64,000 nucleotides of DNA, taken from positions 32,001-96,000 of the IMG/VR virus record IMGVR_UViG_3300027863_000019; one strand, 5' to 3'. Shown in pieces: positions 1-64,000 of the stretch (its first letter is position 1; the number at the start of each line of letters is the position of its first letter). The notes under the pieces were generated by a model that saw only the letters and a program-made list of their open reading frames with translations, was not told the DNA's origin and ran no database searches. The DNA comes from a virus. A program made the translations under genes and the position numbers.

Positions 1-2
1 GC

Positions 3-203
3 GACGAAGATTTTAGCCTTATCGTCGAGCATGATCCTCACGCTAGCGTGGGTGGCTTCTACATTAAGGGACTCCACCTACACATGTCTGGAGAGACCGT
101 CGAGCTTCCAGCTATCTACGTTACAGTAGATTCTATGGTTGCCTTCAAGGACTTCGCTGAGGTGATGCGTCGCGTTCGCGCAGACGTCGAAGACAACGAG
201 TAG
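3..203 (+). CDS. hypothetical protein, 5'-truncated by window edge
   Basis: Open frame 3 (DEDFSLIVEH...VEDNE) ending in TAG at 201-203. Confidence 0.6.
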   Translation, partial: DEDFSLIVEHDPHASVGGFYIKGLHLHMSGETVELPAIYVTVDSMVAFKDFAEVMRRVRADVEDNE

Positions 204-208
204 AATCA

Positions 209-1402
209 ATGGGATTTTCAAAAGACCAAACACTTACGTTACGTAGGTTGAACGTGATGCTCTTACAAGATCATCCGTTCTATGGTCACATAATGGCCAG
301 TTGCCGCTGGGATCATGACAATGAGATGCCAGCGGTAGCTGGGCTTAACATCCGCACTGACTATCTTACAATCCTCATCGCAGACGAATTCTTTAAGATG
401 GACTTCAATGATCAACGGTTCGTGATAATGCACGAACTGTTGCACTTCTTGTTCCAGCATCCTATACGGATGGGTAAGTTCTGCGACTTGGTAAAGAATA
501 TTGCGGGTGACCTAGCTGTCAACAGTTACATCGTGCAAAGTTCAAGACTTCAAAAAGTGGATGGTTGTTTATATCCGAAACAATTTAATCTCCCCGATAA
601 CCGTACTTATGAGTTCTATCTTAAAGAACTTAATAAGATGATCCAGAAGAACGAGCTACAACTTCCGGAAGGAATGGGTGGCGGTCAAGGTCAATGTGGC
701 GGCGGCAAAGGGGAGAAAGCTAAAAGCGGTGAGGGTGGCGAGCACTACTGGGTAATTGAAGGGACTCCAGAAGAAGCGAATGAGCTTGCTCGTCGGATGT
801 TTAACGTCGCGAAGTCGGTTGGAACTGTTCCTGCAGGCGCGCTCCGTGACTTATATGAAGCGGAAGCGAAGATCAGTTGGGAAGAGTTAGTCATTCAGTC
901 TTCGCAAAGCTCTGAGATGTCTGAAGAGTGGCGGTTTACAAAACGTCACTACTCTCGTAGGTATCATACCATTCCTGGCGTCGTCCACGAGTATCGTGGA
1001 CGAATGAAGATGTGCGTTGATACTTCGGGTTCTATGGGACCTAAAGAGATTGGCGCATGTTTCAGTGTCGTAGATAAGATGGATGGACTAGGATATGATA
1101 TCGATATCTTTGAGTTTGACGCCGACTTCCAGCGCGAGTATAAGTACTCCGGAATTCCACCCAAAGTTAAAGGCGGAGGCGGAACTCAAATTACGAGCAC
1201 CTTTAAGTACATCGCGGCAGAACATCCCGATACAACTCAAGTGTTCGTGTTTACTGATGGGATGATTTTCGATCTTGACTCAGCAAAAGCAATCGCTGAT
1301 GAGAATGGCTGGGATGTAGTCTTTATTCTAACTGCCGACTATGATGTACCGTTTGGTCAAAAAATCGTCATGGATATTGAAGGTGATATCGATGGCATGT
1401 AA
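209..1402 (+). CDS. DUF2201-like metallopeptidase + VWA domain protein
   Basis: HELLH (HExxH) motif, Gly-rich linker, C-terminal DTSGS MIDAS, GGGT and FTDG motifs. Confidence 0.85.
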   Translation: MGFSKDQTLTLRRLNVMLLQDHPFYGHIMASCRWDHDNEMPAVAGLNIRTDYLTILIADEFFKMDFNDQRFVIMHELLHFLFQHPIRMGKFCDLVKNIAGDLAVNSYIVQSSRLQKVDGCLYPKQFNLPDNRTYEFYLKELNKMIQKNELQLPEGMGGGQGQCGGGKGEKAKSGEGGEHYWVIEGTPEEANELARRMFNVAKSVGTVPAGALRDLYEAEAKISWEELVIQSSQSSEMSEEWRFTKRHYSRRYHTIPGVVHEYRGRMKMCVDTSGSMGPKEIGACFSVVDKMDGLGYDIDIFEFDADFQREYKYSGIPPKVKGGGGTQITSTFKYIAAEHPDTTQVFVFTDGMIFDLDSAKAIADENGWDVVFILTADYDVPFGQKIVMDIEGDIDGM

Positions 1403-1414
1403 AGGAGGAACTTA

Positions 1415-2497
1415 ATGGCTGAAGTAACGTTGAAAGAAGCAGTAGAACTTCTTGAGTTCATGTCGATGGAAGAGCCGCGACTCGTAACGGCATGCCTTGA
1501 AGGAGCTGCTGGCCTTGGGAAATCTTCTGTTGGTAAGCAGTTTGCCGAGAAGATGGGTTATCCCTTGGTCTTCGTTAACACTGCCGCCGTTCTCACCGAG
1601 CCGGGTGATATCTTAGGACTCCCGATTGAGAAGGATGGCGTAACACATTACGCCCCACCGTTCTGGGTAGTTGAGTGTCAGAAGCTCGCCGCGGATCCTC
1701 AAATCAAGAAGATCGTCCTCATGTTCGACGACTTTTCAAGGGTGCCCGCTCAGATCCTACAATCGATGATGTCGATCTTCTTAGATCGTAAGATCGGCGC
1801 CGCAAGCCTGCCGGAGAAAGTTTTCTTACTCTTAACCGGTAACCCCTCCAAGAAGAAAGAGTACGCAACGCGAGCGCTCGATAGAGCACAGCAAGAACGT
1901 ATTCAGGTTATCAACGTTCGTTTCGATTTGGAATGCTTTTTACAGTACGCCAATACTCATGACTTCAATCCTGAATGGATGGCCTACTGCGCCGCCTACA
2001 GTGAAAACTTCATGGATGATGGAAAGAAGGGTGCTGCGATGTCTCCTCGTACCGCTGAGTTCGCATCGCAAGCTCTCAACGCTATCAAGAAGAAAGGCTA
2101 CCCGCTCGATCATCGGATTGCGAAGACGCGTCTCGATTCGATCGTCGGTGAAACCATTCGTGAGTCTTTCCTCGTCTGTTTGAAACATCAACAAGATATC
2201 ATCTCGCCGGATAAGATTCTTGAAGGATCCTACGAGGATAAGTCCTTCAATGAAATGATGAAACGGCCGGACTTGATGTACTTGACCTACACTCGACTGG
2301 CTTCTGAGTTGACGAAGCTTTCAAACAACAATAAGATCTCACAGCTGAGCATTAAGAATCTTCGTCGTTTCATCATGCGGGTTGAGAGGGATGAGATGAA
2401 CTTCTTGTTCCTGAACATCATCCCACAAAAAGCCTCCAAGGCGATTCTCGATGGTGACACGTTCACCGTTATGAGAAATCGATTGTGGGGTGGATAG
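1415..2497 (+). CDS. MoxR-like AAA+ ATPase
   Basis: Walker A GAAGLGKS, Walker B LMFDD, TGN sensor; adjacent to VWA gene; RBS aggagg. Confidence 0.85.
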   Translation: MAEVTLKEAVELLEFMSMEEPRLVTACLEGAAGLGKSSVGKQFAEKMGYPLVFVNTAAVLTEPGDILGLPIEKDGVTHYAPPFWVVECQKLAADPQIKKIVLMFDDFSRVPAQILQSMMSIFLDRKIGAASLPEKVFLLLTGNPSKKKEYATRALDRAQQERIQVINVRFDLECFLQYANTHDFNPEWMAYCAAYSENFMDDGKKGAAMSPRTAEFASQALNAIKKKGYPLDHRIAKTRLDSIVGETIRESFLVCLKHQQDIISPDKILEGSYEDKSFNEMMKRPDLMYLTYTRLASELTKLSNNNKISQLSIKNLRRFIMRVERDEMNFLFLNIIPQKASKAILDGDTFTVMRNRLWGG

Positions 2498-2526
2498 ATT
2501 TCCTTTTTCTAACATTAACCTCTAAC

Positions 2527-2556
2527 TGTGGGGGGAGAATAAAACTCCCCCCCACA
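2527..2556 (+). terminator. GC-rich hairpin, possible terminator
   Basis: tgtggggggag...ctcccccccaca inverted repeat after the AAA gene; no clear U-tract. Confidence 0.45.
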
Positions 2557-2571
2557 CTCTCGGAGCTTCAA

Positions 2572-2778
2572 ATGTCAAGACGTTTAGGACCTATAGAAGA
2601 CATTAGGGAACCAATTAAAGATCTACACATGAAGCTTATTAATGAAAAGTTACCCCACATTATCGCAGTATTAGAAGGCGATTCAGTGCATGTAGTTATT
2701 GCTGGAAAGATGGAAGATCGTAAACAAGTGTTACAAGCAATTTTAGCGAATAAAGATTGGCAGGACCTGGGAAAATGA
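2572..2778 (+). CDS. hypothetical protein
   Basis: ATG at 2572 preceded by ggag. Confidence 0.55.
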   Translation: MSRRLGPIEDIREPIKDLHMKLINEKLPHIIAVLEGDSVHVVIAGKMEDRKQVLQAILANKDWQDLGK

Positions 2779-2898
2779 TTCCAAAAATTCCAAAAATTTC
2801 AAACTTTGCTCACAAATTTTCTCCCTTTTTGGCTTCAAATGAAGCCTAATAAAATAAATAAATAAATATAAAACAATAAAGAAAAAAAAGGATTCCTT

Positions 2899-3120
2899 GT
2901 GTCATACATACTTTGTAGTGAATGTAAAGTTACCTTACGATGTGTAAAGAATGAAAAAGTTGTAAGGATGGGTGGCGCAGAAATAAAATGGGGTGATGAA
3001 TATAAATGCCCCAAATGTGGTATCATGGTTATTACAGGATTTGGTTCGTCGTTGATGCCATGGGATGTACATTACGCAGAGCATGTTCCAGAAATTGAAG
3101 TTGAGGGAGCTTACGATTGA
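2899..3120 (+). CDS. small Zn-ribbon protein
   Basis: CSEC and CPKC pairs. Confidence 0.6.
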   Translation: MSYILCSECKVTLRCVKNEKVVRMGGAEIKWGDEYKCPKCGIMVITGFGSSLMPWDVHYAEHVPEIEVEGAYD

Positions 3121-3181
3121 TGTAACTGAAAAAGAAAGCTCAGGCATTACAAATCCTTAATAGCAAAGGAGATAAAGAAAC

Positions 3182-3442
3182 ATGCAGACAAAAACGCAAA
3201 CGCTACACAATAACGTTCCGGTCGAAGAGATCATTTCTGAGACTGCTCCGCATTCAGTTGAGTTAAGTCGCAATGCAAAGGGTCAGTTCAGCTGGACGAT
3301 CAAGATGTACTTCAAGGAAGAAGACAAGGGAGCGATAGTTAATGAAATCGAGAAGCTGAATAACATCATGCTTCTCACCTTCCCCAATGTCGATGACACT
3401 GAGAAGTTAACAAAGCTCGATAAGAAGGTCCAAGGAAAGTAA
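3182..3442 (+). CDS. hypothetical protein
   Basis: ORF with aggag RBS. Confidence 0.65.
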   Translation: MQTKTQTLHNNVPVEEIISETAPHSVELSRNAKGQFSWTIKMYFKEEDKGAIVNEIEKLNNIMLLTFPNVDDTEKLTKLDKKVQGK

Positions 3443-3443
3443 T

Positions 3444-3683
3444 ATGTTATACAAAGGTCGTATGATGTGCCAGAAGTGTGGAGAGCGCGAAGCTACGGAG
3501 ACGTGGACGACTGATATAATGTCGTTCATTCATGGTATGTCTCAGCAGTGGTGCAAGTATTGTGTGATCAAAGAGCAATTGGACTTTGCACGCAAACAAG
3601 CTGAACGCGTTCCACAACTTGAGGAAGAGCTTAAACGCGAACTCCTAAAAACGGAATTAGAGCAGAAAAAATCAGTTGATTAA
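3444..3683 (+). CDS. Zn-finger/coiled-coil hypothetical protein
   Basis: CQKC...CKYC followed by coiled coil. Confidence 0.6.
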   Translation: MLYKGRMMCQKCGEREATETWTTDIMSFIHGMSQQWCKYCVIKEQLDFARKQAERVPQLEEELKRELLKTELEQKKSVD

Positions 3684-3732
3684 TAGTAATAATTGATTAA
3701 TAATATAAGTAAAAATATTAGGAGGTTCCTCA

Positions 3733-4233
3733 ATGGGAGACTTAATGGATGCCATCTTGTCGGGTAGCACAAAACAAAAAACGGAGTACGTTGAAGCTCC
3801 GGAAGTCCAGGAACTGTCAGAGAAGCTGATTGAAGATTTCGGTTTCATTGACGCGAGCATGGCTCGCGTCAAGTACTTATTCAAGATCTCGGAGAAGTCC
3901 AAGTTCGCAGGCAAGATTTCGAGATCTGGCCCGAAGTGGAAACACATCACTGGTTACGATTACGTCTTTGAAGTGTGGAAGAGCTTCTGGGAAGCGGAGC
4001 CTCACAATCGCAATGCGATGATATATCACGAGCTCAGCCATATTGAGCGTGAGGAAACTAAGAAGGGTATTCGCTGGAAAGTCAAGGATCACCCGATCGA
4101 AGCCTTCCCGGATGAGATCAAGATGTTCGGTCCTTGGAGCCCACAGCTAAAACATGCGGTCGAAGCGTTGGATGATTTCAACTCTGAGGTCGCTAAACCG
4201 GTGAAAGGGGATACAACCGAAGCAACAGTGTAG
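3733..4233 (+). CDS. phage putative metallopeptidase
   Basis: YHELSHI HExxH motif then DHPIEAF; aggagg RBS. Confidence 0.75.
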   Translation: MGDLMDAILSGSTKQKTEYVEAPEVQELSEKLIEDFGFIDASMARVKYLFKISEKSKFAGKISRSGPKWKHITGYDYVFEVWKSFWEAEPHNRNAMIYHELSHIEREETKKGIRWKVKDHPIEAFPDEIKMFGPWSPQLKHAVEALDDFNSEVAKPVKGDTTEATV

Positions 4234-4256
4234 TTCGCAGTAAAACGTTTGGGGGT

Positions 4257-4293
4257 AGAGAAGGTGAGGATTTTCCTCGCCTTCTCTTATTTT
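4257..4293 (+). terminator. rho-independent terminator-like hairpin
   Basis: agagaaggtgagg-attt(t)-cctcgccttctct followed by tatttt. Confidence 0.55.
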
Positions 4294-4306
4294 AAAAGGA
4301 GACACC

Positions 4307-4522
4307 ATGAAAGTAACAAAAATCGAAGTAGGCGTCGACAAAAAACTTAGTGTGAATTATCAGTCATTGGGTCTGCATATTGGTATGGTAGCTGAAGTTG
4401 GTGAAGACGAATCAGCTGAATTATGCGCTCAAGAATTAAAGAAGGTGGTTGAGGGGATCCTTGACCCAATGCTTATCGATTCCGCTAAGAGCTTGGCCGA
4501 TCTCACCAAGCAAATGAAGTGA
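4307..4522 (+). CDS. hypothetical protein
   Basis: ORF with aggag RBS. Confidence 0.65.
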   Translation: MKVTKIEVGVDKKLSVNYQSLGLHIGMVAEVGEDESAELCAQELKKVVEGILDPMLIDSAKSLADLTKQMK

Positions 4523-4596
4523 AGTAAAGTAATGAAGTGATGGGGTGAAATGAAGTAAAATGTTGGACCATTCCAAAATACGGAGAACTACTTCCT

Positions 4597-5640
4597 GTGA
4601 AAGCTCTCAAGACTCATCTCCTGTTACCACCAATTCCGGAGGAGAGAAAAGATGGTGAATCATTGAGACTGGCAACCGTTTACCTAACAAAGCACCCGAT
4701 AGCAAAAGAAAACTTCGGGGGAGTTCAATGGCAATGGCGTACCGCAAAACGCTTTTATATGATCACGCCTCGAATTGTAACTCTTGACGCGATCGCCGAG
4801 AACGTCACGAAGTATAACGAGTCCGAAGTTTGCTCCTTATGCGCAGAAAGACCACAATGCTTAGGGAAGGAGGAAGAACTCTACGCGAAGTGTTACAGAA
4901 GAATTAGGGATGCGCGTATTAGACATCACTCGTTAGACTTCGATAGGTTCCTCTTATCATCTTTGTTTGATGAGTCAGAGAACTTAAAGATCATTCGCAA
5001 CTGGACGATCCATGACATCTATGAACGGAGGTGCGCCGTTGAGCAGATGTTACGATTCTGTAACGAGGATTCAATTCCATCACGTTGTGATGGATGTTTC
5101 CTCGTGAATCAGTGTCCGCAGAATTTTAAGTTAAGAGCGTTGACTGGGAGATGCTTTCCGGCTGATATGAATTGGATCAAAGAGAGGTTGACGAACGCCC
5201 ATTGCGTGAAAGTAAAAGGCGAATTAACCTTTGATTTCAATTGGTTAAGTTTTATGCATTGGAATTTAGTTACGTACTTAGTATTTAAGCCAGCGTGGAT
5301 TTGTCGTGATAACTCAAAGGTGTATGGGAGTCGTTTAGTTGATCACGACTTCCTTTGCAAGACAAAACACCTTTCATATTGGAATACAGCGCTAACAATT
5401 GATCAGATAACGTTTCATCCGATTGAAACCGACTTCGACATCTTTTATGTACTGAAGTCGTTGGCAAGGCAAGCAAGAAGTTTATGTATCATTGGGACGA
5501 CGCAAGGTGGTAATCTTGGGCCACATACAAAAGGTGAAACGGTTAGTTCAATCCTCAGAGAAATTTCTTATTACTGGCCTATAATCCGTCAAGCGTTAGC
5601 GCGGGGAGTTGATGTGTGGAATTTAAGTCATATGTCTTAG
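4597..5640 (+). CDS. Cys-rich hypothetical protein
   Basis: 347 aa ORF with two CxxC-x5-C motifs. Confidence 0.65.
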   Translation: MKALKTHLLLPPIPEERKDGESLRLATVYLTKHPIAKENFGGVQWQWRTAKRFYMITPRIVTLDAIAENVTKYNESEVCSLCAERPQCLGKEEELYAKCYRRIRDARIRHHSLDFDRFLLSSLFDESENLKIIRNWTIHDIYERRCAVEQMLRFCNEDSIPSRCDGCFLVNQCPQNFKLRALTGRCFPADMNWIKERLTNAHCVKVKGELTFDFNWLSFMHWNLVTYLVFKPAWICRDNSKVYGSRLVDHDFLCKTKHLSYWNTALTIDQITFHPIETDFDIFYVLKSLARQARSLCIIGTTQGGNLGPHTKGETVSSILREISYYWPIIRQALARGVDVWNLSHMS

Positions 5641-5713
5641 GAAGCTTTAAAATTGGGGCCACGCTTAATCTCGCGTAGAATGCGTTTTAACTATGAAAAA
5701 ATCGCAAGACTGA

Positions 5714-7201
5714 ATGAAAGATCAACCTGAAATTGAAGTTAAGCCACATGAATCTACAGAGCCGAAAAAGTTTGAGTGGACTTCATGCGGTACATCAAGC
5801 GTATGGTATAATGATTCATTGATATCAACATCGTCATCGTCATATATTTATGGTAACTATTGTGTCGGAAACTGGAATGTCTATCAACCCGGATGTGTGA
5901 TTGTTGGTCCACATTCACCAACGATAGGAGAAGATCCTATGTCTGTGGCTAAAGATTCAACTAATAAGACCTTAAAGGAGTACCTTGAGGAGTTTCAGCA
6001 GGAGTGTAATCTCCTAGATCAGCTGGTCCTCGAGCAAGCTGCGAAGCACAGTAAGAAGTACGAACATGAATTCATTGAATTCAAGAAGGCTTTGGAGTGT
6101 GAAGAGCAAAAAGCTGACTCGCCTATCTACGCGATCGAGTTCGCAACCGCGAAGGTTTTCTTACAGTACTATGCAAACATGGCGTTACAGAAGCCACTGC
6201 CCCAATTAAAGAGCGAGCAAGTGATGCAAGTATCGAAGTATCTCGCGGCTACTATTACGTGTGAGCTTCGACATCGAAATCTGAGGTGCAAGAGCTTTTG
6301 GTCTCGAGCGATTTATTTGTGGGATTTGCTCGATGAGTGGGGTATTAATGATCAGATCAGCCGGCGCGATGCCGGCTTAGCGTTTTTAAGAAGCTCTGCC
6401 GATTGGGATGGCTTCATGATAGAACAATATTTGAGGCTTGGAGCCTACATCTTCGGCGGCAGATGGGAAGGTAGTTATGGTGGTTGGCCGTGGGCTTCAG
6501 TTGCTTGGTATGCAAGCGAGTGGGTCTCCAACGCGATCACTAAAGGTGAGATTCCGGTTATCCTTTGGGAGAAGATGTTAAACGCTGCCCATAATAATGG
6601 GCGGTGGATGAATAAGTTAGGAATGGGAAATGTCATGGGCGTTCTAAACATGGGCGCTAATGCAAGTCCTGCAATCATCACCGGGATCGCAAAGAAAGCC
6701 CTTCTCATTGATAATCCGAATGATTTCCGGAGAATCATTCGGAAGTGGACTCACTGTAGTTTACCTGGTAAAAAGAATGAGCTTGAACTTCCTGATCCTG
6801 GTGTGCTTGTTGACACTACGACCTTCAGACGCAGCAAACGCGAGACCTTTATCAAGAAGATAAAAGAAAAAGAAAAGGAGTTGAAAGAGAAATCCAAAGC
6901 GATCGTTCTTGATGCTCCTGATAAGGCTCCAGTTGAATTGAAGGAAGTTGAGGAAGCGAAGAAACCATCCACTCACGAACAAGTCGATAAGAAACTAACA
7001 GTCAAAGCCGACTTTAAGAAGATTGAAGAAATGGTTATCTTAAAGTCTTCATCATGGAAAGAAATGACATCTAAGAAGGAGGATACGGATCCAAATAAGT
7101 ATTCAACAAAAGACGATGGATTTACATTAGCCGAGGAGTGGACTTTAATGAGACCCCAAACGAAAGAAGGAGGTATCAATGAGCAAGTGGCAACAGGGTA
7201 A
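5714..7201 (+). CDS. hypothetical protein
   Basis: 495 aa ORF; start uncertain; YGGWPW...HNNG segment; charged C-terminus. Confidence 0.7.
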   Translation: MKDQPEIEVKPHESTEPKKFEWTSCGTSSVWYNDSLISTSSSSYIYGNYCVGNWNVYQPGCVIVGPHSPTIGEDPMSVAKDSTNKTLKEYLEEFQQECNLLDQLVLEQAAKHSKKYEHEFIEFKKALECEEQKADSPIYAIEFATAKVFLQYYANMALQKPLPQLKSEQVMQVSKYLAATITCELRHRNLRCKSFWSRAIYLWDLLDEWGINDQISRRDAGLAFLRSSADWDGFMIEQYLRLGAYIFGGRWEGSYGGWPWASVAWYASEWVSNAITKGEIPVILWEKMLNAAHNNGRWMNKLGMGNVMGVLNMGANASPAIITGIAKKALLIDNPNDFRRIIRKWTHCSLPGKKNELELPDPGVLVDTTTFRRSKRETFIKKIKEKEKELKEKSKAIVLDAPDKAPVELKEVEEAKKPSTHEQVDKKLTVKADFKKIEEMVILKSSSWKEMTSKKEDTDPNKYSTKDDGFTLAEEWTLMRPQTKEGGINEQVATG

Positions 7202-7853
7202 GCAACCCACAGGTTTTAAACACGGTGAGGGATCGAATCTTCCCGCGGCTTCTATAAGGGGAAGCTATTGGGATAAGTGGAACAAAGGCTCCAGCTATAG
7301 AAGTGCTATAGCTTCCTGTAGGCCACATCAAGAGTGGTTAAAGATCGGCAACGACGAAGAGTCTTATGAAGTTTGGTTGAAGTCGGCCGGCGGCTACATT
7401 CACAAAGACGTTGATATCTTTCTGGATCTCGCGTTGGCGTATAACGCCAAGACGATTCCACCAGACCTCACAAAATACTTACCATCCAATGCGGTAAAGA
7501 CGCGGAGAGTCTGTTACGTGATCGACGATGGAAAGACCGATCCATACATTGGTGAATTCATTCTTAATATGCTCCGTGACGGACTCAAGCTTGGTTGGGG
7601 TTGCATCGGCGGTCACGGTAGAACAGGTTGGGTAGCCGCGAAGGTGCATCAAATGATCACCGGCTGCACTGGTGATGAAGCGGTAGCTTACATTCGTAAG
7701 AACTATTGCGATAACGCGATAGAGACACAAATCCAGTTGGATGACTTGGGGGCTAAGACATCGAAGCCGGGAAAGTTTGAGTGCTCGGTAGTGCATGTTC
7801 GAAGCTACGAGACGGTTGGTTTTGATCCAGAAAGTGGAACTCCGCTACGCTGA
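7179..7853 (+). CDS. protein-tyrosine/dual-specificity phosphatase-like protein
   Basis: CX5R P-loop CIGGHGRTG; downstream AIETQIQ. Confidence 0.8.
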   Translation: MSKWQQGKQPTGFKHGEGSNLPAASIRGSYWDKWNKGSSYRSAIASCRPHQEWLKIGNDEESYEVWLKSAGGYIHKDVDIFLDLALAYNAKTIPPDLTKYLPSNAVKTRRVCYVIDDGKTDPYIGEFILNMLRDGLKLGWGCIGGHGRTGWVAAKVHQMITGCTGDEAVAYIRKNYCDNAIETQIQLDDLGAKTSKPGKFECSVVHVRSYETVGFDPESGTPLR

Positions 7854-7859
7854 GAAGAG

Positions 7860-7908
7860 GTTCAAATCCTCCAAACTATAACTTAAAACTAGTTTGGAGG
7901 ATTTGAGC
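7860..7908. repeat. 19-bp inverted repeat
   Basis: gttcaaatcctccaaacta / tagtttggaggatttgagc, 11-nt loop. Confidence 0.7.
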
Positions 7909-8075
7909 AATGCTAAAGAAATATTTTAAATGAAATCGAAAAATGTACCGTGCGATGACATTCACAGCATCGCAAGCTTACATCAGAGATGTTTAATTGG
8001 AAGAAGTTTTAAACCGGCTAAACCCGAAGGTACCTTCGGCTAAGCATAACCCAAATCTCTCGAGGGAGGAACATC

Positions 8076-8324
8076 ATGGCCGTACAAAAAGTAAAATCTT
8101 GGGCTGGTACCAACGAGTATTACGTTGGTAATAACTGCTTTCGTATCCGGAAGCTCGGAAGCGACCGCGTGCGTTTGCATCTACGTCGTGATATTGTCCG
8201 CGTTCGCGATGAGTATATCGCGGTCGATCCGAAGGTGGAAGATCTGATTGCCGCCTTCAAGGAGCTCGATCTGCTTCCCGAAGAAGTAGCCAAGCCATAC
8301 AAAGACCCGTTTGAAGACTGCTAA
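8076..8324 (+). CDS. hypothetical protein
   Basis: ORF with ggagg RBS. Confidence 0.65.
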   Translation: MAVQKVKSWAGTNEYYVGNNCFRIRKLGSDRVRLHLRRDIVRVRDEYIAVDPKVEDLIAAFKELDLLPEEVAKPYKDPFEDC

Positions 8325-8335
8325 ATGGGTGTAGC

Positions 8336-8373
8336 AAGATAGGAGGAACTCTTTAGAGGGTTCCTCCTATCTT
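8336..8373 (+). terminator. terminator hairpin ending early gene block
   Basis: aagataggaggaactct / agggttcctcctatctt. Confidence 0.6.
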
Positions 8374-8620
8374 TCGTTATGTAATCTTTGTGAGTTAGCA
8401 TTCTGTCTTCTTCCTACTACTATTAGTGAGAATTGTCCCAACTTCCTCAGTGGGGAGGAGTGTGCTCAATATTCTTTTGTCGACTCTATAAAGTTTCTGG
8501 AAATAGAAAAATTAATCAAAATAGACGTTGTAACCAAAGAAAGGATTGTCAAATATACTTTTAAATTTTTTGATGCGTCGCATCTCTATTTTTTTATATA
8601 TACATATATTTTAATTTTTT

Positions 8621-8701
<81 letters not shown>

Positions 8702-8859
8702 TATACCCCACGGTCGTTGTTTTTTTTTTTAGAATAGATTTTAATTGGGAATGGGAAAGTTTAAAGGGAAGGAGGAAGATTATGAAAAAAGGGCCCGATC
8801 ATAATTATTTTTGACTTCGTAGAAGTTGAGGCCTCGACTAGCTTCCCAGAAATAGAACC

Positions 8860-8898
8860 GAAGCTTTCTACTTCAGCAGAGAGAGAGAGAGCATTCAC
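8860..8898 (+). mobile_element. degenerate IS200/IS605 right-end repeat (copy 1)
   Basis: gaagctttctacttcagcaga...gagagcattcac; shares cttcagc and GAGCATTCAC with other copies. Confidence 0.5.
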
Positions 8899-9114
8899 AA
8901 ACTTTGATAGCGGGGAAGTCGATTAAAAAAACATCGTAATAGGAGGCCATAAGTGGAAGGTAGAGAAATGCAGAAACGGATGAGACGATCAAAAATCGTT
9001 CTCTTCGTCATCACCGGCGCAATCATTATAGCGGAGATATTCAAGTTCTTCTTCGATCATCAATGAACGACTCATATGATAATTCACTTCCTGTTGCAGC
9101 TCTTGACTTTTCTT

Positions 9115-9182
9115 GGTCCTATAGCTCAACAGTAGAGCAGACTCCTCATTAGACTTAGGTTCAATTCCTAACAGGACTATCA
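9115..9182 (+). pseudogene. tRNA pseudogene (CAT-like loop, anticodon arm partly deleted)
   Basis: Acceptor ggtcct/aggact, D arm gctc/gagc, T arm ttagg-ttcaatt-cctaa; 3' anticodon strand missing; ends TCA. Confidence 0.65.
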
Positions 9183-9184
9183 CA

Positions 9185-9526
9185 TTGAAAGACAGAATTG
9201 GTAAACCATTCCATACTTTCGGTCAATTCAGTACTGTAAGATCTCATAAACCGGTTTGTAAGATATCCTGTCCTGCATGTAATCATATAAGTTATTCACA
9301 TTATATCCCTGGTTCATGTATTTCTATAACTTGCGTTAATTGTGAAACTAAGTTTATGGGAACTGTTGAACTTGGTAAGTGTGGCGAATGTGAACAAAGA
9401 GTTCGCTGTCTCGGCTTAATACCAGTTAAGTTTGAAACAGTTGATGATAATTTCGATCGTATTCCATCTGAAAATATTTCAACCTCAACTGGGGTTTTTG
9501 ATGTTTTGCGGAAGCGTTTCATTTAG
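9185..9526 (+). CDS. Cys-rich Zn-ribbon protein (paralog family A)
   Basis: CPAC, CVNC, CGECEQRVRCL. Confidence 0.6.
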   Translation: MKDRIGKPFHTFGQFSTVRSHKPVCKISCPACNHISYSHYIPGSCISITCVNCETKFMGTVELGKCGECEQRVRCLGLIPVKFETVDDNFDRIPSENISTSTGVFDVLRKRFI

Positions 9527-9599
9527 GTATCACGATTAATATCGTGACTCACAGATTCTTTGAAAAGCAGTTAAAGGTGAGTCCACGCGTTAGGTCGCA

Positions 9600-9974
9600 A
9601 TGAAAATTCCCAGTAAGCTTAGAAAAATCTTGAATGGATTACCGCCATGCCAAGAAAAACAAATCTCGACTTGGTATCACTCTCCGCAAACAGTAGAACC
9701 GTTTATCTTTTGTAAGGATCACGCTTGCGAAGAATGTATACTTCATAAAGCGACTATGATTACTAAATGCCCTTATTGTGGTACTTCAGTAGCAACAACT
9801 GTAGTCGTAGCTAAGAATGGATTTACATTATGTAGAATTGTGCAATGTGTTTGTAGACAACAATTTCGTGTAGTCTTTTGTGACATCTTTTGCAACTCTT
9901 GTAAATGTAAAGCGCAGTGTCTTTCAGTTCCTGCCGTGAAGCCTGATATTAGACTTCATGAAAAAATTAAATGA
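9600..9974 (+). CDS. Cys-rich Zn-ribbon protein (paralog family A)
   Basis: CPYC, CVC, CNSCKCKAQCL. Confidence 0.6.
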   Translation: MKIPSKLRKILNGLPPCQEKQISTWYHSPQTVEPFIFCKDHACEECILHKATMITKCPYCGTSVATTVVVAKNGFTLCRIVQCVCRQQFRVVFCDIFCNSCKCKAQCLSVPAVKPDIRLHEKIK

Positions 9975-10060
9975 TTGTAACTTTTTACTTGACTTTCTAT
10001 CTCAGATAAGACAAATTGAATTAACAATAGGAGGAGGTCTATTGGAAGGAAATAAAAACT

Positions 10061-10543
10061 ATGAGCTTAAAATTTATTGGTAAGGTAGGACGTAATTTCG
10101 GTTACGGATTTAAAGTGGTTAGAAGAATTGATGACAATACATTCGCACCGTATTTCGAATATTTTTTAAGAGGTGGAGGAGGACCAACTGTATTACCAGA
10201 TAATCCAACACCTGAATTCATGCGGCGAATAGTTAAAACGAAAATTACATATCGGATGTTTGAGAAGGCAAGACTTCGACATCGTCGATTAACTCGAACG
10301 ATGGTTCCTCCAGAGAAGATTTATTTAGCAGGATTTCATCTTTGGAAGGATTTAGATTATGCTAAAGAGCGACTCGAAGTTTTAAAGATCTTCAGTCCAG
10401 AGTTAGATCTTGCGCTGGTCAAATGTAGCTGGTCACAACCAATAGCTGCTGATGACGATACAGTGGTAGTAAAATCGTTTACTCCACTGGAGGAAATCAC
10501 AACTCAGGAGGTTGTTCATGCTCAAGAAGAAGGCAGGCGGTAA
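10061..10543 (+). CDS. hypothetical protein
   Basis: 160 aa ORF. Confidence 0.65.
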   Translation: MSLKFIGKVGRNFGYGFKVVRRIDDNTFAPYFEYFLRGGGGPTVLPDNPTPEFMRRIVKTKITYRMFEKARLRHRRLTRTMVPPEKIYLAGFHLWKDLDYAKERLEVLKIFSPELDLALVKCSWSQPIAADDDTVVVKSFTPLEEITTQEVVHAQEEGRR

Positions 10544-10931
10544 GCGGTTTTGGTTTAGCTTAGATACTCCTTATAAGATGGCTATGGCTTGTAAGAGTAT
10601 CCGGCCGTATTTTACAGCTCATCAAATCGCAGAGGCAACTGGTCTCGCCTTTTCTCATGTCGCCAAAACGTTGCACGTGTGGAAGAACGCCGGCCTTATC
10701 GAAGATACCGGCATTGGCAAGCGCGGAGAAGGAAGGCAATCACCACCATTCTTTCTTTACTCCACCACTAAGGTCTTCGACGCTCGCTTGAAAGAAGCTA
10801 CCGCTAAGCGGCTTGCAACTTCTTCGAAAGTTGAAAAACCGGAGCTTGTAGAGACGATTCCTTCACTAGTGCTGGCTCACTTGAAGAAAATCTCTAAAAG
10901 CTTCCAAGAATTGGATAAGCTCATCGGGTAA
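10518..10931 (+). CDS. winged-helix DNA-binding protein
   Basis: FTAHQIAEATGLAFSHVAKTL HTH-like segment; aggagg before ATG 10518. Confidence 0.6.
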   Translation: MLKKKAGGKRFWFSLDTPYKMAMACKSIRPYFTAHQIAEATGLAFSHVAKTLHVWKNAGLIEDTGIGKRGEGRQSPPFFLYSTTKVFDARLKEATAKRLATSSKVEKPELVETIPSLVLAHLKKISKSFQELDKLIG

Positions 10932-10934
10932 CAC

Positions 10935-11345
10935 TTGTTATACTTAGTACACGCCTGCACACGTCAAGTTGGAGACAGAATCATTAGCCTTTGTGGCGGA
11001 TGGTGCTGCTACAAGTTGGACTTTAGTCAATTTCCAAACGGAAGGTGGTTTGGAGAGCATTGTTCCTCCCTCATCGACGGGATATGCTCAGACTATGAAA
11101 CACGTCCCTTGGCGTGTGTAGGTGCTCCATTTTACGACGGAAGCTTTGAAGAATACCCACCGAATAAGTTTATTGTTCCGTGGTGTTGTTTTCGTAAGCC
11201 GATCCTTGATAGGTTTGGTATCCCATATGAAATCTTACCAACCGGCGATGATTGTATTATCGCTTATACTGAACAAGGTTTAGGTGATTTCGAAAGATGG
11301 CAAGCAAGAAGGTTTTACCAGAAGCAGACAATATTTTGGGAATAA
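10935..11345 (+). CDS. YkgJ-like cysteine-cluster protein
   Basis: CGGWCC, C..YETRPLAC. Confidence 0.7.
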   Translation: MLYLVHACTRQVGDRIISLCGGWCCYKLDFSQFPNGRWFGEHCSSLIDGICSDYETRPLACVGAPFYDGSFEEYPPNKFIVPWCCFRKPILDRFGIPYEILPTGDDCIIAYTEQGLGDFERWQARRFYQKQTIFWE

Positions 11346-11372
11346 GACAAATTTTGTTTAGGATTAACTCAC

Positions 11373-11735
11373 ATGAAATGGGACGACGTAAAAGACCAAT
11401 TCTTTCAAGCAGCCGACAGGCTGAACGCGAATGTCGACTACATTACCAGAGTCGGACAGGCATTTGAAGACTTAGTAAAAATTCTTTACGAGAGAGAACC
11501 GAACTCTTGTATTGATCAAATCAATAAAGATGCGGAAGTAATCGGACAGATCTTCACTGTTGAAGATCCCGAGAAAGTACCTGTTGATGCAATTAATGCA
11601 TCGTCTCAAGCTCTCACCAACACTCAGAAGTTTCTTTTTACCTTTCTTCGAGTAGCAGCTTTTTTTCAAGCTCATACTGCATCGGGAGCGGATCCCTCAG
11701 ACTTTACGATGCCGCCGGATGCAAAGGTACACTAA
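11373..11735 (+). CDS. hypothetical protein
   Basis: 120 aa ORF. Confidence 0.6.
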   Translation: MKWDDVKDQFFQAADRLNANVDYITRVGQAFEDLVKILYEREPNSCIDQINKDAEVIGQIFTVEDPEKVPVDAINASSQALTNTQKFLFTFLRVAAFFQAHTASGADPSDFTMPPDAKVH

Positions 11736-11737
11736 TC

Positions 11738-12166
11738 ATGTCCTTTAAAGTTTATGTAACTTGCCCTCGCTGTTTTAAAACAGTGGAGACGAAGCTCTCG
11801 GCTTTCTTTGGAGAAGGAAAGACTGAAGTTGAAGGATTTTGTACTTCGTGCTGTAAGCCTTTTATCTTCTCCGCAAGTTTCAGTACTGCGCTAGTTGACC
11901 AAGTTAAAATTCACAAAGCAGATGATTTACAGGTGTCTGCGGCTTTTAAAAATTTCGACAAGGCCCAACCTCGGCGCGAACAAAACAAGCGAATTAGGAT
12001 GTGGCGGACGATCGCTTCGGCTTGTAAGAGAATGAAACGAGTCGTTGATTTGATCGCAGGGGAAGTTCCTGCATGTGCACAACAGATGGAATTACTCCAC
12101 AACCACGTTAAGTATACTCGCGCGAGGTTAAAAGCTGAAGGAGTAATTTCAGATGGCAAAGGGTGA
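11738..12166 (+). CDS. Zn-ribbon protein (paralog of 12855)
   Basis: VTCPRC...FFGEG...FCTSC. Confidence 0.6.
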   Translation: MSFKVYVTCPRCFKTVETKLSAFFGEGKTEVEGFCTSCCKPFIFSASFSTALVDQVKIHKADDLQVSAAFKNFDKAQPRREQNKRIRMWRTIASACKRMKRVVDLIAGEVPACAQQMELLHNHVKYTRARLKAEGVISDGKG

Positions 12167-12848
12167 AGATATCGTAAAGATCCTTATGGATCATGAAGGC
12201 GATGAATATATCTTTGGGGCGTTGACTCCGGTTGGTGCAGAAGATCCTCACGTCTTCGATTGTAGTAAGTTTGTTTCTTGGGGTGTTTATCAAGCATCCA
12301 AAATTATCTACGGTTGTGAGAATGATGATGGTGATCCCATGTCGCAATATGGTGGAACCATTTATTGGGGCCGTGATGTTAAAACAAAGGGAAAAGCCAT
12401 CTCTATCGAACAAGCAGCTGGGATTCCTGGAGCAGCTCTGCTAAGATTAGCTTCAGGTAGTGAATATGGTCATATCGTAGTAAGTCAAGGAAACGGTAAA
12501 ACGATTGAAGCTGCAAGTCACTCGTTAGGCGTAGTACAGTTATCTGTACATAATCGTCGTTGGACAACTGGAGTTCTTGTTCCTGGAATTCAGTATGATA
12601 CTTCATACTCCCCAGTTCCAGTAACTCCACATGGTGTAGTTTATCATATTGGAATGACGGATCCCGCGATTGCGAAGATCCAAGAATTCTTGAAAGTTAC
12701 TCCCGCGAGTGGAATTTTTGGTCCTAAGACTGAACAAGCGGTTATGAACTTTCAAAAGAATTACGTCGATCCAGCTGGTAAGTTACATCTAATCGTAGAT
12801 GGTGAAGTTGGTCCTCTAACTCTTCAAGCAATGGGTATCACTGTTTAA
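12153..12848 (+). CDS. endolysin: NlpC/P60 peptidase + peptidoglycan-binding domain
   Basis: FDCS catalytic Cys, GHIV...TIEA; C-terminal GIFGPKTEQAV..FQ...VDGEVGPLT. Confidence 0.85.
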   Translation: MAKGEDIVKILMDHEGDEYIFGALTPVGAEDPHVFDCSKFVSWGVYQASKIIYGCENDDGDPMSQYGGTIYWGRDVKTKGKAISIEQAAGIPGAALLRLASGSEYGHIVVSQGNGKTIEAASHSLGVVQLSVHNRRWTTGVLVPGIQYDTSYSPVPVTPHGVVYHIGMTDPAIAKIQEFLKVTPASGIFGPKTEQAVMNFQKNYVDPAGKLHLIVDGEVGPLTLQAMGITV

Positions 12849-12854
12849 ACATCA

Positions 12855-13403
12855 ATGGCTAGAACATTCTCGAAGGGTTTCGAACTCACAGGATTTAGAG
12901 CTCGAAACCCTTTAGATCCTTCTATGACCCTATTCCTTGTAGTCAAGTGTCCTAATTGTCAAAGGTTAATAAGGTTCTCATTGAACGGTATATTTGGTGA
13001 AGGTTGGTCCATGAGAACCTTTTTCTGTAAAGGGTGCAATCAAACTCACGCAATCACGATGTTCTTTGAATCGAAGACAGGAACAGTATTAAGTGACACT
13101 GCTAATTATACTAATCTAACTGAATCTCTTCTTAGGGCGAGTGGATCACGCCAACTTCATAAAGCCCATTCGCTTTTGCCAGGTCAAGTGAGATTAGATG
13201 ATCCTGCTAAGATGTTAGGTTATCCAACTGCAACGCTCGCAAAGTTTCTATCTATCTATGTAAAAACATTTGAAAAGCATGTAAATAGCACCATTTGGGA
13301 AAAGAAGCTTCATCCTATCGAAGTAGAGAGCCTCAAGATGATCAGTAGTATTTTACTATGCATGAAAAATATGCTGAAAAAATTTACCGGGGAGGAACCT
13401 TAA
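12855..13403 (+). CDS. Zn-ribbon protein (paralog of 11738)
   Basis: VKCPNC...IFGEG...FCKGC. Confidence 0.6.
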   Translation: MARTFSKGFELTGFRARNPLDPSMTLFLVVKCPNCQRLIRFSLNGIFGEGWSMRTFFCKGCNQTHAITMFFESKTGTVLSDTANYTNLTESLLRASGSRQLHKAHSLLPGQVRLDDPAKMLGYPTATLAKFLSIYVKTFEKHVNSTIWEKKLHPIEVESLKMISSILLCMKNMLKKFTGEEP

Positions 13404-13404
13404 A

Positions 13405-13650
13405 ATGGGACTTCAGTTAACAATGAATGTTCAATATGATCCAAATATAGACATTTACTTTATCAATGGTGCTAGTAGCGAGATCTTCGAGAAGATGGAT
13501 ACCGCCGATCCTATAGCAGATCATTTAAAGTTTATGGAACTTCAAGGGCAGAAATTCAATGACTTGAAATATCTACTTGAATTACTAAAGTCGTTTGGAT
13601 TTCAATACATTATCCGTGGAAAGCGTGCGGCAGATAAATTGATTTGCTAA
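13405..13650 (+). CDS. hypothetical protein
   Basis: ORF with ggagg RBS. Confidence 0.6.
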   Translation: MGLQLTMNVQYDPNIDIYFINGASSEIFEKMDTADPIADHLKFMELQGQKFNDLKYLLELLKSFGFQYIIRGKRAADKLIC

Positions 13651-13662
13651 TTCAAAGGAGTC

Positions 13663-13692
13663 TTGCTTCGAAATACCATCTCAAGTTATAAT
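13663..13692 (+). promoter_or_regulatory. sigma70-like promoter
   Basis: TTGCTT-18 nt-TATAAT upstream of sigma factor gene. Confidence 0.5.
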
Positions 13693-13734
13693 ACTCTCAT
13701 CGATTGACAAATTCGAGGTGGGAGGAATCCTGCG

Positions 13735-14325
13735 GTGACAGCAAAGACGCATGATGAATTGGTATTAGAAAATCGCGGCTTTGTTTATGACATGGCCAAG
13801 AACTACTCTTCGAGTGGAGTTCCATTTAATGATCTTGTGAACGCTGGAATGTTGGGCTTAGTAATTGCAGCGAAGAAGTACGATGAGAAACGCGAAGTAA
13901 AGTTTATCTCCTTTGCTACTTGTTGGGTCCAACATGAAATGATAAAAGTTATTCGCGAGACAAGATTTCCTTGTCGCGTTCCTTTAAACCTTAACAAAGT
14001 TATTAATCAAGCAAGACGCGGGGAGCTCGAAGATAATGATCCAACATTAGTAGATATCATGCCTCTATTAAAGACTCCGGAGGCGTTACAGCTTAATGAC
14101 ACTGTAACATTTGGTCAAGGAGTTGTAGATAAGGTAAGTATCCGACAAGCTCTTGAGGCTGTGGATTATAGAACGCGTGAAATGATTAAGATGTTATTTG
14201 GGATTGATAGAAATGATTCTTGCAACATCCCAGAAATATCTGAAGCGTTTCATCTTTCAAAACAACGAGTCCGGAACATTATCAAAGCCGGACTCGTTAT
14301 CATCAAGAAAACCTTGGAAAGATAG
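13735..14325 (+). CDS. sigma-70 family RNA polymerase sigma factor
   Basis: Region 2 DLVNAGMLGLVIAAKKYD...KFISFATCWV; region 4 HTH SKQRVRNI. Confidence 0.9.
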   Translation: MTAKTHDELVLENRGFVYDMAKNYSSSGVPFNDLVNAGMLGLVIAAKKYDEKREVKFISFATCWVQHEMIKVIRETRFPCRVPLNLNKVINQARRGELEDNDPTLVDIMPLLKTPEALQLNDTVTFGQGVVDKVSIRQALEAVDYRTREMIKMLFGIDRNDSCNIPEISEAFHLSKQRVRNIIKAGLVIIKKTLER

Positions 14326-14327
14326 TT

Positions 14328-14504
14328 ATGAGAATCTGCGATCACTGTCACGGTAAAGGAAAGTTTGAGGCGCATGATCTTGAGTATGAAGGTAAAACTA
14401 TTCATGTGCCTGAACTAAAATGTCATGCTTGTGATGGTAAAGGTTATATCGTTGCGCCTCAAATGGGTGAAGGCCATCCTCCAGTCATAGGGTGCAAACT
14501 ATGA
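14328..14504 (+). CDS. small DnaJ-type zinc-finger protein (58 aa)
   Basis: Manual translation: CDHCHGKG...CHACDGKG. Confidence 0.65.
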   Translation: MRICDHCHGKGKFEAHDLEYEGKTIHVPELKCHACDGKGYIVAPQMGEGHPPVIGCKL

Positions 14505-14647
14505 GATTTCTAACAACTCATGACAAATTTAGTTTCGTAAAGAGCGGTCTACGTATTGTAGGCTGTCTTTGTCTTTGGTGGTCAACCTCAATGTTTATTG
14601 TCTTTATGGTAGCGGCTGAAGTCCTAGGAATTATGGAAGAATTATAA
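14501..14647 (+). CDS. small membrane protein (48 aa)
   Basis: Manual translation MRFLTTHDKFSFVKSGLRIVG...AEVLGIMEEL; ATGA overlap with upstream gene, TAATG with downstream gene. Confidence 0.55.
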   Translation: MRFLTTHDKFSFVKSGLRIVGCLCLWWSTSMFIVFMVAAEVLGIMEEL

Positions 14648-14913
14648 TGATAAAGAATTCAGATATTCCAATCGTATACCCAAAACGTGAAGTAGCCAAG
14701 ATCTTTCGGATTTCAGTTAAACGATTGAATGTCTTAATCAATGAAGGGTCGATCAAAGTAATCGATCTTGCAGGAAAGATTTTAATTCCAAGAAGTGAGA
14801 TTGAAAGAATTCTCGGCGCTGATCTACGTTATGTAGATCTATCTGGACTTGGAGTTAGAATTAAAAGAAAAACCTTACCTGTGAAGACGGGTGAAATACG
14901 CGTGCTAAAATAA
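14647..14913 (+). CDS. excisionase-like HTH DNA-binding protein
   Basis: EVAKIFRIS...GSIKVI..GKILIPRSEI. Confidence 0.75.
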   Translation: MIKNSDIPIVYPKREVAKIFRISVKRLNVLINEGSIKVIDLAGKILIPRSEIERILGADLRYVDLSGLGVRIKRKTLPVKTGEIRVLK

Positions 14914-15013
14914 AGAGTTACCGCCCTAGATGCAGTTTTGTTGTTAATTGTTTATGGTCTAAAGAATGTCACGCATGGTGTACGCATTGCGAGATAAAAT
15001 TAATTCAACCTTT

Positions 15014-15043
15014 TTGCTGACTGTAATAACTTGTGAATATAAT
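15014..15043 (+). promoter_or_regulatory. sigma70-like promoter
   Basis: TTGCTG-18 nt-TATAAT, same architecture as 13663. Confidence 0.5.
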
Positions 15044-15070
15044 CCAGCTTAATGTCTAGGGTATCAGAGA

Positions 15071-15289
15071 GTGATAGAAAGTACGCCCATCTATGGATGG
15101 ATGTGTCCAAGATGCAATAGATTAATAACAACAATCGAATCTTGGCCAGCTCAAACTGATCAATGCCGTTTGTATTGTCAAAGATGTAACATAAAGGTTG
15201 TGATTAAGACTCATGACCTTTGTGATGCGTGTGATGCAAGAGTTGAATGCTTGGGATTGTCTCAAGCAATTAGAAAATTACTGGATTAA
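15071..15289 (+). CDS. Cys-rich Zn-ribbon protein (paralog family A)
   Basis: CPRC, CQRC, CDACDARVECL. Confidence 0.6.
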   Translation: MIESTPIYGWMCPRCNRLITTIESWPAQTDQCRLYCQRCNIKVVIKTHDLCDACDARVECLGLSQAIRKLLD

Positions 15290-15293
15290 TAAA

Positions 15294-16664
15294 ATGAGTA
15301 ACTTTAAAGTACACATTGAGAATTCGTGGAGTTATATTAGGGGAAGTGAATCCCTGCCTGCCGATTTTCTCAAGCTCTTATCTTATATAGATAAACAACA
15401 AACCTTTAAGTCCTATGCCTGGTCTGGCGTTTATGATCCAGTTAGAAAGTATTTAATCAATCGTCGTAATAAAGCATTCCCGACAGGACTCCTACCAATC
15501 GTCCAAGCAAACTTTCCTAATTGGGAATATCTTGATGAGAGAGAAAAGCCCGATGTAGAATGGCAACCATTTCCAAAAGAGATGGAATATAAAGAAGGAC
15601 ATCAAGCAGCAGCATTACGGAAAATGATTGAAATGGAACGAGGTACTATTGAAGGTATCACGGCCATGGGAAAGAGTTACCTTGAAGCGGGATTCGCTTC
15701 AGTCTTCGAACATCCAGTCTTAATTATATCTCACCGAAAAGAAATAGCTAAAAACATTTTAGAAAAGTGTCAAGACATTGTTGGAAACGGCGATGTGGGA
15801 TGTGTCTTTGCAAATAAAGTAAAACCAAATCGAGTTACAGTTGGGATGATTGGATCTCTAGCTGCTCGTATGGATAGTCTAAAAGATTGGATGAGTAAGA
15901 TCAGAGCAATTCTGGTCGATGAATCTCATCACTGTTCTGTAGGTTCTCAATACTTTACGTTTATCCAAGCATGTAAAAATGCTTATTATCGTTACGGATT
16001 AACAGCTTCACCGTGGAGAGAGCAAGGAGATACATTATCGATCTTTGCTTTAACTGGTCCTGTTATCTTTACTTATCCATATGCTCAAGCGTTGCAAGAA
16101 GGAGTTGTAGTTCCGATCGAAGTTTATATGTCGATGGTTCCTTCTAATATTCAAATGCCCATTCTGAATACTTTTGGAATAGTTTATCAGAAGGGCGTCG
16201 TACAGAATGAACATCGAAATAAACAAGTCTCGAAAATTGTAAACCATCTTTATAAGAAAGGAGAGAATGTTTTAGTCTTGGTTTGGCAAGTGGAGCACGG
16301 AAGACTTCTCAGTGAACTACTAACTGATGTTCCTCATGAGTACATTCATGGATCGTCTACGAATAGGGAGAGCGCTAAGGAATCTTTTGAGCGAGGAGAC
16401 AATCAAATTTTGATCGCCTCATCAATCTATGATGAAGGTGTAGATATCGAACGCGTGCAAAACGTCGTTGTAGCCGCAGGATATAAAGCTCCCAGGCTTT
16501 TAATTCAAAGAGTTGGCAGAGGGATGAGACCATCTGAAGGTAAAGATAAGTGTCGCGTTTTCGACTTCTTTGACACCTGCCATACGAGCTTACAGAAGCA
16601 TTCTCAGGAACGGTTAAAATTCTATAAGAAGATGGGATTTAAAGTTTCGGAATTACATTTATAG
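15294..16664 (+). CDS. superfamily 2 DNA helicase (UvsW-like)
   Basis: TAMGKS, DESH, TAS, QRVGRGMR motifs. Confidence 0.9.
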   Translation: MSNFKVHIENSWSYIRGSESLPADFLKLLSYIDKQQTFKSYAWSGVYDPVRKYLINRRNKAFPTGLLPIVQANFPNWEYLDEREKPDVEWQPFPKEMEYKEGHQAAALRKMIEMERGTIEGITAMGKSYLEAGFASVFEHPVLIISHRKEIAKNILEKCQDIVGNGDVGCVFANKVKPNRVTVGMIGSLAARMDSLKDWMSKIRAILVDESHHCSVGSQYFTFIQACKNAYYRYGLTASPWREQGDTLSIFALTGPVIFTYPYAQALQEGVVVPIEVYMSMVPSNIQMPILNTFGIVYQKGVVQNEHRNKQVSKIVNHLYKKGENVLVLVWQVEHGRLLSELLTDVPHEYIHGSSTNRESAKESFERGDNQILIASSIYDEGVDIERVQNVVVAAGYKAPRLLIQRVGRGMRPSEGKDKCRVFDFFDTCHTSLQKHSQERLKFYKKMGFKVSELHL

Positions 16665-16734
16665 GATTTTGACAAATTGGTTTGTGAATCAAGAATTCAC
16701 GTTGTAAACTTCTCTCTAAGGGGTTTTATCGTTC

Positions 16735-17703
16735 ATGAGATCATCGCAAGAGCTGCTCGAACGTTTTGCCGAAATTTTAAGAATATATCAAATCACAAGT
16801 TCCACAGAGTACGATAATTTAAAGATCGAAAACAAGCCCGCCAGAGGTACGCTATCTAAAATCTTCGGGAGTTGGGCAGATGCACTAAACGCAGCAATGA
16901 ATCTTCAGAGTGAGAAGGTTGATGTCTCAATCCTGAAGAAGCAATTAGAAGAACTCACTCGCTCAATCCATACTCCGCAGCTTCATCTTTCTGGTGAAAA
17001 AATCTCGCTCGGTATCCTATCTGATACTCATATGGGAAGTCGATTCGCAGATCTGGGATTACTGGATTTCGCATATGAGACTTTCGCTGACTTCGGAATC
17101 GAGACGGTCCTACACGCTGGAGACATCCTAGACGGTCAACGAATGTATAAAGGTCAAGAGTTTGAGCTCGACAAATTCGGCGCAGATACTCAAGTTGAAT
17201 TCTGCATTAATCGTTATCCGCGAAAAGAAGGTATCACGACTTACTTCATTGATGGGAATCATGATCGTTCGTTCTGGAAGGATGCCGGAAATAATACAGG
17301 TAAAAAAATTTCACAAGCTAGAGACGACATGGTTTATCTAGGATACCAGGAAGCAGAAGTTGTTCTTGGCGATCCAGATAATGGAAAGAAAGCAACTGCA
17401 AGAATCTTTCATGGTGAAGATGGATCTGCTTATGCGATCAGTTATCGCCCTCAAAGATATCTTACTGAATTACCTGGGAAATCAAAACCCGATATGTTGA
17501 TCTTAGGGCACTACCATAAAGCAGAAATCCTTTACTATCAAGGGGTTATTGCAGTGCAAGCAGGTACAACTCAACGTCAAACACCCTTCATGAGAGGGAG
17601 AAGAATTAGTGCAGCTTTAGGATTTTGGATTGTTAATATGACAATTAATGAAAATGGAATAGCGAGAATTGGATTCGAATTCTTTCCCGCGGATCCTAGA
17701 TAG
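16735..17703 (+). CDS. calcineurin-like metallophosphoesterase
   Basis: DTH, GD, GNHD, GHYH motifs; N-terminal FGSW repeat-like segment. Confidence 0.85.
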   Translation: MRSSQELLERFAEILRIYQITSSTEYDNLKIENKPARGTLSKIFGSWADALNAAMNLQSEKVDVSILKKQLEELTRSIHTPQLHLSGEKISLGILSDTHMGSRFADLGLLDFAYETFADFGIETVLHAGDILDGQRMYKGQEFELDKFGADTQVEFCINRYPRKEGITTYFIDGNHDRSFWKDAGNNTGKKISQARDDMVYLGYQEAEVVLGDPDNGKKATARIFHGEDGSAYAISYRPQRYLTELPGKSKPDMLILGHYHKAEILYYQGVIAVQAGTTQRQTPFMRGRRISAALGFWIVNMTINENGIARIGFEFFPADPR

Positions 17704-17707
17704 TGGA

Positions 17708-17821
17708 ATGAGCGATAGTTTTTTTTTTCAACGTATTGACTCCGAAGAAAAAGCATACTGGCTCGGTTTTATTTATGCGGATGGTTGTCCCCGTAAGGGA
17801 AAACGCTCAAAATTTTTATAA
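17708..17821 (+). pseudogene. LAGLIDADG homing endonuclease remnant (37 aa)
   Basis: FFQRIDSEEKAYWLGFIYADGC, stop 10 codons later. Confidence 0.75.
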
Positions 17822-17871
17822 GAAGGCAAGTCGCACAAATTAATGATTGAATTTTTCCCGGTAGGATCGTA

Positions 17872-18120
17872 ATGGTCATTTCAATTATCTCTTGGAAGAA
17901 TACATGGCGCGTGAAGAAGCGCGGAGCTCAGCGCGCCATGAAAGTTTTTAAAACTCTTAAAGATGCTGAAGTCTATGCTAAGGGTTTAAAAGACGTCGAA
18001 GAGATTTTCATTCACCGTAAAGATGGATCCGTTGCAAGACGTATTACAATTTTAATCGAAGAAGGGAGAAAGACTACCGTTATCGATTTCTTTTCAAAGG
18101 AGTCCACAAATGGAATCTAA
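17872..18120 (+). CDS. DUF2188-like protein
   Basis: WRVKKRGAQRA..F.T..DA...A...IHRKDG. Confidence 0.7.
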   Translation: MVISIISWKNTWRVKKRGAQRAMKVFKTLKDAEVYAKGLKDVEEIFIHRKDGSVARRITILIEEGRKTTVIDFFSKESTNGI

Positions 18121-18343
18121 ATCACTATTCGGAATCCTTTGGGACTTCGTTAAAAGTCTTTGGGGTTGGTTTTCAGCTCGTAAGAAAGAACAACAAGCTG
18201 AACGCGAACAACTAAACGAACAAACAGAAACTAAAGTCCAAGAGGATATTCAGAAGGTTGATGAACAACACAAAGAAAAGCAAGATGAAATCAATAACCT
18301 TAAAACTGGCAATGATATCGCTAACAGCTTTAATAAGCTTTAG
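18110..18343 (+). CDS. putative i-spanin-like protein
   Basis: Hydrophobic N-terminus + coiled coil; overlaps a lipoprotein gene. Confidence 0.45.
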   Translation: MESKSLFGILWDFVKSLWGWFSARKKEQQAEREQLNEQTETKVQEDIQKVDEQHKEKQDEINNLKTGNDIANSFNKL

Positions 18344-18599
18344 TTGTGCGAGTGTTCCTACTAAACCAACATACGTTTCAAAGAATGTGGTTCAGTTTGA
18401 GCATGTATTAAAACCCGAGAAGATTGGGGATCTTAATGCGTTCTCACTAGTAGATCCTAAGTATGGGACAATCGTTTGCTTTACGGCTGAGAAGGCTAAG
18501 AAGTTACGCCTCTATATCGATCAGCAAGATCAAGCTATCGATAGAGCCAACGTAATTATCAATAATGCAAACGCTTACATCAAATCACTCAATAAGTGA
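18285..18599 (+). CDS. lipoprotein, putative o-spanin-like
   Basis: Signal peptide MKSITLK...ISFSC lipobox-like; Pro-containing then coiled coil. Confidence 0.5.
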   Translation: MKSITLKLAMISLTALISFSCASVPTKPTYVSKNVVQFEHVLKPEKIGDLNAFSLVDPKYGTIVCFTAEKAKKLRLYIDQQDQAIDRANVIINNANAYIKSLNK

Positions 18600-18864
18600 T
18601 CAGCCAGTAACTTTAATTAAATTATCTGTCACTTGTCCCATTTGTGGGTGGTATTACTCTGGTCATTTAAGGTTCCCGGAACCACCCTACTGTAACGATA
18701 AACAGTGTACTGGATGTAAAACAATTTTTAAGGTGAGATATAAGCTCTCATCTGAAGTCTGCGACGAGTGTAATCATAAGTTAAGATGCTTATCAATGCC
18801 CGTTGCAGATGTCAAAGAAAATATTCAACACGCGATGTTAGGAGATATAAATTGGAGTACATAG
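18565..18864 (+). CDS. Cys-rich Zn-ribbon protein (paralog family A)
   Basis: CPIC, CTGC, CDECNHKLRCL; start uncertain. Confidence 0.6.
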   Translation: MQTLTSNHSISDQPVTLIKLSVTCPICGWYYSGHLRFPEPPYCNDKQCTGCKTIFKVRYKLSSEVCDECNHKLRCLSMPVADVKENIQHAMLGDINWST

Positions 18865-19499
18865 TAATTGACTGTGAGCACTGTGGCGGTTGGTGCTGTA
18901 AGAGTCTCAATCGATCTGGCGTCGAACGTTCATACTGGATTAGTCTTAAACCTGATGAAGTAATCGAACTGAATCCTTGGATTCCAGTAAATATGTCTTT
19001 GGATAAGTACGACTTTTGTAAGTGTCAGCACCTTGATATTCATGGTCTTTGTAAATTCTATACTTATCGAGATGAAGCATGTAGAAATTATCCAAACTTG
19101 GAATTCTTCTTTATGGAATATCTCGAAGGTGATGCTGAGTTCTATGTCCCTTTCTGTACCTATCGATCATATATTTTACAAGCAAAGAATATTCCGTTTG
19201 AGGTGTGTTTAACTGGGGAAGAATGTCAACAAAAGTATTTAGAGCAATTTCGTTCTACTCCTGAAGATGCACTACAATTTCATGGATCTAAAATTTTATT
19301 GTATCAAGCTGGATATAGTTGTCATCAAATTGCAAAGTTAATTAAGTCTACATATTATGACGTTTACAAAGATCTTAAAAAGAGTGGAATTTTTCAATCC
19401 CAATCCCCAGCTCGTTTGAATCGGGCATCTTTTAACCGGCTCTCTAAAAAGCCCTCTGAAGCTGAGGGAGCATTCACAAAGAAAGCGGCTGATTTTTGA
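18852..19499 (+). CDS. YkgJ-like cysteine-cluster protein with HTH/IS-derived tail
   Basis: CEHCGGWCC, C.HL...LC..Y..R..AC; TTG start after aggag. Confidence 0.65.
   Translation: MEYIVIDCEHCGGWCCKSLNRSGVERSYWISLKPDEVIELNPWIPVNMSLDKYDFCKCQHLDIHGLCKFYTYRDEACRNYPNLEFFFMEYLEGDAEFYVPFCTYRSYILQAKNIPFEVCLTGEECQQKYLEQFRSTPEDALQFHGSKILLYQAGYSCHQIAKLIKSTYYDVYKDLKKSGIFQSQSPARLNRASFNRLSKKPSEAEGAFTKKAADF
19436..19477 (+). mobile_element. IS200/IS605 right-end repeat (copy 2)
   Basis: ctctctaaaaagccctctgaagctgagggagcattcac. Confidence 0.7.
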
Positions 19500-19511
19500 G
19501 ACAATAATCAA

Positions 19512-19928
19512 ATGAAACTAATCCGAGTCACGGATACAGATGAGTTCATGGGGTGGGATGTTGGTGACATCTCTGATACTGCTTTAATCTTTGAACTTAA
19601 ACACGCATGGAAAGATTATTTTAAGAAACACTCCTGTCCTTTAACTGTAGCGGCAGCAACGTTACATCCCGCAAGAGACTTTTGTAAACGAATAGGAATC
19701 CCATTTAGATTCTTCATTCGTTGCAGTATTCAAATCTTAGGGCAGTTTCCAAAGCCGTGGGAACTAAATCTTCGTTGGTTACAAGAAGAGATTGAAATCA
19801 TTTGGCTTTCAATGAAGGATACGCTCATTCCCGTTATTCAAGAGACGGATGAAGCTCAAAAAATTTTGCGGTCTCATAAGAAAAGTGAAAAGCGTAATTT
19901 ACATCATTCAAAATTTAGTGGATCATAG
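19512..19928 (+). CDS. hypothetical protein
   Basis: 138 aa ORF. Confidence 0.6.
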   Translation: MKLIRVTDTDEFMGWDVGDISDTALIFELKHAWKDYFKKHSCPLTVAAATLHPARDFCKRIGIPFRFFIRCSIQILGQFPKPWELNLRWLQEEIEIIWLSMKDTLIPVIQETDEAQKILRSHKKSEKRNLHHSKFSGS

Positions 19929-19935
19929 AGTTTAT

Positions 19936-20112
19936 ATGGGATCTGCTCAAGGAAAAATTCGTTCGACTAAAACTCGTCGAAAAAACGAGTAAAAAGCAAA
20001 GAAAGGTAATCAGAGTTGGTTTGGGAGAAAGCACTCTGAAGAATCTAAAGATAAAATGAAACAATCTAAACAAAAGGCGCATCGTGCAAATTCCAGACAA
20101 CCAAATCGTTAG
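19936..20112 (+). pseudogene. NUMOD3-motif homing endonuclease remnant
   Basis: Frameshifted GKIRSTKTRRK and WFGRKHSEESKDKMKQSK motifs. Confidence 0.6.
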
Positions 20113-21328
20113 CGCGATCTTTATCGACAGATTCGCACCAGTTTTATTAGCTCGATTTCGTAGTGAATGGCTTGGCGCAAAAGAACTGCAGCTAATCTTC
20201 TCAGAAGCCCAACGCTATTTCACTCAATTCCGAGAAACTCCAACTAAAGAATCCCTTATGACCTTTATCAAGATCGAGGGAAGGGTTCCGACTAATCAAT
20301 GTACTCAACTCGAGGAGATACTGTCATCACTGCCAATTGTATCCCAACCGGAATTTTTCGAGTTTGAGTTAAGCCATATTCTACAAGGTAAAGCATTGAG
20401 TAGTGCTTTACGAGATGCCATCCCCCTATATCAGGAGGAGAAGTTTGAAAATATTTTCGAGTTATTTGCGAGAGCGAAAGCCAGTGCAATTACCAAAAAA
20501 GAAGCTATTGGCTCGTTCTGGGATGATTGGGAGCAACGTGACGTTTCATTTCGCGGCGAACCAAGCCCCACGGGATTTACAACACTCGACTCAATTATGG
20601 GGGGAGGCTTGTATCCAGGTGAGTCAATGCTTACAATTGGTCTCAAGTCAACTGGCAAAACTTTCTTTGCCGTCTGGGTTGCTCGAGCTGCCTTAGTCTT
20701 TAATAAGTTTAACATCATCTATACGATGGAGATTTCCCGTTCAGACTTTTTAAAACGGCTTGACTGTTCAATTGTTGAAATGGATTTTGATGTCTATATG
20801 GATCACAAGGATGAGATTCGTGATCTCATTATGGCAAAAAGAGAGGAGCTCGAAGGTAATTTAATCGTCGTAGAATATCCTTCCGGCTATCCTACAGTGC
20901 CGATCATTGAGAACCAGACATTAGAGCTCGAACAGAAATACGGTCGTAAGGTTAATAGCGTTGTAATTGATTATGTTGACCTTTTAAAAGGAACGGTAGT
21001 AGGTGCTGAATCATCTGCTAGATTCGGTTTGATTTCTACTACAGTTGAACTTCGCGGAATGTGTGGAAAGAACGATTGGTCCGCGATAATCTTAACTCAG
21101 TCAAACGCAATGGGTAAGAAGAAACCTTTTATTGAGTCTGAGAATGCCGCTGAAGGTTACGGCAAGTCGTGGAGTAGTGACTTTGTCGTCAGCATTAATG
21201 AAGTTGTTGGCAGGCCAGATTTAAGAAGACTTTATATTGCTGACTCACGTCGAACTCAAAAGAAAGTTTCAATTTTATATGAAGTAGACTTTAGTAAGTC
21301 GATTTGGAAAGAATGTTCCGGGTTTTGA
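20084..21328 (+). CDS. DnaB-like replicative helicase
   Basis: PTGFTTLD, Walker A GLKSTGKT, TME, VIDYVDLL, TQ.N. Confidence 0.9.
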   Translation: MQIPDNQIVSAIFIDRFAPVLLARFRSEWLGAKELQLIFSEAQRYFTQFRETPTKESLMTFIKIEGRVPTNQCTQLEEILSSLPIVSQPEFFEFELSHILQGKALSSALRDAIPLYQEEKFENIFELFARAKASAITKKEAIGSFWDDWEQRDVSFRGEPSPTGFTTLDSIMGGGLYPGESMLTIGLKSTGKTFFAVWVARAALVFNKFNIIYTMEISRSDFLKRLDCSIVEMDFDVYMDHKDEIRDLIMAKREELEGNLIVVEYPSGYPTVPIIENQTLELEQKYGRKVNSVVIDYVDLLKGTVVGAESSARFGLISTTVELRGMCGKNDWSAIILTQSNAMGKKKPFIESENAAEGYGKSWSSDFVVSINEVVGRPDLRRLYIADSRRTQKKVSILYEVDFSKSIWKECSGF

Positions 21329-21335
21329 AATCCAA

Positions 21336-21368
21336 CTAGAAGCCCTCCGAAGCAGGGGGAGTATTCAC
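21336..21368 (+). mobile_element. IS200/IS605 right-end repeat (copy 3)
   Basis: ctagaagccctccgaagcagggggagtattcac. Confidence 0.65.
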
Positions 21369-21390
21369 TAATTGTAAACTGGAATTAACT

Positions 21391-23337
21391 GTGAATCATC
21401 ACCAACAATTCAAGACAACTGGCTCAAGGGAGATCCGTTTCAACTGCCCAATGTGTCCAAGCGGTGATTCGGGATATCATCTCTATTACAACCCCGTAAA
21501 GAGTGTTTTCTTTTGTTTACCTCCTTACTCTTTAGTGAGGTTAGCCCGAGGATTTTTTCCGATCGAGCAAGTAAAAATCGGCGATAAAGTCATCTCTTCA
21601 GATGGATTTCTGAGTAATGTAATTGATATTTGGAGTTCAAATTCTTCTAAGCCATTAGTAAGGGTAGTTCTTGAAAAAATGTCTGGACTGCCTTTAGAGT
21701 GTACGATTGATCATCCTATCTTTTGTATTAGAGATGGAGTTGAACAATATGTTGAAGCTGGTAAATTGCGTGAAAGTGACTATGTCTGTCTTTCCCATTT
21801 TTGTCATATAAAGGATCTCGAGGAAATTCAAATTGAAAGCTCCCGCTCCCGACTTTACAAGGATTCTTTAGGATCAGAATATGCAACAAAGGAAGGTGAC
21901 ACCCAAAAAAGAATTATTAAAGTCTCAAATGATTTTATGTATTTTTTAGGTTTATGGTTAGGCGACGGATTTTCAGCTAAAGGAAATGAAATTGGGATTT
22001 GTACTAGTCAAGAAAATGTTGATTTGATTTCATGTTTAGCTAAAAAAGTTTTGGGTAAATCATCCATTACTACAGGTAATGGAGCTCTATGTGTTCATGT
22101 TTGTGATACTTTTATCTCCCGCTTTTTCGTAAATCATTTTAGAGATTGTAACGGTGGTAAGTTTATACCTATTTGGATTTCACAATTACCAATCGAAAAA
22201 CTGCGTCATTTATTAGCTGGATTAATAGATAGTGATGGCTCGAGTCAAAATGAGGGTCGGTTTGTAAGTTTACAACAAACCGAAAAAAATAAGCAGCTCC
22301 TGTTCGCAGCATTTGAGATTTTCCAAAAATGTGGGGTTCCAGTCTCACTTCAATTCACGAGAGATAAGTATATAAATCATTCAGACAGATGGAATTTGCA
22401 AATGTCAGTAAATTTTGTCGCTGATTTACCTTTAAGAATCAAGCAGGCGCAGTTGACGAAGTGGGAAGATAATGTTAAAAATTTTAAGCATCTCAAGCTT
22501 AAAGATTGTTTTGCGTACAAGGTTAAAACAGTAGAAGTTTTAAAACAAGTGTCCGGTTTGGTATATGATTTAACAGTCGAGGGTGACCCTTCGTTCGCAG
22601 CGCCGTTTGCGATAGTCCACAATTGTCATAGATGTCATTACAGTGGATATGGTTTTCCTCAACTCGTTAAGACTTCTCTGCCTTTAGTAACTCCTACCAA
22701 GGAAGTAAAAGCAAAAGACCTCGAGTGGCAACCCCTTCATTGGCCTCCGACTGGTATTCTCGAATCCACCGTTTGGGATTATTTACTTACAACTAGGGGA
22801 ATCTCTGCGAATGTTATTGAACACTTTAAATTAGGTTGGACTCACAAGATTCCTTTAGCAGTAGTAATTCCATTAATTCAAGATGGAGATATTAGAGCAT
22901 TACAAGTGAGATTTTTAAGTAGCCAAATGAAACCCAAGTATTTGAATTATGCCATTGGAGATAAACCAATGGTGAAGTCCGAGATGATATTTAATATTGA
23001 TTCTGTTATTAAGGGTGTTAGTAAGTTATATATAATGGAAGGTGTCTTTGATGTAATGAAATCGGGTATCTGGAATGGTGTTTGTACTTTTGGAAAAATA
23101 ATTTCATCTGCGCAGTTAGTAATAATTAATAAGATACCTAAAGAAAAACTCGTGTTATCATTTGATTTCGATGTTAAAATAAAAGAAATCATCGAATCAA
23201 TTAAATCGTTGGAATCATTTGGAACCGTTTTTATTAAGAAAATTCCTGAAGGAAAGGATCCTGGAGATTTCGATCCCGATGCATTCGAACTACTGCCTGA
23301 AATTACAACACAAGAATATATGTTGGGGGTGCTCTAA
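21391..23337 (+). CDS. DNA primase (Zn-finger + TOPRIM), intein-containing
   Basis: CPMC...[intein]CHRC; EGVFD, SFDFD, KDPGD. Confidence 0.9.
   Translation: MNHHQQFKTTGSREIRFNCPMCPSGDSGYHLYYNPVKSVFFCLPPYSLVRLARGFFPIEQVKIGDKVISSDGFLSNVIDIWSSNSSKPLVRVVLEKMSGLPLECTIDHPIFCIRDGVEQYVEAGKLRESDYVCLSHFCHIKDLEEIQIESSRSRLYKDSLGSEYATKEGDTQKRIIKVSNDFMYFLGLWLGDGFSAKGNEIGICTSQENVDLISCLAKKVLGKSSITTGNGALCVHVCDTFISRFFVNHFRDCNGGKFIPIWISQLPIEKLRHLLAGLIDSDGSSQNEGRFVSLQQTEKNKQLLFAAFEIFQKCGVPVSLQFTRDKYINHSDRWNLQMSVNFVADLPLRIKQAQLTKWEDNVKNFKHLKLKDCFAYKVKTVEVLKQVSGLVYDLTVEGDPSFAAPFAIVHNCHRCHYSGYGFPQLVKTSLPLVTPTKEVKAKDLEWQPLHWPPTGILESTVWDYLLTTRGISANVIEHFKLGWTHKIPLAVVIPLIQDGDIRALQVRFLSSQMKPKYLNYAIGDKPMVKSEMIFNIDSVIKGVSKLYIMEGVFDVMKSGIWNGVCTFGKIISSAQLVIINKIPKEKLVLSFDFDVKIKEIIESIKSLESFGTVFIKKIPEGKDPGDFDPDAFELLPEITTQEYMLGVL
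21514..22623 (+). mobile_element. intein with LAGLIDADG endonuclease (370 aa)
   Basis: CLPPYS start, CTIDHP block B, LGLWLGDG and LAGLIDSDG, VHN|C end. Confidence 0.92.
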
Positions 23338-23582
23338 TGATCGCGATTATTGAAAAGGGAGTGTTAGGAAATCGGGATGGTGATCCGATCTATTCGATCG
23401 TCATTGATGACGAGACGGATACTGAAGTTAACTTTATGACGCAAATGCAAATCGATGGAACGTTATCAGATTTGGAAGAGGAGTTTGATTTTAATCCTGA
23501 TCTGATTAAAGCATTGGAACGACTTCCAATTTATGGAAGTCTAGAAGTGCAAATTAAACTCGAATTGGATAACGTAAGATGA
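23337..23582 (+). CDS. hypothetical acidic protein
   Basis: Translationally coupled ORF. Confidence 0.6.
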   Translation: MIAIIEKGVLGNRDGDPIYSIVIDDETDTEVNFMTQMQIDGTLSDLEEEFDFNPDLIKALERLPIYGSLEVQIKLELDNVR

Positions 23583-23773
23583 CACCAAGAATAAGATTCC
23601 TAATCCACGAGTTCGCGAAGGCATTCCGCGATGGTCAAGATCCATTTAAGGATGACTTCCTTCACGCAAAGAAGGTTAATTCAGCTGAACTAGTTGCACT
23701 AAGAGAGTTCGCGGGAAATGTCTTTATGATTTATTTGAAACAATCAGGAGGCGTACCCGATGAGTCTGCCTAA
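23579..23773 (+). CDS. hypothetical protein
   Basis: ATGA-coupled ORF. Confidence 0.6.
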   Translation: MTPRIRFLIHEFAKAFRDGQDPFKDDFLHAKKVNSAELVALREFAGNVFMIYLKQSGGVPDESA

Positions 23774-24455
23774 AATGGCCTTTGAGGTTCCGAAGAAGAA
23801 TCTCGCATTTGGAAGACAGTATGCAGATTACTTATTCGTCCTTGCACATTTAATGCACATTCAAGAATACCGAAGTGAAGTGTATTCGTGTCAAGATGCG
23901 GGAATGGATATCTATCTGGATAACTCTGCCTTTGAACTCAAAGAGTCGGTGAGCTTAGATTCTTATATTGGATTGATTCTCGAATTAAATCCAACAGTAG
24001 TTATCGTTCCTGATGCTATTGGTGATCTCGTTAAGACTCTAAAATTGACTCGACAGTTCTATGAAGGGGTTCCCGAACGATTCTTTCAAAAGTATAAGTT
24101 TATGATTGTACTTCAAGGGCAAGATAATCGAGAGAGAATGAAATGCTTTCATATCATTCGTTCTTTTGGTTATCCGTTTCATTTTGTTGGACTTCCAAGA
24201 CATGCATGTCCAAATCGAGTTGAACTACTAAATGCGGTGAAGAGGTTCACAGGAAAGAAACCAATTCACTTCCTCGGGCTTCCAGATCCAAAAGAATTGA
24301 AGGGGATTGGAAATGCAATCGACTCGTTAGACACTTCTTGGGTTTCTAAGTATTCAATTGGTAAAGGTGCCAATGACTATTTAGACTTTGAGAATGATGA
24401 AATTAACGAGCAAAAATTTGTTGAAGGTTATAATATAATAAAAAACAGCTTCTGA
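23760..24455 (+). CDS. TGT-fold protein, putative DpdA-type deazaguanine DNA transglycosylase
   Basis: LDNSAF, VPD, VLQG, IHFLG, SLDTS correspond to TGT/DpdA barrel motifs; queD, folE and queC in same window. Confidence 0.6.
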   Translation: MSLPKMAFEVPKKNLAFGRQYADYLFVLAHLMHIQEYRSEVYSCQDAGMDIYLDNSAFELKESVSLDSYIGLILELNPTVVIVPDAIGDLVKTLKLTRQFYEGVPERFFQKYKFMIVLQGQDNRERMKCFHIIRSFGYPFHFVGLPRHACPNRVELLNAVKRFTGKKPIHFLGLPDPKELKGIGNAIDSLDTSWVSKYSIGKGANDYLDFENDEINEQKFVEGYNIIKNSF

Positions 24456-24467
24456 AAGGGAAGTTTT

Positions 24468-26861
24468 ATGTCAACGATTCCAGATTATGTAAAGAACCTG
24501 CTTCTGCAGAGTTCTCCTAACGCTATTGTACCTCCGCAAAAACCTGTAAGACCATTTAATGGATTAGCCTTTGTAGGCATTGCTCCAGGCTCAGATGAAG
24601 TTGAGCAAGGTCAAGTCTTCTGCGGCCCTTCTGGGCAGATCTTAAATAAGGCTCTTTACTTTTCTGGTATTGATAGAACTGAATGTTGGGTTGGAAATTT
24701 AATTCCTTGTAAACTCCCGGGTAATAGAACTCCATCGAAAGGTGAAGTTATGTTATTTCGTGGGCAGTTAATTCAAGCGTTGAAAGAAATTCAACCTAAA
24801 GTTATTGTCACGATGGGAGCTGAACCAACTAGAGCATTCTTTCCTGAGACTGATATTCAAATAATGACGATGCGATCTCACGTCTTAGAATGTCCAGAAC
24901 TTCCTGGCGTTCAAATAATGCCAACAATTCATCCCTCGTATATCCTTCGCCAAAGTCTTTCTTTAGCAGCACTGTTAATAAACGACTTAATGATCTCAAA
25001 AGAGTTGTTACAAGGTAAGCCAAGATATCGTCCTTGGACTTATGAGTTTATTACAAGTCTTGAACAACTTGATTCTATCCTTACTGCGAATAAAGGAACA
25101 TTAATGTTCCTTGATACGGAAGCTACAAGTACTAATCCGCATCAAGCTGAACTCTTCATGATTAGTTTTTGCTTTGCGGATAATATCGATAAGGGTTATT
25201 GCATTCATACTCCATCATTATATTACGATGGTTTAATGGGACCAGAAGAATTACTTGATGGAACAAGTCATCTAACACCAAGAGAAAAAGCTCTTGAGGT
25301 TTTCAAGAGACATAATTTCCAAACTGGAGTCTTTAACATGTTATATGACTATGTGTTATTGCAACGGTTTGGATATTCACCTGATGTCTATGTTGATCCA
25401 ATGTATGCGTTTACGCTGATCGATGAGAACTGTCCTAAGAGCTTATCTAATCTTGGAAGCTTCTTCAGCGGTATTGGTCCATACACGATGGACTATACGT
25501 CGGTAGATATCGATCAATGGATTCCTTATGCAGCATGTGACGCTGTGAACTCAGCTCGAGTTTGGGAAGCAACGAAAAAACACTTTGAAGAACTCCCAAA
25601 GAAAAATCTACTGTTCAAATATTTAATGCCGTTGCTCAGAACCTTGGCGAAAGTTTCAATTAATGGTCTTGGAGTTAATCTTGAAAAGCTAGGAGAGGTT
25701 GACAAACATCTCTCGAGAGAGATTGGCAGTAAAGTTCATATGATGCAGCAAGCCGTTGGCTTTAGTTTCAATCATCGATCTAGTGATCAGCTCGCGAAGG
25801 TTTTTCAAAAGTTAGGAATTCCAATTCGTGGAAAGACTAAGACCGGTAAGCCGAGTTTTAATAAAGAGGTATTAAGTGGCTTATCAGAAAGATACCCATT
25901 CGTACAAACGCTCTTAGAAGTTAAGTCGATGGAGAAAATGCACTCTTCTTATGTGAAGAATATTCAGAACTATGTTGATTCTAATAATCGTGTTCATACG
26001 AACTTCGATATTAAGAAGACGGGTAGATTATCTGCAACTGAGCCAGCGTTACAGACTCTACCACGTAAGTCCATTATCTTGGAATTGTTCGCCGCGAAAC
26101 CAAATCATACTTTAATTAAGTGTGACTTTAGCGCCGCTGAGTTGAGATGGATGGGATTCTTATCAGGTCAACACGAATGGTTAGATCCTACGATCGATAT
26201 TCACGTGAACAATGCATCGTTCTTCTTTAAGGTTCCTCGTGAATCGGTTTCAAGTGAGATGAGAACGAAAGTAAAGTTTATTGCGTTTGGTAAAATTTAT
26301 GGTTCGTCTGATTCTCTTCTCGCGAAGCAATTAAAAACATCTGAACATGAGGCGAAGAAGTTAAACGAAATATTCTTTAAGACCTTTCCTAAAGTCTATG
26401 AGTATATGGTTCGTACTGAGGAAAAGGTTAATGAGATTGGCACACTCCAAAACTGGTATGGTCTTGAAAGGCATTTCTTCTTTGATATGCAATTTGGCGC
26501 ACCTGGTGATAGAGCTAGGGCGGTTCGTGAAGGATATAATTTTGGACCACAATCAACGGTAGCAATGTGGACGAATATGTCTTTGATGAAGGTACATAAT
26601 TGGTTGGAAAAGAATATGCCCGAAGCGAAAGTCGTTCTCCAGATTCATGATGCTATAATCGTTGAATGTCCGAATGATTTGTTACCTAAAGCTATTAACG
26701 CGATCTGGCAAATTCTACGTAGACCAATCTGTAAGAAGACTGGATTCTTTCTCCCGGTTGATACTTCAATTGGTCCTGATCTCTTACATCAGGAGCTGAT
26801 CATTCCCTTTTATGTACAAAATTTAGAAGAGATCGGAGGAGGCTTACAAAAGGCGTCATGA
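24468..26861 (+). CDS. family A DNA polymerase with N-terminal family-4 UDG-like domain
   Basis: GIAPG...FCGPSG...HPSY; exonuclease DTE and YAACD; TGRLS, DFSAAELR, K...FG..YG, QIHDA. Confidence 0.92.
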   Translation: MSTIPDYVKNLLLQSSPNAIVPPQKPVRPFNGLAFVGIAPGSDEVEQGQVFCGPSGQILNKALYFSGIDRTECWVGNLIPCKLPGNRTPSKGEVMLFRGQLIQALKEIQPKVIVTMGAEPTRAFFPETDIQIMTMRSHVLECPELPGVQIMPTIHPSYILRQSLSLAALLINDLMISKELLQGKPRYRPWTYEFITSLEQLDSILTANKGTLMFLDTEATSTNPHQAELFMISFCFADNIDKGYCIHTPSLYYDGLMGPEELLDGTSHLTPREKALEVFKRHNFQTGVFNMLYDYVLLQRFGYSPDVYVDPMYAFTLIDENCPKSLSNLGSFFSGIGPYTMDYTSVDIDQWIPYAACDAVNSARVWEATKKHFEELPKKNLLFKYLMPLLRTLAKVSINGLGVNLEKLGEVDKHLSREIGSKVHMMQQAVGFSFNHRSSDQLAKVFQKLGIPIRGKTKTGKPSFNKEVLSGLSERYPFVQTLLEVKSMEKMHSSYVKNIQNYVDSNNRVHTNFDIKKTGRLSATEPALQTLPRKSIILELFAAKPNHTLIKCDFSAAELRWMGFLSGQHEWLDPTIDIHVNNASFFFKVPRESVSSEMRTKVKFIAFGKIYGSSDSLLAKQLKTSEHEAKKLNEIFFKTFPKVYEYMVRTEEKVNEIGTLQNWYGLERHFFFDMQFGAPGDRARAVREGYNFGPQSTVAMWTNMSLMKVHNWLEKNMPEAKVVLQIHDAIIVECPNDLLPKAINAIWQILRRPICKKTGFFLPVDTSIGPDLLHQELIIPFYVQNLEEIGGGLQKAS

Positions 26862-27121
26862 GATTAATTCTGGCAGTACTGTTACTGACACTTTTTAGCG
26901 GATGTACAACAGTCGCTTTACTGACTGTCGATCTATACGATGGATGCCGAGTACAATATGTTGTCGGAAAAGTTTCAAGTCCTTTTAGAACTGGAATGAT
27001 TTGGTGCGATCGTTGGTATTACGATTCAGCAACACAGAAGTCGGCGCTCGTTCGATCTGATGCAACCAGAACAGATAGCGAAAAACCAAGTCTTCCAACA
27101 ATTCCGGTGATACCTTTTTAA
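26858..27121 (+). CDS. putative lipoprotein
   Basis: Signal peptide with FSGC lipobox. Confidence 0.6.
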   Translation: MRLILAVLLLTLFSGCTTVALLTVDLYDGCRVQYVVGKVSSPFRTGMIWCDRWYYDSATQKSALVRSDATRTDSEKPSLPTIPVIPF

Positions 27122-27125
27122 AGGA

Positions 27126-27440
27126 TTGATTATGTTATCCGAACTTCATCGAATCTATGAAACGTGTTTCGCGTTAATCCTGGCGTCACATAATGCAAAT
27201 ATACTTATTACGCTTTTGAATTCGTTTTTTAATTTCGCTAACTTTATCATTACCATCGCGATAATCACATCGATCATTCGTTTTCATAGGAAGTCGGCAG
27301 TACGTGATGCGGATAAGGTTCATCGTATTGAAGAATTTAAAAGGATTGATTTCGAGAAACTAAGCAATATTTCGACGCAGTTGAATCGCATCGAAGATTA
27401 TGTTAAAACTCGATATCCAGAAGATGAGAAGGAACTATGA
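27126..27440 (+). CDS. membrane protein (paralog of 27437)
   Basis: TM segment + RIEEFK...QLNRIE. Confidence 0.6.
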   Translation: MIMLSELHRIYETCFALILASHNANILITLLNSFFNFANFIITIAIITSIIRFHRKSAVRDADKVHRIEEFKRIDFEKLSNISTQLNRIEDYVKTRYPEDEKEL

Positions 27441-27781
27441 TAAATTTCGATGCTATACAATGGACGATACAATGGTGGACTAGCGTTGAAGCTTTACCTG
27501 CTAGGTCTATTGTAACCTTAGTTAATATGGGATTGAGTCTCGTCAATCTCTTAGTTATTATTTCCGTTATCATTACAATGAGGAAGTTTCGAAAAAGAGT
27601 TTCTGTACAAGATGCTAGTAGAATTGCATACCTTGAAGAGTTTAAAGTTTATGTGAAAAACTTTTTTACAAAGCTTGACTCCATGGCAGAACAGCTTGAT
27701 CGAATCGAAAATAGACAGAGAGGTCAAAAATGTGGGTGCGGCTCGGAGAATGCAGAAGATGCGGACAATGCTGTCACTTAA
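27437..27781 (+). CDS. membrane protein (paralog of 27126)
   Basis: TM segment + LEEFK...QLDRIE. Confidence 0.6.
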   Translation: MINFDAIQWTIQWWTSVEALPARSIVTLVNMGLSLVNLLVIISVIITMRKFRKRVSVQDASRIAYLEEFKVYVKNFFTKLDSMAEQLDRIENRQRGQKCGCGSENAEDADNAVT

Positions 27782-27999
27782 AGAACTTATTAAAATCTTC
27801 TGTGCATCAAAGTGGAACACAATGTAGTCATCCTGATGCTGTCTGTAAACATCTTAAAATAGGTGTAGAGGGCGAAGAAGCTACATGTCTTATTTTTGGA
27901 AAACCAAATAGACCAATTGCATGTTCGCTACATCCTAGCAGTCCAGATTCGTTGACTCCGGGGTGCAGTTATACTTTTGTCTGGGTAATCGGGAGTTAA
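27730..27999 (+). CDS. YkgJ-like cysteine-cluster protein
   Basis: CRRCGQCC, CKHL, CLI...RPIAC..HP. Confidence 0.7.
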   Translation: MWVRLGECRRCGQCCHLKNLLKSSVHQSGTQCSHPDAVCKHLKIGVEGEEATCLIFGKPNRPIACSLHPSSPDSLTPGCSYTFVWVIGS

Positions 28000-28083
28000 G
28001 ACGTTATGACTACCTGCACTAGTTGTAGGAGATGCGTTTTTATTGTGGATGCTTGGACTACAGATGGTCAAAATACTTTATGT

Positions 28084-28097
28084 GAGAGAGCATTCAC
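28084..28097 (+). mobile_element. possible truncated IS right-end repeat (copy 4)
   Basis: gagagagcattcac, identical to the end of copy 1. Confidence 0.35.
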
Positions 28098-28144
28098 GTC
28101 TTGACAAAGACGATCAAATAAAAAAAACGTTTAAGGAATAAAAT

Positions 28145-28558
28145 ATGTTCACAATCAAACGCCGCGCTTCATTTGAGTATGCTCATCGCCTTTTAAACCA
28201 TCCAGCTTTATGTCAGTACTTGCATGGTCATTCAGGGCATGCTGAAGTTGAAATTATGTCTAACGCCTTAGACGATCAGGGAATGGTGGAAGACTTTTCT
28301 GTATTGAAGAAAGCTATGAACGCCGTTCTTGATCAATGGGATCACGCAACTTTATTGCAAGCGACCGATCCATTAAAACCAATCTTCGATCTACACAATC
28401 AAAGAGTTTATACGTTCGAAGAGCCTCCTACTGCCGAAGTAATGTCAAGGACGCTTTTCAATAAACTACAAGATTTCTTTCCTGGTCGTGTGAAGAGAGT
28501 GACAATAAGTGAGACAGAGAACAATCAAGCGACTTTCGAGAGAGGAATTGATTCATGA
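28145..28558 (+). CDS. queD: 6-carboxytetrahydropterin synthase
   Basis: FEYAHRL, C..LHGHS, DF, WDH, PTAE, SET. Confidence 0.92.
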   Translation: MFTIKRRASFEYAHRLLNHPALCQYLHGHSGHAEVEIMSNALDDQGMVEDFSVLKKAMNAVLDQWDHATLLQATDPLKPIFDLHNQRVYTFEEPPTAEVMSRTLFNKLQDFFPGRVKRVTISETENNQATFERGIDS

Positions 28559-28860
28559 TCACTCAGGCAGAAATAATTGAAGTTCTCAAGATGCAATCGA
28601 TCTTGAATGGTTCAATCTGTTTACTTATTGCATTGATAGGTCTTGCTGGATTGCTCGGCGCCTATACGATCATCAGAAATGGATTGCAGGTGGATGATGC
28701 GGACTCGAAACGATGGATGACTTCCTTGGGCATTACTTTAGGAATTATCTCCTTAGCAGGTTTCTGTGTCTTCTTTTGGATGGGATTAACTCGCGTAGCT
28801 AATCCTGGAATGGCAGCGATTGACTTTATCGTTCGTACAGCTCAAGGCAAGTTGTTCTAA
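28555..28860 (+). CDS. two-TM membrane protein
   Basis: Two hydrophobic segments. Confidence 0.65.
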   Translation: MITQAEIIEVLKMQSILNGSICLLIALIGLAGLLGAYTIIRNGLQVDDADSKRWMTSLGITLGIISLAGFCVFFWMGLTRVANPGMAAIDFIVRTAQGKLF

Positions 28861-28863
28861 AGA

Positions 28864-28980
28864 TTTGGAGAGCGACCTCCTGCCGGTACAAGCGAGCCCG
28901 CCGGTTACTTTGACTCCCACTTCACGAGTGTTCAAGGCTCTCCAAAAATTCCCATGACCAACACTCGTGAAGGGGCTCGC
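28864..28980. ncRNA. unassigned structured element (pseudoknot)
   Basis: Three perfect helices of 10, 8 and 13 bp in crossing order. Confidence 0.55.
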
Positions 28981-28988
28981 ACTTAACT

Positions 28989-29219
28989 ATGGCCACATTC
29001 GTTGAATTATATTTAGATGGTAAAGTTGAATTAGAAGACATCGATCGGTTCATCGAAGTGTGGTATTCGGATCGTCTTGAAGAAAGATCACTCCATGAAT
29101 TTTTAGGATTGACAGAGAAAGAGTACGACCAATGGGTAGAAAACCCGAACGTATTTCGAGTACTAAGAGCTGTAAACCCGGAACAACAGCCAAGGCACAA
29201 AAGAAGCGCATCAAAGTAA
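28989..29219 (+). CDS. hypothetical protein
   Basis: IDRFIEVW...LHEFLGLTEKEY..W. Confidence 0.65.
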   Translation: MATFVELYLDGKVELEDIDRFIEVWYSDRLEERSLHEFLGLTEKEYDQWVENPNVFRVLRAVNPEQQPRHKRSASK

Positions 29220-29593
29220 GTTCTGCTAAAGCTAAGGGTAGAAATCTGCAGCATTGGGCTTGTCAGAAGATTAGTGATCTTACTGGACTACCGTGGGGGA
29301 AAGACGAACATATTGCATCCCGTGAAGGTGGTCAATCAGGCGTTGATGTTAAGTTAATTGGTAAAGCGAGAAAGTTATTTCCATTTAGCGTGGAATGTAA
29401 GAATCATAAGACGTGGCGTATAAAAGAATGGATCGAACAAGCTATTTCAAATTGTATGCCAGAAACTTACTGGTTGCTTATTTTGAGAAAGTCAGATAAA
29501 ATTAAAAAGAATAGAATTGAAAATATTGTAGTCATGGATGCAAACGATTTTTTCGAATTGATTTCTCGCCTCGGGGGTTTTGAGGATAAGTAA
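29132..29593 (+). CDS. PD-(D/E)XK nuclease, putative Holliday junction resolvase
   Basis: SAKAKGR, GVD, SVECKN, W.EQA; start uncertain. Confidence 0.75.
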   Translation: MGRKPERISSTKSCKPGTTAKAQKKRIKVSSAKAKGRNLQHWACQKISDLTGLPWGKDEHIASREGGQSGVDVKLIGKARKLFPFSVECKNHKTWRIKEWIEQAISNCMPETYWLLILRKSDKIKKNRIENIVVMDANDFFELISRLGGFEDK

Positions 29594-30058
29594 TGAGTTT
29601 ATCTGAACCGATTATTACACTCGATCACTCAAATAAACATAGAGTCTATATTTATTCAAGAAACGCGAGCGATGGGATGGAAAGTATTTCTAGATTTAAA
29701 AACGCATGAAACCCAATCCACTACAATTCAAGTTATAGATTGGGTAGGGAAAAGTAGAATAGATTTAATGACAGTCGTATATACTCCTGAAACAAGAATA
29801 AATATTAAGCACAAGAGATATGCCAAAGAACTCGCAGTTAAAACATTAACGACCTCATCAATGATAGAAGAGAAATCATTTAAGAATCGGGTATCGAAAG
29901 TCCACGCAGCTAATTTTGATGGCATCGTTTGTCCAGCAATTGCTGCATTGTAGACAAGAGAAGTTTTTCCTGGCGCTACTTGAAGAAAATCCACGATCGA
30001 AATATTCTACTGAACAGCTAAAATTTCATCTCGACAGGCTGCAAAAAGGACATCGCAC

Positions 30059-30538
30059 ATGGAAAATTCAACCGAAGTTCTAATGGGCTTTGATGCAAAG
30101 TCAGCTTTGGCGGAGATTCGCGCGGACGAGAAACCAAGACGTGGGAGAAAGAAAGGAAGTCGAAATAAACGCGAGACGAAGTTTTCAAGTGATGCAAACG
30201 AAACAAAGAGAGAGTTAATCAGGAAGATCGAACTAATCTACAAACAGTTTTCGTTTGAACGTAGTGAAGAGTCTCCATTAACTAATTTCTCCGAAAGAGA
30301 TTTGCAGGTTCACTTTAATCGTTTACAATGGGGTCAGAATTCTATAACAAAAGGTGTATGCGTTCTCGAACCTGAGCAGATACCTGAGAATGGATTCTAC
30401 TGTAATTGTCCTCCATTCCATAAAATCTGGACTAATGCATTTTACTGTCAAATGAGAATTGTATATCCAAGTCTCTATCCTGGATGTACTTCATGCGAGA
30501 GGTGGAGGGAACATGAAGAAGATAGTTCCAGTGCCTGA
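30059..30538 (+). CDS. hypothetical protein
   Basis: RRGRKKGS basic motif, Cys-rich C-terminus. Confidence 0.6.
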   Translation: MENSTEVLMGFDAKSALAEIRADEKPRRGRKKGSRNKRETKFSSDANETKRELIRKIELIYKQFSFERSEESPLTNFSERDLQVHFNRLQWGQNSITKGVCVLEPEQIPENGFYCNCPPFHKIWTNAFYCQMRIVYPSLYPGCTSCERWREHEEDSSSA

Positions 30539-30764
30539 TGGTTTTTCGGTTGATATCCCAGATTTTAATCTGGTGTTCAATGTATCACCATTTCCAGTTA
30601 TCAAACCCGTTGTACTAACTGAAACTCCCTACGAAGTAGAAGATCACTTAGTATGGGTTCATATGAATAATAAACTTTACGGACTCTTTGATCGTAAAGT
30701 GTTAAATAAACATCGCTGCCCTACTTGTGGACAAGAGTGGCATTATGAAGGAGAGATATCGTGA
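30513..30764 (+). CDS. hypothetical protein
   Basis: ATG after ggagg; CPTCG. Confidence 0.55.
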   Translation: MKKIVPVPDGFSVDIPDFNLVFNVSPFPVIKPVVLTETPYEVEDHLVWVHMNNKLYGLFDRKVLNKHRCPTCGQEWHYEGEIS

Positions 30765-31576
30765 AACCAGTAATCGTTGATGATGCTCGTGACTTGCCCG
30801 AGGCATGGATGAATCTTCTCAGAGCAATCTTTACACAAGGAAGAGAATATGAAGTTATCGAAGGCTCTCGTGCGGGGGAACGTCGCAAAACTATTGACGG
30901 TCTTGGATATATTGTGCATCCGGATCATCGTCCTCTCGCACCGATGCCTAGGGCTGGGCTCGCAACGCCAACTTCTATTGACGGCATCCAAGAATATTTC
31001 AACGATTATCTCGTTCGAGAAGATGGACCTCCAGGGTCAAAAGCTCATTACGTCTATGGTAAATGGATCGCTCCCATGATTGAATGGTCTGCCAAATATC
31101 TTGCAAATTGGGGACCTGGTCAAGCTCATTGTTGTATTAGAGTAGGAGATGCTTGTGATGCAAAGCAGTACGATACTGACTATAAGGTTCAGTGTCCTTG
31201 GTGTATTGAAGCTAAACCAAATCCAGAGTGCATGCTTTGCAGGGGAACTGGTTTTATGAAAGATGAGACCAAACGAATTACGACTCCATGTTTGGTGAAT
31301 ATGTCATTGCAAATCGTTCCACATACTGATGGAAACTTTTATCTCAAGCATCATATCACTTATCGTTCATGGGATGCCTTTAATGGTTGGCCTGAGAATA
31401 TGGGTGGATTTCAATTAGTTAAAGAAACTATCTATGATTTGATGCATCAATTCGAGCCCTTTGAGTGGTTGCCCAAAAACGCTAAGTTTCTCAACGGTCC
31501 TGCTACATGGAGATGTTGGGATGTGCATGTATACTCTGCGGATTATGATGCTGCCAAAGCTTGGATTGGAATGTAG
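30761..31576 (+). CDS. thymidylate synthase-family protein
   Basis: PCL, RSWD, PEN, HVY; internal CPWC...CMLCRGTG insert. Confidence 0.8.
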   Translation: MKPVIVDDARDLPEAWMNLLRAIFTQGREYEVIEGSRAGERRKTIDGLGYIVHPDHRPLAPMPRAGLATPTSIDGIQEYFNDYLVREDGPPGSKAHYVYGKWIAPMIEWSAKYLANWGPGQAHCCIRVGDACDAKQYDTDYKVQCPWCIEAKPNPECMLCRGTGFMKDETKRITTPCLVNMSLQIVPHTDGNFYLKHHITYRSWDAFNGWPENMGGFQLVKETIYDLMHQFEPFEWLPKNAKFLNGPATWRCWDVHVYSADYDAAKAWIGM

Positions 31577-31618
31577 AGTTTCTGAAGAATTACGACAAGA
31601 TAACTAAGAGAGGACCGC

Positions 31619-32140
31619 ATGACTGTCGAACTTGTTAAAGCTTACTTAAAGCGCCACATACACTTTGGAGAGTTTGAATTACACTCGGGAGTAGTGACAA
31701 ATTACTATATCGATATCCGTCCTCTCTTTCTCGATTCCTTGATCACTTATGACACTGCAATGATGATGTTTACAAAGTTGAATCCTGATATTCAATTCAT
31801 CGCTGGAGTCGAAAAAAGCGGTTTCATTATCGTTCCAAGTTTGATCGCGATTTGTCATCATCGTCCTTTGAAGGGAGTTCTTGTTCGTAAGATTCCAAAG
31901 ATGCATGGACTCTGTCGAATGGTCGAAGGAGATAGAATTCCTCTAGGAAGTAAGATGGCAATCGTAGATGATATCATTACAACTGGTGCATCGCTAAGGT
32001 TTGCTACTAGAGCAGTTGAAGAAGAGTATGGCGCTGAGGTTGTACAGTGGCTTACTTTAGTCGATAGAACTGAAGGAAAGGTTAAGACGCCCGTTCCATT
32101 AGTATCAGTATTTAAGGCTGAGGACTTATTGGCAAGCTAA
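31619..32140 (+). CDS. pyrE: orotate phosphoribosyltransferase
   Basis: GEFELHSG..YYID, VRK..K.HG, VDDIITTGAS. Confidence 0.85.
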   Translation: MTVELVKAYLKRHIHFGEFELHSGVVTNYYIDIRPLFLDSLITYDTAMMMFTKLNPDIQFIAGVEKSGFIIVPSLIAICHHRPLKGVLVRKIPKMHGLCRMVEGDRIPLGSKMAIVDDIITTGASLRFATRAVEEEYGAEVVQWLTLVDRTEGKVKTPVPLVSVFKAEDLLAS

Positions 32141-32346
32141 TGGCTTATGCTAAAGATTATCGGTTGTTGAGGGCTTATTCCCTTGTACGAAATGGTCAAC
32201 AATTTTTTGTGTATGTTGATCAATACGATGAGTTTGATGAGTGGTGTTTGGAGGAGTTTGACTTTCAAGATGATGTTGAAGTTATTGAGTCGGACGATAG
32301 TCTCACAAAGTTTTTCAATGAATGCAAAATAGGGTTTGAGTGCTAA
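32140..32346 (+). CDS. hypothetical acidic protein
   Basis: Translationally coupled ORF. Confidence 0.55.
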   Translation: MAYAKDYRLLRAYSLVRNGQQFFVYVDQYDEFDEWCLEEFDFQDDVEVIESDDSLTKFFNECKIGFEC

Positions 32347-32572
32347 TGAACTATCAGGATTTACCTCAGGAGTTAAGATACACTTTTACAGAGATGGAAA
32401 AGAGGGGTGGAGGTATTTGTCCTTACTGTCATGGAAAAGCAATTGTTGGTGAAGGTGGAAAAGTCTATTGTAGTCAAGAGTCTTGTAGCCACGTCATGCA
32501 ACAAAATGGTGAACAATAAAGGTTACTTCTAACAAATTAGGAGTCGGATACTTCCACGGAGGATGACTTCTA

Positions 32573-33454
32573 ATGAAAAATGTAAGATTTGGTTGGCGTC
32601 GGGATCTTCCCGACTTTCGTGATTATCGAGTTGATCATCCCGAAATTCTTAAAACTCTTCAAGATACGAATACTCCCTGTCCAGTTCAGAATGCCGATTC
32701 AACATCGGCTATTACTAAAGTAGATCTTCGTAAGTGGTGTTCGCCGATTGAAGATCAAGGTGATCTCGGATCCTGTACAGCAAACGCTGGAGTTGGTCTC
32801 GTCGAATTTTTCGAACGCAAAGCTTCTAATAATCAAAAGTATATCAACCTTTCAAGATTGTTTCTTTATAAGGTGACTCGTACTTTCGGAAACATTAAAG
32901 GTGATAACGGCGCATCTTTGAGAGAAACTCTCGGTGCGTTGGTTTTGTTTGGGGTTCCACCTGAAGACTATTGGACCTATGATATCAGTAAGTTCGATGA
33001 CGAGCCGTCAGCATTTTGTTACGCCTTTGCGCAAAACTTTAAGTCTATTAAGTACTTACGATTGGATGCTGCGGACAAGACACAGACATCAACGCTCACG
33101 AACGTTAAGGCTTATTTGAAAGCCGGGTTTCCCAGTATCTTCGGGTTCTCGGTTTATAAGAGCATTGACGATGCAGATACAACTGGGAAGATTCCTTTTC
33201 CTGCATCGCAAGAAAGCTTCATGGGTGGTCATGCTGTCATGGCAGTTGGTTATGACGATACAATGGTTATTACCAATCCGCGTGATAAGACCGCTCGCAC
33301 GGGAGCTTTGATCATCCGGAATTCTTGGGGAACTACTTGGGGTGAAAAAGGTTATGGATATCTTCCATATGATTATATCCTCCAAGGGCTTGCTGATGAC
33401 TTCTGGACAGTACTCAGCCAAAGCTGGGTTGACATTACTCAGTTTGCTGGCTAA
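32573..33454 (+). CDS. papain-family (C1A) cysteine protease
   Basis: DQGDLGSCTA, GGHAV, IRNSWG..WG..GY. Confidence 0.92.
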   Translation: MKNVRFGWRRDLPDFRDYRVDHPEILKTLQDTNTPCPVQNADSTSAITKVDLRKWCSPIEDQGDLGSCTANAGVGLVEFFERKASNNQKYINLSRLFLYKVTRTFGNIKGDNGASLRETLGALVLFGVPPEDYWTYDISKFDDEPSAFCYAFAQNFKSIKYLRLDAADKTQTSTLTNVKAYLKAGFPSIFGFSVYKSIDDADTTGKIPFPASQESFMGGHAVMAVGYDDTMVITNPRDKTARTGALIIRNSWGTTWGEKGYGYLPYDYILQGLADDFWTVLSQSWVDITQFAG

Positions 33455-33463
33455 GAGAGGTGA

Positions 33464-33745
33464 TTGATGATTAAAGAGTGGATGGGTTTTATTATTGCTT
33501 GTATCACAATGGTAGGTGGTTTCTACGCCCTAGTCTACCTACCAGATGCAAAAGTTGGTGTTGTGACTCCACTCATGACTTTCATTCTTGGCTACTACTT
33601 TGGTAGTTCACCAGGTTCTCATAATAAAGATCAAACAATTAGTAATCTCGCGATGACTCATTTGAAACAAGTTCCAATGCTCACAAAGCCTCACCCGAAT
33701 TGTGATCCTGATCTGGAAGAGAAACCGGAGCTACCGACATCATGA
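33464..33745 (+). CDS. holin-like membrane protein
   Basis: Two TM segments, GYYFGSS. Confidence 0.5.
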   Translation: MMIKEWMGFIIACITMVGGFYALVYLPDAKVGVVTPLMTFILGYYFGSSPGSHNKDQTISNLAMTHLKQVPMLTKPHPNCDPDLEEKPELPTS

Positions 33746-34140
33746 TGAAGTGGAATTGGCATGAGAAACATTCCGCTGGATTAACCTTTGGGCAACGTTT
33801 CGCAGATAAGACTGCACAGTTAATGGGCTCATGGGCTTTTATAATTGTGCAGTCTATTTTTGTGATTGGTTGGATGTCATTAAATTTCGTTGCGTGGATT
33901 GTGAAGTGGGATCCTTATCCGTTTATCTTGTTGAATCTCGTCTTCTCTATACAGGCAGCCTATGCAGCTCCAATAATCATGATGGCGCAGAATCGTCAGA
34001 ATGAACGTGATCGAGTTCAAGCGGAAGCTGACTACGCTACAGATCAAAGAGTTGACCAGGAAGTTGGTGAAATACAGAAAACTTTAATGGAAGTGAAGCA
34101 AATTGTTGAGTCAATAGAAAAAAAGATAACTCCTCAATAA
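33742..34140 (+). CDS. DUF1003 membrane protein
   Basis: GQRFAD..A..MGSW, DPYPFILLNL..S.QAAYAAPIIMMAQNRQ. Confidence 0.9.
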   Translation: MMKWNWHEKHSAGLTFGQRFADKTAQLMGSWAFIIVQSIFVIGWMSLNFVAWIVKWDPYPFILLNLVFSIQAAYAAPIIMMAQNRQNERDRVQAEADYATDQRVDQEVGEIQKTLMEVKQIVESIEKKITPQ

Positions 34141-34793
34141 TGAAACTAGTTTGCGTAACCGCCATATGCGGAGGATACGATAAGATAATAGATGTACATC
34201 CTCGTTCTGATGATGTGCAATATATTTGTTTTACTGATAATCCTGATCTTAAATCTGACCTGTGGGAGATACGTCCTGCCTTTAATGGTTTTGCTGGAAG
34301 GTGGGATGCTAATATTCGAAATGCAAAACATCATAAAGTAATGATCCATGCCTGGGTTGATTGTGAGATTAGTTTATGGCTAGACTCTAATATAACGCTG
34401 TTTAAGCCGCCGACCCAATTAGTTGAACAGTACCTGCAAGACTGCGACATTTGTACTTTTACTCATTGGGGAAGGCAATGCATTTATCAAGAAGCGGATA
34501 CGTGCTCTCAACTAGGTTTAGACGATCCTGAAATCATTCGAAAGCAAATGGAAAAGTATCGCATCGAAGGTTATCCAGAAATGAATGGTCTTAATGCGGG
34601 TGGATTTATTTTAAGAAGACATACCAAAGAAGTAGCTGAGTTCAATCGCTTTTGGTGGGATCAAATTAATCAGTATTCCAAACGAGATCAATTGAGTTTA
34701 AATTATTGTATTTGGAAAACTGGAATTAAGATGGGAACCTTCTGCCCATATCCTGGAAATGATTTCATGGGAATCAGAGTACACGGCACGTGA
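34140..34793 (+). CDS. DUF616-like glycosyltransferase
   Basis: TAICGGYD, ICFTD, WLDSNI, R.CIYQE, RDQLS. Confidence 0.8.
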   Translation: MKLVCVTAICGGYDKIIDVHPRSDDVQYICFTDNPDLKSDLWEIRPAFNGFAGRWDANIRNAKHHKVMIHAWVDCEISLWLDSNITLFKPPTQLVEQYLQDCDICTFTHWGRQCIYQEADTCSQLGLDDPEIIRKQMEKYRIEGYPEMNGLNAGGFILRRHTKEVAEFNRFWWDQINQYSKRDQLSLNYCIWKTGIKMGTFCPYPGNDFMGIRVHGT

Positions 34794-35581
34794 AAATTTT
34801 AATCCTCGCTGATATTCCTGGATGGATCGTAGATCGTATTACGGATCGTATGATTGAAGGAATCGATTTTCAATTTACGAAAGAGTATTACGCGAGCATT
34901 CCGTCTGAGCGTCTTGTAGAGTTAGCGAATCAACATGACCTTGTTCACTATAATAATTGGGATATTCAATATCACTTGAACGTTCTCGATCAAATAAAAG
35001 TACCATTCTTGATGTCTATTCGTTCTTTTAGATATCCCCCTTACGTTAGAGACTTAGCAAGTAAACTTCATATTCATGTAATCCATATGGCTCTAAAGGA
35101 TGTTTTTATAGACTCGCATTATATTCCAGATGGAATCTTCGATCAGTTTATTCCAGATCACGATTTCGTAGTGGGCTATGCGGGAAAGCCAAGTGACTAT
35201 AAAGGCTTTCCAATGATTGTTCAAGCGTGTTCTGAACTTGGAGTAAAGTTTAAACCCGCCACTGGCGATATTAAAGCTGAAGACATGTACGACTATTATA
35301 AATCAATTGACCTTCTGGTATCCGCTTCGTATGCAGAAGGCTTCTGCGCTCCAGTAATGGAATGCTTAGCAATGAATAAGCCAGTGATAACAACTGATGT
35401 TGGCGCAGCGAGGTTTTTAAACGTACACAAGATTGAAAGATCGGTTGAAGGAATTAAACAAGGTATTCAAAAATTTTATACGCGAGACCAAGTAATACCA
35501 AAATTTGCGTGGTCAAATATTTGTGATCAGTTCAAAAATCTCTATATTGAATTAAAGGACAGAGCATTAAATAGACTTTAG
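34790..35581 (+). CDS. GT-B (family 4-like) glycosyltransferase
   Basis: KG, EGFCAPVME (EX7E), PVITTDVG. Confidence 0.85.
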   Translation: MKILILADIPGWIVDRITDRMIEGIDFQFTKEYYASIPSERLVELANQHDLVHYNNWDIQYHLNVLDQIKVPFLMSIRSFRYPPYVRDLASKLHIHVIHMALKDVFIDSHYIPDGIFDQFIPDHDFVVGYAGKPSDYKGFPMIVQACSELGVKFKPATGDIKAEDMYDYYKSIDLLVSASYAEGFCAPVMECLAMNKPVITTDVGAARFLNVHKIERSVEGIKQGIQKFYTRDQVIPKFAWSNICDQFKNLYIELKDRALNRL

Positions 35582-35709
35582 AAACGAGAAACCGATTGTA
35601 GCGGAAAGAGTTACTCAAATTTCTGCCAAGATTCGCGATGAATTATATGTGTAATCTATTTGTGAAAGACTTGGAACTTGGTTCACTACTTGTATAGGAA
35701 GGAGAGATA

Positions 35710-36258
35710 ATGATCATTCGCAATGATGACGTATCGGTTGATACTCAGATGTCAGACTTTTATAAGTTTTGTGAAATCTGTGACCGACGTGGATTTAAAA
35801 TTCTTCAAGGAATAACCATTTGTGGAGAGACTCATAAGATTGATTATCGAATGGATAACAATCAAATTAAGTCTCTCGGCTCCGGTCGTCAGATCTTTGA
35901 GCATACTGAACTTATCGATTACCTAGTACAGCGGAATGATTTAATCGCTGTTCATGGATTATGGCATACTCACGAGGTAACCGAGAAAGAAATCGAGTCA
36001 GCTAAGCGAATGTTAACAAGGGTATTAAAACCAACATACTTTATACCTCCTTTTAATGAGGGCGATTATCCAAATGAAATATGTGGATTGCAAGTTTCGT
36101 CGAAAGACGCTCAAAATATTGAACACTATTTTCAAACCACAGATATTCCAACAACTGAAATCGCTTATACCCATTTTTGGAGATATGGAAGATGGTATCC
36201 TTGGGAGACTCTGGAAAAAACCTTAGATCGTATTGTCGAGAAGATGATCCAGAGTTAG
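35710..36258 (+). CDS. polysaccharide deacetylase-like protein
   Basis: IRNDDV, HGLWH, FIPPFN. Confidence 0.7.
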   Translation: MIIRNDDVSVDTQMSDFYKFCEICDRRGFKILQGITICGETHKIDYRMDNNQIKSLGSGRQIFEHTELIDYLVQRNDLIAVHGLWHTHEVTEKEIESAKRMLTRVLKPTYFIPPFNEGDYPNEICGLQVSSKDAQNIEHYFQTTDIPTTEIAYTHFWRYGRWYPWETLEKTLDRIVEKMIQS

Positions 36259-36797
36259 ACTTCAAGACTGTTCAACCTGAAGCGGTTGGATTAGATCCCA
36301 CAGAATGTTTTCGTTCATCACCTTCCGGCGATGAATTTCTTAGACATTTTATCCAGTCTCTAAATATCACTGATCAAGATTCGATCTTAGATATTGGATG
36401 TGGAAAAGGAAGTGCGATGTGTATTATGCGTGAATTTCCTTTTGCACGAATAATGGGAGTAGAGATTTCCGAACAACTTGCTGAGATCGCAAAACATAAT
36501 TTCGAGACTTTACATTCCAAAAGATGTATCGTCCACGTTGGTAATGCAGCGAGGTTTTCATTGTATAACTTATTTAATTACTACTATCTATACAATCCAT
36601 TTCCATGTCATGTAATGACACAAGTTATAACAAAGATTAATCAGACTACCGCAATGTCAAGTCGTGAACGTTTCATCATCTATAATAATCCGGTGTGCCA
36701 TGATGAAATCATAAAAGGAGGTTGGTTTAAAATTAAGGAAGTTCCAACTAAATGGAGCTTGCGAATTTTTATTTATTCCAACAGGAGCCCGAAATGA
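36177..36797 (+). CDS. class I SAM-dependent methyltransferase
   Basis: LDIGCGKG, GVE, YNPF; start uncertain. Confidence 0.85.
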   Translation: MEIWKMVSLGDSGKNLRSYCREDDPELDFKTVQPEAVGLDPTECFRSSPSGDEFLRHFIQSLNITDQDSILDIGCGKGSAMCIMREFPFARIMGVEISEQLAEIAKHNFETLHSKRCIVHVGNAARFSLYNLFNYYYLYNPFPCHVMTQVITKINQTTAMSSRERFIIYNNPVCHDEIIKGGWFKIKEVPTKWSLRIFIYSNRSPK

Positions 36798-37567
36798 TTG
36801 TTTCAACGGATGAAGCACTTGAACTAATGAAGGAGAAGGATCTACAACCGGTGAGTGACATTTGGCACTACTCGTTTAATATCGAGCAGTACTATGAGTA
36901 CTTCGACTTCTTACAAGATGATCATGCTTCATTTTTAATTGCGCCAAAGAAGTTACACCAGTGGGCGCCATTACCCATTTTTACTAATAAGCCGGATGAT
37001 GAAAATTTAACTCGAGCTTGGAAAGGAACGAATCGATTTTGGTTTTGCAGGCTCACAACATTTGACGATTTTTTAAATCGTCGCAGTACTATGAGTCGAA
37101 TGCCGCGAAAGCATTTTCCCACTTTGCAAACTTTCCCAAAGAAGGATGCTTACTTGCAAGGCAAGTTATCAATTGAATTTCTTGACATCCCGACTTTTCA
37201 AGAAATTTATGACAATTTAAAAAGGGAAGAACACATCAGTGGTAAAGAGGTTTTGGATTCTCTTTTTCGATCAAACATTGGTACTCCTCATGACTGGTTC
37301 AAGATGATGACATTGGAAGTCAAGAAAAGTATCGTGGGGGTGGGTCTTCTAGTCGATGACGGTCGTAGTCAATCTTTAATCAACTTAGCTACCATAATTG
37401 ATTTAAATCGGTATGGCTTATATATGTTAACCTTGTGGATTAAAGAATGCTGCGCGGTACGATATAAATCCGTTGATGCAGGAATCAGTGGCACATACGG
37501 AATCTATAAAGATCAAATCTTTATAGATTCCGTATTCGAAAGATTGCCGTACAAAATAAACCTTTGA
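36752..37567 (+). CDS. hypothetical protein, possible GNAT fold
   Basis: C-terminal G...L..WIKE...DAG...YK pattern. Confidence 0.5.
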   Translation: MELANFYLFQQEPEMIVSTDEALELMKEKDLQPVSDIWHYSFNIEQYYEYFDFLQDDHASFLIAPKKLHQWAPLPIFTNKPDDENLTRAWKGTNRFWFCRLTTFDDFLNRRSTMSRMPRKHFPTLQTFPKKDAYLQGKLSIEFLDIPTFQEIYDNLKREEHISGKEVLDSLFRSNIGTPHDWFKMMTLEVKKSIVGVGLLVDDGRSQSLINLATIIDLNRYGLYMLTLWIKECCAVRYKSVDAGISGTYGIYKDQIFIDSVFERLPYKINL

Positions 37568-37578
37568 GGTGACTGTAA

Positions 37579-38328
37579 ATGGATAGATGGGATTTAATTA
37601 ACTATTTAATCGAAACTTTTGGGTACAAAACTTATCTGGAGATTGGAGTCTACGATCCCAAAAATAATTTCGATAAGATTAAAGCTGAAGTGAAACATGG
37701 AGTAGATCCTGACCCAGCAGGACCTGTCTCCCACAAAATGAAAGCCGATGACTTCTTCGCTCAGAATAAGGATAAGTATGATCTTATCTTTATTGATGGA
37801 TTTCATGTAGATGAGCAGGTGTGTAAAGACGTTGCGAACTCTCTCGCAAGTCTAACTCCTAACGGAATGATTGTTCTTCACGATTGTAATCCACTCGAGA
37901 AGGATCACCAGGAAGTTCCTGCTGTAACAACTTATTGGGTAGGAACAGTTTGGAAAGCTTTCACTAGGTTCCTCACTCAGCTCCCACCTGACATCGAAAT
38001 GTTTGTCGTGGATATTGACACTGGAATTGGAATAATGAAAGCGACAGGGAAGGGGACGCGATTAGATCCAATTCCTGAGCAGGAATTAACGTTCGAAAAT
38101 CTCGAACTTAACCGCGCGAGTTGGTTAAACCTTAAAACGTTTGATGAGTTTCTCGCTTGGGTGAAAGCTCAAGTCCCAACTCCCACGCCAAAGAAATCAA
38201 CTAAGGCTGTAACTGAGTCTGAAACTCAATCTATGAAGCTTGATCAAAAAGAAGCTAATGCGCAAACATTGATTGAGCCAGAGGTTGAAACTGACAAATT
38301 ATCAAAAAGTAAAGGAGGAATAAACTAA
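37579..38328 (+). CDS. class I SAM methyltransferase (Methyltransf_24-like)
   Basis: YLEIGV, GVDP, DLIFIDG.H, IVLHDC. Confidence 0.85.
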   Translation: MDRWDLINYLIETFGYKTYLEIGVYDPKNNFDKIKAEVKHGVDPDPAGPVSHKMKADDFFAQNKDKYDLIFIDGFHVDEQVCKDVANSLASLTPNGMIVLHDCNPLEKDHQEVPAVTTYWVGTVWKAFTRFLTQLPPDIEMFVVDIDTGIGIMKATGKGTRLDPIPEQELTFENLELNRASWLNLKTFDEFLAWVKAQVPTPTPKKSTKAVTESETQSMKLDQKEANAQTLIEPEVETDKLSKSKGGIN

Positions 38329-38700
38329 ATGCGTAATAAGATTTTCACATTCTTGGCCGTACTTGGTCTCGTGTTGACCATTGGTGTAGGCTGCGCGAAC
38401 TTTAAGAGCAAAATTTGTGGTAATGGTCCTGATGTAGCAATCAGCCTTCAAAACACAGTGAATACTCTTAAAGCGACCGCAGATGAGCTCAACGCGATTC
38501 TTCAGAAGGGCTACGACGCTCAGATCGCTCTTGCTTACTCTATTGCTAAGACCGCACTAACCGCCGCACAAGCACTTCTTGCACAGAATTGTCCCGATCC
38601 AAAAGATGTTGAAGCCGTTGCGACTACAACCACTGAAGAAGTACAGCCTAAAGCTTCAGCTGCTAAAATGCGCGCTGTTAAGCTCGGCCTAATTAAGTAA
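38329..38700 (+). CDS. lipoprotein
   Basis: Signal peptide with GVGC lipobox; aggagg RBS. Confidence 0.7.
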   Translation: MRNKIFTFLAVLGLVLTIGVGCANFKSKICGNGPDVAISLQNTVNTLKATADELNAILQKGYDAQIALAYSIAKTALTAAQALLAQNCPDPKDVEAVATTTTEEVQPKASAAKMRAVKLGLIK

Positions 38701-38748
38701 CTACCTTATAACTCGAGGGGAGGAAAGCCTCCCCTCATCTCCTAACCC

Positions 38749-39687
38749 ATGAATCTACCAGCTTTAATAACCGGTGACTTACACGTCGACTCTCGAAATC
38801 TTGACGTATTTAATGAGTGGTGTAAGTTCGTGAACTCCTTTAAGGAGTTTGAAACCCTTATAATCATTGGAGATTTATTCCACTCACCTGAATCGATCAA
38901 GTGGGATTGTCTTCTATCGGTGTTCGACTTCTTCGATAAGTTCGATCGCGAAGTCATTCTATTGTCAGGTAATCATGATCAAGTCTTTTACCGTGATGTT
39001 AGATCAACGATTAGTGTATTTAAGAGATATGCTTCAGTAATTGAAAAGCCTTGTAAGGTTGGTTTAACTTATTGGATTCCATCACGACCTGAAGAAGAGT
39101 TCATTAAACTCGTATCTGAGTATGCTCCAGAAAGAAAAGATGGAACTGTTTTATTTATGCATCAAATGATTCATGAGTTACGGCTTAATAATAAAGTTCC
39201 AGTTTCTTCTTCTATTAAGACTGAACACTTGGAACCATATGAATGGGTATTCAATGGACATTTACATAAACCGCAAGTAGTACCTCCTATTGTTAATGTT
39301 GGTACTCCATGGCAACATTCATTTGCTGAAGCTGGACAACAAAAGTTTATGTGGCTTTATGATGGTAAGGAAGCGAAGGCAATAGTATCGCCAATAAGAG
39401 AAAGGTTTATTGAGGGTACTATTGAAGAATTACTCGAAGCAGATTTAAAAGATAAAAATGTTAAAGTATACTTGAAACAACAAGACAATTTAGATATAAT
39501 AGTAAAAGCATTACAAGAAAAAGGTGCAAAGAGTTGGGTTTTGAAACCGATTGAAATGAGGATAAGTAGGGTAGACGCTTCAGAGGTGCACGCTTCACTT
39601 CAATCGTATATCATTAATTATTCAAGAGTTCAAAATCTAGATCCTGATGTTGAGGCGTTAGGTGCTCACTTCTTGGCGGGGCAATGA
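38749..39687 (+). CDS. SbcD/Mre11-like nuclease
   Basis: GDLH, GDLF, GNHD, GHLH; adjacent to SbcC-like gene. Confidence 0.88.
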   Translation: MNLPALITGDLHVDSRNLDVFNEWCKFVNSFKEFETLIIIGDLFHSPESIKWDCLLSVFDFFDKFDREVILLSGNHDQVFYRDVRSTISVFKRYASVIEKPCKVGLTYWIPSRPEEEFIKLVSEYAPERKDGTVLFMHQMIHELRLNNKVPVSSSIKTEHLEPYEWVFNGHLHKPQVVPPIVNVGTPWQHSFAEAGQQKFMWLYDGKEAKAIVSPIRERFIEGTIEELLEADLKDKNVKVYLKQQDNLDIIVKALQEKGAKSWVLKPIEMRISRVDASEVHASLQSYIINYSRVQNLDPDVEALGAHFLAGQ

Positions 39688-39828
39688 AATCAATTCGTGA
39701 TATCGATATAACAACCAAAGAAGGAAAGCTATTAATTATAACACTTTGTACTTGTCTGGGTTATATAAGCAAAACCCTCAATGAAGTTCTTGTCGAGATG
39801 GTTGAACTCGCGAAGCTGGCTTTCAAAG

Positions 39829-41646
39829 ATGAAAATTAAGTTCCTCTATGTAAGCGCTCAATACTTCCGCTCGTTTAAATCCTTTCATTTAGATTTACAA
39901 GCCGGAGGTATATCATTAGTACAAGGTGAGTTACTCGGAGACTTAGAGTCTGTTGAATCAAACGGTTCTGGTAAGTCATCCTTATTCTCAGCGATCTCAT
40001 GGGCGTTATATGGGAGGCTCCCGCACATTAGTGGTAAAGATGTTACTGGAGATGACGTAATTTCTTGGGGCACCAATAAAGGATGTTACGTTAAAGTAGC
40101 ATTTAAAATTGGTGATGATACTTATGAAGTTATAAGATTCCGTCAAGATCCAACTTATGGTAATAAAGTTCGAATTTGGCTTGGTGAAGATGAAAAGACT
40201 TTAGCATCGAATCCTCAAACTCAAAAACTAATTGAAGAGATTGTTGGAATCTCACAAGATCTCTTTGCTCAATTAGTTTATATTACCGATGCCTCTATGA
40301 GGAACTCTTTCTCGTTTGAAACTGATGCTAATAGAAAAAAGATTCTCGTTGATGTTTTACCGCACTTGAGACAGTTTGGTCAGGCAAGAGATAGAGTAAA
40401 AGACGCTCACGATGTCTTTAACGAGAATCATAAGCGCTTAAATCAAGAGCTTGAAACTCTCAATCAGATGATCGAAGCACTTCCAGATATGGCGGAGAGT
40501 AAAAAACAAAGTGCGTTAATTAGCGAGAGAATTGCAAAGCTTGAAGATCAGAGGATTGATTTGCAATCCAAGTTGACTGACTGCGAGAATTTAATTCTTG
40601 ATTGTACGAGAATTTTAAAAGAGCACGATTCCGCCTTAAAGGCAGCTTCAGAGTCTGAATCGTTGGCAAGAAAGAAGTATGAGATTGAACGCGAAAAGTA
40701 TAATCAGAAGGTCGCGCAACGTAAAATGATCGAACGAGATTACACTCGTTGGTTAAACGCGAAGGATGAATGTCCGGAATGTAGTCAAAAAATTCCCTTG
40801 CAGTTAAAGCAGATTCAACGTTCACATCATAAGTGTCAACTCGACTTAGAGATCATGTGTGAAGAAGCTTACCATTTATCCTGTATTGCATCTGAAGAGT
40901 CGTTACGTAAAGCTGAACATGATAAGAATGAAGTTTCTTTTGCATTCAATCGAATTGGCCAGGAGAAGAGTTCGTATGAACAAGAACGTGAGAGAATCTT
41001 AAATGCGATCGCACAAATAAAACAAGAGAAGGCGAATCTCGAAAATATCCGAACTCACCTAGAAAGTGAATGTCAAACAGCTGCTGATCGTCGTCGTGCT
41101 CTTGATTCACGCGTGAGTGAAATTCAACGTCTTCTAGAAACTGTGGCAGTTTATATTGATCCATTAAAGTTTTGGTTGCAGGGATTTGGTCCTAAGGGTG
41201 TAATATCATTAGCATTAAAACAAACCTTAGACCTTTTAACTGAGAGAACGAACCATTGGTTGTATAGATTGTGGCATGAGGGAGCTTCAATCGTTGTAGG
41301 TTTTCCTCAAGAAGATATATCAAAGATTACGGTCGACTTCATTATCAACGGCAAATCAGTTAATATCATATCTTTAAGCTCGGGACAAACGAGAAGATTA
41401 TGTCTCGCGCTATGCTTTGGACTTCGTGAAACGTTGCAATCATTGTCAGGGTGGCAAACAAATCTTTTAGTATTAGATGAAGTTTTTGATAGTCTCGATA
41501 ATGCTGGTAGATTACAAGTTCTTGAAAAGATGCGTGAGATAAAAGATACTTCAATCTTTGTTATTTCACAATTTCCACACGTATCTGGTCCAATCGATCA
41601 TATGATCAACGTCCAATACGATCATGGAGTTTCAAAAATTATATGA
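39829..41646 (+). CDS. SbcC/Rad50-like ATPase
   Basis: NGSGKSS, coiled coil with CPEC hook, LSSGQ, LDEVFD. Confidence 0.9.
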   Translation: MKIKFLYVSAQYFRSFKSFHLDLQAGGISLVQGELLGDLESVESNGSGKSSLFSAISWALYGRLPHISGKDVTGDDVISWGTNKGCYVKVAFKIGDDTYEVIRFRQDPTYGNKVRIWLGEDEKTLASNPQTQKLIEEIVGISQDLFAQLVYITDASMRNSFSFETDANRKKILVDVLPHLRQFGQARDRVKDAHDVFNENHKRLNQELETLNQMIEALPDMAESKKQSALISERIAKLEDQRIDLQSKLTDCENLILDCTRILKEHDSALKAASESESLARKKYEIEREKYNQKVAQRKMIERDYTRWLNAKDECPECSQKIPLQLKQIQRSHHKCQLDLEIMCEEAYHLSCIASEESLRKAEHDKNEVSFAFNRIGQEKSSYEQERERILNAIAQIKQEKANLENIRTHLESECQTAADRRRALDSRVSEIQRLLETVAVYIDPLKFWLQGFGPKGVISLALKQTLDLLTERTNHWLYRLWHEGASIVVGFPQEDISKITVDFIINGKSVNIISLSSGQTRRLCLALCFGLRETLQSLSGWQTNLLVLDEVFDSLDNAGRLQVLEKMREIKDTSIFVISQFPHVSGPIDHMINVQYDHGVSKII

Positions 41647-41876
41647 AACCGTTAATTTACTTGGCAGATCCTCATACGATTCCGGATCCCGTAGAGAATA
41701 CTCGTCGTGTTATTCAGAAGGTTGAAGAACTAACAAAGCTCGGCTTCGCGGATGGAGTATTTAAGACGTTGTGATTTAATGTATCGAATGAAAGGAATGA
41801 GTCCAGGATCAGATAAAGAAGAGAAGCTGGCAATTGAATTAAACATTCCTATAATTTATGAGAGTGAGGAATATAA
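41643..41876 (+). pseudogene. DUF4406/nucleoside deoxyribosyltransferase-like pseudogene
   Basis: MKPLIYLA...PDPVENTR..GF then, in another frame, LRRCD..R..G.SPGSD.E...A...IP; middle deleted. Confidence 0.55.
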
Positions 41877-42914
41877 ATGGATACAACAGCAAAACAAGAT
41901 CTCGTAAGGAATATGTTAATCGCGATTGGTGAAGATCCAACTCGTGAAGGATTGTTAGATACTCCGAAGCGAGTCGTAAAAGCCTGGAATGAAATGTTTG
42001 CCGGATATAGAATGAAGCCGGAAGACATCGCTACCACATTTGATGCAGATGGGTACAATGAGTTAGTTCTTTTAAAAGGAATTGAATTCTACTCTACGTG
42101 CGTCGCAGGCTTTACAATGGTTGAAACTCCGAAAGGAAGGATGCCCTTATTTGCTTTGCGCTCAGGCGATTGGATTTATTCATTTAATGAACAACTCAAA
42201 ACGTTTGAAGTTGAACGGTGCTTAAATCCTAGAGTGACTCAGAAGGATGTCGAAGTTTTAAGGGTTATTTCCGAAAAAGATACTTTATTGTGTACTCCAG
42301 ATCATAAGTTTTTAACTTATGATGGTTGGGTTGAAGCTAAAGATTTGCGTCCTGGAACTAGAATTATCTCTGTATATGAAGATCCAATAAGAAGAGCCGC
42401 AATGTTTAAAAAAAGAAGTGAGTCGGTTGCTGTATCGTGGGAGGGAAGACGCGCCGATAAAAATCATAAAATTTTAGGTGTCGATTCTTTCCATGAAAAA
42501 ATTGATGTTTGGTGCCTTGATGCACCTAAAAATCATAACTTTGTTGCGAATGGGATGGTCGTACACAATTGTGAACATCACATGTTAAGCTTTTCGGGGA
42601 AGGCACATGTTGGATATATTCCAAATGGAAAGATTATCGGGATCTCAAAGCTTGCGCGCATCCTCGACATCTTTGCCAAACGTTTGCAGATCCAAGAACG
42701 AATTGGTCAACAAGTAACTCGAGCAATTAACGATTTGCTTGATCCAGTCGGTTCTGCTTGTATCATCGAAGCACAACATCTATGTATGAGATGTCGAGGA
42801 GTTGAGAAGCAAGAGTCAGTAATGATCACGAGTAGCTTAACTGGAGTCTTTCTCGAACACTCCGATAGAGGATTAGCAGCTCGCGCAGAACTGATGAGTT
42901 TAATAAGAGGTTAA
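41877..42914 (+). CDS. folE: GTP cyclohydrolase I, intein-containing
   Basis: GEDPTREGLLDTPKRV, [intein]CEHH, GISKLAR, QIQER, HLCMRCRG. Confidence 0.93.
   Translation: MDTTAKQDLVRNMLIAIGEDPTREGLLDTPKRVVKAWNEMFAGYRMKPEDIATTFDADGYNELVLLKGIEFYSTCVAGFTMVETPKGRMPLFALRSGDWIYSFNEQLKTFEVERCLNPRVTQKDVEVLRVISEKDTLLCTPDHKFLTYDGWVEAKDLRPGTRIISVYEDPIRRAAMFKKRSESVAVSWEGRRADKNHKILGVDSFHEKIDVWCLDAPKNHNFVANGMVVHNCEHHMLSFSGKAHVGYIPNGKIIGISKLARILDIFAKRLQIQERIGQQVTRAINDLLDPVGSACIIEAQHLCMRCRGVEKQESVMITSSLTGVFLEHSDRGLAARAELMSLIRG
42099..42569 (+). mobile_element. mini-intein (157 aa, no endonuclease)
   Basis: CVAGFT start, CTPDHKF, HNFVANGMVVHN|C. Confidence 0.92.
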
Positions 42915-43059
42915 AAGGAAAAAAGTGGGTGTCTCCGGTATATGATTATGTCAACTTTTTGATGCAGCTTTTGCTCACTATACTTTTTCCCTTTTAATAG
43001 CATCTAAAACCATTGATAATTTATTTATCAATTGCAGGAATACTGAAACAAATGTAAAA

Positions 43060-43215
43060 CACGGAAGTGAGGAAAGCGTTACTTCTATGACGAGGTCTGA
43101 GAAAATCGGACTTACTGCTCCACAAGTGGAGCTCCAGAAGCACAACCGAGAGATGCGCGTTAGCGTTAGGAACTCGTGATTAATGTATCTAAACGCTTTT
43201 CAATTTTTCTCCGTG
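43060..43215 (+). ncRNA. Y-RNA-like unit 1 (multi-branch cargo)
   Basis: cacgga/tccgtg and ggaaagcgtt/aacgcttttc stems, AGUGA and ACUUC motifs. Confidence 0.75.
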
Positions 43216-43229
43216 CTTCCTTAAAAGGA

Positions 43230-43307
43230 TTTAAATTGTAAGTTTGGGGTTACTTCGTGCATAGGAAAAAACCTTGATCACAATTTCTCCCAATCTTACA
43301 ATTTAAA
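43230..43307 (+). ncRNA. Y-RNA-like unit 2 (degenerate 5' side)
   Basis: tttaaattgtaag/cttacaatttaaa, ttggggtt/aaccttga, ACUUCG, UUUCUCC. Confidence 0.55.
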
Positions 43308-43311
43308 ATAA

Positions 43312-43390
43312 AGGGTAGTGAGATTAGGCTTACTTCGCACATATGCTCATAACACGTCAGTGCTTAAACAAGCCTTTTCATTTTACTCCT
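43312..43390 (+). ncRNA. Y-RNA-like unit 3 (CAU anticodon stem-loop cargo)
   Basis: GGUAGUGA-gattaggctt-ACUUCG...aagccttttc-auuuuacuccu; internal atatg-CUCAUAA-cacgt. Confidence 0.75.
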
Positions 43391-43420
43391 ACCTATTTTA
43401 CCTAAGAGAGGTATAAACAA

Positions 43421-43501
43421 ATGGCTGGACCTAAAGGCGGTAAAGGTGGCGGAGGTAAAGGTGGCGGAGGTAAAGGTGGCGGAGGTGGTAAAGCCTGTTA
43501 A
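43421..43501 (+). CDS. 26-aa Gly/Lys-rich peptide
   Basis: MAGPKGGKGGGGKGGGGKGGGGGKAC; gagg RBS; 15-bp tandem repeat x3. Confidence 0.5.
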   Translation: MAGPKGGKGGGGKGGGGKGGGGGKAC

Positions 43502-43510
43502 TAAGTTGTT

Positions 43511-43583
43511 ATCCTTTTGTAGGGTCTGAATACCGGATGAATCCGGCTTTCTAAAAGCCCTCTGAAGCTGAGGGAGCATTCAC
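43511..43583 (+). mobile_element. IS200/IS605 right-end repeat (copy 5)
   Basis: ccggat-ga-atccgg hairpin + aagccctctgaagctgagggagcattcac. Confidence 0.7.
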
Positions 43584-43588
43584 TAGTG

Positions 43589-43664
43589 TGAGGTAGTGAC
43601 GTTTAGGGTTACTTCGGTAAAGCAACTGTTCGAAAAAACAAAACCCTTTACACTTTTCTCCTCA
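43589..43664 (+). ncRNA. Y-RNA-like unit 4
   Basis: tgagg/cctca, gtttagggtt/aaccctttac, ACUUCG, UUUUCUCC. Confidence 0.75.
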
Positions 43665-43683
43665 ATACTTCGCAGGATTTGAA

Positions 43684-44031
43684 ATGGGTAACCTTAGTCA
43701 TTGCTGTCCGTTTTGTGGAACTCCAGTTACGGTAGTTGGGCCTTGTGAGAAGTGTATGCCTAAATCACCCGAGCAGATTTTGCAAGGAGCTATAAGAGAA
43801 GATCCTATATTACAACAGAGTATCGTGGCAACAGAAGGTGATGAACTAAAGGATATTATTTTTAACTACGTCAACGCCCAGCCTGAGAAGCGGCTTCACC
43901 TTGATACAATCATTGCACGAATTAAAGGTGCTATGCCGAACGAGCACACAGGAAGTGTAAAACGCGCACTAAGATTTTTGCTTGATGAAGGGCGCGTAAA
44001 GCAAATTCAAGAAACTATAGTAATCAATTAG
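43684..44031 (+). CDS. Zn-ribbon + winged-helix-like hypothetical protein
   Basis: CPFCG...CEKC; VKRALRFLLDEGRV. Confidence 0.6.
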   Translation: MGNLSHCCPFCGTPVTVVGPCEKCMPKSPEQILQGAIREDPILQQSIVATEGDELKDIIFNYVNAQPEKRLHLDTIIARIKGAMPNEHTGSVKRALRFLLDEGRVKQIQETIVIN

Positions 44032-44164
44032 GAAGTGAGGAAACGGCTACTTCGACTAGGAACCGCCATTGTAGGTTCGAGTCCTACTCTCCCGATCATG
44101 GCGGGAGATGGTGAAATTGGTAATCACAGCGGAATAGAAAAACCGTTTTCATTTTTCTCCTAAT
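44027..44164 (+). ncRNA. YrlA-like Y RNA (unit 5) with circularly permuted tRNA domain
   Basis: T arm gtagg-ttcgagt-cctac, closed acceptor tctcccg/cgggaga, D arm gtga/tcac with GG, ccgc/gcgg, all inside the shared scaffold. Confidence 0.88.
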
Positions 44165-44264
44165 GTAGTTGTGAGAGGTCTTACGAAACGAAAGCAATTA
44201 TATTTATATTAAGTCTCGCCCTTTCTAGTATCATTTGGGTGGCAGTACGACTTCATTAACTTGA

Positions 44265-44341
44265 TGCGGATTGGAGAAGCGGTCTATCTCGTTTGGTTCA
44301 TAACCAAAAGATCACCGGTTCGAATCCGGTATCCGCTACCA
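44265..44341 (+). tRNA. tRNA-Met(CAT), initiator-like
   Basis: Full cloverleaf, loop ttcataa, encoded CCA, U1.U72 mismatch, A11-U24. Confidence 0.92.
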
Positions 44342-44347
44342 AATTTT

Positions 44348-44421
44348 AAATTGGGAAGTGAGGGTTGAGTTACTTCGATCATTGGTGACCGTTAACACTC
44401 AACTCGGTTTTCTCCCAATTT
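44348..44421 (+). ncRNA. Y-RNA-like unit 6
   Basis: aaattggga/tcccaattt, gggttgagt/actcaactc, AGUGA, ACUUCG. Confidence 0.78.
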
Positions 44422-44433
44422 TCTTTGAACGCT

Positions 44434-44460
44434 CTCCAGGTAGTGAGTTGAGATACTTCG
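44434..44460 (+). ncRNA. Y-RNA-like unit 7, 5' half (interrupted)
   Basis: ctccaGGUAGUGA-gttgagat-ACUUCG running into a tnpB remnant. Confidence 0.55.
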
Positions 44461-44567
44461 ACACTATTAATGCGGCTAAAAATATCCTGGCCCTGGGAAT
44501 GCAGGGCTTGAGGCTGGATTCATCCAGCTCTCTAGAAGCCCTCTGCTTCAGCTGAGGGAGCATTCAC
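44460..44567 (+). mobile_element. tnpB 3' remnant + IS200/IS605 right end (copy 6)
   Basis: Encodes DTINAAKNILALG (TnpB C-terminal NAAxNI motif), then two hairpins and TTCAC end. Confidence 0.8.
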
Positions 44568-44777
44568 CGTCGCTGAAAAGAAAGAAACGAAGCGCAAAGC
44601 GGCATTCGGAAATACCATGAGTAATTCCGCTCTCAAAGAACTTCTTTTGATACCACTGCTTCAGATCGGAATTCAAAAGCCAAAATTCGTAGAAGAGCAG
44701 CAAGATTTTTTGACTACTGTCGTTTACCTCTTAACAAATTTGATTTTGAAACGCTTTAAATCTAATTTTTGAGGAAT

Positions 44778-45131
44778 ATGAAAATGTTAGAAAGTACATT
44801 CTCCAACGAGCTTCAGGGTGAACAACCTAATTTCGCTCCCGCGGCACCCGTTCTTTCAGGCATCACTTTCGTGGGACGAGTGGCAAAGATTCAGGTTTCG
44901 TTGCCTATCGCTGATGCAGATGGTGGTGCTTTGACTGGATTGGCTGCGGTGAATGTGTTCTATAAGAACGCTACATTCGTTGGTTCCGATCCTGCAACTG
45001 AACGTGCGGCTGGAACTCCGATAGTTACAGTTGCAATTACTCCTGAGCAAGCTGGCCAAGTGGTCGAAGTGGATATACCAGATCTTGAGTTTGGAAAGGT
45101 TTACTTCTTCGCCGCAACATGTAACGATTAA
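44778..45131 (+). CDS. hypothetical protein, beta-rich (fibronectin-III-like)
   Basis: gagg RBS before ATG 44778; PAAP...DL..G..YFF pattern. Confidence 0.55.
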   Translation: MKMLESTFSNELQGEQPNFAPAAPVLSGITFVGRVAKIQVSLPIADADGGALTGLAAVNVFYKNATFVGSDPATERAAGTPIVTVAITPEQAGQVVEVDIPDLEFGKVYFFAATCND

Positions 45132-45250
45132 TCCTGCTTAAAGCAAGGCTCCAATGGAAAGCCCTTTTTCAAATCAAAAGCAGGCAATGATCGTTCTTAT
45201 GCCTTGGCCTTGGTGTGTGATCTACGCCTGGATCATCAGATGGTGGCACA

Positions 45251-45268
45251 AGCTGAGGGAGCATTCAC
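45251..45268 (+). mobile_element. truncated IS right-end repeat (copy 7)
   Basis: agctgagggagcattcac. Confidence 0.65.
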
Positions 45269-45289
45269 ATTCTTCCTGGAGGTGCTGAA

Positions 45290-46753
45290 ATGGCAAAATT
45301 CAACAGGAAAGTGTTATCACCAACATTAACAACTAACCTTGCAGGTGGTGAAGCTTATCAAGTGTCACCACAGTTGCAGTTCGTAACGACCCTGCTAACT
45401 TCATTCGCCGAAGACCAGTATTACCGGAAGGCAAGTGGAGCAGTCCGGACTGTTCGGTCTCTGATCGATCAGTTCCCGGATAAGTTGTTCGCGGCTAAGG
45501 CTGCGATCTTTGCTCGCAATGAGTTTGGAGTGAGATCCATTACTCACGTCGTTGCGGGTGAGATTGCCAATCGAGTTAAGGGAATCGGCTGGACCAAGCG
45601 GTTCTTCAATGCCGTTGTAAGGCGTCCGGATGACATCCTGGAAATTCTAGCTTATTACCTTGCAACTTATGGCAAGCCACTGCCAAACTCCTTGAAGAAA
45701 GGGTTGGCGGCTTCTTTCGACAAGTTCGACAAGTACCAGCTGGCAAAGTATCGCGGCGAGTCTCATAGCGTATCCCTCGTGGATGCGGTGAACTTAGTGC
45801 ACCCAAAACCGGTTGCCAAGAACGCGGAAGCGTTACGACAGCTGGTTAAGGATGCCCTGAAGTCCACTGAGACTTGGGAAGCGAAGTTGACCACTGCTGG
45901 ACAAGCGGCTCAAACCGAAGCGGAAAAGGAAGAGTTGAAGTCCCAAGCTTGGACTGAGTTGATTCGTGAGAAAAAGCTCGGGTACTTCGCGTTGCTCCGT
46001 AACCTACGGAACATCGCGCAGCAAGCTCCAGAGATTCTGGAAGATGCGCTGTCAATGCTGGTTGATCCGCAGCTCATCGAAAAGTCTTTGGTTCTTCCGT
46101 TCCGGTTTGGTACCGCATACAAGGAAATGGCTTTGGCTCGGAAGTCAGCCAGCACCAAAGCTGAAGTTTCCTTGTATGATAAAGTAGCGGGGGCTCTTGC
46201 AACGGCTGCTAGCATTTCTTTGAACAATGTGCCTAAGCTGCCTGGCAAAACCCTTGTGGCCTTAGATGTGTCGGGATCTATGGAAGGCAAACCTTTCGAT
46301 ATCGGATCCATGTTCGCTGTAGCTTTGGTAGGTGCGATGAAGGCGGATCTTATTATTTTCTCTAACTCCGCCAAGTACCTCAAACTGACCAAGACTGGAG
46401 ATATCTTCGAGAACATCGATTACATCTACAAGCATTCCGACTTTGGCGGAACTGACTTTCACTCAGTCTTCAGAACCGCCAAACATGCGTACGATAGAAT
46501 CATCATCCTGTCGGATATGCAGGCTTGGGTCGGGTATTATACACCAAAGGAAAGCGTGAAGGCCTTCAAGAAAGCCACTGGCGCCGATCCGCTAATCTAC
46601 TCCTTTGACCTGCAGGGTTATGGGACTCTGCAATTTCCAGAGTCAAAGGTATTCGCGCTGGCTGGATGGAGCGATAAGGTGTTTGACATCATGAAGATTT
46701 TAGAAACTGATCGTCAAGCCCTCATCAACACCATCAATGCTGTAACCTTCTAG
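45290..46753 (+). CDS. Ro60/TROVE domain RNA-binding protein (Rsr-like)
   Basis: NLAGG.AY, R.DD, KFD.YQLAKY, HPKP, TWE, ALLRNLRN, LPFRF, vWA DVSGSM and ILSDMQ. Confidence 0.93.
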   Translation: MAKFNRKVLSPTLTTNLAGGEAYQVSPQLQFVTTLLTSFAEDQYYRKASGAVRTVRSLIDQFPDKLFAAKAAIFARNEFGVRSITHVVAGEIANRVKGIGWTKRFFNAVVRRPDDILEILAYYLATYGKPLPNSLKKGLAASFDKFDKYQLAKYRGESHSVSLVDAVNLVHPKPVAKNAEALRQLVKDALKSTETWEAKLTTAGQAAQTEAEKEELKSQAWTELIREKKLGYFALLRNLRNIAQQAPEILEDALSMLVDPQLIEKSLVLPFRFGTAYKEMALARKSASTKAEVSLYDKVAGALATAASISLNNVPKLPGKTLVALDVSGSMEGKPFDIGSMFAVALVGAMKADLIIFSNSAKYLKLTKTGDIFENIDYIYKHSDFGGTDFHSVFRTAKHAYDRIIILSDMQAWVGYYTPKESVKAFKKATGADPLIYSFDLQGYGTLQFPESKVFALAGWSDKVFDIMKILETDRQALINTINAVTF

Positions 46754-46756
46754 TCC

Positions 46757-46798
46757 TAACGGGTAGGAGATCTATGGGTCTCCTACCCGTTATTTTTT
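46757..46798 (+). terminator. rho-independent terminator
   Basis: taacgggtaggaga/tctcctacccgtta followed by T6. Confidence 0.8.
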
Positions 46799-46819
46799 GC
46801 TCTAATTGAGGATCCAGAC

Positions 46820-47134
46820 ATGGAACCAGTGTTGAGATCGAAAGCGCGTAGAGTTTCAATACAAACTTTGAAGGAACGTGACCTTGAATGGAAGAAGCTT
46901 ATGGATCAAAGTCATAGTTATGAATTAGATGAAGACTGCATTCGAGCTCACGTTTTAAACATGTTAGGACTTCTTAGTGAAGTCGATCTTCCTCAGGTAC
47001 TTCATGCTCGAATTGTTTGGGAAGAGCTGCAGGAAGGTGCTACAGGTCAAGTTCATCCTAATGTTGCTGAAGCAAGAAAAAGAGTTGAGATTTTAAAGAA
47101 AGAGGTGGAATCTAGTGCAGATGAATCAATTTAG
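46820..47134 (+). CDS. hypothetical protein
   Basis: ORF with gagg RBS. Confidence 0.6.
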   Translation: MEPVLRSKARRVSIQTLKERDLEWKKLMDQSHSYELDEDCIRAHVLNMLGLLSEVDLPQVLHARIVWEELQEGATGQVHPNVAEARKRVEILKKEVESSADESI

Positions 47135-47224
47135 AAGATAGATGAATGGTGGAATCTACGTAATTCAAAACTTAATTAACCATCAAGTTTATATTGGTAA
47201 TGTGGAATCGAAAGTATTTGGAGA

Positions 47225-47653
47225 GTGATGATGGAATTACTAGTTAAACTTCGTTATGAAGATTCAATCCCACCTTCAAAGAAACGTCGTGAAGATGCTG
47301 GGTGGGATTTATATTCTCAAAATGAAGTAACGTTAGCACCCGGAAGTACGGTTCCTTTAGACTGTGGAGTCTCTATTTGGGTGCCAGATGGATTTGCTGG
47401 GATTATCTTTCCTAGAAGTTCTTTTCGAAAACGCGGCTTGACCTGCCATAGCGTCTATGATCATGGGTATACTGGGTTGGTCCAACCGTTTATCACAAAC
47501 GGGTCAAATCAGGCAATTTTAATTGAAAAGGGTGAAAGAGTTTTACAATTCCTTTTCATGCCCGTTTTGCTTGGTGGTCGAGTTCGAATCGTTGAAGACT
47601 TACCTGAATCCGATCGCGGTGAGAACGGAGTAGGATCTACAGGTAGGAAATAA
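47225..47653 (+). CDS. dut: trimeric dUTPase
   Basis: DAGWDL, PRSS, D.GYTG, GERVLQ, RGENGVGSTG. Confidence 0.9.
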   Translation: MMMELLVKLRYEDSIPPSKKRREDAGWDLYSQNEVTLAPGSTVPLDCGVSIWVPDGFAGIIFPRSSFRKRGLTCHSVYDHGYTGLVQPFITNGSNQAILIEKGERVLQFLFMPVLLGGRVRIVEDLPESDRGENGVGSTGRK

Positions 47654-47655
47654 TC

Positions 47656-47919
47656 ATGTTAGCAACAAATGGTCAATATATATTTAGTTTTGTGTGGTGG
47701 GTTTTTAGATTCATTACTTTAGCTGAAGTTGTGGCTATTGTTTATCTGTTTGCCTCGACTTGGAAGCTTAATAAGAGTATCGAAATTACCCAATCTATGA
47801 TGGAAGAAATCATGGAGCTAAAGAAACAGCGCGAAGTTCACTCCGGCGAGATGCTGCGAATGGATCAAAAGTTTTCCGAACTTTACTCTAAACATAAAAG
47901 GAATCCCGAAAATGACTGA
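47656..47919 (+). CDS. membrane/coiled-coil protein
   Basis: N-terminal TM segment + coiled coil. Confidence 0.55.
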   Translation: MLATNGQYIFSFVWWVFRFITLAEVVAIVYLFASTWKLNKSIEITQSMMEEIMELKKQREVHSGEMLRMDQKFSELYSKHKRNPEND

Positions 47920-48367
47920 TTCTGATTGCACACAACATCGTACTTGTACTGGATAGATCTGGATCGATATCAACCGTTAAGGATGACAGGTTGGCAGTTT
48001 TAATCAATTCCTCGAAGAGCAACAAAGTTACTCCAGGTAAAAGCGACAATGACGCTGGCTCAATTTGATAATGAATATGATATCATTTATGACTTCGTCC
48101 CGATTCAGCATATTGCTAAGAGAACAGAGAAGAACTTTAATGGCTAGATTGCTTGATGCTGTTGGTATGACGACTAAAGGTGTCGAACAGTATCTAAGAA
48201 ATCTCCCCGAAAACCAAAGACCCTCAAAAGTTTTTGCGATTCTCACCAGCGGTCATGAAAATGATAGTCGCAAAAATTCCCCCGGTTAAGTTTCATGTTT
48301 TAATGGTAATGCCACGAAAGGAATGTTTGGAACGTGTCCTCATAAAATTGAAAAGGGAGTGATTGTC

Positions 48368-49048
48368 ATGGCTGGAGAGATGTCTTGTATTGTCCTTTTA
48401 AGTGGTGGAATGGATAGTGCTACCTTACTCGCTAAAGCAATTAACGAGTTTGATAAAGTTAGCGCTCTCACTTTAATTTATGGTCAGAAGCATCGTCATG
48501 AATTAAAATGTGCAATGACTTTAACTAAGCACTTTAAAGTTCCCCACAAGGTCTTGGACGTATCGGTTATCAATTCGATTCTTCAAGGTTCGGCGTTAAC
48601 TGATTCTAGAGTGTCTGTTCCAAAAGGGCACTACGAAGATGAATCAATGAAGATGACCGTAGTGCCCGCACGAAATACAATCCTTCTAAGCCTCGCGCTT
48701 GGTTGGTGTATCAGCTGTGGATTTAATACGGTTGCGTATGCTGCACATTCTGGAGATCATGCAATCTATCCCGATTGTCGTCCAGACTATATCGCCGCGA
48801 TGCAAGACGTATTTAATAAAGCGCATTACTGGCCAATTAATCTATATGTACCTTTTATGCACATGGATAAAGGTTCAATCCTTGAAGTTGGATTTAAGTT
48901 GGGTGTTCCGTATGAACATACGTGGACTTGTTATGATCCACAGGGTGAAGAGCCCTTAGCATGTGGAACTTGTGGTAGTTGTACTGAAAGGCTTGAGGGA
49001 TTCGCAAAGAATAAAGTGAAGGATCCCGTTCAATACGTGAAAAGGTAA
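48368..49048 (+). CDS. queC: 7-cyano-7-deazaguanine synthase
   Basis: LSGGMDS, YGQKH, VPARN, YPDCR, TWTCY...CGTCGSC. Confidence 0.95.
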   Translation: MAGEMSCIVLLSGGMDSATLLAKAINEFDKVSALTLIYGQKHRHELKCAMTLTKHFKVPHKVLDVSVINSILQGSALTDSRVSVPKGHYEDESMKMTVVPARNTILLSLALGWCISCGFNTVAYAAHSGDHAIYPDCRPDYIAAMQDVFNKAHYWPINLYVPFMHMDKGSILEVGFKLGVPYEHTWTCYDPQGEEPLACGTCGSCTERLEGFAKNKVKDPVQYVKR

Positions 49049-49053
49049 AACTT

Positions 49054-49503
49054 ATGATTGTCAAACTGATAGCTGCTCTTGAAGTTGATGATGAAGCTTT
49101 TCTTGGAATCGTTGCTGAACTAAAAGAAAAACTTAAAGCTGATGCGAAGATCATCGAGACGAATTCGGATCTTGAAACGCTCCCCGCTATCAGTCAGTAT
49201 TGGTTAGCTCAGCGAGCTGATCTTGAATTCTTTAAAAGGCAAATCGAAAGAGACATTCGAATTGTCTCCGGTCCATTTCTAGCGAAGATTCAAAAATCGC
49301 ATTATGTAACAAGTAAAATTCTTGAAGCAGCGTTGCAGGAAGATCAAGAGTATGCCAAATTAATGGATAAGCTGTCAAGAATAACTTATGTCTTGGACTT
49401 AATTAATTCGACTGTCACTAGCCTTTGGTTCAAACGCGATTCACTTGTGAACCTTTCTATCACTCAGAGAAAACAGCTGTCATTTGAACAGCGCGAGTAC
49501 TAG
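49054..49503 (+). CDS. hypothetical helical protein (possible UvsY-like mediator)
   Basis: Helical composition; position before SSB and RecA. Confidence 0.45.
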   Translation: MIVKLIAALEVDDEAFLGIVAELKEKLKADAKIIETNSDLETLPAISQYWLAQRADLEFFKRQIERDIRIVSGPFLAKIQKSHYVTSKILEAALQEDQEYAKLMDKLSRITYVLDLINSTVTSLWFKRDSLVNLSITQRKQLSFEQREY

Positions 49504-49524
49504 AAATGGGTAGCGGAGTTTATA

Positions 49525-49596
49525 ATCCTTTTGCATGGCTTGAGGCTGGATTCATCCAGCTCTCTAGAAGCCCTCTGAAGCCGTGGGAACATTCAC
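49525..49596 (+). mobile_element. IS200/IS605 right-end repeat (copy 8)
   Basis: ggcttgaggctggattcatccagctctctagaagccctctg identical to copy 6; ends attcac. Confidence 0.72.
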
Positions 49597-49650
49597 AATA
49601 AACAATATAAACTTTTAAACAGTGTTTAATTACACAGGAGGAGAACTGCT

Positions 49651-50472
49651 ATGACATTCTTAGACGCACTAAAGAAACAGTTGGACCCGGAGTCATTTCG
49701 TAAGCTTGCTGATGTCCGCTCTGCGGTAGAAGGCCGTTTTATGAAACTCGCTGACGGTATTAATACCGTCAGGATCTTGCCTGCTTATAAAGAAGGTGGA
49801 TTATGGTTTCGGGAAGTAAGGAACCACTTTAAAGTTGGTGGTGGAGAAAGAAATCGTGTGTGCGTTTGTAACGCTGCCGAGACTCCTCCATCAAGATGTT
49901 TCGTCGACGATGCTATTACAGTCTTAGCAATGTCGCCGAGTAAGGAAGATCAGGAAGCGGCTCGTAATATGAAAGCTAGTCGGGTCTTCTGGGTTAACGC
50001 TTATGATGTGAAAGCCGAAGAGCCCGTGGTAAAAATTTTACCTTTGAGCTTTACTGTCTTTGGACAGGTCTTTCAGCTATTCATAAGCGGCGAAGACTTC
50101 GTTCATCCCGAGACTGGATTCAATGTGATTATTACAAAGAACCCGGGAAATCGATATAACGTCCGTTTAGATCGTCAATCTTCGGCGATCGCTAACGAAG
50201 ACCTGCTAGGTCAATGTCATGACCTGGATGCAATAGTTCAAAATCAGCGTCGTAGTTATGAAGAGCAGAAAGGTTACTTTCCGCCTGAACTAGTTGCTCG
50301 TGTTGAGAGCTCTTTAGGTGGAGGTAAATCTTTTGAGGGTACTGGCACTATTACTCCAGAAGCACCTATCAAAGAAGCTAAAGATACTGGAGGAGATAAT
50401 ATCAAATCTGGTATGGATAAGTTGAAAGGTGCAATCGCAGGCGAAAAAGTCGTTCTCGGCGAGATCGACTAA
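49651..50472 (+). CDS. single-stranded DNA-binding protein (gp32-like)
   Basis: G.NTVRILP, H...C...C, P.TGFNV.I.K; precedes RecA. Confidence 0.75.
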   Translation: MTFLDALKKQLDPESFRKLADVRSAVEGRFMKLADGINTVRILPAYKEGGLWFREVRNHFKVGGGERNRVCVCNAAETPPSRCFVDDAITVLAMSPSKEDQEAARNMKASRVFWVNAYDVKAEEPVVKILPLSFTVFGQVFQLFISGEDFVHPETGFNVIITKNPGNRYNVRLDRQSSAIANEDLLGQCHDLDAIVQNQRRSYEEQKGYFPPELVARVESSLGGGKSFEGTGTITPEAPIKEAKDTGGDNIKSGMDKLKGAIAGEKVVLGEID

Positions 50473-50480
50473 TTATCTCA

Positions 50481-51530
50481 ATGATCATGCCCGGGGGCTT
50501 TGGCTCCCGGGCTTCTAGAGTTTATATGAGCCAACTGCGCGAAAAGTTAGGTGCTTTAGATCTAGACTCTCCTGAATGCCACGCCAACGTCAAGGAATTT
50601 ATTCCGTCTGGAATTCCTACATTTGATATTATTACAGGAAGAGGTGGAATTCCTGTAGGAAGAACTATCAGCTTAGTAGGAGAACCTGGAACTGGAAAAA
50701 GTTCTCTTGTCTATTCAATTCTTTCATCCGTTCAAAAACGTGGGGGAATTAGTGTTCTCATCGATAGTGAATACTCTTTGGAGGTTGAGCGAGCCAGGAT
50801 TGTAGGTCTAGACACTAATGAACTAATTAAATTCGAAGATGTACAACTTGAGCAAATAGTTCCTCTCATAGAAAACGTTATAAAGCTTGTAAGAGCAGAT
50901 AATCCTGATAAGTTGTTATGTATTGCTTTAGATACATGTTCTGCGCTTGCGAGCGAATCTGACCTGTCTATGGCAGAGGGAAAGTCAACTCAGCCCGGAA
51001 TGCACGCACGATATTTCAGTCAAGCTTTTCGAAAAATTGTTGGTTTGATTGCAAAGACTCGCGTTGCATTAATCTTAGTACATCAACCAAGAACGAAAAT
51101 TATGACGATGGGTTATGGAAGTCCTTTAACGTGGTTAGCTAAAAACCCTACCACGTTTTACTCTTCCATGATTTTCCAGCTTGCTAGATTTCGTTATGTC
51201 AAGCAAGGACAAGATCCCATTGGCATTGAAGTTAAAGCAAAATGCATTCGTAATAAGTTAGCACCCCCTTTAAAGGCTTGTAACTTTATCGTTCGCTGGG
51301 ATTCAGGAGTAGATGGAGTAACTCCAATTTTGGATCTGCTTATTATGGCAAAAATTGCACTTAAAAAAGGAGCTTGGACAACATTGCCGAATGACGTAAA
51401 AGTTCAGTCAAGTACTTTTCGTGACTACTACCGTGAACATTCAGAACAAGTAGATTTGTGGGTAAAAGAAGCAATGGAAAATTTGACTGATGCTGACATG
51501 GACGAAGAAAAAGATCCAGAGGTAGACTAA
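50481..51530 (+). CDS. RecA/UvsX-like recombinase
   Basis: GGIPVGR, GEPGTGKS, IDSE, RNKLAPP; start may be 50526. Confidence 0.9.
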   Translation: MIMPGGFGSRASRVYMSQLREKLGALDLDSPECHANVKEFIPSGIPTFDIITGRGGIPVGRTISLVGEPGTGKSSLVYSILSSVQKRGGISVLIDSEYSLEVERARIVGLDTNELIKFEDVQLEQIVPLIENVIKLVRADNPDKLLCIALDTCSALASESDLSMAEGKSTQPGMHARYFSQAFRKIVGLIAKTRVALILVHQPRTKIMTMGYGSPLTWLAKNPTTFYSSMIFQLARFRYVKQGQDPIGIEVKAKCIRNKLAPPLKACNFIVRWDSGVDGVTPILDLLIMAKIALKKGAWTTLPNDVKVQSSTFRDYYREHSEQVDLWVKEAMENLTDADMDEEKDPEVD

Positions 51531-51532
51531 AA

Positions 51533-51667
51533 ATGGTGAGAAAGGAAGGTAGTAAGTGGGTTGTACGCGCTGAATCAACTGGACGTATTCTTGGAAAGCA
51601 TCCTACTAAACGGGAAGCTTTAAGGCAACTGAGAGCCGTTGAGGCGAACAAACACGGGAAAAAATAA
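51533..51667 (+). CDS. small basic phage protein (44 aa)
   Basis: Manual translation MVRKEGSKWVVRAESTGRILGKHPTKREALRQLRAVEANKHGKK. Confidence 0.65.
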   Translation: MVRKEGSKWVVRAESTGRILGKHPTKREALRQLRAVEANKHGKK

Positions 51668-51730
51668 GCGCGATCCAGCAATTATCTTTAAAACTTCAAG
51701 CCAATTTTGATTGGTATGTAGCAATCGTCA

Positions 51731-51744
51731 GAGGGAGCATTCAC
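51731..51744 (+). mobile_element. truncated IS right-end repeat (copy 9)
   Basis: gagggagcattcac. Confidence 0.55.
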
Positions 51745-51756
51745 GCGAGGTTAGCA

Positions 51757-52305
51757 TTGAAGAACAATATTGAATTGCATAAACAGGCTTTTGAATTATA
51801 CGTTCAAGGGTTGACGCTCGAAGAAATTGCAGGTAAATTAAATGTTAGCCCCAATACTTTAAAGTATTGGAAGTCAGCGCACTGCAAGTGTACCTGTTCA
51901 TATCATGCTTGGGTGGATTTCAAAAGAAAGATGCAAGTTCAAGTCCCTCAAGTAGTTTCTGAGGCAGTAGTTACAGCTCTTCAACCCAAATATACCGCTC
52001 ATCAATTAATCGGTCTCTTAGAATCTATTTGCTCTGACGCGTTAGAAAATAAGAAGCTTAGACCTCAGACATGGAAAGAACTTTTAGAAACATTTAAATT
52101 AATCCTTGAATTAAAACGTGCGTATGGAACAGAAGAAACAGTTGAAAGTTCCTTTGATATTTTTCGAGTTAAAGGTAAACTGGATATTCACAAATTTGTT
52201 AATGACTTCATGAAGGTGGCAGAAACTCAAGGAGATGTTGAGGCAACCGAAGTTGCAGCATTAATTGAACACACTTTAGGGAGAACGCATGATACTGAAA
52301 GCTAA
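51757..52305 (+). CDS. putative terminase small subunit (HTH)
   Basis: AFELY..G.TLEEIA.KL.VS.NTL..WK; upstream of TerL. Confidence 0.6.
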   Translation: MKNNIELHKQAFELYVQGLTLEEIAGKLNVSPNTLKYWKSAHCKCTCSYHAWVDFKRKMQVQVPQVVSEAVVTALQPKYTAHQLIGLLESICSDALENKKLRPQTWKELLETFKLILELKRAYGTEETVESSFDIFRVKGKLDIHKFVNDFMKVAETQGDVEATEVAALIEHTLGRTHDTES

Positions 52306-52888
52306 TTGGTTATTGGGCGTAGCTTTTACCGGATCTGAAGGTAGTGGTAAAACTACATTGATTAATCGTCTCGCGGAAGTTTTAAACGTCCCTAAAACCG
52401 TTAACGTTGTCAGAGAAGCGGTAAAGGAAATGGGTTTAGAAAAGCCTCCCGTTTTTGGAACTGACAAAGAACTAACCAGAGAATTCCAATCTTGGTTACT
52501 CCAGAAACGATCGATTAGAGAAAAGTTTATACTCAGTCCATTTCTCGCTGATCGTTCATCTATTGATATGTTTGCATATACTCTAAGTCATCTTGCGCGT
52601 GAAGACGATATGCAAGCTTTTCTTAACGATTACTATCGCCAGTGTGTTGACTACGCAAAGTCAATGTACGAGTTTCATTTCTTCGTACCTTCAGGAAGGA
52701 TTCCGTTGGTTGATGATGGCCTTCGAAATACTCAACCAAACAACGCCCGTTTAATGCATTTCATTATATTGGGCATGTTGAATAACGAAAATATTAAACA
52801 CCACGTAATCCAAGCATCAGGGCTGGATGATAGGGTTGATGAGGTGTTGTGGGTAATGAGGGAGAATGGCCTCATCAAGTCAGTTTAA
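52289..52888 (+). CDS. P-loop kinase/ATPase (AAA_28-like)
   Basis: FTGSEGSGKTT, DRS..D..AY, DDGLR. Confidence 0.8.
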   Translation: MILKANWLLGVAFTGSEGSGKTTLINRLAEVLNVPKTVNVVREAVKEMGLEKPPVFGTDKELTREFQSWLLQKRSIREKFILSPFLADRSSIDMFAYTLSHLAREDDMQAFLNDYYRQCVDYAKSMYEFHFFVPSGRIPLVDDGLRNTQPNNARLMHFIILGMLNNENIKHHVIQASGLDDRVDEVLWVMRENGLIKSV

Positions 52889-55382
52889 GCTGAGTCAACT
52901 AAAAAAGAATGAACTCCAAGTACTTCGAACCGCAGCAGAAGAACGATTCGACTTCTTCAATGCTGCCTTTCTCGACACGATTCTTCAGCCATTTCATCAG
53001 AGATGGTTTGAATTTCAAATGGCGAATCCGAGGACCTTAGTACTTGGTCCTCGTGGTTCGTGGAAGTGCGTTGGTGATGATACTCTTGTCGCTACTCGCG
53101 AAGGTCTGCAGTACTTAAAAGAAGTTCTTCCTTATAGTGAAGTAACCCTCCCCTTCTCTACTTCAACGGATTTAATTGTCAATTCATGTCTCGGCGAAGC
53201 TAAAGCTACGCAATTATTCTCTAATGGTATTGATAATATCTTAGAGATCGAGACTGAAGATGGCTATGTTCTAAGATGTACTCCTGAACATCGTTGGCTA
53301 GTGTGGAATGGTTATCATCTTAAATTTCGTGAAGCTCAAGCCCTAACTCCTCACGATCGATTTGTCTTCCGTTGTAACTGGCGTTGTTTCGTTCCTAAAG
53401 ATTCGAATCCCTTTAACGTTTCTCCGGAACTTTGGTTCTCAGCGCTTAGCTATTTCTATGCTGCTTATCCGAACTGGCATACAATTTGGAGGGCAACTAG
53501 AACTCGTCAGCAAATTGGGATTCCACTTTGGCGCCACTTTAACCATAAAGAATGGAAATCCCTTCCCCCCGAATTCGAAAAATATTTACAAGAAAATGGA
53601 TTTGATGGAAGCCCATTGCTTCCTAAACCATTAAGAGCTTGTACCTTTTCTGCGGCTAGAACTATTGCGAAAACTTTATGGTGGTATAATCGTTATATAA
53701 AGTTCACGCAGCCTCAAGCCATTGAAGTACAGAAATGGTTTTTAAATTTAGGATTTCCTTTAACACGTTATGGTTCTACGTTACTCCAGAAGAGCGCCAC
53801 ATTGCGTAAGTACTTTTGGAATTTGTTAAATGGATATACCGACACTTGTGATTACACAGAATCTCAAATTGCTGAACTTGCGGGAATATTGGCTGTTGAA
53901 ATTCAAAGAGATCCTTTTGTTGCTCCTATCACTAAGTTTAAGCTTGAGAAGGAATGCAAGTTGGATTTCAAACGCTATCCTAAGAAAGCACAAAGATTTG
54001 TTGAACAAAATTTAAGTGTCATTCCTGGCATTAAAAACTTTTCGTTCTTGTTTAAGTTTCCTCACTTCTTGCAACGCATTAAAGAAATAAAGAAGTCAAA
54101 AGGCTTAACAATTGATTTAACAACTACTGAAGGAAATTATTTAGCGAGTGGCGCAGTTTGTCATAACTCCACAATACTTGGACAGCATTATGCTATTTGG
54201 CATGCACTTCGTAATCCAAATATTCGAATTGGATTAATTTCTAAATCCTCACTTCTCTCATCAAGTTTCGTTAGTAAAATTAAAAATATGCTTGAGACCA
54301 ATGCCAAGATGCAAATGGTCTGGCCTGATTTAATTCAACCAGCAAAGGCGCAGAAGTGGAATAATGCGGAAGTGACTTTGATGCGTTCAATGCCGTTAGC
54401 GGAAGCTACATTTACTGCTCTTGGTGTTGGATCGACCTTGGCTGGTAAGCACTTTGATATTTTAATCTTTGATGATATTGTAGATGTTGAATCAAGAGAT
54501 TCTGCTGCTTTACGGCGTAAAATTTGGGATTGGTTTAGATTTGTTGCAATGCCAACTTTAAGCGTATCACATGAGACTGCTGCACACGTAATTGGAACTG
54601 CTTATCATAGAGAAGATTTATATCATAAAATCTTATTAATGGAAGCTGAGCAAGGTGGTTGGAAGTCAATGATTCAAGCTGCTATTAATGATGACGGCAC
54701 ATCTTTTTGGGAAGAGAATTTCCCTTTAGAGAAACTACAACAAATTGAAGCTATGTACGGACCTGATGTATTCAGGTTACAGTACCAGAATGATGTTAGT
54801 TTCTCGAGTGGTAGTGGTTTGATTTCGGTTGAAGATTTTGAAATGAGTTACTATGAGCCCCATGAAGCAATACCCGATAACTTAGATATCGTAATGGGAG
54901 TCGATCTCGCAGCACCAGGTACTGATAAGTCAAACCAACATAGTATGTTTGCTATCGCGATCGTTGGTCAGGAAAGAGGAACTAGTAGAACATTCCTTCT
55001 TGACTTTATTCAAAGAAGAAACTTGAGACTTGTCGATCAGCGCGACTTAGTTACTAGTTTTTACTTGCGCTATCCCCACATGCACTCAGTTCAGATTGAA
55101 GCGTATGCTGTTCAAACTTACTTTCATGAGTATCTAGCAGAAGGAGATGTTGTCCTTCCTGTTGTGAAAGTTCATACTACTGGATCAAAAGAATCGCGCT
55201 TCGAATTTCTAACCCACCTAGTTAAATCCCAAAAGCTACTCATCCGTCGTGATTATCATAACGAATTTATCAATGAGATGATAAGCTTTCCAAATACAAC
55301 TGCTGACCTAATTGACGCTGTTTATATTGCGGTGAAGGGATTGGTCCGTGAACCAAATATAAGATTTGTAAGTTTATGGTAA
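52866..55382 (+). CDS. terminase large subunit, intein-containing
   Basis: PRGSWK[intein]ST, IFDD, IGT, RuvC-like GVDLA, DLIDA. Confidence 0.92.
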   Translation: MASSSQFKLSQLKKNELQVLRTAAEERFDFFNAAFLDTILQPFHQRWFEFQMANPRTLVLGPRGSWKCVGDDTLVATREGLQYLKEVLPYSEVTLPFSTSTDLIVNSCLGEAKATQLFSNGIDNILEIETEDGYVLRCTPEHRWLVWNGYHLKFREAQALTPHDRFVFRCNWRCFVPKDSNPFNVSPELWFSALSYFYAAYPNWHTIWRATRTRQQIGIPLWRHFNHKEWKSLPPEFEKYLQENGFDGSPLLPKPLRACTFSAARTIAKTLWWYNRYIKFTQPQAIEVQKWFLNLGFPLTRYGSTLLQKSATLRKYFWNLLNGYTDTCDYTESQIAELAGILAVEIQRDPFVAPITKFKLEKECKLDFKRYPKKAQRFVEQNLSVIPGIKNFSFLFKFPHFLQRIKEIKKSKGLTIDLTTTEGNYLASGAVCHNSTILGQHYAIWHALRNPNIRIGLISKSSLLSSSFVSKIKNMLETNAKMQMVWPDLIQPAKAQKWNNAEVTLMRSMPLAEATFTALGVGSTLAGKHFDILIFDDIVDVESRDSAALRRKIWDWFRFVAMPTLSVSHETAAHVIGTAYHREDLYHKILLMEAEQGGWKSMIQAAINDDGTSFWEENFPLEKLQQIEAMYGPDVFRLQYQNDVSFSSGSGLISVEDFEMSYYEPHEAIPDNLDIVMGVDLAAPGTDKSNQHSMFAIAIVGQERGTSRTFLLDFIQRRNLRLVDQRDLVTSFYLRYPHMHSVQIEAYAVQTYFHEYLAEGDVVLPVVKVHTTGSKESRFEFLTHLVKSQKLLIRRDYHNEFINEMISFPNTTADLIDAVYIAVKGLVREPNIRFVSLW
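53067..54167 (+). mobile_element. intein (367 aa) with degenerate endonuclease region
   Basis: CVGDDT start, CTPEH, NYLASGAVCHN|S end; no intact LAGLIDADG motifs. Confidence 0.88.
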
Positions 55383-55541
55383 TGATTTTATGTGGTTACA
55401 ACTACGCAAGGTGAATGGACTAGAAATAATAAAGAACGTAAACGAGCAAACTTTTGGGATTTTCGAATCCCCGTGTTTGTGTCCCTCTAGAAAATTTCTG
55501 ACAAAATGACTTTAGTAGGTCGGCCTGTAAGGAGCAATACT

Positions 55542-55778
55542 ATGGCAAACAATAAATTAGGTTATGATGTCATTAGTCTATATGATGATTTCCCGCTAGC
55601 TGAGGAAGGTAAGGTGGATGGACTTCCAACAGTTGTCCCCGCCGGAAAATTCGGCATGTCGGTTACAACGATTGGAACTCCTGGCGCTTTAAATAAGCCG
55701 GGTGAAGTTAGTGTTGGCGGTTCTCCAGAGACTCCAAAGAAACCTGGTGGAGATGTCAACATCGGTGGAAATAAGTAA
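55542..55778 (+). CDS. Gly/Pro-rich small protein
   Basis: aggag RBS before ATG 55542. Confidence 0.55.
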   Translation: MANNKLGYDVISLYDDFPLAEEGKVDGLPTVVPAGKFGMSVTTIGTPGALNKPGEVSVGGSPETPKKPGGDVNIGGNK

Positions 55779-55799
55779 AAATTTTTGGAGGTGAACTTC

Positions 55800-55994
55800 A
55801 TGAAAGACGTTCGCAAGTATATTGGTCAACCTGGTGGAACTGTAACAACTCCTGGTGATAAGCCTGTAGCACCTAAACCTGGTGGAACTGTTACAACTCC
55901 AGGGACCAAACCAACAGCAGGAAAACCTGGCGGGACCATGAACTGGCTGCCTGGCAAGGGCAACGTTGGAGTAACACCAGAGAAATATGGTTAA
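55800..55994 (+). CDS. Gly/Pro/Thr repeat small protein
   Basis: ggaggtg RBS; PGGTVTTPG.KP repeats. Confidence 0.6.
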   Translation: MKDVRKYIGQPGGTVTTPGDKPVAPKPGGTVTTPGTKPTAGKPGGTMNWLPGKGNVGVTPEKYG

Positions 55995-55997
55995 CCA

Positions 55998-56033
55998 TTA
56001 AAGGAGTTAGTTGCCCTTAACTAACTCCTTTAA
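55998..56033 (+). terminator. hairpin/terminator
   Basis: ttaaaggagttagtt / aactaactcctttaa. Confidence 0.6.
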
Positions 56034-56117
56034 TCTGGGACCTATTATTTTGGTTTCGTCAAATTAAAAACTGAACGTTTTTTCGTTCAGTATTTTCAAT
56101 TACGTGATGAGGTTTGC

Positions 56118-56234
56118 GTGTCCTTACTAGACCGACCGGCTGAGAAAAGAACGAACTACAACTTTTTTGATTTAATCAATTCAGAAGAGAAAACTTATTG
56201 GTTAGGGTTTCTTTATGCTGAGGGAGCTATATAG
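56118..56234 (+). pseudogene. LAGLIDADG homing endonuclease remnant (38 aa)
   Basis: NFFDLINSEEKTYWLGFLYAEGAI then stop. Confidence 0.72.
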
Positions 56235-57695
56235 ATGAGTCTTTTGGCGGACGTTTGTAAGGCATTACAACCAGTCAATAAGAAGGTTATGCTAAAGCCG
56301 GGGTCAAACTTGACTCCAAAAGACGCAGCCTCACGTTCGTTATTTTACGAATATACGGCACCTCCAATTAACTTTAACATGCTACTCAATATTTACACCC
56401 AGAACCCTTGGGTGTATGCTGCTGTGTACCTAATCTCAAGTACCGCGTCTTCGGTACCTTTTTCTTTATATACTCGTAAAGCTCGTCACCCACTTGATCC
56501 AGATCACTGGCTTTGGGATATAGTAAAGCAAGCCAATCCTTGGATGACCTTTACCGAATTGTTAGAGTATACCTTCTTGAGTTTAGAATTAATTGGTAAT
56601 GCATTTTGGGAAGTTGTAAGAAATGAAAATGGTTATGTAAGAGAGATTTATTTCTTAGACCCCGCACAAATGAGAATCATTCCGGATGCCATAACCTACG
56701 TTAAAGGATATGTATATGAAGTAGGAGATCAAAAGATCTATTTTAATCCTGACGAAGTCATTCATTTTAAATATCCTAATCCATCAAACGAATATTGGGG
56801 TTTGGGTTGTCTTCAACCTATTTGGCAACAGTTGATGTTAGATTATGCTGCCAACGAATATAATTCAAGATTTTTTGCTAACGATGCTACACCTGGTGGA
56901 GTTATCGTCACTCCTCGAATTTTAACAGATACAGTTTACAATCGCTTAGTTTCTAAATGGGAGAACAGGCATAAAGGATCTTCAAGAGCATTTAATGTAG
57001 CTATCCTTGAAGATGGAATGGATTTCAAACCTATCGCTGTTACTCCGCAAGAAGCCTCATTCTCTGAAATGAGGAAGTCGGTACGAGATGCCCTTTTTGT
57101 TGGAATGGGAGTTCCTCCCGTATTAGCTGGTGTGCCTGATGTAGCAAACTACTCAACTGCTCGGGTCGCACAAGCTATTTTTTATGATAGCACTATCGCA
57201 CCTAAACTTAAAAAGGTCGGTAGTGTTATTGATCAGAGACTCATTAAGCCTTCGGATCCAACGGTAATAGGCGCATTTGATACTTCTACTGCTCCTATTA
57301 ATGTCATTAAACTTTCTGCTAACTCAAGAATTGTAGCTCGTCTTGTGCAAGCAAAATTAATGACCTTGAACGAAGCTCGATCACTTTTAGGCTTACCACC
57401 AGTAGTTGGCGGAGATAAACTTCCCGGATTGGATTATCAGTTAGAAGACGTTTCAGGTGTTCCAGCTAGCGAACCGAGTGCTCCAGAAAGACCGTTAACT
57501 CCGGTGGGAGTAGGATCTGGTAACAGTGAAACTGATCCAGGAAAGCCTCCTTCAGATAGTGGAAGAAATGACGGGAGCCAGGACGGTGAAGGTTCAAAAC
57601 CTAGTCCTCAATCTGCTGGTCCTGGATGGATTCCTGGAAGCGCTGGAGATTCATCACCGCAAGCTGCTACTGGTGAAACTGAGGACAGCGACTAG
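56235..57695 (+). CDS. HK97-family portal protein
   Basis: WVYAAV, NPWMT, GNAF, EVIHFK..P...YWG, FF.N.ATPGG, GVPP..G, MTLNEAR. Confidence 0.93.
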   Translation: MSLLADVCKALQPVNKKVMLKPGSNLTPKDAASRSLFYEYTAPPINFNMLLNIYTQNPWVYAAVYLISSTASSVPFSLYTRKARHPLDPDHWLWDIVKQANPWMTFTELLEYTFLSLELIGNAFWEVVRNENGYVREIYFLDPAQMRIIPDAITYVKGYVYEVGDQKIYFNPDEVIHFKYPNPSNEYWGLGCLQPIWQQLMLDYAANEYNSRFFANDATPGGVIVTPRILTDTVYNRLVSKWENRHKGSSRAFNVAILEDGMDFKPIAVTPQEASFSEMRKSVRDALFVGMGVPPVLAGVPDVANYSTARVAQAIFYDSTIAPKLKKVGSVIDQRLIKPSDPTVIGAFDTSTAPINVIKLSANSRIVARLVQAKLMTLNEARSLLGLPPVVGGDKLPGLDYQLEDVSGVPASEPSAPERPLTPVGVGSGNSETDPGKPPSDSGRNDGSQDGEGSKPSPQSAGPGWIPGSAGDSSPQAATGETEDSD

Positions 57696-57738
57696 TCTCT
57701 GAGTAGAGGAACACTATGAAAGCAAGGGGCATAGTCTA

Positions 57739-58869
57739 TTGAAGCTAAATCTTATAACTCCAACGTCAATTAGAAAAGTTAGCGACCGCGAACTGCTTTC
57801 GCTGCATTTTCGTTTGCATGAATTGGCTGCCCCTTTTATTAGAAAGAACGATTTAGAGAATCCAAAATTTCAAAATATCGTTCTACGCCACAAAATAATT
57901 ACGTTTGAAATGATTCGCCGCGGAATTAGGTACCGCATTGTAGACTTATTAGATAAGCTCGCTTATCCTGAAGTCGAAGATTTCGCCAGTCGTTTCTCTC
58001 AATTGATTCCAAGTAAGCTCCAAGACCTTCCTAAAAGCGAATTGATCAAGCTTCATAATCAATTACATTCTGTTTGGGAAATAGTTCATTTGAGAGACGT
58101 TACCGTTCAGCAACAAGAACAATTGTGGAACTGGCACCGTTTAGTAGAACGTGAACTTCAGAATAGGGGAACCGAGGTTCCTCAGAATTGGGATTCTTTA
58201 GATAGGCCACTGGGAAGAGCAATGAATGCAGGAACTAGAACTCATCCTTCGGGTGAAGAGCAAGGTCCTTGGGTTTTTGTTGAGGATGTTATCAAATATA
58301 TTCCATCTCAAACTATTGTCCTTGAACATGCGGCTTTGATCGATTCTCAAAAGAAATTGATTTGGCTCTCAGATATGGGAGGCAGCCAACTCATTAAAGT
58401 AATGTTCTTTAGAATCCTTCGCCAATTTCCGCGTGAAGAGTGGGGAGCATTTAAAACTGTGGGGTTAGATCAAATGACCTCAATAGATGTAGCTTATGAT
58501 CTAGTCCTAAAGAAATTAGATCCATTGCTAACGATTCAATTAAACCTGCAATTTGAGAATCTTTGTTTGGTTAAACCTTATTTATATTTCGTTGGTGGTA
58601 TGGCGACACAGGGAGCATCGAAGAACGATATTGATGTAATGCTTCGTAAAGGCCTTGAACCTCAACTCGAACAAAAGATTTTTCACTCATTCATAGGTAG
58701 ATTTCCCGAACGATTTAGAACTCGATTTACGATGGTAGATGACTCTGGTCTATCACCCTTTACAAGTTATATTGGAGTAGCTTCCCTTGATCTTATGCGC
58801 TCTTTTAAAGTTCAACTTCCCGACTCGGATGAGGCAGATATGGAGATTCCCAATGGCAACGGATCGTAA
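57739..58869 (+). CDS. head-module protein with C-terminal nucleotidyltransferase-like motif
   Basis: Duplicated EL..LH..LH helix unit; YFVGGMATQG.S.NDIDV (pol-beta-type G[GS]..DxD). Confidence 0.6.
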   Translation: MKLNLITPTSIRKVSDRELLSLHFRLHELAAPFIRKNDLENPKFQNIVLRHKIITFEMIRRGIRYRIVDLLDKLAYPEVEDFASRFSQLIPSKLQDLPKSELIKLHNQLHSVWEIVHLRDVTVQQQEQLWNWHRLVERELQNRGTEVPQNWDSLDRPLGRAMNAGTRTHPSGEEQGPWVFVEDVIKYIPSQTIVLEHAALIDSQKKLIWLSDMGGSQLIKVMFFRILRQFPREEWGAFKTVGLDQMTSIDVAYDLVLKKLDPLLTIQLNLQFENLCLVKPYLYFVGGMATQGASKNDIDVMLRKGLEPQLEQKIFHSFIGRFPERFRTRFTMVDDSGLSPFTSYIGVASLDLMRSFKVQLPDSDEADMEIPNGNGS

Positions 58870-61717
58870 GCATAATTTACTTGAAGCGCAATATGAAGCT
58901 AAGACTAACAAGCTGATTGGTCCAGGTCACTACTTCTTTCCCTGCAAAACCACTCTCTCGATTACCGCTTACCGTGAAGCTGAAGTTTTCAATATGGAGG
59001 CACTTATTGAGTACGTTCACGCCTGGCAACAGAAAGCGAAAGAGCAAATCATTATCTCGGTGGAGGGAAAATATGATGGTAATTCGTGCTATCTTCAAAG
59101 AGACTCGCATGGAAATTTCTATGTGTTCACTGAAGATGGTGCTGAAGCGACCGCGAGATTCCCTCACCTGATTGAGTATGCGAAAACCAATTTTCCGAAA
59201 GTTGATTATATTTTAATCGGTGAAGTTGAGAAGTGGGTGATGATCGATGGCGTCTCAACTCATCAAGGAAGAGAAGTCGTTGCCGGTGAATTACATTCAA
59301 CCAATACTCCTCCGCAAGATGATCATTACGTTTGGAATATGCATGATTGTGTTTGGTTTGATGGCCAGGACTTGCACACTCAAAATTATTGTGATCGTTA
59401 TACTTTGATGGAGAAAAAGTTTCCATTTAAGTACTCTCTACTCACTAGAATGAAACCTGGATCATTCAACCTAGTCCCGAATTTCGTTTGTAAGACGGAT
59501 GAACAAATCAAGGCCGCTCTTGGAAAGCTACTTCCAATTGCACCTCTTGAAGGTGCAATGGTGAAGTGGTGGAATGGATTTCCTTACGAACTCGATGGTA
59601 GAACAAATCAAGTTTGTAAATATAAGAAGTATGCTGAAGCCCATCTTCTCGTTACCAGTAAACGTCTTGTTAGCGGCGCTGATCAGACATTTCAATACGA
59701 TGTTGCTATTGAAGTACTTCCGACTGAAATGGATGAAGTTGATCAAAAATTCGTTTCGAAATATCATGATATGGATGTCATGGTTGTAGCGAGAACATTC
59801 AATACGAATGTTAAAGCCGAGATTGGCGATATCATTACTGTCAAGTTTCACAACTTGTTTGTCCATAAGAATGACGAGGGTAAATACAAATTAGATATTT
59901 ATGAACCTCGCGTCTATGAAAATCGTACCATCGCGAATCCTGAAGAAAAGCCCGATACTGTTACTACGATTATGAAGATTGGAATGGATGCTCAGATGCT
60001 TTCCTTTAAAGGAATGTTTACCGAGAATGATACTATTCCTTTCGAACTCGTTAAACAGATTGATCTTTTCTCTCAATATCCTAATGAGGACCAAATTCAC
60101 AAGTTCATTATCCATCATCACTGGAGAGGTATGACAACTCATGGTGATCTTCGTATTGAGCATGTGAATAATCAAGTGCTCTTAGGATATACTTTAAATA
60201 TTATGGCAGACAATGTCGTGAAGGAACCAGTTTTAACATTGGCTGAAGCTGAAGCCTGGGCGAAGAAACCCGAGCTTTGGAAGTTTGATGTCCAGACTGG
60301 GAAGTTCCTTACGCGCGAAACTCATGGTGGAACTAAGAAAGCAACATCAATCTTAGTTGAATTGAAAGAGCCTGAACCATTAGAGTGGCTTACCTTTGAA
60401 GGTGTTGTTGCTCCTGGCAATGTAGGATCAACGAAACAGTACCCCGGAGTATTTTACATTGCATGTCAAGGCACCGCAGAATATGGTTTCAGAAATGGTT
60501 ACTTCCAAGAGTATTGGTTCCATGTACCTAGTTGGGATAGTGGTGGTCAACGCTTACTCTTCCGACAACTTTCGTCGAACTTGCAAGCCAACTTGCCCAT
60601 CGAAAAGTTCCTACAATGGGCTTTCGATGTTGAAAACGTGGTGGACGTTTATATCGTAGGTGGTGATTATATTACTTGTAAGTATGGCGATGTACAGATT
60701 CCTGATGGTGCAACTTTCAAGAATGATACTATATCATTTAAAGATGCTGTTCTTCCACCATCGGAAGGTGCTACAATTCGAACACCAACTATGTGGCTTT
60801 TGATTAAACCTAACGATGATAAACCATATGTCTTATCTCATCGTGCTGTACAAAAACAAAGAATTACTCCTTATGGTGCTTCGGGGCTACCTAAGAAAAT
60901 TAGAGATCAAATCCCTGCGGAGTTCCATTATTGGACTGTTAAAGATATTCCTACCCGATTAAAAGTTAGGGATGGTCTTGTAACAGCAATTAAACATCAT
61001 CAAGTGAAAGTTGATTACAGTGGGATCTATAAAAGCTTAGAGCTAATGAAAGCTTTAGATTGGAAGTCCTTGCATTGTGGAACGATCACGAAAGATGAAA
61101 TCAAACAATACTGCACTCGTTCTGATTGGCAGGATGTGCGTATTGAACTCAAAGGTAAAACTTTAGAAGAGAAGTTTAAAACCTTAAAGAATTGGTTGGA
61201 AAAACATAATCACTCAAGAGCTTCCCAAGTTCAAGTAACTAACTATATTAACGCTTTGGCAAGAAGTGGTTTGATTAGCCTAAAAGCAAAAGTGGATCGT
61301 AAGTTCGTTTTAAATAGAAGGACTTGGAGAGGGCCAATTCACGTACGTATTGGTTTTAGTGCTGAGCTTTATGACCTTTGGATTGATGATGGTGATAGCG
61401 CCTACTTATGGACTTTCAATAGCAATCCAATTCTCTTTGAGTCTGCAACTGGTACATTTGAAAAGATTAAGAATAAAAAGCTAATGAATCAACTCGGACA
61501 AATAGCTCCTGGAACTGACTTAAATCCAAATAAAGCTATTCCAGTTACCATCGAACGAGTGGCAGAAGGTGAATTGCTCTTGCTTATCGATGAAGACAAT
61601 CTCAAGAAATTCCAAGTAAACACCAAGGAATGGAAAGGGTTATATCTTTTAGAGCAGGATGAAAATACCAACATTTGGACAATTCAAACCACAGGAAATG
61701 TTGGCGAAAAGATGTAA
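58853..61717 (+). CDS. ATP-dependent ligase-like multidomain protein
   Basis: EGKYDG (motif I), ILIGE, HDCVWFDG.DL, EGAMVK, KYK; later HHHWRG..THGDLRIE resembles LigD phosphoesterase motif. Confidence 0.75.
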   Translation: MATDRKHNLLEAQYEAKTNKLIGPGHYFFPCKTTLSITAYREAEVFNMEALIEYVHAWQQKAKEQIIISVEGKYDGNSCYLQRDSHGNFYVFTEDGAEATARFPHLIEYAKTNFPKVDYILIGEVEKWVMIDGVSTHQGREVVAGELHSTNTPPQDDHYVWNMHDCVWFDGQDLHTQNYCDRYTLMEKKFPFKYSLLTRMKPGSFNLVPNFVCKTDEQIKAALGKLLPIAPLEGAMVKWWNGFPYELDGRTNQVCKYKKYAEAHLLVTSKRLVSGADQTFQYDVAIEVLPTEMDEVDQKFVSKYHDMDVMVVARTFNTNVKAEIGDIITVKFHNLFVHKNDEGKYKLDIYEPRVYENRTIANPEEKPDTVTTIMKIGMDAQMLSFKGMFTENDTIPFELVKQIDLFSQYPNEDQIHKFIIHHHWRGMTTHGDLRIEHVNNQVLLGYTLNIMADNVVKEPVLTLAEAEAWAKKPELWKFDVQTGKFLTRETHGGTKKATSILVELKEPEPLEWLTFEGVVAPGNVGSTKQYPGVFYIACQGTAEYGFRNGYFQEYWFHVPSWDSGGQRLLFRQLSSNLQANLPIEKFLQWAFDVENVVDVYIVGGDYITCKYGDVQIPDGATFKNDTISFKDAVLPPSEGATIRTPTMWLLIKPNDDKPYVLSHRAVQKQRITPYGASGLPKKIRDQIPAEFHYWTVKDIPTRLKVRDGLVTAIKHHQVKVDYSGIYKSLELMKALDWKSLHCGTITKDEIKQYCTRSDWQDVRIELKGKTLEEKFKTLKNWLEKHNHSRASQVQVTNYINALARSGLISLKAKVDRKFVLNRRTWRGPIHVRIGFSAELYDLWIDDGDSAYLWTFNSNPILFESATGTFEKIKNKKLMNQLGQIAPGTDLNPNKAIPVTIERVAEGELLLLIDEDNLKKFQVNTKEWKGLYLLEQDENTNIWTIQTTGNVGEKM

Positions 61718-61822
61718 GCTGGGGACTTCAAAGATAAAAATGTTCCCCCCTACATTGTTAGGAACAAAATAATTCTCGAACTAGGTGGGTCTGCGTTTTT
61801 AGTTCGAGCTTAGGAGAAAATC

Positions 61823-63037
61823 ATGAACGGAAACCTCGCGGTTAAAATTGAAGATGGTCAAGTTGCTTTTGATGATGCGATTTTCGAAATCAAGAAAGCC
61901 GCTGACACCTTCGATGAAGAGGGCCAGCAAAAGAGAATCGTTACTGGCTACGCGGCGGTTGCCGATGTTGTTGATTCGCAGTATGAGTTGATTGCTCGCG
62001 AGGCTCTAGAGGCGGCCTCCAAAGACCTCCTCAAATATACAACTGTACTGTACAATCATGACCCGGACCGCCCAATTGGTAAAGTGCTGGAGGCGGCTCC
62101 ACAGGGAAATGGACTTTTTGTTAAAGTCCAAATTTCGAACACTGAGACTGAGATCTGGGATAAGATCTGCGAAGGTATTATCTCGAAGTTCAGTTTCCGT
62201 GGTGTCATCACTGAGTATGACGAATCTTTTGATAAGAGCTTAAACCGTAACATTACGATAATCAAAGGATTTAAAATCTTCGAAATCTCCCTCGTGTCCG
62301 TTCCCGCAAATCCTGAAGCAAGGACTTTAAACTACTACCTATCCAAAGCACTCGAAGATCAAGTAGAACTACATCGGGAGACTCCTGGTAAAACCGATTC
62401 AAATACTACGGTGAAACAACCTAGTAGTGACGTCGGTGTAGCTGGGGATCAAAACGATAATCCAAACATAGGAGGGTCTGATAACATGCCTAAGATGGAC
62501 CCTGATGACAAAGAAAGGCTAAATGCGATCACCGCAATGTGTGATAAGCTACTCGCTGCCCTCCAGGATATGCCTCACGTGGACGAACGTGTTGTTGCTC
62601 TAGTAAAAAGAATCAAAGATATGGTTGCCGCTTTTGGTAAAGAGGAAGCTGCGGAAGGTGAAGGCGGGAAGCCAGCATCTGGATATCCTCAACCGACTGC
62701 AGACAATCTTGACTTGGAAAACTTTGATCCTGTACAAGAGAAAATGAAATCACGTATCTCCGCCGTTGAAGAGCAGTATGCCGCTCTCGAAAAGAAGTTG
62801 GAGGAACTCCCTGCCGCCCTTGAAGAGAAACTCATCGAGGCCGTAAAAGCCCTCGCGGAGCAGCAAATTACTGAAAAAATCGGCGAGATCGAAAAGAAGC
62901 TAGATGGCCAGACAGAAGTTGTAGCGGGACTAGCTGAATTGTTCGATCTACTTCGTCCAACGCTGGGTCTTCCTGTAGTTGAAAAGCAGCCGGAAGCGTC
63001 AGCTGACGATCCAAATAATCAAGGGGGTGAATCCTAA
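61823..63037 (+). CDS. HK97-type prohead protease with scaffold-like C-terminus
   Basis: GYA, LYNHD..PIG, FSF.G, EISLVSVPANPEA; coiled-coil tail. Confidence 0.92.
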   Translation: MNGNLAVKIEDGQVAFDDAIFEIKKAADTFDEEGQQKRIVTGYAAVADVVDSQYELIAREALEAASKDLLKYTTVLYNHDPDRPIGKVLEAAPQGNGLFVKVQISNTETEIWDKICEGIISKFSFRGVITEYDESFDKSLNRNITIIKGFKIFEISLVSVPANPEARTLNYYLSKALEDQVELHRETPGKTDSNTTVKQPSSDVGVAGDQNDNPNIGGSDNMPKMDPDDKERLNAITAMCDKLLAALQDMPHVDERVVALVKRIKDMVAAFGKEEAAEGEGGKPASGYPQPTADNLDLENFDPVQEKMKSRISAVEEQYAALEKKLEELPAALEEKLIEAVKALAEQQITEKIGEIEKKLDGQTEVVAGLAELFDLLRPTLGLPVVEKQPEASADDPNNQGGES

Positions 63038-64000
63038 TGTCTAACGAACATCTCGAAAAGGCTAAACAACTTGTCGCCAGCTTAGTGCAAGATATGCACA
63101 AGAAAGGCGAAGAAGCCAAAGTTAATGAGATTGTTAGCAAAGCCCTGGATGAACTCAAGAAAGCCGATCCGGGAACCCGGAAGGGCCGGTTTGATACCAA
63201 AGACGCCCTCGACGTAATGAAGGCGTCAACCAATAAAGGTGAAGCAATCCAGAAACTGCTCACAACTCCATCAAGCGACGCGGCGATAAAGTCGTTCCAG
63301 CAAACCGCTGATACAGTTTACCTGTTATCTCAGATGCTGCACACTGACCCGCGCGAACTCAAATGTTTCAAATCACTGGTAGAACACCCAGTAGCTAAAA
63401 CCGCTACCGATTCATATGGTGGTGAGGGCCCGGCGATGCCTACAGCCTCAACCCATTACGGAGCGGACTTTATTCCTCTGGGATTCTCTGCCGAGTTGAT
63501 CGACTACGTTCGCCTGCAGCTGAAAGTAGCTGCGCTGCACAGGCGTATCGATATGCCGACTCCGCAGTACAAACTGCCTGTTCACGGTGGAACAGATATC
63601 ACTGCGTATCTCGTGGGTGAGACTCTTACCACTTCTGCGCCGGAAGGGCGCCCAACAGCGTCACGTCCGACAACGACTGCCGTAACTCTGGATGCCAAGA
63701 AAATCGGTTCTTTGGTGTACTTCTCTGAGGAAATCACAGAAGACAGCATCATCCCGGTTGTGCCATTCTTGAAAGATAGCATGGCTCGCTCAATGGCATT
63801 CGCTCAGGAGAACGCCGTTGTTAATGGTCAAACTACGGCGACCATTGATACTGGTGACGCTCCTGCAGCTAGCGACGTTCGTAAAGCGTTTGACGGATAT
63901 CGCAAGCTCGTTCAGCCTGCTGCGAAAACAGATCTTTCCAGTTGGACAGCCGGTGGAACTTATGCTCAAGGCGCTGGACTTCTTCGTAACATCCGTGCGA
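63037..64000 (+). CDS. major capsid protein (HK97 fold), 3'-truncated
   Basis: Open to window end; GADFIPLGFSAELID, SEEITEDS..., follows protease. Confidence 0.9.
   Translation, partial: MSNEHLEKAKQLVASLVQDMHKKGEEAKVNEIVSKALDELKKADPGTRKGRFDTKDALDVMKASTNKGEAIQKLLTTPSSDAAIKSFQQTADTVYLLSQMLHTDPRELKCFKSLVEHPVAKTATDSYGGEGPAMPTASTHYGADFIPLGFSAELIDYVRLQLKVAALHRRIDMPTPQYKLPVHGGTDITAYLVGETLTTSAPEGRPTASRPTTTAVTLDAKKIGSLVYFSEEITEDSIIPVVPFLKDSMARSMAFAQENAVVNGQTTATIDTGDAPAASDVRKAFDGYRKLVQPAAKTDLSSWTAGGTYAQGAGLLRNIRA

Follow-up and report, generated by a model that had tools for sequence, protein, structure and literature searches.

Nine dispersed right ends of an IS1341-like tnpB element in a phage genome: probable insertion scars and one complete guide-RNA scaffold

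Insertion sequences are rare in phage genomes. In a 64-kb stretch of a phage genome (the window, by which the whole stretch of 64,000 nucleotides is meant), a first-pass annotation had described nine IS200/IS605-type right ends, one of them weak, all on the + strand, each stopping at ATTCAC and followed by a different 3' flank. The question is where these copies come from and what they are now: scars of lost insertions, a dispersed set of guides acting in trans, or domesticated regulatory sites.

Nine right ends of a tnpB-only element

All nine copies were confirmed on the + strand, and each is named here by its last nucleotide. They share the terminus GAG(G/A)GAGCATTCAC; in all of them the identity ends at ATTCAC and the 3' flanks are dissimilar. 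Their location, intergenic or at gene ends, was also borne out, with an upstream ORF reading through the copies at 19477 and 28097. A 29-nt consensus was matched exactly by two copies (19477 and 43583) and with 3 mismatches by one (49596), compared to 0 matches in shuffled sequence. The length of homology of each copy was counted back from the right end against a full-length element (L020). The copies are as follows:

8860..8898, + strand: old decayed right-end relic with the long form of hairpin C and a (GA)n expansion
19436..19477, + strand: right-end relic, short variant (hairpin C minus 3 nt)
21336..21368, + strand: right-end relic, short variant
28083..28097, + strand: possible right-end stub (weak), making up the final codons of a small Cys-rich ORF
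43510..43583, + strand: 74-nt left-end::right-end fusion (PATE-like mini-element), in a Y-RNA-like array
44466..44567, + strand: 3' stub of tnpB with its right end; codes for INAAKNILALGMQGLRLDSSSSLEALCFS followed by a stop codon
45251..45268, + strand: 18-nt right-end stub, 18/18 identical to L020
49525..49596, + strand: 72-nt left-end::right-end fusion, short variant
51731..51744, + strand: 14-nt right-end stub, matching the very end of the element at 14/14 positions

The copies thus comprise two fusions of about 73 nt (43583 and 49596), one tnpB 3' stub (44567) and six stubs of 14-45 nt. Identity to the right end of L020 was 29/39 over 39 nt for copy 8898, 38/45 for copy 19477, which sits within the 3' end of ORF 18786-19499, and 28/36 for copy 21368, located between a DnaB-like helicase gene and the next gene. 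Weaker similarity of copy 8898 may extend back to ~8822. Copy 28097 is identical to L020 at 14/15 positions and has the GAGAGAGCATTCAC variant in common with copy 8898; its assignment as a right end is weak and a chance match keeps some probability, because its counterpart in the relative L166 is the 3' end of a small Cys-rich ORF. Copy 45268 lies directly upstream of the Ro60 ribosome-binding site, and copy 51744 lies 12 nt upstream of the TTG start of a putative small-terminase gene.

It had been proposed that only right ends survived, and this is so for most copies but not for 43583 and 49596, in which a left end is fused to the right end. In copy 43583, the left part matches nt 1-25 of the left end at 23/25 positions (z = 5.1) and the right part is identical to L020 at 56/69, with the loop of hairpin B inverted to TGAA. 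In copy 49596 (55/68 identical in the right end, with one mismatch in hairpin C), the left-end terminus ATCCTTTTGCA (11 nt) is located exactly where the right-end homology ends. The left flanks of both, TTGTTA and TTATAA, respectively, are similar to the putative target motif.

The nature of this element was clearest from copy 44567, which is 94% identical to full-length elements over 99 nt (93/99 compared to L020; blastn, E 8e-39). The motif NAAKNI, previously read as a TnpB C-terminus, was confirmed as such by tblastn, where residues 349-377 of TnpB P0122 aligned to 44466-44552 (86% identity, E 3.9e-10), the copy coding for the last 29 TnpB residues. Full-length TnpBs terminate in ...NAAKNILALGMQGLKPDSSGSLEALCFS. 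Three independent full-length elements from other contexts (L019/L023, L020/L021 and L172) finish with ...GAGGGAGCATTCAC, at the same ATTCAC as the copies; the flanks in L020/L021 are unlike those in L019/L023/L172. The left-end hairpin CTCGCC-TTTA-GGCGAAG is present in seven elements, and the right end carries hairpins B and C, the latter backed by covariation. The left flanks of nine phage-type ends read TTATAG, TTAATA, TTATTA, TTATAA and similar, and 17/18 methanogen copies have TTATAG or a near match as left flank. For left junctions, no clean empty site was recovered; no tnpA was seen beside the inspected tnpB loci and no other tnpB or free left-end fragments were found elsewhere in the window.

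Judged by this homology, the nine copies are right ends of a tnpB-only IS200/IS605-family (IS1341-like) element, an already known type. Like members of the IS1341 group (PMC8612924, PMC10055086), the element encodes a TnpB with HTH_OrfB_IS605, OrfB_IS605 and zinc-ribbon domains, has subterminal hairpins at both ends but no terminal inverted repeats, an A/T-rich TTATAG-like motif 5' of the left end, a fixed TCAC at the right end and a structured RNA scaffold that terminates there. In that group, the omega-RNA overlaps the tnpB 3' end and the right end (Karvelis 2021, PMC8612924; Meers 2023, PMC10055086), and the same overlap, already presumed for the present copies, was supported by their homology to intact elements. 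What differs here is the phage host, the predominance of 5'-truncated stubs and a resident tnpB without its left end. At least two source variants, with long and short hairpin C, are represented among the copies, and therefore several insertion events are implied.

The guide-RNA scaffold and the resident TnpB

An omega-RNA scaffold model (R1) was built from 29 diverse relatives (46-100% amino-acid identity). It consists of covarying stems A and C, a variable hairpin B between them and a pseudoknot of 5 bp (GAAUG/CAUUC), paired in 29/29 sequences, in which the stem-A loop pairs with the tail CAUUC. In the alignment, 96% of the cells are paired, 15/19 pairs show compensatory change and 0/500 shuffles reached the observed score. 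No Rfam family matched the scaffold in the stretch searched. The compensatory change noticed earlier (ctggat/atccag versus ccggat/atccgg) is real and falls within hairpin B. In intact elements, the terminal ...GAGGGAGCATTCAC provides both the 3' side of hairpin C and the CAUUC with which the omega-RNA forms its pseudoknot, which would explain why this motif is conserved. The model describes a covariation-supported scaffold with a pseudoknot, for a TnpB guide-RNA clade common to phages, methanogens and Chloroflexota. It recalls the ISDra2 omega-RNA (PMC10097598), in which the final pre-guide nucleotides also form a pseudoknot with a region near the scaffold 5' end, with several stems between, and the scaffold also overlaps dispensable C-terminal tnpB codons. 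However, the two have no sequence similarity, the scaffold measures ~90 nt here compared to 116 nt in ISDra2, and the pseudoknot derives from covariation only, whereas that of ISDra2 was seen in a cryo-EM structure.

Copy 44567 matched R1 over the full model length (79.8 bits, E 3.8e-16) and is the only one with a complete scaffold, including stems A and C, hairpin B, pseudoknot and tail. Taking a complete scaffold followed by a guide as the mark of an omega-RNA gene, copy 44567 is a candidate for such a gene and the eight other copies are not. These lack stem A and the pseudoknot and score about 23 bits or less (23.4 for 43583, 19.6 for 49596, 16.5 for 21368, 16.4 for 19477 and 11.1 for 8898). 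With no stem-A loop left for the tail to pair with, these eight copies are most likely functionless scars.

The first-pass annotation had also reported no intact tnpB. This is right for the window but not for the phage genome, in which an intact-looking tnpB lies ~10 kb beyond the window end. The N-terminus of TnpB is encoded on contig L017, which agrees with the window at 99.9% identity, and a sister strain (L172) has the whole 377-aa tnpB gene in the same neighbourhood as L017. A 374-aa form of TnpB (P0123) agrees with L017 at residues 70 and 77. The proteins P0121, P0122 and P0123 all keep GIDVG, CVEDL, DRDLNAA, CHRCG and CPCCG (RuvC D-E-D and zinc finger), and the Pfam domains recorded for TnpB are PF12323, PF01385 and PF07282. 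The resident tnpB has lost its own left end, and its element probably carries the short hairpin-C variant, because the 374-aa TnpB ends in ...SLEAL.

Copy 44567 could possibly provide a guide RNA usable in trans by the resident TnpB, whose gene is part of this genome and has its catalytic motifs intact. We regard as unlikely the reading that this copy, at most with the two fusions, is transcribed and loaded by TnpB as a second guide, CGTCGCTGAAAAGAAA..., which would cut sibling phages that have the neighbouring cassette but not the insertion and so drive or protect the locus. The same logic has been proposed for PATEs, and omega-RNAs from protein-less elements have been proposed to act in trans (Meers et al., PMC10055086). 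In ISDra2, the first element of the scaffold is the hairpin that contributes its loop region to the pseudoknot, and the RNA upstream of this hairpin can be dispensed with (PMC10097598); by analogy, copy 44567 would count as complete. Its own locus would be protected from its guide, because the match is preceded by TTCAC and not by a TTATAG-like target motif. Against this, the intactness of copy 44567 may simply reflect youth, given its 94% identity to active-looking elements, and no target for its guide was found in the window, the relatives or IMG/VR. The 3' flanks of all nine copies had no second match at ≤2 mismatches in the window and relatives. Moreover, the fusions lack stem A and the pseudoknot, and copy 44567 has the long hairpin-C variant, compared to the short one presumed for the resident element, so that the two need not be compatible. 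If it were used in trans, copy 44567 would be a natural case of a TnpB guide apart from its nuclease gene, with a bearing on the origin of CRISPR-like arrays.

An extended form of this idea, which we hold to be improbable, is that the phage keeps an immobilised, catalytically intact TnpB as a weapon, with at least one additional, separately located guide-RNA gene (copy 44567), and so would cut competing sibling phages at several loci. Copy 43583 may then be a second guide gene with a rebuilt pseudoknot, since UGAA, the inverted loop of its hairpin B, is the complement of UUCA in the tail. Such an arrangement would be a minimal, array-less and virus-borne precursor of a multi-guide system. Copy 44567 interrupts Y-RNA-like unit 7, in a highly structured Y-RNA/Ro60 locus ~29 kb upstream of tnpB.

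Two known systems were also compared. As in PATEs (PMC10055086), a left-end terminus and a right end meet within ~73 nt in copies 43583 and 49596, behind a target-motif-like left flank, but these copies have no guide-RNA pseudoknot. They were rejected as true PATEs, as the left-end hairpin is missing and one end hairpin module only is present, and as a PATE family, as the two copies are non-identical, have no further members in IMG/VR and look like deletion products. TldR (PMC10705468), a nuclease-dead repressor derived from TnpB, is also a TnpB-family protein with guide RNAs, targeting near gene starts; a TldR-type repressor was discarded because the D-E-D motifs are intact, the guides are local flanks and no conserved target was found.

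Insertion sites in relatives and the origin of the copies

No copies were present at the six sites covered by relatives of ~75% DNA identity, nor in ~100 kb of the relatives' DNA. At the 19477 site, relatives L165 and L166 are without ~200 nt; at 21368, relatives have a stretch of 500-700 nt instead; and at 28097, L166 has a different ORF end with ~180 nt extra. Homology to L011 and L012 restarts immediately 3' of ATTCAC at the 45268 site, copy 49596 lies within a 135-nt insertion absent from L010-L012, and at 51744 relatives show an extra small ORF or a direct gene junction. In the six longer copies, mismatches amount to ~6% in the last 14 nt compared to ~7% at -15 to -33, and hairpin B is destroyed in copies 8898 and 19477.

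Of the three origins put forward in the first-pass annotation, scars fit best, because stem A and the pseudoknot are missing from all copies but one, hairpins are not kept and the copies are absent from diverged relatives; guides dispersed as a set found no support, the scaffold being complete in copy 44567 only. We therefore think it probable that most of the copies are neutral scars, left behind by repeated insertion and by deletion on the left side. The order of events that we infer is as follows. A tnpB-only, non-autonomous IS1341-like insertion sequence circulating among phages would have entered intergenic DNA of this phage lineage repeatedly, always with its active strand on the + strand and just upstream of gene starts. 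Later deletions would have taken away the left end and tnpB, the right junction being kept because it adjoins the start region of the next gene, whereas leftward deletions would cost no more than the 3' part of the gene before it or some small gene that can be spared. In 43583 and 49596, deletion between a sequence box common to the left end and the tnpB 3' end would have left a left-end::right-end "solo".

A point against scars is the strong asymmetry of nine right-end pieces versus zero free left-end pieces in 64 kb; asymmetric deletion would explain this excess, but the explanation is not proof. Mismatches are absent or almost absent from the three shortest copies, which could come from selection on the terminal 14 nt or, equally, from detection bias, as copies this short can be recognised only if nearly perfect. 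To regard all copies as scars may be wrong for 44567, as its scaffold is intact and the region is likely transcribed.

All copies covered by a relative are synteny breakpoints, the ~800-bp block 44466-45268 has a right end at each border and ORFs absent from relatives, and assembly contig L004 breaks at copies. These observations would also suit the idea that the copies act as joints and not as RNAs, offering co-infecting phages short shared sites at which to recombine and swap cassettes, as composite transposons or the PeSL elements of T4-type phages do. It seems a doubtful explanation, since homologous recombination would have little sequence to work with in stubs of 14-45 nt, any scar of an insertion or deletion should coincide with a breakpoint and the same cassette between the same ends is not known from a second phage; any role in recombination would be a consequence of scars and not a selected function. 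PeSL promoter/stem-loop cassettes are likewise short, one-orientation repeats at intergenic cassette boundaries of a large phage, but here the origin is demonstrably a transposon end and no promoter consensus lies 3' of the repeat.

The near-perfect shortest copies, together with the position of all copies 12-100 nt upstream of + strand genes, could also speak for a terminus retained for regulation, as a site of ribosome binding, RNA processing or TnpB binding. The right end of the element in phage L020 stops 2 nt before the next ATG, and its GAGGGAG can serve as a Shine-Dalgarno there. In the window, however, no start codon lies 5-12 nt past GAGGGAG, and the genes that follow are provided with a separate GGAGG or GAGG. 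The terminus of the longer copies is not better conserved than the adjacent 20 nt, relatives express the same genes without the motif and TnpB keeps its catalytic residues, unlike TldR repressors. Such domestication is very improbable.

The copies bring the traces of the element in one phage to at least 10 (nine relics plus the resident tnpB), and one TnpB lineage (≥80% amino-acid identity) occurs in at least five phage-like contexts. This pattern is in line with the idea that TnpB elements are homing-type parasites able to spread in phage populations, and the relics show where the phage gained and lost DNA compared to its relatives. GC skew on the + strand is positive throughout, which fits the bias to the lagging-strand template that was reported (Ton-Hoang et al. 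2010) for IS200/IS605 insertion.

Right ends of a tnpB-only element

The window comes from a large uncultured phage; across the window, the long open reading frames (ORFs) all lie on the + strand and the GC skew is positive. The first-pass annotation had reported nine dispersed repeat copies; all were present on the + strand, and every end was recovered by a repeat search and a regular expression. They are named here by end position, and two forms of hairpin C in their RNA scaffold, the short one with a 3-nt deletion, were distinguished:

8898, + strand, right-end copy, long hairpin-C variant (CTCTGCTTCAGCTGA)
19477, + strand, right-end copy, short hairpin-C variant (CTCTGAAGCTGA)
21368, + strand, right-end copy, short variant
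28097, + strand, weak right-end copy
43583, + strand, right-end copy, short variant
44567, + strand, right-end copy, long variant
45268, + strand, right-end copy
49596, + strand, right-end copy, short variant
51744, + strand, right-end copy

The full 29-mer occurred in the window twice exactly and once with three mismatches, and shuffles gave no matches. The copies were also said to stop at ATTCAC with differing flanks, and in the alignment identity did end there, with unrelated sequence beyond. Against a full-length element, blastn gave homologous lengths of 99, 69, 68, 45, 39, 36, 18, 15 and 14 nt.

As had been noted, copy 44567 is preceded by an open tnpB C-terminal frame, which reads INAAKNILALGMQGLRLDSSSSLEALCFS up to the stop. 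Positions 44466-44552 matched the TnpB protein P0122 (86% identity, E 3.9e-10, tblastn), and 44469-44567 matched the DNA of a full-length element (L020:9908-11146; 94%, E 8e-39). The tnpB stop codon is the TGA within GCTGAGGGAGC. Full-length elements ending at GAGGGAGCATTCAC were found in L019/L023 (a 1.8-kb metagenome contig), in L020/L021 (a different 68-kb phage contig) and in the sister strain L172; the right flank of L020/L021 differs from that of the other two, which share one flank and differ upstream. Therefore, from the TnpB frame, the matches of 44567 and the common terminus, the repeat is the right end of a tnpB-only IS200/IS605-family element, as the earlier family assignment had it.

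By blastn, no other parts of the element were found in the window beyond two left-end fragments, one at 43510-43534 (left-end nt 1-25, 23/25, z = 5.1) and the 11-nt left-end terminus at 49527-49537. Copies 43583 and 49596 are therefore fusions of a left end and a right end, with the joint in a box common to the left end (TGCAAGGTCTGAATACC) and the tnpB 3' end (TGCAGGGCTTGAAACC); that the copies as a whole serve as recombination joints is a minor alternative. The presence of two hairpin-C variants among the relics means that at least two source lineages contributed. A left-end-like reading of 45122-45250, upstream of 45268, was dropped as not significant (z = -0.2), and the cargo ORFs at 44617-45131 had no relatives in the fetched loci.

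Relics 43583, 44567 and 45268 lie inside a non-coding RNA region before a Ro60/TROVE gene (45290-46753; region 43060-46753), where one unit is interrupted by 44567. Upstream of this gene are a tRNA-Met (44265-44341) and a weak YrlA (Y-RNA-like) match (44040-44152, 25.5 bits, below the gathering score). The ~860-nt non-coding stretch that holds relic 8898 (8325-9184) also contains a run of ~80 T (8623-8700) and a tRNA-like match (9115-9179, Rfam tRNA, 41 bits) that was not called by ARAGORN.

Guide-RNA scaffold and its state in the copies

Metagenome and genome collections were scanned once each, which yielded 143 TnpB loci (30-100% identity); these belong to phage-like contigs, Methanothrix/Methanosarcina relatives, Chloroflexota and others, and their right ends have in common ...GGGGAG(T/C)A(G/T/A)TCAC. 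In an alignment of 29 non-redundant members over their final 100 nt (alignment A2), RNAalifold found two stems, A and C, with compensatory change in 12 of 14 pairs; between them a hairpin B of variable length was seen by eye, outside the model. By mutual information over 73 sequences, three positions of the stem A loop covary with positions -7, -6 and -5 of the tail. The corresponding 5-bp pseudoknot, GAAUG/CAUUC, is paired in all 29 sequences of A2, and three of its five pairs covary. A pseudoknot partner in the DRD codons (GTGAC, ~-105) was rejected, as mutual information pointed to the stem A loop instead. For the whole structure on A2, 96% of cells were paired compared to 39-43% with the partners slid, and the observed covariation was reached by none of 500 shuffles. 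As the tail is a pseudoknot strand, the conserved ATTCAC corresponds to that strand plus two nucleotides.

In the omega-RNA (TnpB guide RNA) of ISDra2, the pseudoknot lies just upstream of the guide and RNA on the 5' side of the scaffold can be dispensed with (PMC10097598); the present scaffold mirrors it in the position of the pseudoknot. No Rfam family or model matched the relics or the scaffold within the stretch searched, and the pseudoknotted scaffold is newly defined here. In another metagenome contig (L047) the right-end motif GGGGAGTAGTCAC occurs twice, 3.9 kb apart (267-279 and 4123-4135), and the upstream occurrence may represent a further solo right end.

When a covariance model built from A2 was run over the window without filters, 44459-44567 matched the full model with 79.8 bits (E 3.8e-16), and the other scores were 23.4 (43583), 19.6 (49596), 16.5 (21368), 16.4 (19477) and 11.1 bits (8898); no further copies were detected in the window. 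The stem A loop, and therefore the pseudoknot, is missing in all copies but 44567; in 8898 and 19477 hairpin B can no longer be recognised, and hairpin C of 49596 has one mismatch. The hairpin B loop of relic 43583 (43536-43549) is TGAA, whereas full-length elements have TTCA, TAAA, TTTA or TTAA; this inversion (ATTCAT to ATGAAT) makes it complementary to the tail UUCA, which could be a rebuilt pseudoknot or chance.

Extra conservation of the terminal 14 nt was unsupported when the longer copies alone were counted: in these six, mismatches amounted to ~6% in the last 14 nt compared to ~7% at positions -15 to -33, so no special constraint on the terminus was seen, and the perfection of the three shortest stubs follows from detection requiring it. 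That the copies are cis-regulatory sites is likewise a minor alternative. As separate candidates, TTCAC(A) as a phage promoter or sigma-70 -35 box was rejected, with no common -10 or spacing after the nine copies, and a right end that doubles as the Shine-Dalgarno of downstream genes holds in phage L020, not in the window.

Resident tnpB and would-be guides

The first-pass annotation had proposed a tnpB search beyond the window, and the gene was seen there, as its N-terminus in L017 and whole in L172. Its first 89 codons stand at the end of the contig 99.9% identical to the window (L003, L016, L017), and this fragment, used as a query, retrieved full-length TnpB proteins by the hundred, of which the closest end in ...DRDLNAAKNILALGMQGLKPDSSGSLEALCFS. 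The N-terminus matches P0123, a 374-aa cluster member that keeps GIDVG, CVEDL, DRDLNAA and both zinc-finger pairs. The P0123 C-terminus, ...SLEAL, implies that the resident element would have the 3-nt-shorter hairpin-C variant. In L172 the same 66-aa neighbour gene is followed by a tnpB left end cut to ~22 nt, the ORF of 377 aa, the right end and, as its flank, CGTCCTCCCAGAG. As two assemblies are broken within tnpB, the right end and guide of the window strain were inferred from the sister strain L172 and the P0123 C-terminus.

The resident tnpB keeps only ~22 nt of its left end. About 780 nt upstream of it, ~9-10 kb beyond the end of the window, is a 73-nt, ~96% identical copy of the tnpB 5' end (L017 10544-10616 and 11321-11393), which extends into the start region of a 144-aa ORF. 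TnpBs at least 80% identical to the resident one neighbour a terminase (L020), a phage-type RNase H (L024), a portal-type protein (L026; phrog_332, E 1e-136) and an endolysin (L101, a contig binned as Brevinema andersonii); such neighbours suggest that phages are the home of this element lineage.

Meers et al. have already described protein-less PATE-like IS605 derivatives, noting that a TnpB produced elsewhere would have to use their omega-RNAs in trans (PMC10055086). In the window, with its scaffold complete, copy 44567 is the sole part that could still act as a guide-RNA gene, although we consider such a role unlikely. The 16 nt 3' of each copy were taken as the would-be guide. With up to two mismatches, the window and the fetched relatives held no second match to these flanks, apart from that of the scaffold-less stub 45268, which is matched by the orthologous Ro60 leader of L012; the 44567 flank was absent from IMG/VR in an exact-pattern scan. 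From the sequences to the left of nine phage-type left ends and of 18 methanogen copies, the target motif would be TTATAG-like. As this differs from the TTCAC at the right-end terminus, none of the copies would be its own target.

Sites of the copies in relatives

Relatives at ~75% DNA identity were fetched via RecA and helicase, and ~100 kb of them contained no copies by pattern or by model. Exact-pattern scans of IMG/VR found neither the short nor the long right-end variant; two 17-mer matches (L001, L002) lie inside ORFs and were set aside as chance. The INPHARED phage collection had no match to the region. The sites compare with the relatives as follows:

49596, + strand: two genes that abut in relatives are separated by a 135-nt insertion in the window
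45268, + strand: homology to relatives resumes at the first base past ATTCAC
19477, + strand: ~200 extra nt in the window and a ~30-nt segment of gene overlap present in duplicate; the upstream ORF stays open across the relic
21368, 28097 and 51744, + strand: extra sequence in relatives where the window has a stub, with a small ORF at 51744

Left-running deletions from within an inserted element would leave such patterns, and right ends would survive because only 12-100 nt separate the right junction from the start of the next gene. The nine repeats are, in our judgement, rather likely to be scars that insertions of a phage-borne TnpB element left behind and that are now decaying. Of note are the IS relics, unusually dense for a phage, the phage-associated TnpB lineage and the pseudoknotted scaffold.

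Around relic 19477, ~30 nt from a two-gene overlap occur twice, once on each side of the insertion (window 19300-19540), and both ORFs (18786-19499 and 19512-19928) remain open; in relatives the two genes overlap directly. A 1.1-kb insertion (21516-22623) inside the gene at 21391-23337 is absent from four relatives (L165-L168) and is probably an intein or homing-endonuclease insertion. A GTP cyclohydrolase I gene (41877-42914) contains an intein, and an 838-aa ORF (52866-55382) beside the portal gene, possibly the large terminase, gave a faint intein match.
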